A DNA stretch of 14,041 nucleotides from Gemmatimonadota bacterium (GCA_031372565.1 JANMLN010000069.1:1-14041), one strand, 5' to 3'. Shown: positions 1 to 14,041, numbered from the stretch's first letter. The notes: generated from the sequence alone by a model not told the origin. Made by a program: numbers and translations.

Positions 1-141
1 TGGGGCCGACCACGGTATCGAGGGTGCCGGTGATGGCGTGGTAGCGATAGCTCGTGAGGCCGAGGGTGGCCCCGGGCGCGGAGGCACTCACGCCGGTGCG
101 CCGCCCCTCCAGGTCGTAGCTGTGGTCGACGCTCCCCGTCG
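1..141 (-). repeat. Left copy of a 141-bp perfect terminal inverted repeat (rhs core sequence)
   Basis: 1-141 is the exact reverse complement of 13901-14041; identity stops at 142 vs 13900. Confidence 0.97.
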
Positions 142-166
142 GTGGGCGTGGCGCCAAGAGAGTCAT
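1..166 (-). CDS. Partial, N-terminally truncated (orphan-like) Rhs/YD-repeat ORF running off the left edge
   Basis: ATG at 166, 6 nt after the gspD stop. Reads MTLLAPRPP-TGSVDHSYDLEGRRTGVSASAPGATLGLTSYRYHAITGTLDTVVGP, in the same frame as and identical to the end of the Rhs ORF on the right. No well-spaced SD (AGGAGGAG is ~15 nt upstream, inside gspD). Confidence 0.45.
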   Translation of the reverse strand, partial: MTLLAPRPPTGSVDHSYDLEGRRTGVSASAPGATLGLTSYRYHAITGTLDTVVGP

Positions 167-172
167 CCCGGC

Positions 173-1666
173 CTACTTCGGCTCCTCCTTCCGGCGCGCC
201 TCGGTCTGCCGATCTGCATCGGCGTCCGTCCGCAGGATCCGCGGCGTGATGAAGATGAAGAGCTCCGACGCCGTGGCCGTGCGCGACGACCGACCGAAGA
301 GCGCTCCCAATAGCGGGATGCTCGACAGGAACGGCACTCCGCCGCCGCGCGTCTCTCGTTGCTGATCGGTCAGCCCGCCCAGAATCACGGTCTGCGAGTC
401 GCGCATCAGCAGCTTGGTCTGGACGGAGCGCGTCGAGATGATGGGCGCGTCGAACTGGGTCTCGGCGGTGGCGTTGTTGACGTCCTGTGTGACCTCCAGC
501 GTCACGTAGCCGTTGGTGTTGATGGTAGGGCGCACGGTGAGCGTCGTGCCCACATCCTTGTACTGCACCACTTGGTCGCGCTGTGGCTGGCTCGTGGGGA
601 GTGAGCGCGAAACCTGCACGAACGGCCGCTGGCTCCCCACGTTGATCACCGCCTTCTCGTTGTTGGTGGCCAGCAGCACGGGCCGACTGATGATGACCGC
701 ATCACCACGAGCGGCCGAGGCGCGCAGTGTGGCCGTGATGTCCTCGCCGCCAATGCGCATCACCTTGAGCAAGAGGTCGCCCAATCCGATCCCGTCGCTC
801 GACCCGCTGATCACTGTGCCCTGAACTCCCACGGTGCGCGGACCCGCCTCTACCCCGACACCGAAGGAGAGACTCCGGTCCTTCCTCACCTCCACAATGT
901 GCACCTCGATGAGCACCTGCAAGGGACGAAGGTCGAGCTCCTGGACCGCTGCCATGATCAGCTCGTAGTCCGTGCGCGCTGCCCGCACCAGCAGGCTGTT
1001 GGTGCTCGGATCCGGAACGATGGTCACATCCCCGCCAAAGGACGCCACCCGCCCGCCACTCACCGACGGTGTCGTTACGGGAGTGTTGGGGGGAGGAGCT
1101 TGCGCCTGCTGGATCTGTTCCGACAGTGGCGCCGCGCGCGCGCCCAGCTCGCCGAGCGCAGCGGCGCGACCATACAGGGCGTTGACCGTCGCCGACACGT
1201 CGGCCGCGCGCGCATGCCGCAGCCGAATGACGAACAGTTCCGGCGCGCCCGTCGACCCCGCGCGACTGCCGTTTGGCCCGGCGCTCGATCCGGCCAGCGG
1301 ACGCATGTCGCGCATCCGGATCCGCCACGTGCCACTCGAATCCGCGATCAGCTCGTGGTTCTGGCTTTCCAGCAGTGAGCGCAGGAGCGGCACCACATCG
1401 CGCCGAGCGATGGGCAGCGGTGTTGCGATCGACACGCGCCCACCCGGCAGGTTCCCAAAGAGCAGCGGACGGTCCAGATACTGTGCCAGCGCCTGCACCG
1501 CCGCGCGCAGGTCGGCGTCGGCCAGCTGCACGCGCAACGAGTCGGGCCCCGCCGCCGCGACCAAGGGTTGGGCGGTCAGCGATCCGCCGCCTTGAGCGAA
1601 CGCGGATGAAGCGCTGAGCATCGCTGTCGCGAAGAGCGAGGACCACCGCAACACGTGGCGCTTCAT
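173..1666 (-). CDS. gspD: T2SS outer-membrane secretin (short form, 497 aa)
   Basis: Sec signal MKRHVLRWSSLFATAMLSASSAFA|Q; N0-like segment (LADADLRAAVQAL); one Secretin_N repeat (IRLRHARAADV...PDPSTNSLLV); QVLIEVHIVEV; secretin signature GGVPFLSSIPLLGALF...LFIFITPRI. ATG at 1666 overlaps the upstream TGA (ATGA). Confidence 0.93.
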   Translation of the reverse strand: MKRHVLRWSSLFATAMLSASSAFAQGGGSLTAQPLVAAAGPDSLRVQLADADLRAAVQALAQYLDRPLLFGNLPGGRVSIATPLPIARRDVVPLLRSLLESQNHELIADSSGTWRIRMRDMRPLAGSSAGPNGSRAGSTGAPELFVIRLRHARAADVSATVNALYGRAAALGELGARAAPLSEQIQQAQAPPPNTPVTTPSVSGGRVASFGGDVTIVPDPSTNSLLVRAARTDYELIMAAVQELDLRPLQVLIEVHIVEVRKDRSLSFGVGVEAGPRTVGVQGTVISGSSDGIGLGDLLLKVMRIGGEDITATLRASAARGDAVIISRPVLLATNNEKAVINVGSQRPFVQVSRSLPTSQPQRDQVVQYKDVGTTLTVRPTINTNGYVTLEVTQDVNNATAETQFDAPIISTRSVQTKLLMRDSQTVILGGLTDQQRETRGGGVPFLSSIPLLGALFGRSSRTATASELFIFITPRILRTDADADRQTEARRKEEPK

Positions 1667-2166
1667 GGAGTGGGCTCCGGTCGGAGTCGCAGCGCCCACG
1701 CAGTATCCCGCCCCACCACGCGCACCAGGTTGTCGCCAATCTCCGACACACGGAGCCCCGACGCCTCGGTTCCCACGAGCACCACCTTCCCCATTGCCCC
1801 TCCGGGCCAGTTCTCGATGACGGCACTCCATGGCGGCCCTCCGATGATGCCCACCAGGCGAAGCGCCGGGAGCGACTCACGTGGGCGTTCGACGGCGGCC
1901 GGTTCTGCCTCAGTGGCGTCGTCGCGCGCGTCGCTTGCTGTATCGTCGGACCCCACGAAGGGGTTGCGCGACGCGAGCGCCTCTAGCCAGTGCTTGGTCG
2001 AGTCCTGCGAGGCGTTCATCGGAGGCGCGCTCGTGCGGACGGCACTGCTCGCTGGCCGTCCCTGCGCCGCCGACATGGTCAGGGCCCCGAGGGCCACCAC
2101 GCAGCCGACGGCCACGGTCCACGCCGCGCGTTCCATTCGCAGCAACGCCGCGCCAAGGGCCCTCAC
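1663..2166 (-). CDS. GspC/GspN-like inner-membrane T2SS component (167 aa, no PDZ domain)
   Basis: N-terminal hydrophobic helix (AWTVAVGCVVALGAL), low-complexity linker with RNPF, and a beta-rich end LRLVGIIGGPPWSAVIE...GLRVSEIGDNLVRV resembling the GspC HR domain. Lies between gspM and gspD; GTG at 2166 overlaps the gspM stop (GTGA). Confidence 0.65.
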   Translation of the reverse strand: MRALGAALLRMERAAWTVAVGCVVALGALTMSAAQGRPASSAVRTSAPPMNASQDSTKHWLEALASRNPFVGSDDTASDARDDATEAEPAAVERPRESLPALRLVGIIGGPPWSAVIENWPGGAMGKVVLVGTEASGLRVSEIGDNLVRVVGRDTAWALRLRPEPTP

Positions 2167-2723
2167 GCGCCCTCCCGTGAGGACGCGCGATAGGCGGCCG
2201 CAACGTCCAGTGTCGCGCGCAGCTGGGTGTCCGCCTGCACGCTGTCGGTGCGCTCCGCGCGCTCGAGATGATACCGCACAATACGGAGCGGGCCCGCCTC
2301 GGCATCCCACCGATGCAGTAAAGACAACTGCTCGTGCCAGGTCCCACGCAGCACCAGACGCACGGTGACAACACCACGTGCCGCCCCGGGGCCGCCCACC
2401 AGCTGCGCGCCGACCCAGGTGAGGCCAACACTCTCGGCCGCACCGCGAGCGAGCTCGCGAAGATGGAGCGCCGCCGTCGCACGCGTCGAGTCCTCTAGAA
2501 CGAGGCTGGTGGCAGTCGCGTTGCTTGCGGAGGCACCCGCAGCAAGCCGCTCGGCCTTGGCCTCGACAAGCGCCAAGCGGTCAATGGCGTTGCGCTCCGC
2601 CTCGCGCGCCGCCTCGACCGCGTGCCACCAGGCCGACGTGCCGCGGAGTACCAGCGTAAGCGCAATCACCACCGCCCCGATCGCGACCGCTCGGCGCTCA
2701 CGCGGACTCCATCGCTCGATCAC
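2163..2723 (-). CDS. gspM: T2SS assembly-platform protein M (GspM/PilO-like, 186 aa)
   Basis: WSPRERR followed by a TM helix, a coiled coil, and a ferredoxin-like end (VRLVLRGTWHEQLSLLHRWD). GTGA overlap with gspL. Confidence 0.78.
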   Translation of the reverse strand: MIERWSPRERRAVAIGAVVIALTLVLRGTSAWWHAVEAAREAERNAIDRLALVEAKAERLAAGASASNATATSLVLEDSTRATAALHLRELARGAAESVGLTWVGAQLVGGPGAARGVVTVRLVLRGTWHEQLSLLHRWDAEAGPLRIVRYHLERAERTDSVQADTQLRATLDVAAAYRASSREGA

Positions 2724-3757
2724 GGTGCCGCTCGGGCGATGCGCGTGAGCCGCACGGCATGGCGCGCCGTCTCACCGGCGCTCGCCGACTCGTAGTCGAG
2801 CTGTCCACCGATGTCAGGGGGTGCGAAACCGCGGAGTCGGCCCAGCGTCGACACGACTGTATACGCGTCCTGCGTCGACACGGTCAGCGAGACGCCGCCC
2901 GAGTCCCACGCGAATGATTCCATGGCATCGTCGGGCGCGAGCGCTTGGGCAACGCGCGCGAGATCATAGGTCAGTCGACCGGGATCGGGAAGCGATGCGG
3001 GGCCTACCTGCGCGCGCAGAGGAGCTCGGCGACGCGCGGCCGACTCCTGCGCCGCAAGGATCGCGTCCGCGCGACGTTCGGCGCGCCACGCCGCCAGCCG
3101 AGGCAGCGCCACGGGCGCGACGAGCATCGCGCATACCGCAACGAGGGCCACGACTGCGGCCGTGAGCGCGCGGGCACGGCCCGCGACCTCCCAACTGGTC
3201 ACATGTCGCGGCGAGATCGTGGGACACTCCGGAAACGCACGTACCGACGCGTCGGCGACGCGTTCGATCGCCTCTTTACTCGCGGAACACGCCGCCAACG
3301 CCGGCATCGCGTCAAGCGGCACGATCGCGCAGAGCCAGCGCCCCGAGCGCCGGACCGCCTGCGCCAGCGGGAGGCAGAGTTCCTGATCGGCCAGCGCAAC
3401 GCGCGGGGGGCCGGGGCTGTTCGCCACGGCGCCCCCTACCACCAGGGCGGCGGACGGGGCGATGACGAAGCGCGCCGGATTCGCGCGCACAATGTCGCCG
3501 TACAGCGAGGGCGGAGTCAGCTCAGGGACCCCCTCAACGGCGACTGTGCGGCACCACGGCGACGGTAACACCGCGACGAGAGCGCGATGCGCGCGCCGAT
3601 CGGGAAGCGCCTGCATTGCCGCGACCCATGCGTCACGGAGCTCGACGGGCGAGCTGAGCGGGCGAGCCGCACCGAGTGGCTGAACGCGACCCTCTGCCAG
3701 CAGCCAGGTGCTGCCATCCGTGAGCGTGGCGAGGATGCTCGGCGGCTCGGCTACCAT
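2720..3757 (-). CDS. gspL: T2SS assembly-platform protein L (GspL/PilN-like, 345 aa, divergent)
   Basis: Cytoplasmic N-region, single TM (ALTAAVVALVAVCAMLVAPVAL), PilN-like periplasmic part (LARVAQALAPDDAMESFAWDSGGVSL). Lies between gspK and gspM; ATG at 3757 overlaps the gspK TAG. Assignment rests mainly on position and topology. Confidence 0.68.
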   Translation of the reverse strand: MVAEPPSILATLTDGSTWLLAEGRVQPLGAARPLSSPVELRDAWVAAMQALPDRRAHRALVAVLPSPWCRTVAVEGVPELTPPSLYGDIVRANPARFVIAPSAALVVGGAVANSPGPPRVALADQELCLPLAQAVRRSGRWLCAIVPLDAMPALAACSASKEAIERVADASVRAFPECPTISPRHVTSWEVAGRARALTAAVVALVAVCAMLVAPVALPRLAAWRAERRADAILAAQESAARRRAPLRAQVGPASLPDPGRLTYDLARVAQALAPDDAMESFAWDSGGVSLTVSTQDAYTVVSTLGRLRGFAPPDIGGQLDYESASAGETARHAVRLTRIARAAP

Positions 3758-4626
3758 GCAATCGCCCGCTGGCTGACGGCTGGGCGTTGTCCGGCGCGCG
3801 CAAGCCGCAGGCGAAGGACCGCCTGTGGCTTGCGCGTCGGCGGGGACAACACGACCACATCCCACGCGTCGGGCGACCACGTTGCGTGCGTCGCCAACCA
3901 CACGGACGCCTCGCGCAGCGAGTCACGCGCCGCCGCCGAGATGCCCTCCATCACGCGCGCCCAATCGGCCAAGTCGGTTGCCTGCCGCGCGCCGACGATC
4001 GCATGTGCTGTCTCGGGCGTCACACCGCGCAGCGCCAGAAGCACGGCAAGCGGCGCGTGGCGCAGGGAGACACGGGCCGAGTCCACCCCGACCAATGGCG
4101 TAGTAGCGTTGAACCGGCTCCAGCCGCGTACGGCGGCCAACTCCGCCGCATGACGGACAGGCGCATTTGACGGAGGAAGCAGCTGTCTGCCACCGTACCA
4201 CGACCACTCGGCGCCGCTCGCGCGCGCCACGGTGTCGGCGTCTTCCCAGTCGAGCAGGGCGTCCGCGAGCGAATCGCCACACGCCCCACTGCCGCACATC
4301 GCGCGGGTCAGACGCCGAAGGACCACCTCGTCGCGGTAGCGAGTCGTCCACGTTCTCCCCACCGGTACAAGGGAGACGCTGCAAGCGGGATCGATCCCGT
4401 GCGTGTCCGCGAGATCGTACCGCTCCCATCCGCTCGACTCGAGGCGCGCCAGCATGGCCGCCGCGCACCCTTCGGCCGTCCAGGTGGCGCGCACCAGCGC
4501 TCGGCGATTGATCCCGCTGCGCACGGTATCGCGCTCGATCAGGAAGGCGGCCGCCGTCGTGACGGATACGAGCGCCACAACGCCAAGGACCGCGATGAGC
4601 GCAAAGCCCGTCGGCGCGCGCCTCAT
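3751..4626 (-). CDS. gspK: T2SS minor pseudopilin K (291 aa)
   Basis: MRRAPTG|FALIAVL (prepilin site without E5, typical of GspK); LADALLDWEDAD; PSNAPVRHAAELAAVRG; VSLRHAPLAVLLALRGV. ATGA overlap with gspJ. Confidence 0.9.
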   Translation of the reverse strand: MRRAPTGFALIAVLGVVALVSVTTAAAFLIERDTVRSGINRRALVRATWTAEGCAAAMLARLESSGWERYDLADTHGIDPACSVSLVPVGRTWTTRYRDEVVLRRLTRAMCGSGACGDSLADALLDWEDADTVARASGAEWSWYGGRQLLPPSNAPVRHAAELAAVRGWSRFNATTPLVGVDSARVSLRHAPLAVLLALRGVTPETAHAIVGARQATDLADWARVMEGISAAARDSLREASVWLATHATWSPDAWDVVVLSPPTRKPQAVLRLRLARAGQRPAVSQRAIAW

Positions 4627-5171
4627 CGCGCGACGCCAATCGCGAGGAAGATCGCCGCGCTGTCGCCAACAGCCTCGATAGCCAACGGCGGATGCAAGCT
4701 GGGCTCCCATCGGGATGTCCACTCGCCGCCGCCCGCCCCGGAGCGCAGGAATCGAAGGCGCCCCGAGGACCCTAAGGGGAGTTGGGCGACACTGGCGCCC
4801 GCCACCTGAGCCACGAGCGCGGCGGCTCGCGTTGCGGGGTCTATGTCGACGCGAAGCACCACCTCACAGGGCACGTCCCCGCCCATCGCGTCGTCGCACC
4901 GCGACGCGAAGCGCGCCTCCACATCGGTCGCGCGGAAGTCGGCGACCGCCAGCGAATCCGCGTGGGCGCGCTGCGTCAGCAGGCGTACGGTCCAGTAGCT
5001 CGCGGCCGCGGCACCCACCGCCGCTGCGCCGCGGCTGACCCGCGACGCGCCATCGTCCGCCACACGCCAAAAGGCATGCGCCCATACGAGCAGGAGGGCG
5101 GCCACCGAGAGCGCGAGCATCAGCTCCAGGAGCGTCATCCCGCGCCGGCAAAGAGCGGAGCTAGCGCGCAT
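4623..5171 (-). CDS. gspJ: T2SS minor pseudopilin J (182 aa)
   Basis: RRG|MTLLELMLAL prepilin motif; C-terminal WTSRW...PPLAIE; GAGG 6 nt before ATG 5171 (alternative ATG 5177); lies just before gspK. Confidence 0.8.
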   Translation of the reverse strand: MRASSALCRRGMTLLELMLALSVAALLLVWAHAFWRVADDGASRVSRGAAAVGAAAASYWTVRLLTQRAHADSLAVADFRATDVEARFASRCDDAMGGDVPCEVVLRVDIDPATRAAALVAQVAGASVAQLPLGSSGRLRFLRSGAGGGEWTSRWEPSLHPPLAIEAVGDSAAIFLAIGVAR

Positions 5172-5550
5172 GGTCATCCTCGACCGGCCGATACACGGTG
5201 GTCTCGAGGAGAACGCGCGTGCGCCCACTATCGACCAACGAGAGCCGGTAGAGTCTCGGCATGGACCGGGTGACGCGCAGGCGATAGGGGCCTTGCTCCC
5301 GCTCGCCAAGGCGCGCATCCAGTTCGACTCGTGACCACAGGCGCACCTTGCTCAGGAACTGGTCCGCCTGTCGCAGCTCGGCGTCGTCGCGACGCACGCG
5401 GTCCAGAACGCCCAGTGCCTCCCGAAGTTGCACGACGAGCGACACGCCGGCGATCGCCAGAATGACGGTGGCGATCAGGCATTCGAGCAGCGCCAGCCCT
5501 GGCCGACCACGCCGTGGCGCGCAGGCGTCGCAGCGTCGGCGCGCGTTCAC
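5161..5550 (-). CDS. gspI: T2SS minor pseudopilin I (129 aa)
   Basis: RRGRPG|LALLECLIATVILAIAG prepilin-like N-terminus; small size; lies between H and J; GTGA overlap. Confidence 0.78.
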   Translation of the reverse strand: MNARRRCDACAPRRGRPGLALLECLIATVILAIAGVSLVVQLREALGVLDRVRRDDAELRQADQFLSKVRLWSRVELDARLGEREQGPYRLRVTRSMPRLYRLSLVDSGRTRVLLETTVYRPVEDDHAR

Positions 5551-5852
5551 GGTGCCGCCATCGGAGCCGTCGCAACTCGACGAGCCGCGGGCTGAAAAGC
5601 GGCCATCATCACGCGCCCATCCGGCGTGGCGCTGACCGCGACGCCTGAGTCGCCCGCGACCACAAACCGCGTGACGCGCGCGCCGGTCGTGACGGCGTCG
5701 TGGCGTGCGCCACGTGCAGCGACCTCTGGCGAAATCCGCCGTGCGCGATCATCCCCGACACGCGGAAGCGACAGCCCCGCCACCGACGCCACTGTGCCCA
5801 GCACAAGGAGCACGACGAGGAGCTCCAACAGCGTGACGCCGCGACGCGTCAT
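5547..5852 (-). CDS. gspH: T2SS minor pseudopilin H-like (101 aa, short)
   Basis: MTRRG|VTLLELLVVLLVLG; ARHDAVTTG resembles the GspH/FimT AR..A...G motif; ATGA overlap with gspF. Confidence 0.78.
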   Translation of the reverse strand: MTRRGVTLLELLVVLLVLGTVASVAGLSLPRVGDDRARRISPEVAARGARHDAVTTGARVTRFVVAGDSGVAVSATPDGRVMMAAFQPAARRVATAPMAAP

Positions 5853-7039
5853 GTTGGCCGCACCGCATACAGTGCCTGTAACAGCGCGGCGGCCACGAGC
5901 GCAATCGTGCCGCCAAAGCCGAGGACCACCACGGGTTCGACAAGCCGTGTGATGGTCCGCGTCCGCGCGACGGCGTCGGCGGACGCCAATGCTCCGCCGC
6001 GGCGGAGTGCGGCAGGCAGCGTGCCCGCCTCCTCCCCGGCACGGGCAAGCCGGGTGACCATCGGACTGAGCGCGTCCGCTTCATGGAGGGCGCGCGATAT
6101 CGAGCGCCCGTCGCGGACCATGTCGGCCGCAGCACGGAACCGCCCGCCGATCGCTGCATCGCCAGCCGCGTCGGCGGCCGTGCGGAGCGCCATGCCGGCT
6201 CCGGCCCCGACCTCAAGCATCATGGCGAGTGCGCGCGCGCTGCGACTCGTAGCCGCCGCGAGCCGAACGGGTCCAATGAGCGGTACCCGCAGCAGCGCCG
6301 CATGCGCGGTCGTGCGGGCCCCCGGCATGCGCCACCACGCGATCAGGGCTGCACTCGCGATGACGGCGAGCACCGCGCCAGGGACGGCAAGCGACGACAG
6401 GATGTGCGCGCCTGCCAGCACGAGAGCGGTCGAACGCGGAAGCGCCTGCCCCAATTCGTCCAGCAGCACCGCAAACCGCGGTAACACGACGGCGATCAAG
6501 AAGCCGAGCGAGGCGCTTCCTGCCACCACGAGCAACGTCGGGTACGCCAACGCGCTCCGCAGCGCCGACCGGAGCTCCTGCGTCTCCTCAAGGTCGGTGG
6601 CGGCGTCACGCAGGCCGTCGGCCAGTCGGCCGGCGGCTTCACCAGCACGCAGTATGCCGAGCGACGACGCGGTCATGCCGGTCCGCTGCGCCGCAAGCGC
6701 GGCTGCGAGGGGGCGACCACCCTCAACGTCGCTCTGTAGTCCTGGGAGCAAGGCGCGCCACCCTGACGGCGCCACGTCGCGAAGGGTTGCGAGCACCTGC
6801 CGCATGGGGAGCCCCGCCCCGATCAGGTCGGACAGGCTGCGGAGGCCGAGCGCCGCATCGCGAAGCGAGGCTTCCTGACCGCGCACTCGCAGAGGCGTGC
6901 GCGCCGAGACCGCGATGACGTGAAGCCCTCGCTCCGCCAGCGCGCCCACCGCCGCTGCCTGCGACGCGGCGTCAACGTGCCCGCGCAACCGAGCGCCCGT
7001 ACTGTCGACGGCCTGGTACCGAAAGGTCGCGAGGCTCAC
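5849..7039 (-). CDS. gspF: T2SS inner-membrane platform protein F (396 aa)
   Basis: FRYQAVDSTGARLRG; two T2SSF repeats (LSDLIGAGLP...AGEAAGRL...ALAYP and LAMMLEVG...AGEEAGTL...LVEP); three TM segments. GTG at 7039 overlaps the gspG stop. Confidence 0.93.
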   Translation of the reverse strand: MSLATFRYQAVDSTGARLRGHVDAASQAAAVGALAERGLHVIAVSARTPLRVRGQEASLRDAALGLRSLSDLIGAGLPMRQVLATLRDVAPSGWRALLPGLQSDVEGGRPLAAALAAQRTGMTASSLGILRAGEAAGRLADGLRDAATDLEETQELRSALRSALAYPTLLVVAGSASLGFLIAVVLPRFAVLLDELGQALPRSTALVLAGAHILSSLAVPGAVLAVIASAALIAWWRMPGARTTAHAALLRVPLIGPVRLAAATSRSARALAMMLEVGAGAGMALRTAADAAGDAAIGGRFRAAADMVRDGRSISRALHEADALSPMVTRLARAGEEAGTLPAALRRGGALASADAVARTRTITRLVEPVVVLGFGGTIALVAAALLQALYAVRPT

Positions 7040-7485
7040 GGGAGCACCGGCCCGCCCCACGAGGTGATGTCGGCATCTTCGCCGCTGCCCCCGGGCTTGC
7101 CGTCGCGGCCAAGCGAGAACAGTTCGAAGGGGTTCGCTTGCTCACCGGTCAGGACCCGATACTGATAGGCATGCCCCCAAGGGTCGGGCGGCACGGGGCG
7201 TCGCAAGTACGGTCCCCGCCAGTTGCGCGGAGCTGGGACCGCCGTCGGGCGCTCGCGCAGCGCGTCGAGCCCCTGCTCGACCGATGGGTAGCCATCGTTG
7301 TCCAGTCGATAGCTGTCGAGCGCCAGACTCAACATCTCGATCTGTGAGCGCGCCGCCTGCACCTTCGCGTCGCCGGCGTTGCGGAAGAGATCGGGCCCGA
7401 CGAGCGCACCCAGCGTCGCGATGATCGCGAGCACCACGAGCAACTCGATCAGGGTGAAAGCGCGCCGCTCAGCCTTCCAGGACAC
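7036..7485 (-). CDS. gspG: T2SS major pseudopilin G (149 aa)
   Basis: RRA|FTLIELLVVLAII; ALDSYRLDNDGYPSVEQGLDAL; WRGPYL...DPWGHAYQY; SLGRDGKPGGSGEDADI. SD GAGGAGG 6 nt before GTG 7485. Confidence 0.96.
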   Translation of the reverse strand: MSWKAERRAFTLIELLVVLAIIATLGALVGPDLFRNAGDAKVQAARSQIEMLSLALDSYRLDNDGYPSVEQGLDALRERPTAVPAPRNWRGPYLRRPVPPDPWGHAYQYRVLTGEQANPFELFSLGRDGKPGGSGEDADITSWGGPVLP

Positions 7486-8929
7486 GCAACACCTCCTCAA
7501 CCGTCGTCAGGCCGGCCTCCACCTTGCGCCATCCGTCGCGACGCAGCGAGCTGCCGCCGCCATCGGCTTCCAATGCCTGCCGGAGCGCGATGCGCGTGGC
7601 CCCCCGTGTGGCGGCATCGCGCAGTGCGTCGGTCATCGTCACCACTTCGAACAGCCCGATGCGCCCGCGATATCCGGTGCCACGACAGCGCGCACAGCCG
7701 GCACCACGCAGCAGGGTGCGATGTCCCACGGGTCGCTCCGAGAGCGCTGCCACGACGTCCGCTCGTGGGGAGTAGGCCGTCCGGCAGTCGTCACACACCC
7801 GACGCACCAGCCGCTGCGCGACGATGCCCTCGACCGTGGCCGCCACGAGGTACGGGGGAATGCCCAGATCGACCAATCGTGGGAGTGCCCCGAGCGCGTC
7901 GGTGGTATGCAGGGTCGAGAACACGACATGCCCCGTCATGGCCGCCTGCATGGCCATCTCGGCGGTCTCGACGTCACGCATCTCCCCGATCATCATGACA
8001 TCGGGGTCCTGGCGCAGGATCGAGCGCAGCGCCGAGGCGAAGGTCACGCCGGCCTCGCGATCCACGGGGACCTGCGTCACCCCCGGCAACTGGAACTCCA
8101 CCGGGTCTTCCACCGTGACAATCTTCTCCCGCGCCGGGTCCCGCTCGCCAAGGGCCGCGTACAGGGTGGTGCTTTTGCCCGAGCCGGTGGGCCCGGTGAC
8201 CAGCAGCAGGCCATGGGCGCGACCGGCGAGTCGCTGCACCACGCGCAAGTCGTCGGCGCCAAGGCCGAGCTCCTCGAGCGTGATCGCTCGCCCGCCGTGT
8301 GCGAGCAAGCGCATGACGACGCTCTCGCCGTGCATCGTGGGGAGGGTGGAGAGTCGCACGTCGAGTTCGCGCGCGGCAAGGCGCACGCGGATCCGCCCAT
8401 CCTGCGGGCGGCGACGTTCGGCGATGTCGCGCCCGGCCATGAGCTTGATGCGGCTGATGACGGCCTCCTCCATGCCGGTCGGCGGCGCCGGGGCCGGGAC
8501 CAGCACGCCATCCACACGAAAACGGGCATCGACCCCGGCTGCATGCGATTCGAGGTGGATGTCACTGGCCCCGGCGTCCACGGCTTCACGGAGCAGCAGG
8601 TTCACGTAGCGAACGACCGGTGCGCCATTGGCGAGGTCACGCAGGTCCGCCGTGCGTTCGGGCAGACTCTCGTCGTGCTCGTTGGCGTGCGCCCCTTCCG
8701 ACAGCAGGCACAGTCGCTCGATTGCCTGCGCCACCTCGTCGGCGGGCGCGGGCTCAAGGCGGAGTGGCGCCTCGTAGGCGCGCGCCAGCTCGGACAGGTC
8801 GGCCACGAGCGCGTTGGGCCCGGTCAAGACCACCACCTCGCCGTCGGTCCCGAGTCGGACGGGCGCGATGCTGCGGTGGAGCAGATAGTCGCGTCGGACG
8901 CCGGGCGCGAGCGGGAGGAGCTGATGCAC
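7469..8929 (-). CDS. gspE: T2SS secretion ATPase E (~486 aa)
   Basis: ASDIH, PQDGRI, Walker A GPTGSGKST, TVEDPVE, LRQDPDVMMIGEMRD, GHVVFSTLHT, tetra-Cys CDDC...CARC. Start is uncertain: GTG 8929 chosen because TTG 8962 and GTG 8959 lie upstream of the predicted sigma-54 transcription start (~8953). Confidence 0.95.
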   Translation of the reverse strand: MHQLLPLAPGVRRDYLLHRSIAPVRLGTDGEVVVLTGPNALVADLSELARAYEAPLRLEPAPADEVAQAIERLCLLSEGAHANEHDESLPERTADLRDLANGAPVVRYVNLLLREAVDAGASDIHLESHAAGVDARFRVDGVLVPAPAPPTGMEEAVISRIKLMAGRDIAERRRPQDGRIRVRLAARELDVRLSTLPTMHGESVVMRLLAHGGRAITLEELGLGADDLRVVQRLAGRAHGLLLVTGPTGSGKSTTLYAALGERDPAREKIVTVEDPVEFQLPGVTQVPVDREAGVTFASALRSILRQDPDVMMIGEMRDVETAEMAMQAAMTGHVVFSTLHTTDALGALPRLVDLGIPPYLVAATVEGIVAQRLVRRVCDDCRTAYSPRADVVAALSERPVGHRTLLRGAGCARCRGTGYRGRIGLFEVVTMTDALRDAATRGATRIALRQALEADGGGSSLRRDGWRKVEAGLTTVEEVLRVLEG

Positions 8930-8963
8930 GGAGAGCCGCAGGTGAGGGGATGCCCTCACCAAG

Positions 8964-8979
8964 AGCAGATTCCATGCCG
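8964..8979 (-). promoter_or_regulatory. Putative sigma-54 (-24/-12) promoter of the gsp operon
   Basis: Minus strand CGGCATGGAATCTGCT = GG-N10-GC, close to TGGCACG-N4-TTGCW; directly upstream of gspE and next to a bEBP gene. Confidence 0.7.
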
Positions 8980-9006
8980 TGCGGCTTACGCCTCTATGCT
9001 GATGTT

Positions 9007-9019
9007 CGGCAACGGGTTA
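9007..9019. promoter_or_regulatory. Possible IHF site between enhancer and gsp promoter
   Basis: cggCAAcgggTTA matches the CAA-N4-TTR core of WATCAANNNNTTR; same distance from the GG as the copy at 10226-10238. Confidence 0.35.
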
Positions 9020-9044
9020 CGGCGTTTCGCTGACCGAGCGCAAC

Positions 9045-9088
9045 GTCACCCAAGCGCGCAGGTGACATCGCCGCGCAGTTCAGGTGAC
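9045..9088 (-). promoter_or_regulatory. Putative upstream activator sequence (bEBP binding site) for the gsp promoter
   Basis: Palindrome GTCACC-N10-GGTGAC (9045-9066) plus a third half-site at 9083-9088; 9042-9073 matches 10186-10217 at 25/32 positions. Confidence 0.6.
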
Positions 9089-10020
9089 GGCGTCCTGACC
9101 AGCGCGAACCGTCGCTCAAGCCGATGCAGGTGCTGGCGCGTGATGCCCAGCGCCCTGGCCGCACTGGCCTTCGTTTCGTGTGCCTCGAGCGCGCGCGCGA
9201 CGTCGTCGCGCGCGACCGCGCCAGCGACGCGGCGCATGCCAGCGGGCAGCTGCCGTGCACAGAATCCGTCCTCGAGGTGTCGGGGCAGCAAGGTCGTGTC
9301 TGGGCTCAGGGCCAAGAACTGACAGGTATTCCAGAGGTCCCACACATTGCCTGGCCACTCCGCCTCGAGCAGCAGCCGCGCCAGGGGCGGGCTGATCTCC
9401 CATTCCGTCGCGCGCCCGCGCATGCGCGCCAGCCGCGCCAGGAAGTGCGTCGCGAGAGCGAGAATCTCTTCGGATCGCTCGCGCAGAGGCGGCACGCGGA
9501 TTTCTGTTGAGCCAATGCGCGCCAGCAGGTCCGTCCGCATCGTGCCCGCGGCGGATCGCGCCGTGAGGTCTTCGTTCGTGGCGAACACGAAACGCGTATC
9601 GACGCTGCGCTCGCGCGGTTCGCCCATGCGCCGATACGCATTGCGTCCGAGGATGCCGAGCAGGATCGTCTGGATGCGCGTGCTCGCGAGTTGGATCTCG
9701 TCGAGCAGCAGCGTGCCGCCCCGTGCGAAATCGAGCCAACCGCTCGCGTCGGCGTCAGCGCCGGTGAAGCTCCCGCGTCGGTGACCACAAAGCTGGCTGA
9801 GCGCGAGCTCATCGTTGAGCGCCGGGAGCTCGCCGACGACGAGGTCGCCCGTGCGCCCTGAGAGATCATGCAGGACGCGGGCCAGGCTTGTCTTGCCCAC
9901 GCCAGGCTCCCCCATGAGCACGACGCGGACCTCCGAGCGAGCGACGTAGCTCAGCTTGTCGAGCACGCGCCGAGTAGCTGGCGACGTGCCGGGCCAAAGA
10001 ACATTCGACGAGAGCAGCAT
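9046..10020 (-). CDS. Sigma-54-dependent enhancer-binding AAA+ regulator with Fis-type HTH and no N-terminal sensor domain (PspF/HrpR-like architecture)
   Basis: GEPGVGKT Walker A, GHRRGSFTGA loop, GGTLLLDEI Walker B, RTDLLARI, VPPLRER, WPGN, C-terminal KASAARALGITRQHLHR HTH. Start ATG 10020 or 10053. Confidence 0.92.
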   Translation of the reverse strand: MLLSSNVLWPGTSPATRRVLDKLSYVARSEVRVVLMGEPGVGKTSLARVLHDLSGRTGDLVVGELPALNDELALSQLCGHRRGSFTGADADASGWLDFARGGTLLLDEIQLASTRIQTILLGILGRNAYRRMGEPRERSVDTRFVFATNEDLTARSAAGTMRTDLLARIGSTEIRVPPLRERSEEILALATHFLARLARMRGRATEWEISPPLARLLLEAEWPGNVWDLWNTCQFLALSPDTTLLPRHLEDGFCARQLPAGMRRVAGAVARDDVARALEAHETKASAARALGITRQHLHRLERRFALVRTPSPELRGDVTCALG

Positions 10021-10166
10021 GGCAGTGCACGTACGGGAGCACCCATGCGGCATCGAACGCCGTTGTCCGATGCGCGCGCGCTAGTTCCGATTTTCTCGTG
10101 GATAGGAATGAAAACAACGACGTTTCGGATGTCCATAGGCCGCTTGCCCTATGCCTCCGATGTGGC

Positions 10167-10210
10167 GTCACCGCACAAGCGACTGAACGTCACCTTCGGC
10201 CACAGGTTAC
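10167..10210 (+). promoter_or_regulatory. Putative upstream activator sequence for the rhs promoter
   Basis: GTCACC(10167)-N16-GTCACC(10189)-N10-GGTTAC(10205): same spacing as 9088-9045 read in promoter orientation. Confidence 0.6.
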
Positions 10211-10225
10211 ATCGCCGTCGACCGG

Positions 10226-10238
10226 TAACCGATTGAAG
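10226..10238. promoter_or_regulatory. Possible IHF site between enhancer and rhs promoter
   Basis: Reverse complement ctTCAAtcggTTA matches 7 of 9 specified positions of WATCAANNNNTTR. Confidence 0.4.
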
Positions 10239-10265
10239 GAGAACGAGTTGTGAATCGCAATCTGG

Positions 10266-10281
10266 TGGCACGCGACCTGCC
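10266..10281 (+). promoter_or_regulatory. Putative sigma-54 (-24/-12) promoter of the small-gene/rhs operon
   Basis: TGGCACGCGACCTGCC: perfect TGGCACG -24 box with GG-N10-GC spacing. Confidence 0.78.
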
Positions 10282-10372
10282 CCACGGTGATGCGTGCGTA
10301 ACGAGGCCGGCCTACTTGTGCCGGAGTCGTGACGCCCCAGTTCGCCTACCCCCCCACGACCTGAGGCGCACC

Positions 10373-10717
10373 ATGACCGTGATGTCGTCGCGCACTTGTG
10401 CGATTCTGACAGTAGTCTCGCTCGCTCTCGCGGCCACGGCCGCGCACGTTGGGGCGCAGCAGTCCACCGGCCTCACCATCCGCAACGAGCGCACGGTGCC
10501 GGTGACCATCGAGATTGGCGTGGACACGGGCGCTGGATGCAAGCTGCCCAAGGTGTTGACCGCCACCGACGTGCCGGCAGGGGGCGCCTACCGCCTCACC
10601 ACCTCGCGCGGGTTCTGCTGGCGGCGGCAGGCCACGCCGGGGCAGAAGGACGGCAAGTGGGCGGCGTGGGCCACGGAGCGCAAGACGGATGATCGGTCGG
10701 TTGAGGTGAAGCCGTGA
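10373..10717 (+). CDS. Small exported hypothetical protein (114 aa, Sec signal, beta-rich, two Cys in the mature part)
   Basis: GAGG 6 nt before ATG 10373; MTVMSSRTCAILTVVSLALAATAAHVGA|QQST signal; strong GC3 bias; stop overlaps the rhs GTG (GTGA). Confidence 0.82.
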   Translation: MTVMSSRTCAILTVVSLALAATAAHVGAQQSTGLTIRNERTVPVTIEIGVDTGAGCKLPKVLTATDVPAGGAYRLTTSRGFCWRRQATPGQKDGKWAAWATERKTDDRSVEVKP

Positions 10718-13700
10718 GCACCCGCTTGCTGTCCAGGCTCGCGGGGCTCGCGCTCGCCGCCGCGACCTTCGGCGGCACGCCGGTCGTGGCGCAGTCTCCG
10801 ATGGTCAAGATCACACCAACCTCGCGCGTGGTGCTTGGGCAACCCACGATCACCGTCACGATCGCGTGGTGCTCGTATCAAGCCGGGCCTGAGTATCAGC
10901 TGATCTTCGACGATCGCGTGGTTCGCGTCAACGGGGTGGTCGTGCAGGACTACGATCCCCAGTGGGACCCTGAAGCGTGCAACCACACGGGTTACTTGGC
11001 CGACCAGTCGTACTGGACCACCAAGGTGGACGTTCCGGTTGACACCGGCGGCATTGCTGGAGTTTATGCGTACGCCACGACCTTGTGGAACTTCGCCGCG
11101 TCTGCGTACGAGCAGTACCCTGGTCCCCTAAAGCGCTGGTATACCGGATCGGTGGTTGCCGAGGCGCCGTACCAGCAAGTACACCCCGGAAGCAGCACGA
11201 CCCACTTTGTGTACACCTACGGCGACAACCCGGGGAACGAATCGGGGCTAAGTCCATCCTGTACGGGCGCTGTGTCGAACTGCTCGCTCGGAACGACGAC
11301 CTGGCTGGTGCCGAACAAGGTCGCACGCATCCCGCTGACGTACACGGCCGCCGCGAGTGGCACGGGAACGATCCAGTGGGGGAACGCCCGCGTGGATGTC
11401 GTGGTGCTGCCCACAGGGCCTGCGACCGGGAGCGTCACGATCGTGAGCGCGAGTCCGGGAGCCAACGGCTACTGGGATCGCGGCCAATGCGTCACGGCCG
11501 CGCTCGGTGAGGGGGCCGCGGTCGAATGCGGCAACCTCCGCCTCGCGCACTCGTTGCCCGGGGTACGAACCTTGGGGAAGACGCGAGCGCCCACGCTGCT
11601 GTACCTCTCGTCGACCGCGCACCAGAAGCCCATCATTCAGGCCGACGTGGCGCTGCCCACCACCTGGGGCAGCGTGCCCGCCACGGTCCAGGCCTGCATC
11701 ATGTTGGGCAGCACCCCGCGCGGTTGCACGAGCTATAGCGGTAGCGACTGGGGCGCACTGGGACGCGTGCGCCGCATTGCGGTCGCGGGTGACGACGGCT
11801 TCTGGCCAACCGGCGTGACTGCCTTCGACCTCCAGATCTCCGCCTCGGGTGCGCTGGCAATGGCAGCGGTGGCGGGAGAGCTGGTCACCGTCAACCGAGC
11901 CAAGAGTCCCTTCGGGTCGGGGTGGTGGCTGGCCGGAATGAGCCAGCTGGTCCCAGCATCCGGCGGGCGTCGACTCATCGTCGGCGGTGACGGATCCGCA
12001 CGACTGTACTCGACGGCGGGGCTCGCGAACAACCCCACGCGGCCGGATACACTGGATTGCTCTGGTGCGCAGTGCATCCAAAGACTCCCGGACAATGTGC
12101 GCGTGGCGTTCGACAAGGTCACGGGATTCCACATGTCCACCACCGACCGCGACGGCTTCGTCACCTCGTTCACATACGACGGTGACGGCTGCCCCACGGG
12201 CATCGTGGTGCCCACGCCAACGGCGACGCTCAACTACCAATTGACGTGCGCGTCGAAGCGCGTCGTGAGCGTTCGAGCTCCCGGGTTGAACGGCAATGAT
12301 GCCACGCGAACCGTCCAGATCGCGTATCAGGTGATGCCCAACGACACCAGCGGCCGCGTTGTGATGATTACGGACCCAGACGGCACCAACATCGGCTTCG
12401 GCTTCGACGCGGCGTATCAGCGGCTCGTGATTTCCCGACGCAACCAGTTGAACAAGGTGACAAGCTTCGGCTATGGCCCCGGACTGATCGTCGCGAATGC
12501 TACCCGACCGCTCGGCATTGTCACCACCATTCAGGCATCCGAGAATCGTGGCCTCTACGGCGCACAGGTGCTCGGCAACGTCTACACCCGCATTGACGGG
12601 CCGCGCAGCGACGTCGCCGACTACACCACCTTCTACGTGAATGCCTACGGCGCCCCAACCCGCATCCAGGACGCCGCTGGAAATGTCACGGCGCTCCGCT
12701 ACTCCAGCCTCTGGCCGGGACTCGTAGACTCGGTGCGCTCGCCCACGGGGGTCGTGAGCCGAGCCAAGTACAACGCGCGCGGGCTCGTCGACACCCTCCG
12801 CGTCATCAATGCGAATGGCGCCAACGAAGTGGCGACCACGGCGTATAGCTGGCACGGCACGTGGAGTATCCCCATTGCGGTCCGTTCCCCGCTCGGGCTC
12901 TACGACTCCACGGCAGTGAATGCCGCGACGGGCAAGATTCAGTGGACGCAGCGCGGCCTCAGTGCATCGCGACGGTCCCGCTTCTGGTACGACGTCACCG
13001 GCAAGCGGCTCGATTCGACCGCCACCCCCATGGGGGCGGTGACCCGCTACGGCTACGACGCCTTGGGCAATGTGAGCGCCGTCACAGACCCCAAGGGGAT
13101 TCCGTCGTACAGCTATGGAGATGCGATCGGGCGGGACACCCTGACAGTGGCCTCGCGCGACACCACGGCCACCAACCCCACCTCCGTGCTGGCGACCGGT
13201 AATCGCACCCGCACCTACTATTCGGTCATGAGCCGCGTTGACTCAGCGCGAAGCTTTGGACCGAGCGTCACGGCGCCGGCCCTGCCGGGCGGGTCGCCGC
13301 GGACGCATACGGATTCCGCAATCATCGTGACCTCCACCTACGACGCGGTGGGACGCGTCACGCAGATCGGGCGCCGCTTCCTCAATGACCCGCGCAGCGC
13401 GGGGTGGGTGACGCTGCTCAACCAGACGGTCTACGACGACGCCGGTCGCACGACACAGGTGATCAGCCCGGAGGCGGGGAGCACCCTGTTCTACAAGGAT
13501 TTGGCCGGGAACGACACGGCCGTGGCGACGCCGCGGGGGACGCTCAAGTTCAAGGTGGACGCGCTCGGGCGCGTGACGCGCAAGGCGACGCCGCAGGTGA
13601 ACTTCCAGGTCCAGACCCCGTGGGTGAACCAACTGTTCGCCGTCAACTGGTTCCAGTTCCCGACGCGTGACAATCAGAGCGGCCTCTGCATTGCCAGCGA

Positions 13701-14041
13701 CACCGCGTTCTTCGAGTATGGACCCGGCGGCACGTTGACACGCGCCTCGAACGCGTGGGCGACCACGACGCGCACATACACGCCGGCCGGTGCGATCACG
13801 AACGAGACGCAGGCGCTGCGCAGCTACTTCACCTACGCCCCGCAACCCTGCGGCGGTGGTGATCGGCGCGCCGGGGCCTTGACGGACTGGGACTACGTCA
13901 CGACGGGGAGCGTCGACCACAGCTACGACCTGGAGGGGCGGCGCACCGGCGTGAGTGCCTCCGCGCCCGGGGCCACCCTCGGCCTCACGAGCTATCGCTA
14001 CCACGCCATCACCGGCACCCTCGATACCGTGGTCGGCCCCA
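10714..14041 (+). CDS. Rhs/YD-repeat protein with N-terminal Sec signal peptide (>=1109 aa, truncated at the window end)
   Basis: Translated by hand, no stop in 10714-14040. SD GAGGTG 5 nt before GTG; signal MSTRLLSRLAGLALAAATFGGTPVVA|Q; SPFGSGWWL motif; YD repeats TDRDGFVTSFTYD, YNARGLV, TRYGYDALGNVSAVTDPKG, TYDAVGRVTQI, VYDDAGRTTQV, DALGRVTR, SYDLEGRRTGV. Confidence 0.93.
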   Translation, partial: MSTRLLSRLAGLALAAATFGGTPVVAQSPMVKITPTSRVVLGQPTITVTIAWCSYQAGPEYQLIFDDRVVRVNGVVVQDYDPQWDPEACNHTGYLADQSYWTTKVDVPVDTGGIAGVYAYATTLWNFAASAYEQYPGPLKRWYTGSVVAEAPYQQVHPGSSTTHFVYTYGDNPGNESGLSPSCTGAVSNCSLGTTTWLVPNKVARIPLTYTAAASGTGTIQWGNARVDVVVLPTGPATGSVTIVSASPGANGYWDRGQCVTAALGEGAAVECGNLRLAHSLPGVRTLGKTRAPTLLYLSSTAHQKPIIQADVALPTTWGSVPATVQACIMLGSTPRGCTSYSGSDWGALGRVRRIAVAGDDGFWPTGVTAFDLQISASGALAMAAVAGELVTVNRAKSPFGSGWWLAGMSQLVPASGGRRLIVGGDGSARLYSTAGLANNPTRPDTLDCSGAQCIQRLPDNVRVAFDKVTGFHMSTTDRDGFVTSFTYDGDGCPTGIVVPTPTATLNYQLTCASKRVVSVRAPGLNGNDATRTVQIAYQVMPNDTSGRVVMITDPDGTNIGFGFDAAYQRLVISRRNQLNKVTSFGYGPGLIVANATRPLGIVTTIQASENRGLYGAQVLGNVYTRIDGPRSDVADYTTFYVNAYGAPTRIQDAAGNVTALRYSSLWPGLVDSVRSPTGVVSRAKYNARGLVDTLRVINANGANEVATTAYSWHGTWSIPIAVRSPLGLYDSTAVNAATGKIQWTQRGLSASRRSRFWYDVTGKRLDSTATPMGAVTRYGYDALGNVSAVTDPKGIPSYSYGDAIGRDTLTVASRDTTATNPTSVLATGNRTRTYYSVMSRVDSARSFGPSVTAPALPGGSPRTHTDSAIIVTSTYDAVGRVTQIGRRFLNDPRSAGWVTLLNQTVYDDAGRTTQVISPEAGSTLFYKDLAGNDTAVATPRGTLKFKVDALGRVTRKATPQVNFQVQTPWVNQLFAVNWFQFPTRDNQSGLCIASDTAFFEYGPGGTLTRASNAWATTTRTYTPAGAITNETQALRSYFTYAPQPCGGGDRRAGALTDWDYVTTGSVDHSYDLEGRRTGVSASAPGATLGLTSYRYHAITGTLDTVVGP
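13901..14041 (+). repeat. Right copy of the 141-bp perfect terminal inverted repeat
   Basis: Exact reverse complement of 1-141; lies inside the rhs coding sequence. Confidence 0.97.

Follow-up and report, generated by a model that had tools for sequence, protein, structure and literature searches.

A sigma-54-associated T2SS operon in Gemmatimonadota as a candidate export route for signal-peptide-bearing Rhs toxins

Signal-peptide-bearing Rhs toxins are common in bacteria with two membranes, yet their passage over the outer membrane is for the most part unexplained. The locus analysed here raises the question of whether a T2SS encoded beside such a gene could be that route. The window (the whole stretch of DNA analysed, 14,041 bp) is an entire MAG contig from a sediment-dwelling member of the phylum Gemmatimonadota, and the initial annotation had proposed that it carries a self-contained T2SS dedicated to the delivery of a Sec-exported Rhs protein. 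On the sequence evidence presented below, we consider it probable, though by no means assured, that a sigma-54-controlled T2SS operon belonging to a distinct Gemmatimonadota clade is coupled genetically to Rhs toxins with a Sec signal, for which it is the likely outer-membrane route.

Gene content of the operon

The features of the window are listed in Table 1. The minus-strand genes follow the order gspE-G-F-H-I-J-K-L-M-C-D, and profile searches with Pfam and NCBIfam bear out the gspE-to-D operon that had been described. The gene for a sigma-54 enhancer-binding protein (bEBP) sits upstream of gspE, and the diverging pair consists of a small exported protein and the Rhs gene. The earlier description had the two units diverging around one sigma-54 activator; the activator itself is co-directional with the gsp operon and is not a separate divergent unit.

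Table 1 Features of the 14,041-bp window.
Feature	Position	Strand	Basis or remark
5'-truncated rhs copy	1..166	-	ATG 166-164, 6 nt after gspD stop; ORF open at contig end
gspD, short secretin, 497 aa, signal-peptide-like N-terminus	173..1666	-	PF00263 4.4e-43; PF03958; weak PF21305
gspC-like ORF, weak match	1663..2136	-	NF041515 GspC 1.7e-6, far below cut-off
gspM, weak	2163..2723	-	NF040576 2.7e-10; PF04612 0.0037; both below cut-off
gspL-like ORF	2720..3757	-	position only, between gspK and gspM; start overlaps gspK stop
gspK, minor pseudopilin	3751..4626	-	PF21687 1.2e-8; NF037980 1.7e-12
gspJ-like prepilin-type protein	4623..5177	-	N_methyl motif PF07963; conserved in relatives
gspI-like ORF	5161..5550	-	position; conserved there in most type-1 loci (tblastn)
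gspH-like minor pseudopilin	5547..5852	-	PF07963; weak TIGR01708
gspF, inner-membrane platform	5849..7060	-	PF00482 1.4e-32; TIGR02120 213.7 bits, below cut-off
gspG, major pseudopilin	7036..7500	-	PF08334 3.4e-37; TIGR01710 160.8 bits, above cut-off 88.85
gspE ATPase	7469..8929	-	PF00437 2.3e-123; TIGR02533 517 bits, below cut-off
Weak sigma-54-like -24/-12 element CGGCATGGAATCTGC, gspE-proximal	8965..8979	-	3 mismatches
Sensor-less sigma-54 enhancer-binding protein, 'up-gspE' orthologue group	9046..10053	-	PF00158 1.3e-39; GSFTGA; weak HTH_8
Sigma-54 promoter-like site TGGCACGCGACCTGC	10266..10280	+	1 mismatch; 93 nt before small ORF
114-aa exported protein	10373..10717	+	stop overlaps Rhs start
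Rhs/YD polymorphic-toxin gene, signal-peptide-like, first 1109 codons	10714..14041	+	PF05593 2.5e-12; TIGR01643 4.8e-14
Inner edge of two-copy inverted repeat	13901..14041	+	equals reverse complement of 1-141

GspG, encoded by the sole T2SSG gene of the source genome (one match in G000), is the only operon product to reach its NCBIfam curated cut-off. The secretin is short, with an N0 domain, one N-domain and the secretin domain, two N-domains being missing, and its best NCBIfam match (TIGR02517, 241 bits) falls below the cut-off of 351. The minor pseudopilins GspH-K are represented by a GspK domain, by N-methylation motifs in two more ORFs and by a fourth ORF, gspI-like, which has no family match in the profile searches and was identified through its position and conservation. 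The gspC-like ORF is conserved at the same position in relatives (tblastn), and the gspL-like ORF has no family match in Pfam or NCBIfam. Translation of gspE may begin at either of two codons, GTG at 8929 or a TTG at 8962. The predicted gsp gene set is complete, with GspC and GspM matched far below cut-off and GspL placed by position. Since GspG and GspK are T2SS-specific (Pfam, NCBIfam), the possibility that the operon encodes a type IV pilus was ruled out. The prepilin peptidase (one PF01478 match) lies on another contig, C42, and so the module is not strictly self-contained as had been claimed.

No other T2SS was found in the source genome, and for this reason the operon may serve general secretion. 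This would suit a reading in which the T2SS and the Rhs toxins are merely co-regulated neighbours, a bEBP-driven competition or stress regulon joining a general-purpose, enzyme-exporting machine to toxins that leave the periplasm by vesicles, lysis, another outer-membrane partner or surface anchoring; we regard it as somewhat unlikely, in view of the gene neighbourhoods described below. Many Rhs copies lie away from any T2SS. T6SS delivery was rejected: the protein has no PAAR domain, and neither PF05488 (PAAR) nor PF05943 (VipB/sheath) was found in the source genome, which is 95.85% complete.

The Rhs protein and its relatives

The N-terminus of the Rhs protein, MSTRLLSRLAGLALAAATFGGTPVVAQS, resembles a Sec signal when judged by eye, as had been proposed, and no N-terminal PAAR or other export domain was found with Pfam and NCBIfam, again in agreement with the first reading. 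The gene is open at the contig end, and its 3' part was not found in the MAG. Homologues are 1458-3310 aa long and carry the PxxxxDPxGL motif and variable tips; 16 of 19 related frames contain the motif, followed by tails of 65-188 aa, one of which is a Tlde1 domain. Judged from these sequences, the full-length homologues are classic polymorphic toxins. The lack of any other export signal at the C-terminus, on which the proposed delivery route depended, is borne out by the 16 full-length homologues, none of which has a known sorting domain (Pfam). PAAR and VgrG-type domains are likewise absent from all 16 (Pfam), and a Tc-type ABC toxin was rejected as no TcA/TcB-type domains were detected (Pfam).

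Structure prediction for the Rhs N-core gave a model of intermediate quality (mean pLDDT 66.5), and a Foldseek search against the PDB gave no match at E ≤ 0.001, with weak teneurin YD rows at E of about 5e-3; the model hints that the N-core may comprise a plug and the first YD strands. Conceivably, the N-core might be the domain that Zhang et al. call an 'inactive transglutaminase'. The N-terminal regions of the family carry variable Ig-like arrays, which are typical of surface proteins. These arrays, together with the unusually short secretin and the divergent set of minor pseudopilins, would be compatible with a contact-dependent variant, in which a T2SS-like machine builds a surface pseudopilus or fibre presenting Rhs to neighbouring cells with no soluble release. 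Cell-surface residence has been proposed for the signal-peptide-bearing Rhs proteins of Myxococcus in the accessible portion of a review (PMC10433427). We nevertheless find this variant decidedly unlikely, as GspG, which scores above its NCBIfam cut-off, is a major pseudopilin of the ordinary T2SS type, and no sequence feature distinguishes the variant from ordinary secretion.

The 114-aa exported protein encoded directly before the Rhs gene has no Pfam or NCBIfam match. Weak homologues occur in six of 150 family genomes (one, G007, was left out of use), and that of G036 is directly upstream of an Rhs gene. A role as a conserved partner was rejected, since no homologue lies upstream of the rhs genes examined in 16 relatives; none was found upstream of two other rhs frames of the source genome itself (contigs C113 and C9).

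The sigma-54 activator and promoter-like sites

The bEBP is 335 aa long and has no receiver or other N-terminal sensory domain (Pfam). Its AAA+ domain begins at residue 22, which places it with the sensor-less group, presumably of the PspF/HrpR/HrpS type; the HTH_8 match is weak (0.0086). The source genome contains rpoN (contig C159). The bEBPs form two orthologue groups, 'up-gspE' and 'down-gspD', with a branch support of 98 in the bEBP tree. Two orthologous sensor-less bEBPs and sigma-54-like promoters accompany the module. HrpR/HrpS and PspF are AAA+ sigma-54 activators lacking an N-terminal regulatory domain, which control secretion or envelope genes, and HrpRS act on a T3SS through HrpL. 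The pair of paralogous activators per secretion cluster in Gemmatimonadota relatives is reminiscent of HrpR/HrpS, but no HrpV- or PspA-like negative regulator was identified at the Gemmatimonadota locus.

The initial annotation had also reported matching promoters for the two diverging units. The site before the small ORF, TGGCACGCGACCTGC, is convincing, as the source genome has sites with a single mismatch at a density of 0.025 per kb per strand, while the element at gspE, CGGCATGGAATCTGC, is not above chance when taken alone (three-mismatch sites occur at 1.6 per kb per strand in the same genome). The sites at the gspE genes of relatives are better than the window's own: sigma-54-like sites precede gspE in 11 of 24 type-1 loci (the T2SS clade of the window) compared to 2 of 19 loci from the other T2SS clades (expectation, about 0.07 per locus). 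They also precede 7 of 12 T2SS-adjacent rhs genes, versus none of seven non-adjacent ones. On the other hand, many relatives have a separate bEBP and sigma-54-like site for every rhs gene, which means that regulation alone could explain the pairing of bEBP and rhs genes, as the reading of co-regulated neighbours would have it.

Linkage of T2SS and rhs genes across the phylum

Among 150 family genomes, 33 type-1 operons were identified, and the neighbourhood search suggested by the initial annotation pointed in the direction it had foreseen: by a hand tally, an RHS gene lies within 15 kb of 25 of the 33, four have none, and four are on contigs that are too short. The linked loci span more than 20 genera and show four layouts (gspD, bEBP and rhs as a series on one strand; rhs and gspE diverging; rhs lying upstream in the same orientation; and a convergent rhs). 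By comparison, there is no RHS neighbour at any of the 19 type-2 and type-3 loci, which form the other two T2SS clades. A first tally, relying solely on tblastn with the window's Rhs (8 of 36 Rhs-adjacent), was dropped because this search misses divergent RHS genes: seven loci (L043, L046, L049, L061, L047, L058 and L042) were tblastn-negative, yet have RHS-repeat genes according to Pfam (PF05593). The ORFs of relatives were picked for Pfam with a crude GC3 gene caller, which performs poorly on lower-GC loci such as L047. RHS/RhsN genes are found in 27 of the 29 genomes with a type-1 system and in 31 of 122 without one (hand tally), although these and the other counts overstate the statistics since related genomes are not independent. 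The GspE phylogeny likewise agrees with an Rhs-linked clade, as all 22 Rhs-adjacent operons fall within a single one (UFBoot 95/aLRT 84), the other two having supports of 97/97 and 99/98.

These data bear directly on the reading of co-regulated neighbours, which needs no gsp adjacency, yet four layouts recur in more than 20 genera, the two other T2SS clades of the family lack Rhs neighbours, and nearly all type-1 genomes have RHS genes. For a phylum-wide scan, the conserved core of the Rhs N-terminal alignment was used as query. The best 80 Rhs N-core loci are all from Gemmatimonadota, Longimicrobium included, and gsp genes are present at 13 of the 34 loci with at least 8 kb upstream (about 1% expected by chance). 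The other 21 of the 34 with enough flank have no gsp gene, which counts against the export reading and in favour of co-regulation, as does the occurrence of RhsN-type genes in nine family genomes with no T2SSG match (all of them fragmented MAGs of 80-390 contigs).

It also counts against export that two genomes, G030 and G069, have a type-1 T2SS with no RHS match, and that the distribution of the T2SS is patchy within the genus: G058 keeps its Rhs genes with only a remnant of gspD and bEBP, and G117 of the same genus has Rhs genes and no T2SS. Such patchiness could be expected if rhs recombination hot spots had accumulated beside an accessory, perhaps mobile, T2SS island to which they have no functional tie, and the relaxase and Mu-type transposase near two loci (L058 and L044), as well as the truncated and rearranged rhs copies surrounding the operon, would be in line with this. 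Hitch-hiking of this kind seems highly improbable to us, however, considering that the same T2SS clade retains Rhs neighbours over Gemmatimonadaceae and Longimicrobium, that Rhs genes, and no other cargo typical of islands, are invariably the neighbours, and that conservation extends to the pair of bEBPs and the sigma-54-like sites.

Since the layout recurs across the phylum, the machine is likely the exporter of these signal-peptide-bearing Rhs toxins. The T2SS-for-Rhs reading of the initial annotation is thus supported by the neighbourhoods, the phylogeny and the C-terminal regions, and from these we infer export through the T2SS. In such a scheme, the bEBP(s) would fire the sigma-54 promoters before gspE and rhs, Sec would carry the Rhs precursor to the periplasm, where the YD shell would fold around the C-terminal toxin, and the GspG pseudopilus would push the protein out by way of the short GspD secretin, either onto the surface of the cell or into the medium, the toxin tip then acting on neighbouring bacteria. 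It counts against export that a YD shell of about 200 kDa comes close to the largest cargo that secretin channels are usually assumed to admit, and that the secretin of the window is short of two N-domains.

Comparison with known systems

Accessory T2SSs encoded beside their own substrate and regulator are known, such as pulA/pulC-O with MalT in Klebsiella, and Hxc with LapA and Txc with CbpE and TtsRS in Pseudomonas. The Gemmatimonadota locus resembles these in having a gsp operon with an adjacent, often divergent, cognate cargo gene and a shared dedicated regulator. In the Pul, Hxc and Txc systems, however, the cargo is an enzyme or binding protein and not a polymorphic toxin, and no sensor-less sigma-54 bEBP serves as regulator. 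PAAR-Rhs T6SS effectors and Tc (TcB/TcC) toxins have a shell of YD repeats that encapsulates a variable toxin tip, together with the PxxxxDPxGL motif for autoproteolysis. The Gemmatimonadota Rhs family shares these features, but no PAAR, VgrG, TssC or TcA-type partner was found for it, and the N-terminus has an apparent Sec-type signal instead.

The initial annotation knew of no characterised example, a view that proved outdated. Xanthomonas perforans has Bcn-A, a bacteriocin of the Rhs family with 1398 aa, whose supernatant activity is lost in an xpsD mutant, according to the accessible text of the report (PMC7259588). Like the protein of the present locus, Bcn-A is a large Rhs/YD-family protein of a two-membrane bacterium, and the need of its antibacterial activity for a T2SS secretin is a precedent for the proposed export. 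The Xps system is a housekeeping one, however, and that text mentions neither gsp linkage nor sigma-54 activators for the bcnA locus, whose accessory ORFs 2-4 have no counterpart at the Gemmatimonadota locus (PMC7259588).

Zhang et al. 2012 described a 'T2SS/Sec-dependent' toxin class, which the available sections of the paper define by a signal peptide alone, setting this 'default' pathway against 'dedicated' systems (PMC3482391). The window's protein family shares the signal peptide, RHS repeats and variable C-terminal toxin of that class, and Gemmatimonadetes are among the phyla listed there for some toxin domains. It differs in that a specific gsp clade constitutes a neighbourhood signature in Gemmatimonadota, the table of that paper giving no signature neighbourhood genes for the class (PMC3482391). 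Myxococcus xanthus Rhs4/5 and Bacillus subtilis WapA are also large, signal-peptide-bearing Rhs proteins, acting independently of a T6SS in kin discrimination or competition (PMC10433427). According to the same partly accessible review, the outer-membrane route is unknown for the Myxococcus proteins and Bacillus, with its one membrane, needs none, and no linked secretion operon is reported for either (PMC10433427).

A literature search that took in few subscription journals and no supplements yielded no paper on rhs-linked gsp operons, and the genetic pairing of the two appears to be new to the literature found. The T2SS clade, the two sigma-54 activators and the Rhs genes travel together in the phylum, and the source genome shows no T6SS. 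The module is therefore a specific candidate, open to testing, for an export machine dedicated to Rhs, and the gsp clade may provide a genomic signature for finding such toxins. It also gives a first idea of competition in Gemmatimonadota, which are abundant in soils and sediments.

An inverted rhs repeat around the operon

The ends of the contig form a perfect 141-nt inverted repeat, which the initial annotation had not recorded. Since these ends are a two-copy inverted Rhs repeat, gspD is followed by a 5'-truncated rhs ORF, which has ten unique codons (MTLLAPRPPT) and is then identical to the Rhs gene from about codon 1063 onward. A pure assembly artefact was rejected, as both repeat junctions and the two-fold repeat depth are seen in independent k=31 contigs from runs X2 and X3; the coverage of this stretch in X1 and X4 is too low to be informative. 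Inverted rhs repeats flanking the operon would lead to poor assembly of such loci, which are possibly missed in MAGs for that reason.

The truncated ORF behind gspD could act as a spare 3' cassette. A more speculative proposal, which we hold to be unlikely, is that the Gemmatimonadota T2SS clade is an interbacterial weapon, fired by sigma-54 activators and dedicated to Rhs. With the operon placed between a full-length rhs gene and the inverted, truncated cassette, recombination over the repeat would flip the 13.8-kb segment and reversibly swap the toxin tip; if true, this would make the secretion machine the centre of a toxin switch that works by inversion.

Genomic setting of the gsp operon and its activator

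The window is the whole of contig C189 (14,041 bp). The source genome is a metagenome-assembled genome (MAG) of 4.44 Mb in 201 contigs (2.01% contaminated), GC content is 65-73%, and the sequence of the window was found in three freshwater-sediment metagenome runs (X1, X2 and X3), of which X1 and X2 may be where it came from. The minus strand carries, in order, gspE, G, F, H, I, J, K, L, M, a weak gspC-like ORF and gspD, and adjacent genes mostly overlap by a few bases. Clear Pfam matches were obtained for GspE, F, G, K and D. GspG exceeds its curated NCBIfam cut-off, and the best NCBIfam matches of D, E, F, K, M and C are T2SS families, all under cut-off; the L and I equivalents are putative, assigned from position and conservation in relatives only. 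Coordinates are collected in the table below.

Features located in the window
Feature	Position	Strand	Remarks
gspD secretin, 497 aa	173-1666	minus	N0, one N-domain, secretin domain
114-aa exported protein	10373-10717	plus (divergent from bEBP)	no known family
sigma-54-like site TGGCACGCGACCTGC	10266-10280	plus	93 nt ahead of the small ORF
gspE-proximal site CGGCATGGAATCTGC	8965-8979	minus	three mismatches
terminal inverted repeat	1-141 and 13901-14041		exact reverse complements
ATG of ORF next to gspD	166-164	minus	6 nt past the gspD stop

A 335-aa sigma-54 enhancer-binding protein (bEBP) is encoded upstream of gspE. Walker motifs and GSFTGA are present, and the AAA+ domain begins at residue 22, so that the protein lacks a sensor or receiver domain. 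The divergent layout around this activator described in the initial annotation is correct for rhs, but not for the operon, as the bEBP gene and gspE share a strand.

The window's gspG is the only T2SSG-type pseudopilin gene of its genome, which has two secretins (the window's GspD and a 704-aa frame on contig C106), five full-length PilB/GspE-type ATPases, a prepilin peptidase outside the window (contig C42) and rpoN. Neither TssC/VipB nor PAAR gave a match in this genome, which is 95.85% complete. Two other Rhs-type frames lie on short contigs (C113 and C9).

Linkage of rhs genes to one T2SS clade

GspD relatives were found in 73 of 151 Gemmatimonadaceae family genomes. The loci with a GspD at least 49% identical to that of the window, together with two assigned by gene order and the GspE tree (G008:C105 and G056:C107), make up a set of 33 type-1 loci besides the window. 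Linkage was tallied by hand from tblastn maps, Pfam annotation of flanking ORFs and the genome-wide places of PF05593 and of RhsN (the N-terminal half of the window's Rhs used as query), leaving out the partial GspD fragments G058:C9 and G075:C81. By this hand tally, an RHS-repeat gene lies within 15 kb at 25 of the 33 loci, so that the gsp-rhs proximity first noticed in the window recurs in its relatives. Four loci have no RHS-repeat gene in the available sequence (G026:C109, G069:C3, G143:C41 and G030:C8), and genomes G069 and G030 gave zero RHS matches genome-wide; for the other four (G076:C247, G138:C382, G124:C21 and G142:C155), the contigs are too short for a judgement. The 19 control loci, from the family's two other T2SS gene orders, gave no Rhs match in the tblastn maps, and none of the 150 PF05593 places listed out of 319 falls on them. 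The open frames of type-1 GspD in relatives span ~485-550 aa, versus ~560-840 aa in the family's other T2SS types.

Most often gspD, the bEBP gene and rhs follow one another on one strand; more rarely, rhs points away from gspE, which is the layout of the window, lies upstream in the orientation of the operon, or is convergent on gspD. In a careful IQ-TREE phylogeny built from 48 GspE sequences, the 22 Rhs-adjacent operons and three without Rhs fall into one clade (UFBoot 95, aLRT 84), which bears out the proposed Rhs-linked clade apart from other T2SSs. The two remaining types group in clades of 13 (97/97) and 6 (99/98) without Rhs neighbours, and the other PilB-like ATPases of the window's genome fall outside those GspE clades. 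The best 80 Rhs N-core loci in public genomes are all from named Gemmatimonadota, Longimicrobium among them, which indirectly fits the assignment of the window's genome to this phylum. The T2SS-Rhs linkage is solid: it recurs in four layouts, is confined to a single clade and extends across the phylum. Hitch-hiking of both gene sets on an island is considered very improbable.

The reverse dependence, of Rhs on the type-1 T2SS, is weaker. RhsN is found at 62 places in 39 of the 151 family genomes and PF05593 in 52 of them; in a hand count, RHS/RhsN genes accompany the type-1 system in 27 of 29 genomes and occur in 31 of the 122 genomes that lack it. Among the best 80 N-core loci, 34 have 8 kb or more of sequence upstream; of these, 13 show gsp genes, 2 a bEBP only and 19 neither. 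Nine family genomes have RhsN genes but no T2SSG match, all of them MAGs of 80-390 contigs. The three family genomes that combine a full-length RhsN gene with an assembly of no more than 10 contigs (G029, G051 and G057) each have a copy adjoining the type-1 operon. Within the window's genus, G117 has Rhs and no T2SS was found in it, and G058 has Rhs genes but, of the T2SS, only gspD and the downstream bEBP. At the latter locus (L042, G058:C11) these two genes stand beside a convergent RHS frame of 1511 aa and genes for HipA and PP2C; the remaining gsp operon is absent there and T2SSG gave no match in the genome, a pattern that looks like module decay within the genus. In G020, where no type-1 GspD was found, an Rhs gene is followed, 2.8 kb downstream, by a weak T2SSG-like gene (G020:C24:311886-312140, L080; E = 9.6e-6), which may belong to a more divergent Rhs-linked pseudopilin cluster.

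We lean, by a modest degree, towards an accessory T2SS that is triggered by sigma-54 and has a Sec-exported Rhs toxin as its cargo: activation would switch on the T2SS, and the toxin would cross the inner membrane via Sec and then leave through the T2SS. The main rival, co-regulation of T2SS and Rhs without a cargo relation, appears distinctly less probable; it is favoured by the many Rhs copies unlinked to gsp and by the window's T2SS being the only one of its genome. A variant in which the machine would build a surface fibre is judged improbable.

Sigma-54-like sites and paired activators

Sites as good as TGGCACGCGACCTGC occur in the genome at 0.025 per kb per strand, and a chance occurrence in the 320-nt spacer is therefore unlikely, while CGGCATGGAATCTGC, near gspE, is not significant alone. 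Of the matching promoters originally proposed, the first thus stands and the second is weak; apart from this, the earlier observation is real, and its interpretation passes those of the tests proposed with it that were run. Sites with at most two mismatches within 260 nt before GspE are present at 11 of 24 type-1 loci versus 2 of 19 other T2SS loci (~0.07 expected per locus), the window being among the 13 type-1 loci without one. Such sites also precede six rhs genes of relatives, 38-67 nt before starts predicted by an in-house heuristic; with these starts, sigma-54-like sites precede rhs in 7 of 12 T2SS-adjacent cases (window counted) versus 0 of 7 non-adjacent ones.

In a quick tree, the bEBPs upstream of gspE (n = 10, including the window's) are separated from those downstream of gspD (n = 22, plus one found elsewhere) by a branch with a support of 98. 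The ancestral module therefore seems to have had two paralogous sensor-less activators, of which the window has only the one upstream of gspE. Accessory T2SSs encoded next to their cognate cargo and regulator are of a known kind. The apparent novelty lies in a conserved T2SS clade that is linked to Rhs polymorphic toxins and to paired sensor-less bEBPs, with inverted rhs cassettes around it.

Rhs proteins and their possible export

The window's RHS/YD gene, divergent from the bEBP gene, is open at the contig end after 1109 codons, and its N-terminus, judged by eye, looks like a Sec signal. Its start overlaps the stop of the 114-aa protein (translational coupling). A 30%-identical copy of this small protein lies directly upstream of an Rhs gene at G036:C107:5773-6072, and it is missing from most other rhs loci.

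RHS repeats occur in each of the 16 full-length relatives, which measure 1458-3310 aa; extra Ig-like arrays are present in two. The initial annotation saw no PAAR, VgrG or WXG100-like N-terminus; in the relatives, none of the 16 shows a PAAR, VgrG-type or known C-terminal sorting domain. By a crude hydrophobicity rule, N-termini of the frames look signal-peptide-like. From about residue 250, a conserved core has two invariant cysteines followed by SPFGxGWWLAG and IGGDGS motifs; its structure model (pLDDT 66.5), a beta-sandwich leading into beta-strands, weakly resembles the teneurin plug and shell start. As this core is common to T2SS-linked and unlinked copies, it is not a T2SS-specific tag.

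In 16 of 19 frames, PxxxxDPxGL is followed by 65-188 variable residues; the exceptions are the window's gene and the frame on C9, both cut at contig ends, and that of L074. One of the 16 full-length relatives has a terminal Tlde1 domain: the second of a tandem rhs pair downstream of a T2SS (L078 4742-9295, G006:C11) ends in this L,D-transpeptidase-type toxin domain, which would fit an antibacterial, cell-wall-directed role. Both rhs paralogues of G057 have an in-frame 12-nt tandem repeat just ahead of the predicted signal peptide (10.8 copies at L071 2203-2331, 9.8 at L085 4142-4258), possibly a length-variable leader.

The literature covered (main texts, few subscription journals) yielded no paper in which a gsp operon and rhs genes are linked. 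The view that no example is characterised is outdated: one experimental precedent is known for T2SS-dependent release of an Rhs bacteriocin, Bcn-A of Xanthomonas perforans (1398 aa), which shows activity in supernatant and has none on expression in an xpsD mutant (PMC7259588). Signal-peptide RHS toxins have been classed as "T2SS/Sec-dependent", the default pathway, with no signature neighbourhood genes listed in the relevant part of that survey (PMC3482391), and the signal-peptide-bearing Myxococcus Rhs4/5 are T6SS-independent, with the route given as unknown in the section concerned (PMC10433427). We infer the secretion step; Bcn-A and the absence of another recognisable route make Rhs export by the T2SS plausible.

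Inverted rhs repeats at contig ends

Ends like the inverted repeat of the window were seen on none of the other MAG contigs, nor does any of them contain its sequence, and the outward continuation is absent from the MAG. The repeat was checked in independent k=31 contigs of run X2, where a 369-nt piece of depth 11.5 ends exactly at base 141 and two pieces of depth ~5.5 continue, one from base 141 into the gspD 3' end and the other into sequence that matches the Rhs body letter for letter. This shows a genuine repeat in two copies, with both junctions in reads. The ORF opened by the ATG next to gspD has ten unique first codons and is then identical to Rhs from about codon 1063; by its sequence, bases 1-166 hold a 5'-truncated rhs cassette without signal peptide, in the place of the second bEBP and second rhs gene of relatives. 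As its own ATG follows the gspD stop so closely, the gsp transcript could serve for its translation, and the putative product could be a signal-less Rhs C-terminal fragment.

Inverted Rhs repeats were also seen at L060 (99 nt, terminal, both contig ends) and L050 (bases 1-126 the reverse complement of 15324-15449). Such repeats of internal rhs sequence probably account for the fragmentation of these loci in MAGs, and may permit inversion of the whole segment, 13.8 kb long in the window. A MobA/VirD2-type relaxase and a Mu-type transposase gene lie a few kb from the type-1 operons of two relatives (L058 14960-16327 and L044 2315-3643), a hint at possible mobility of the module from one genome to another.
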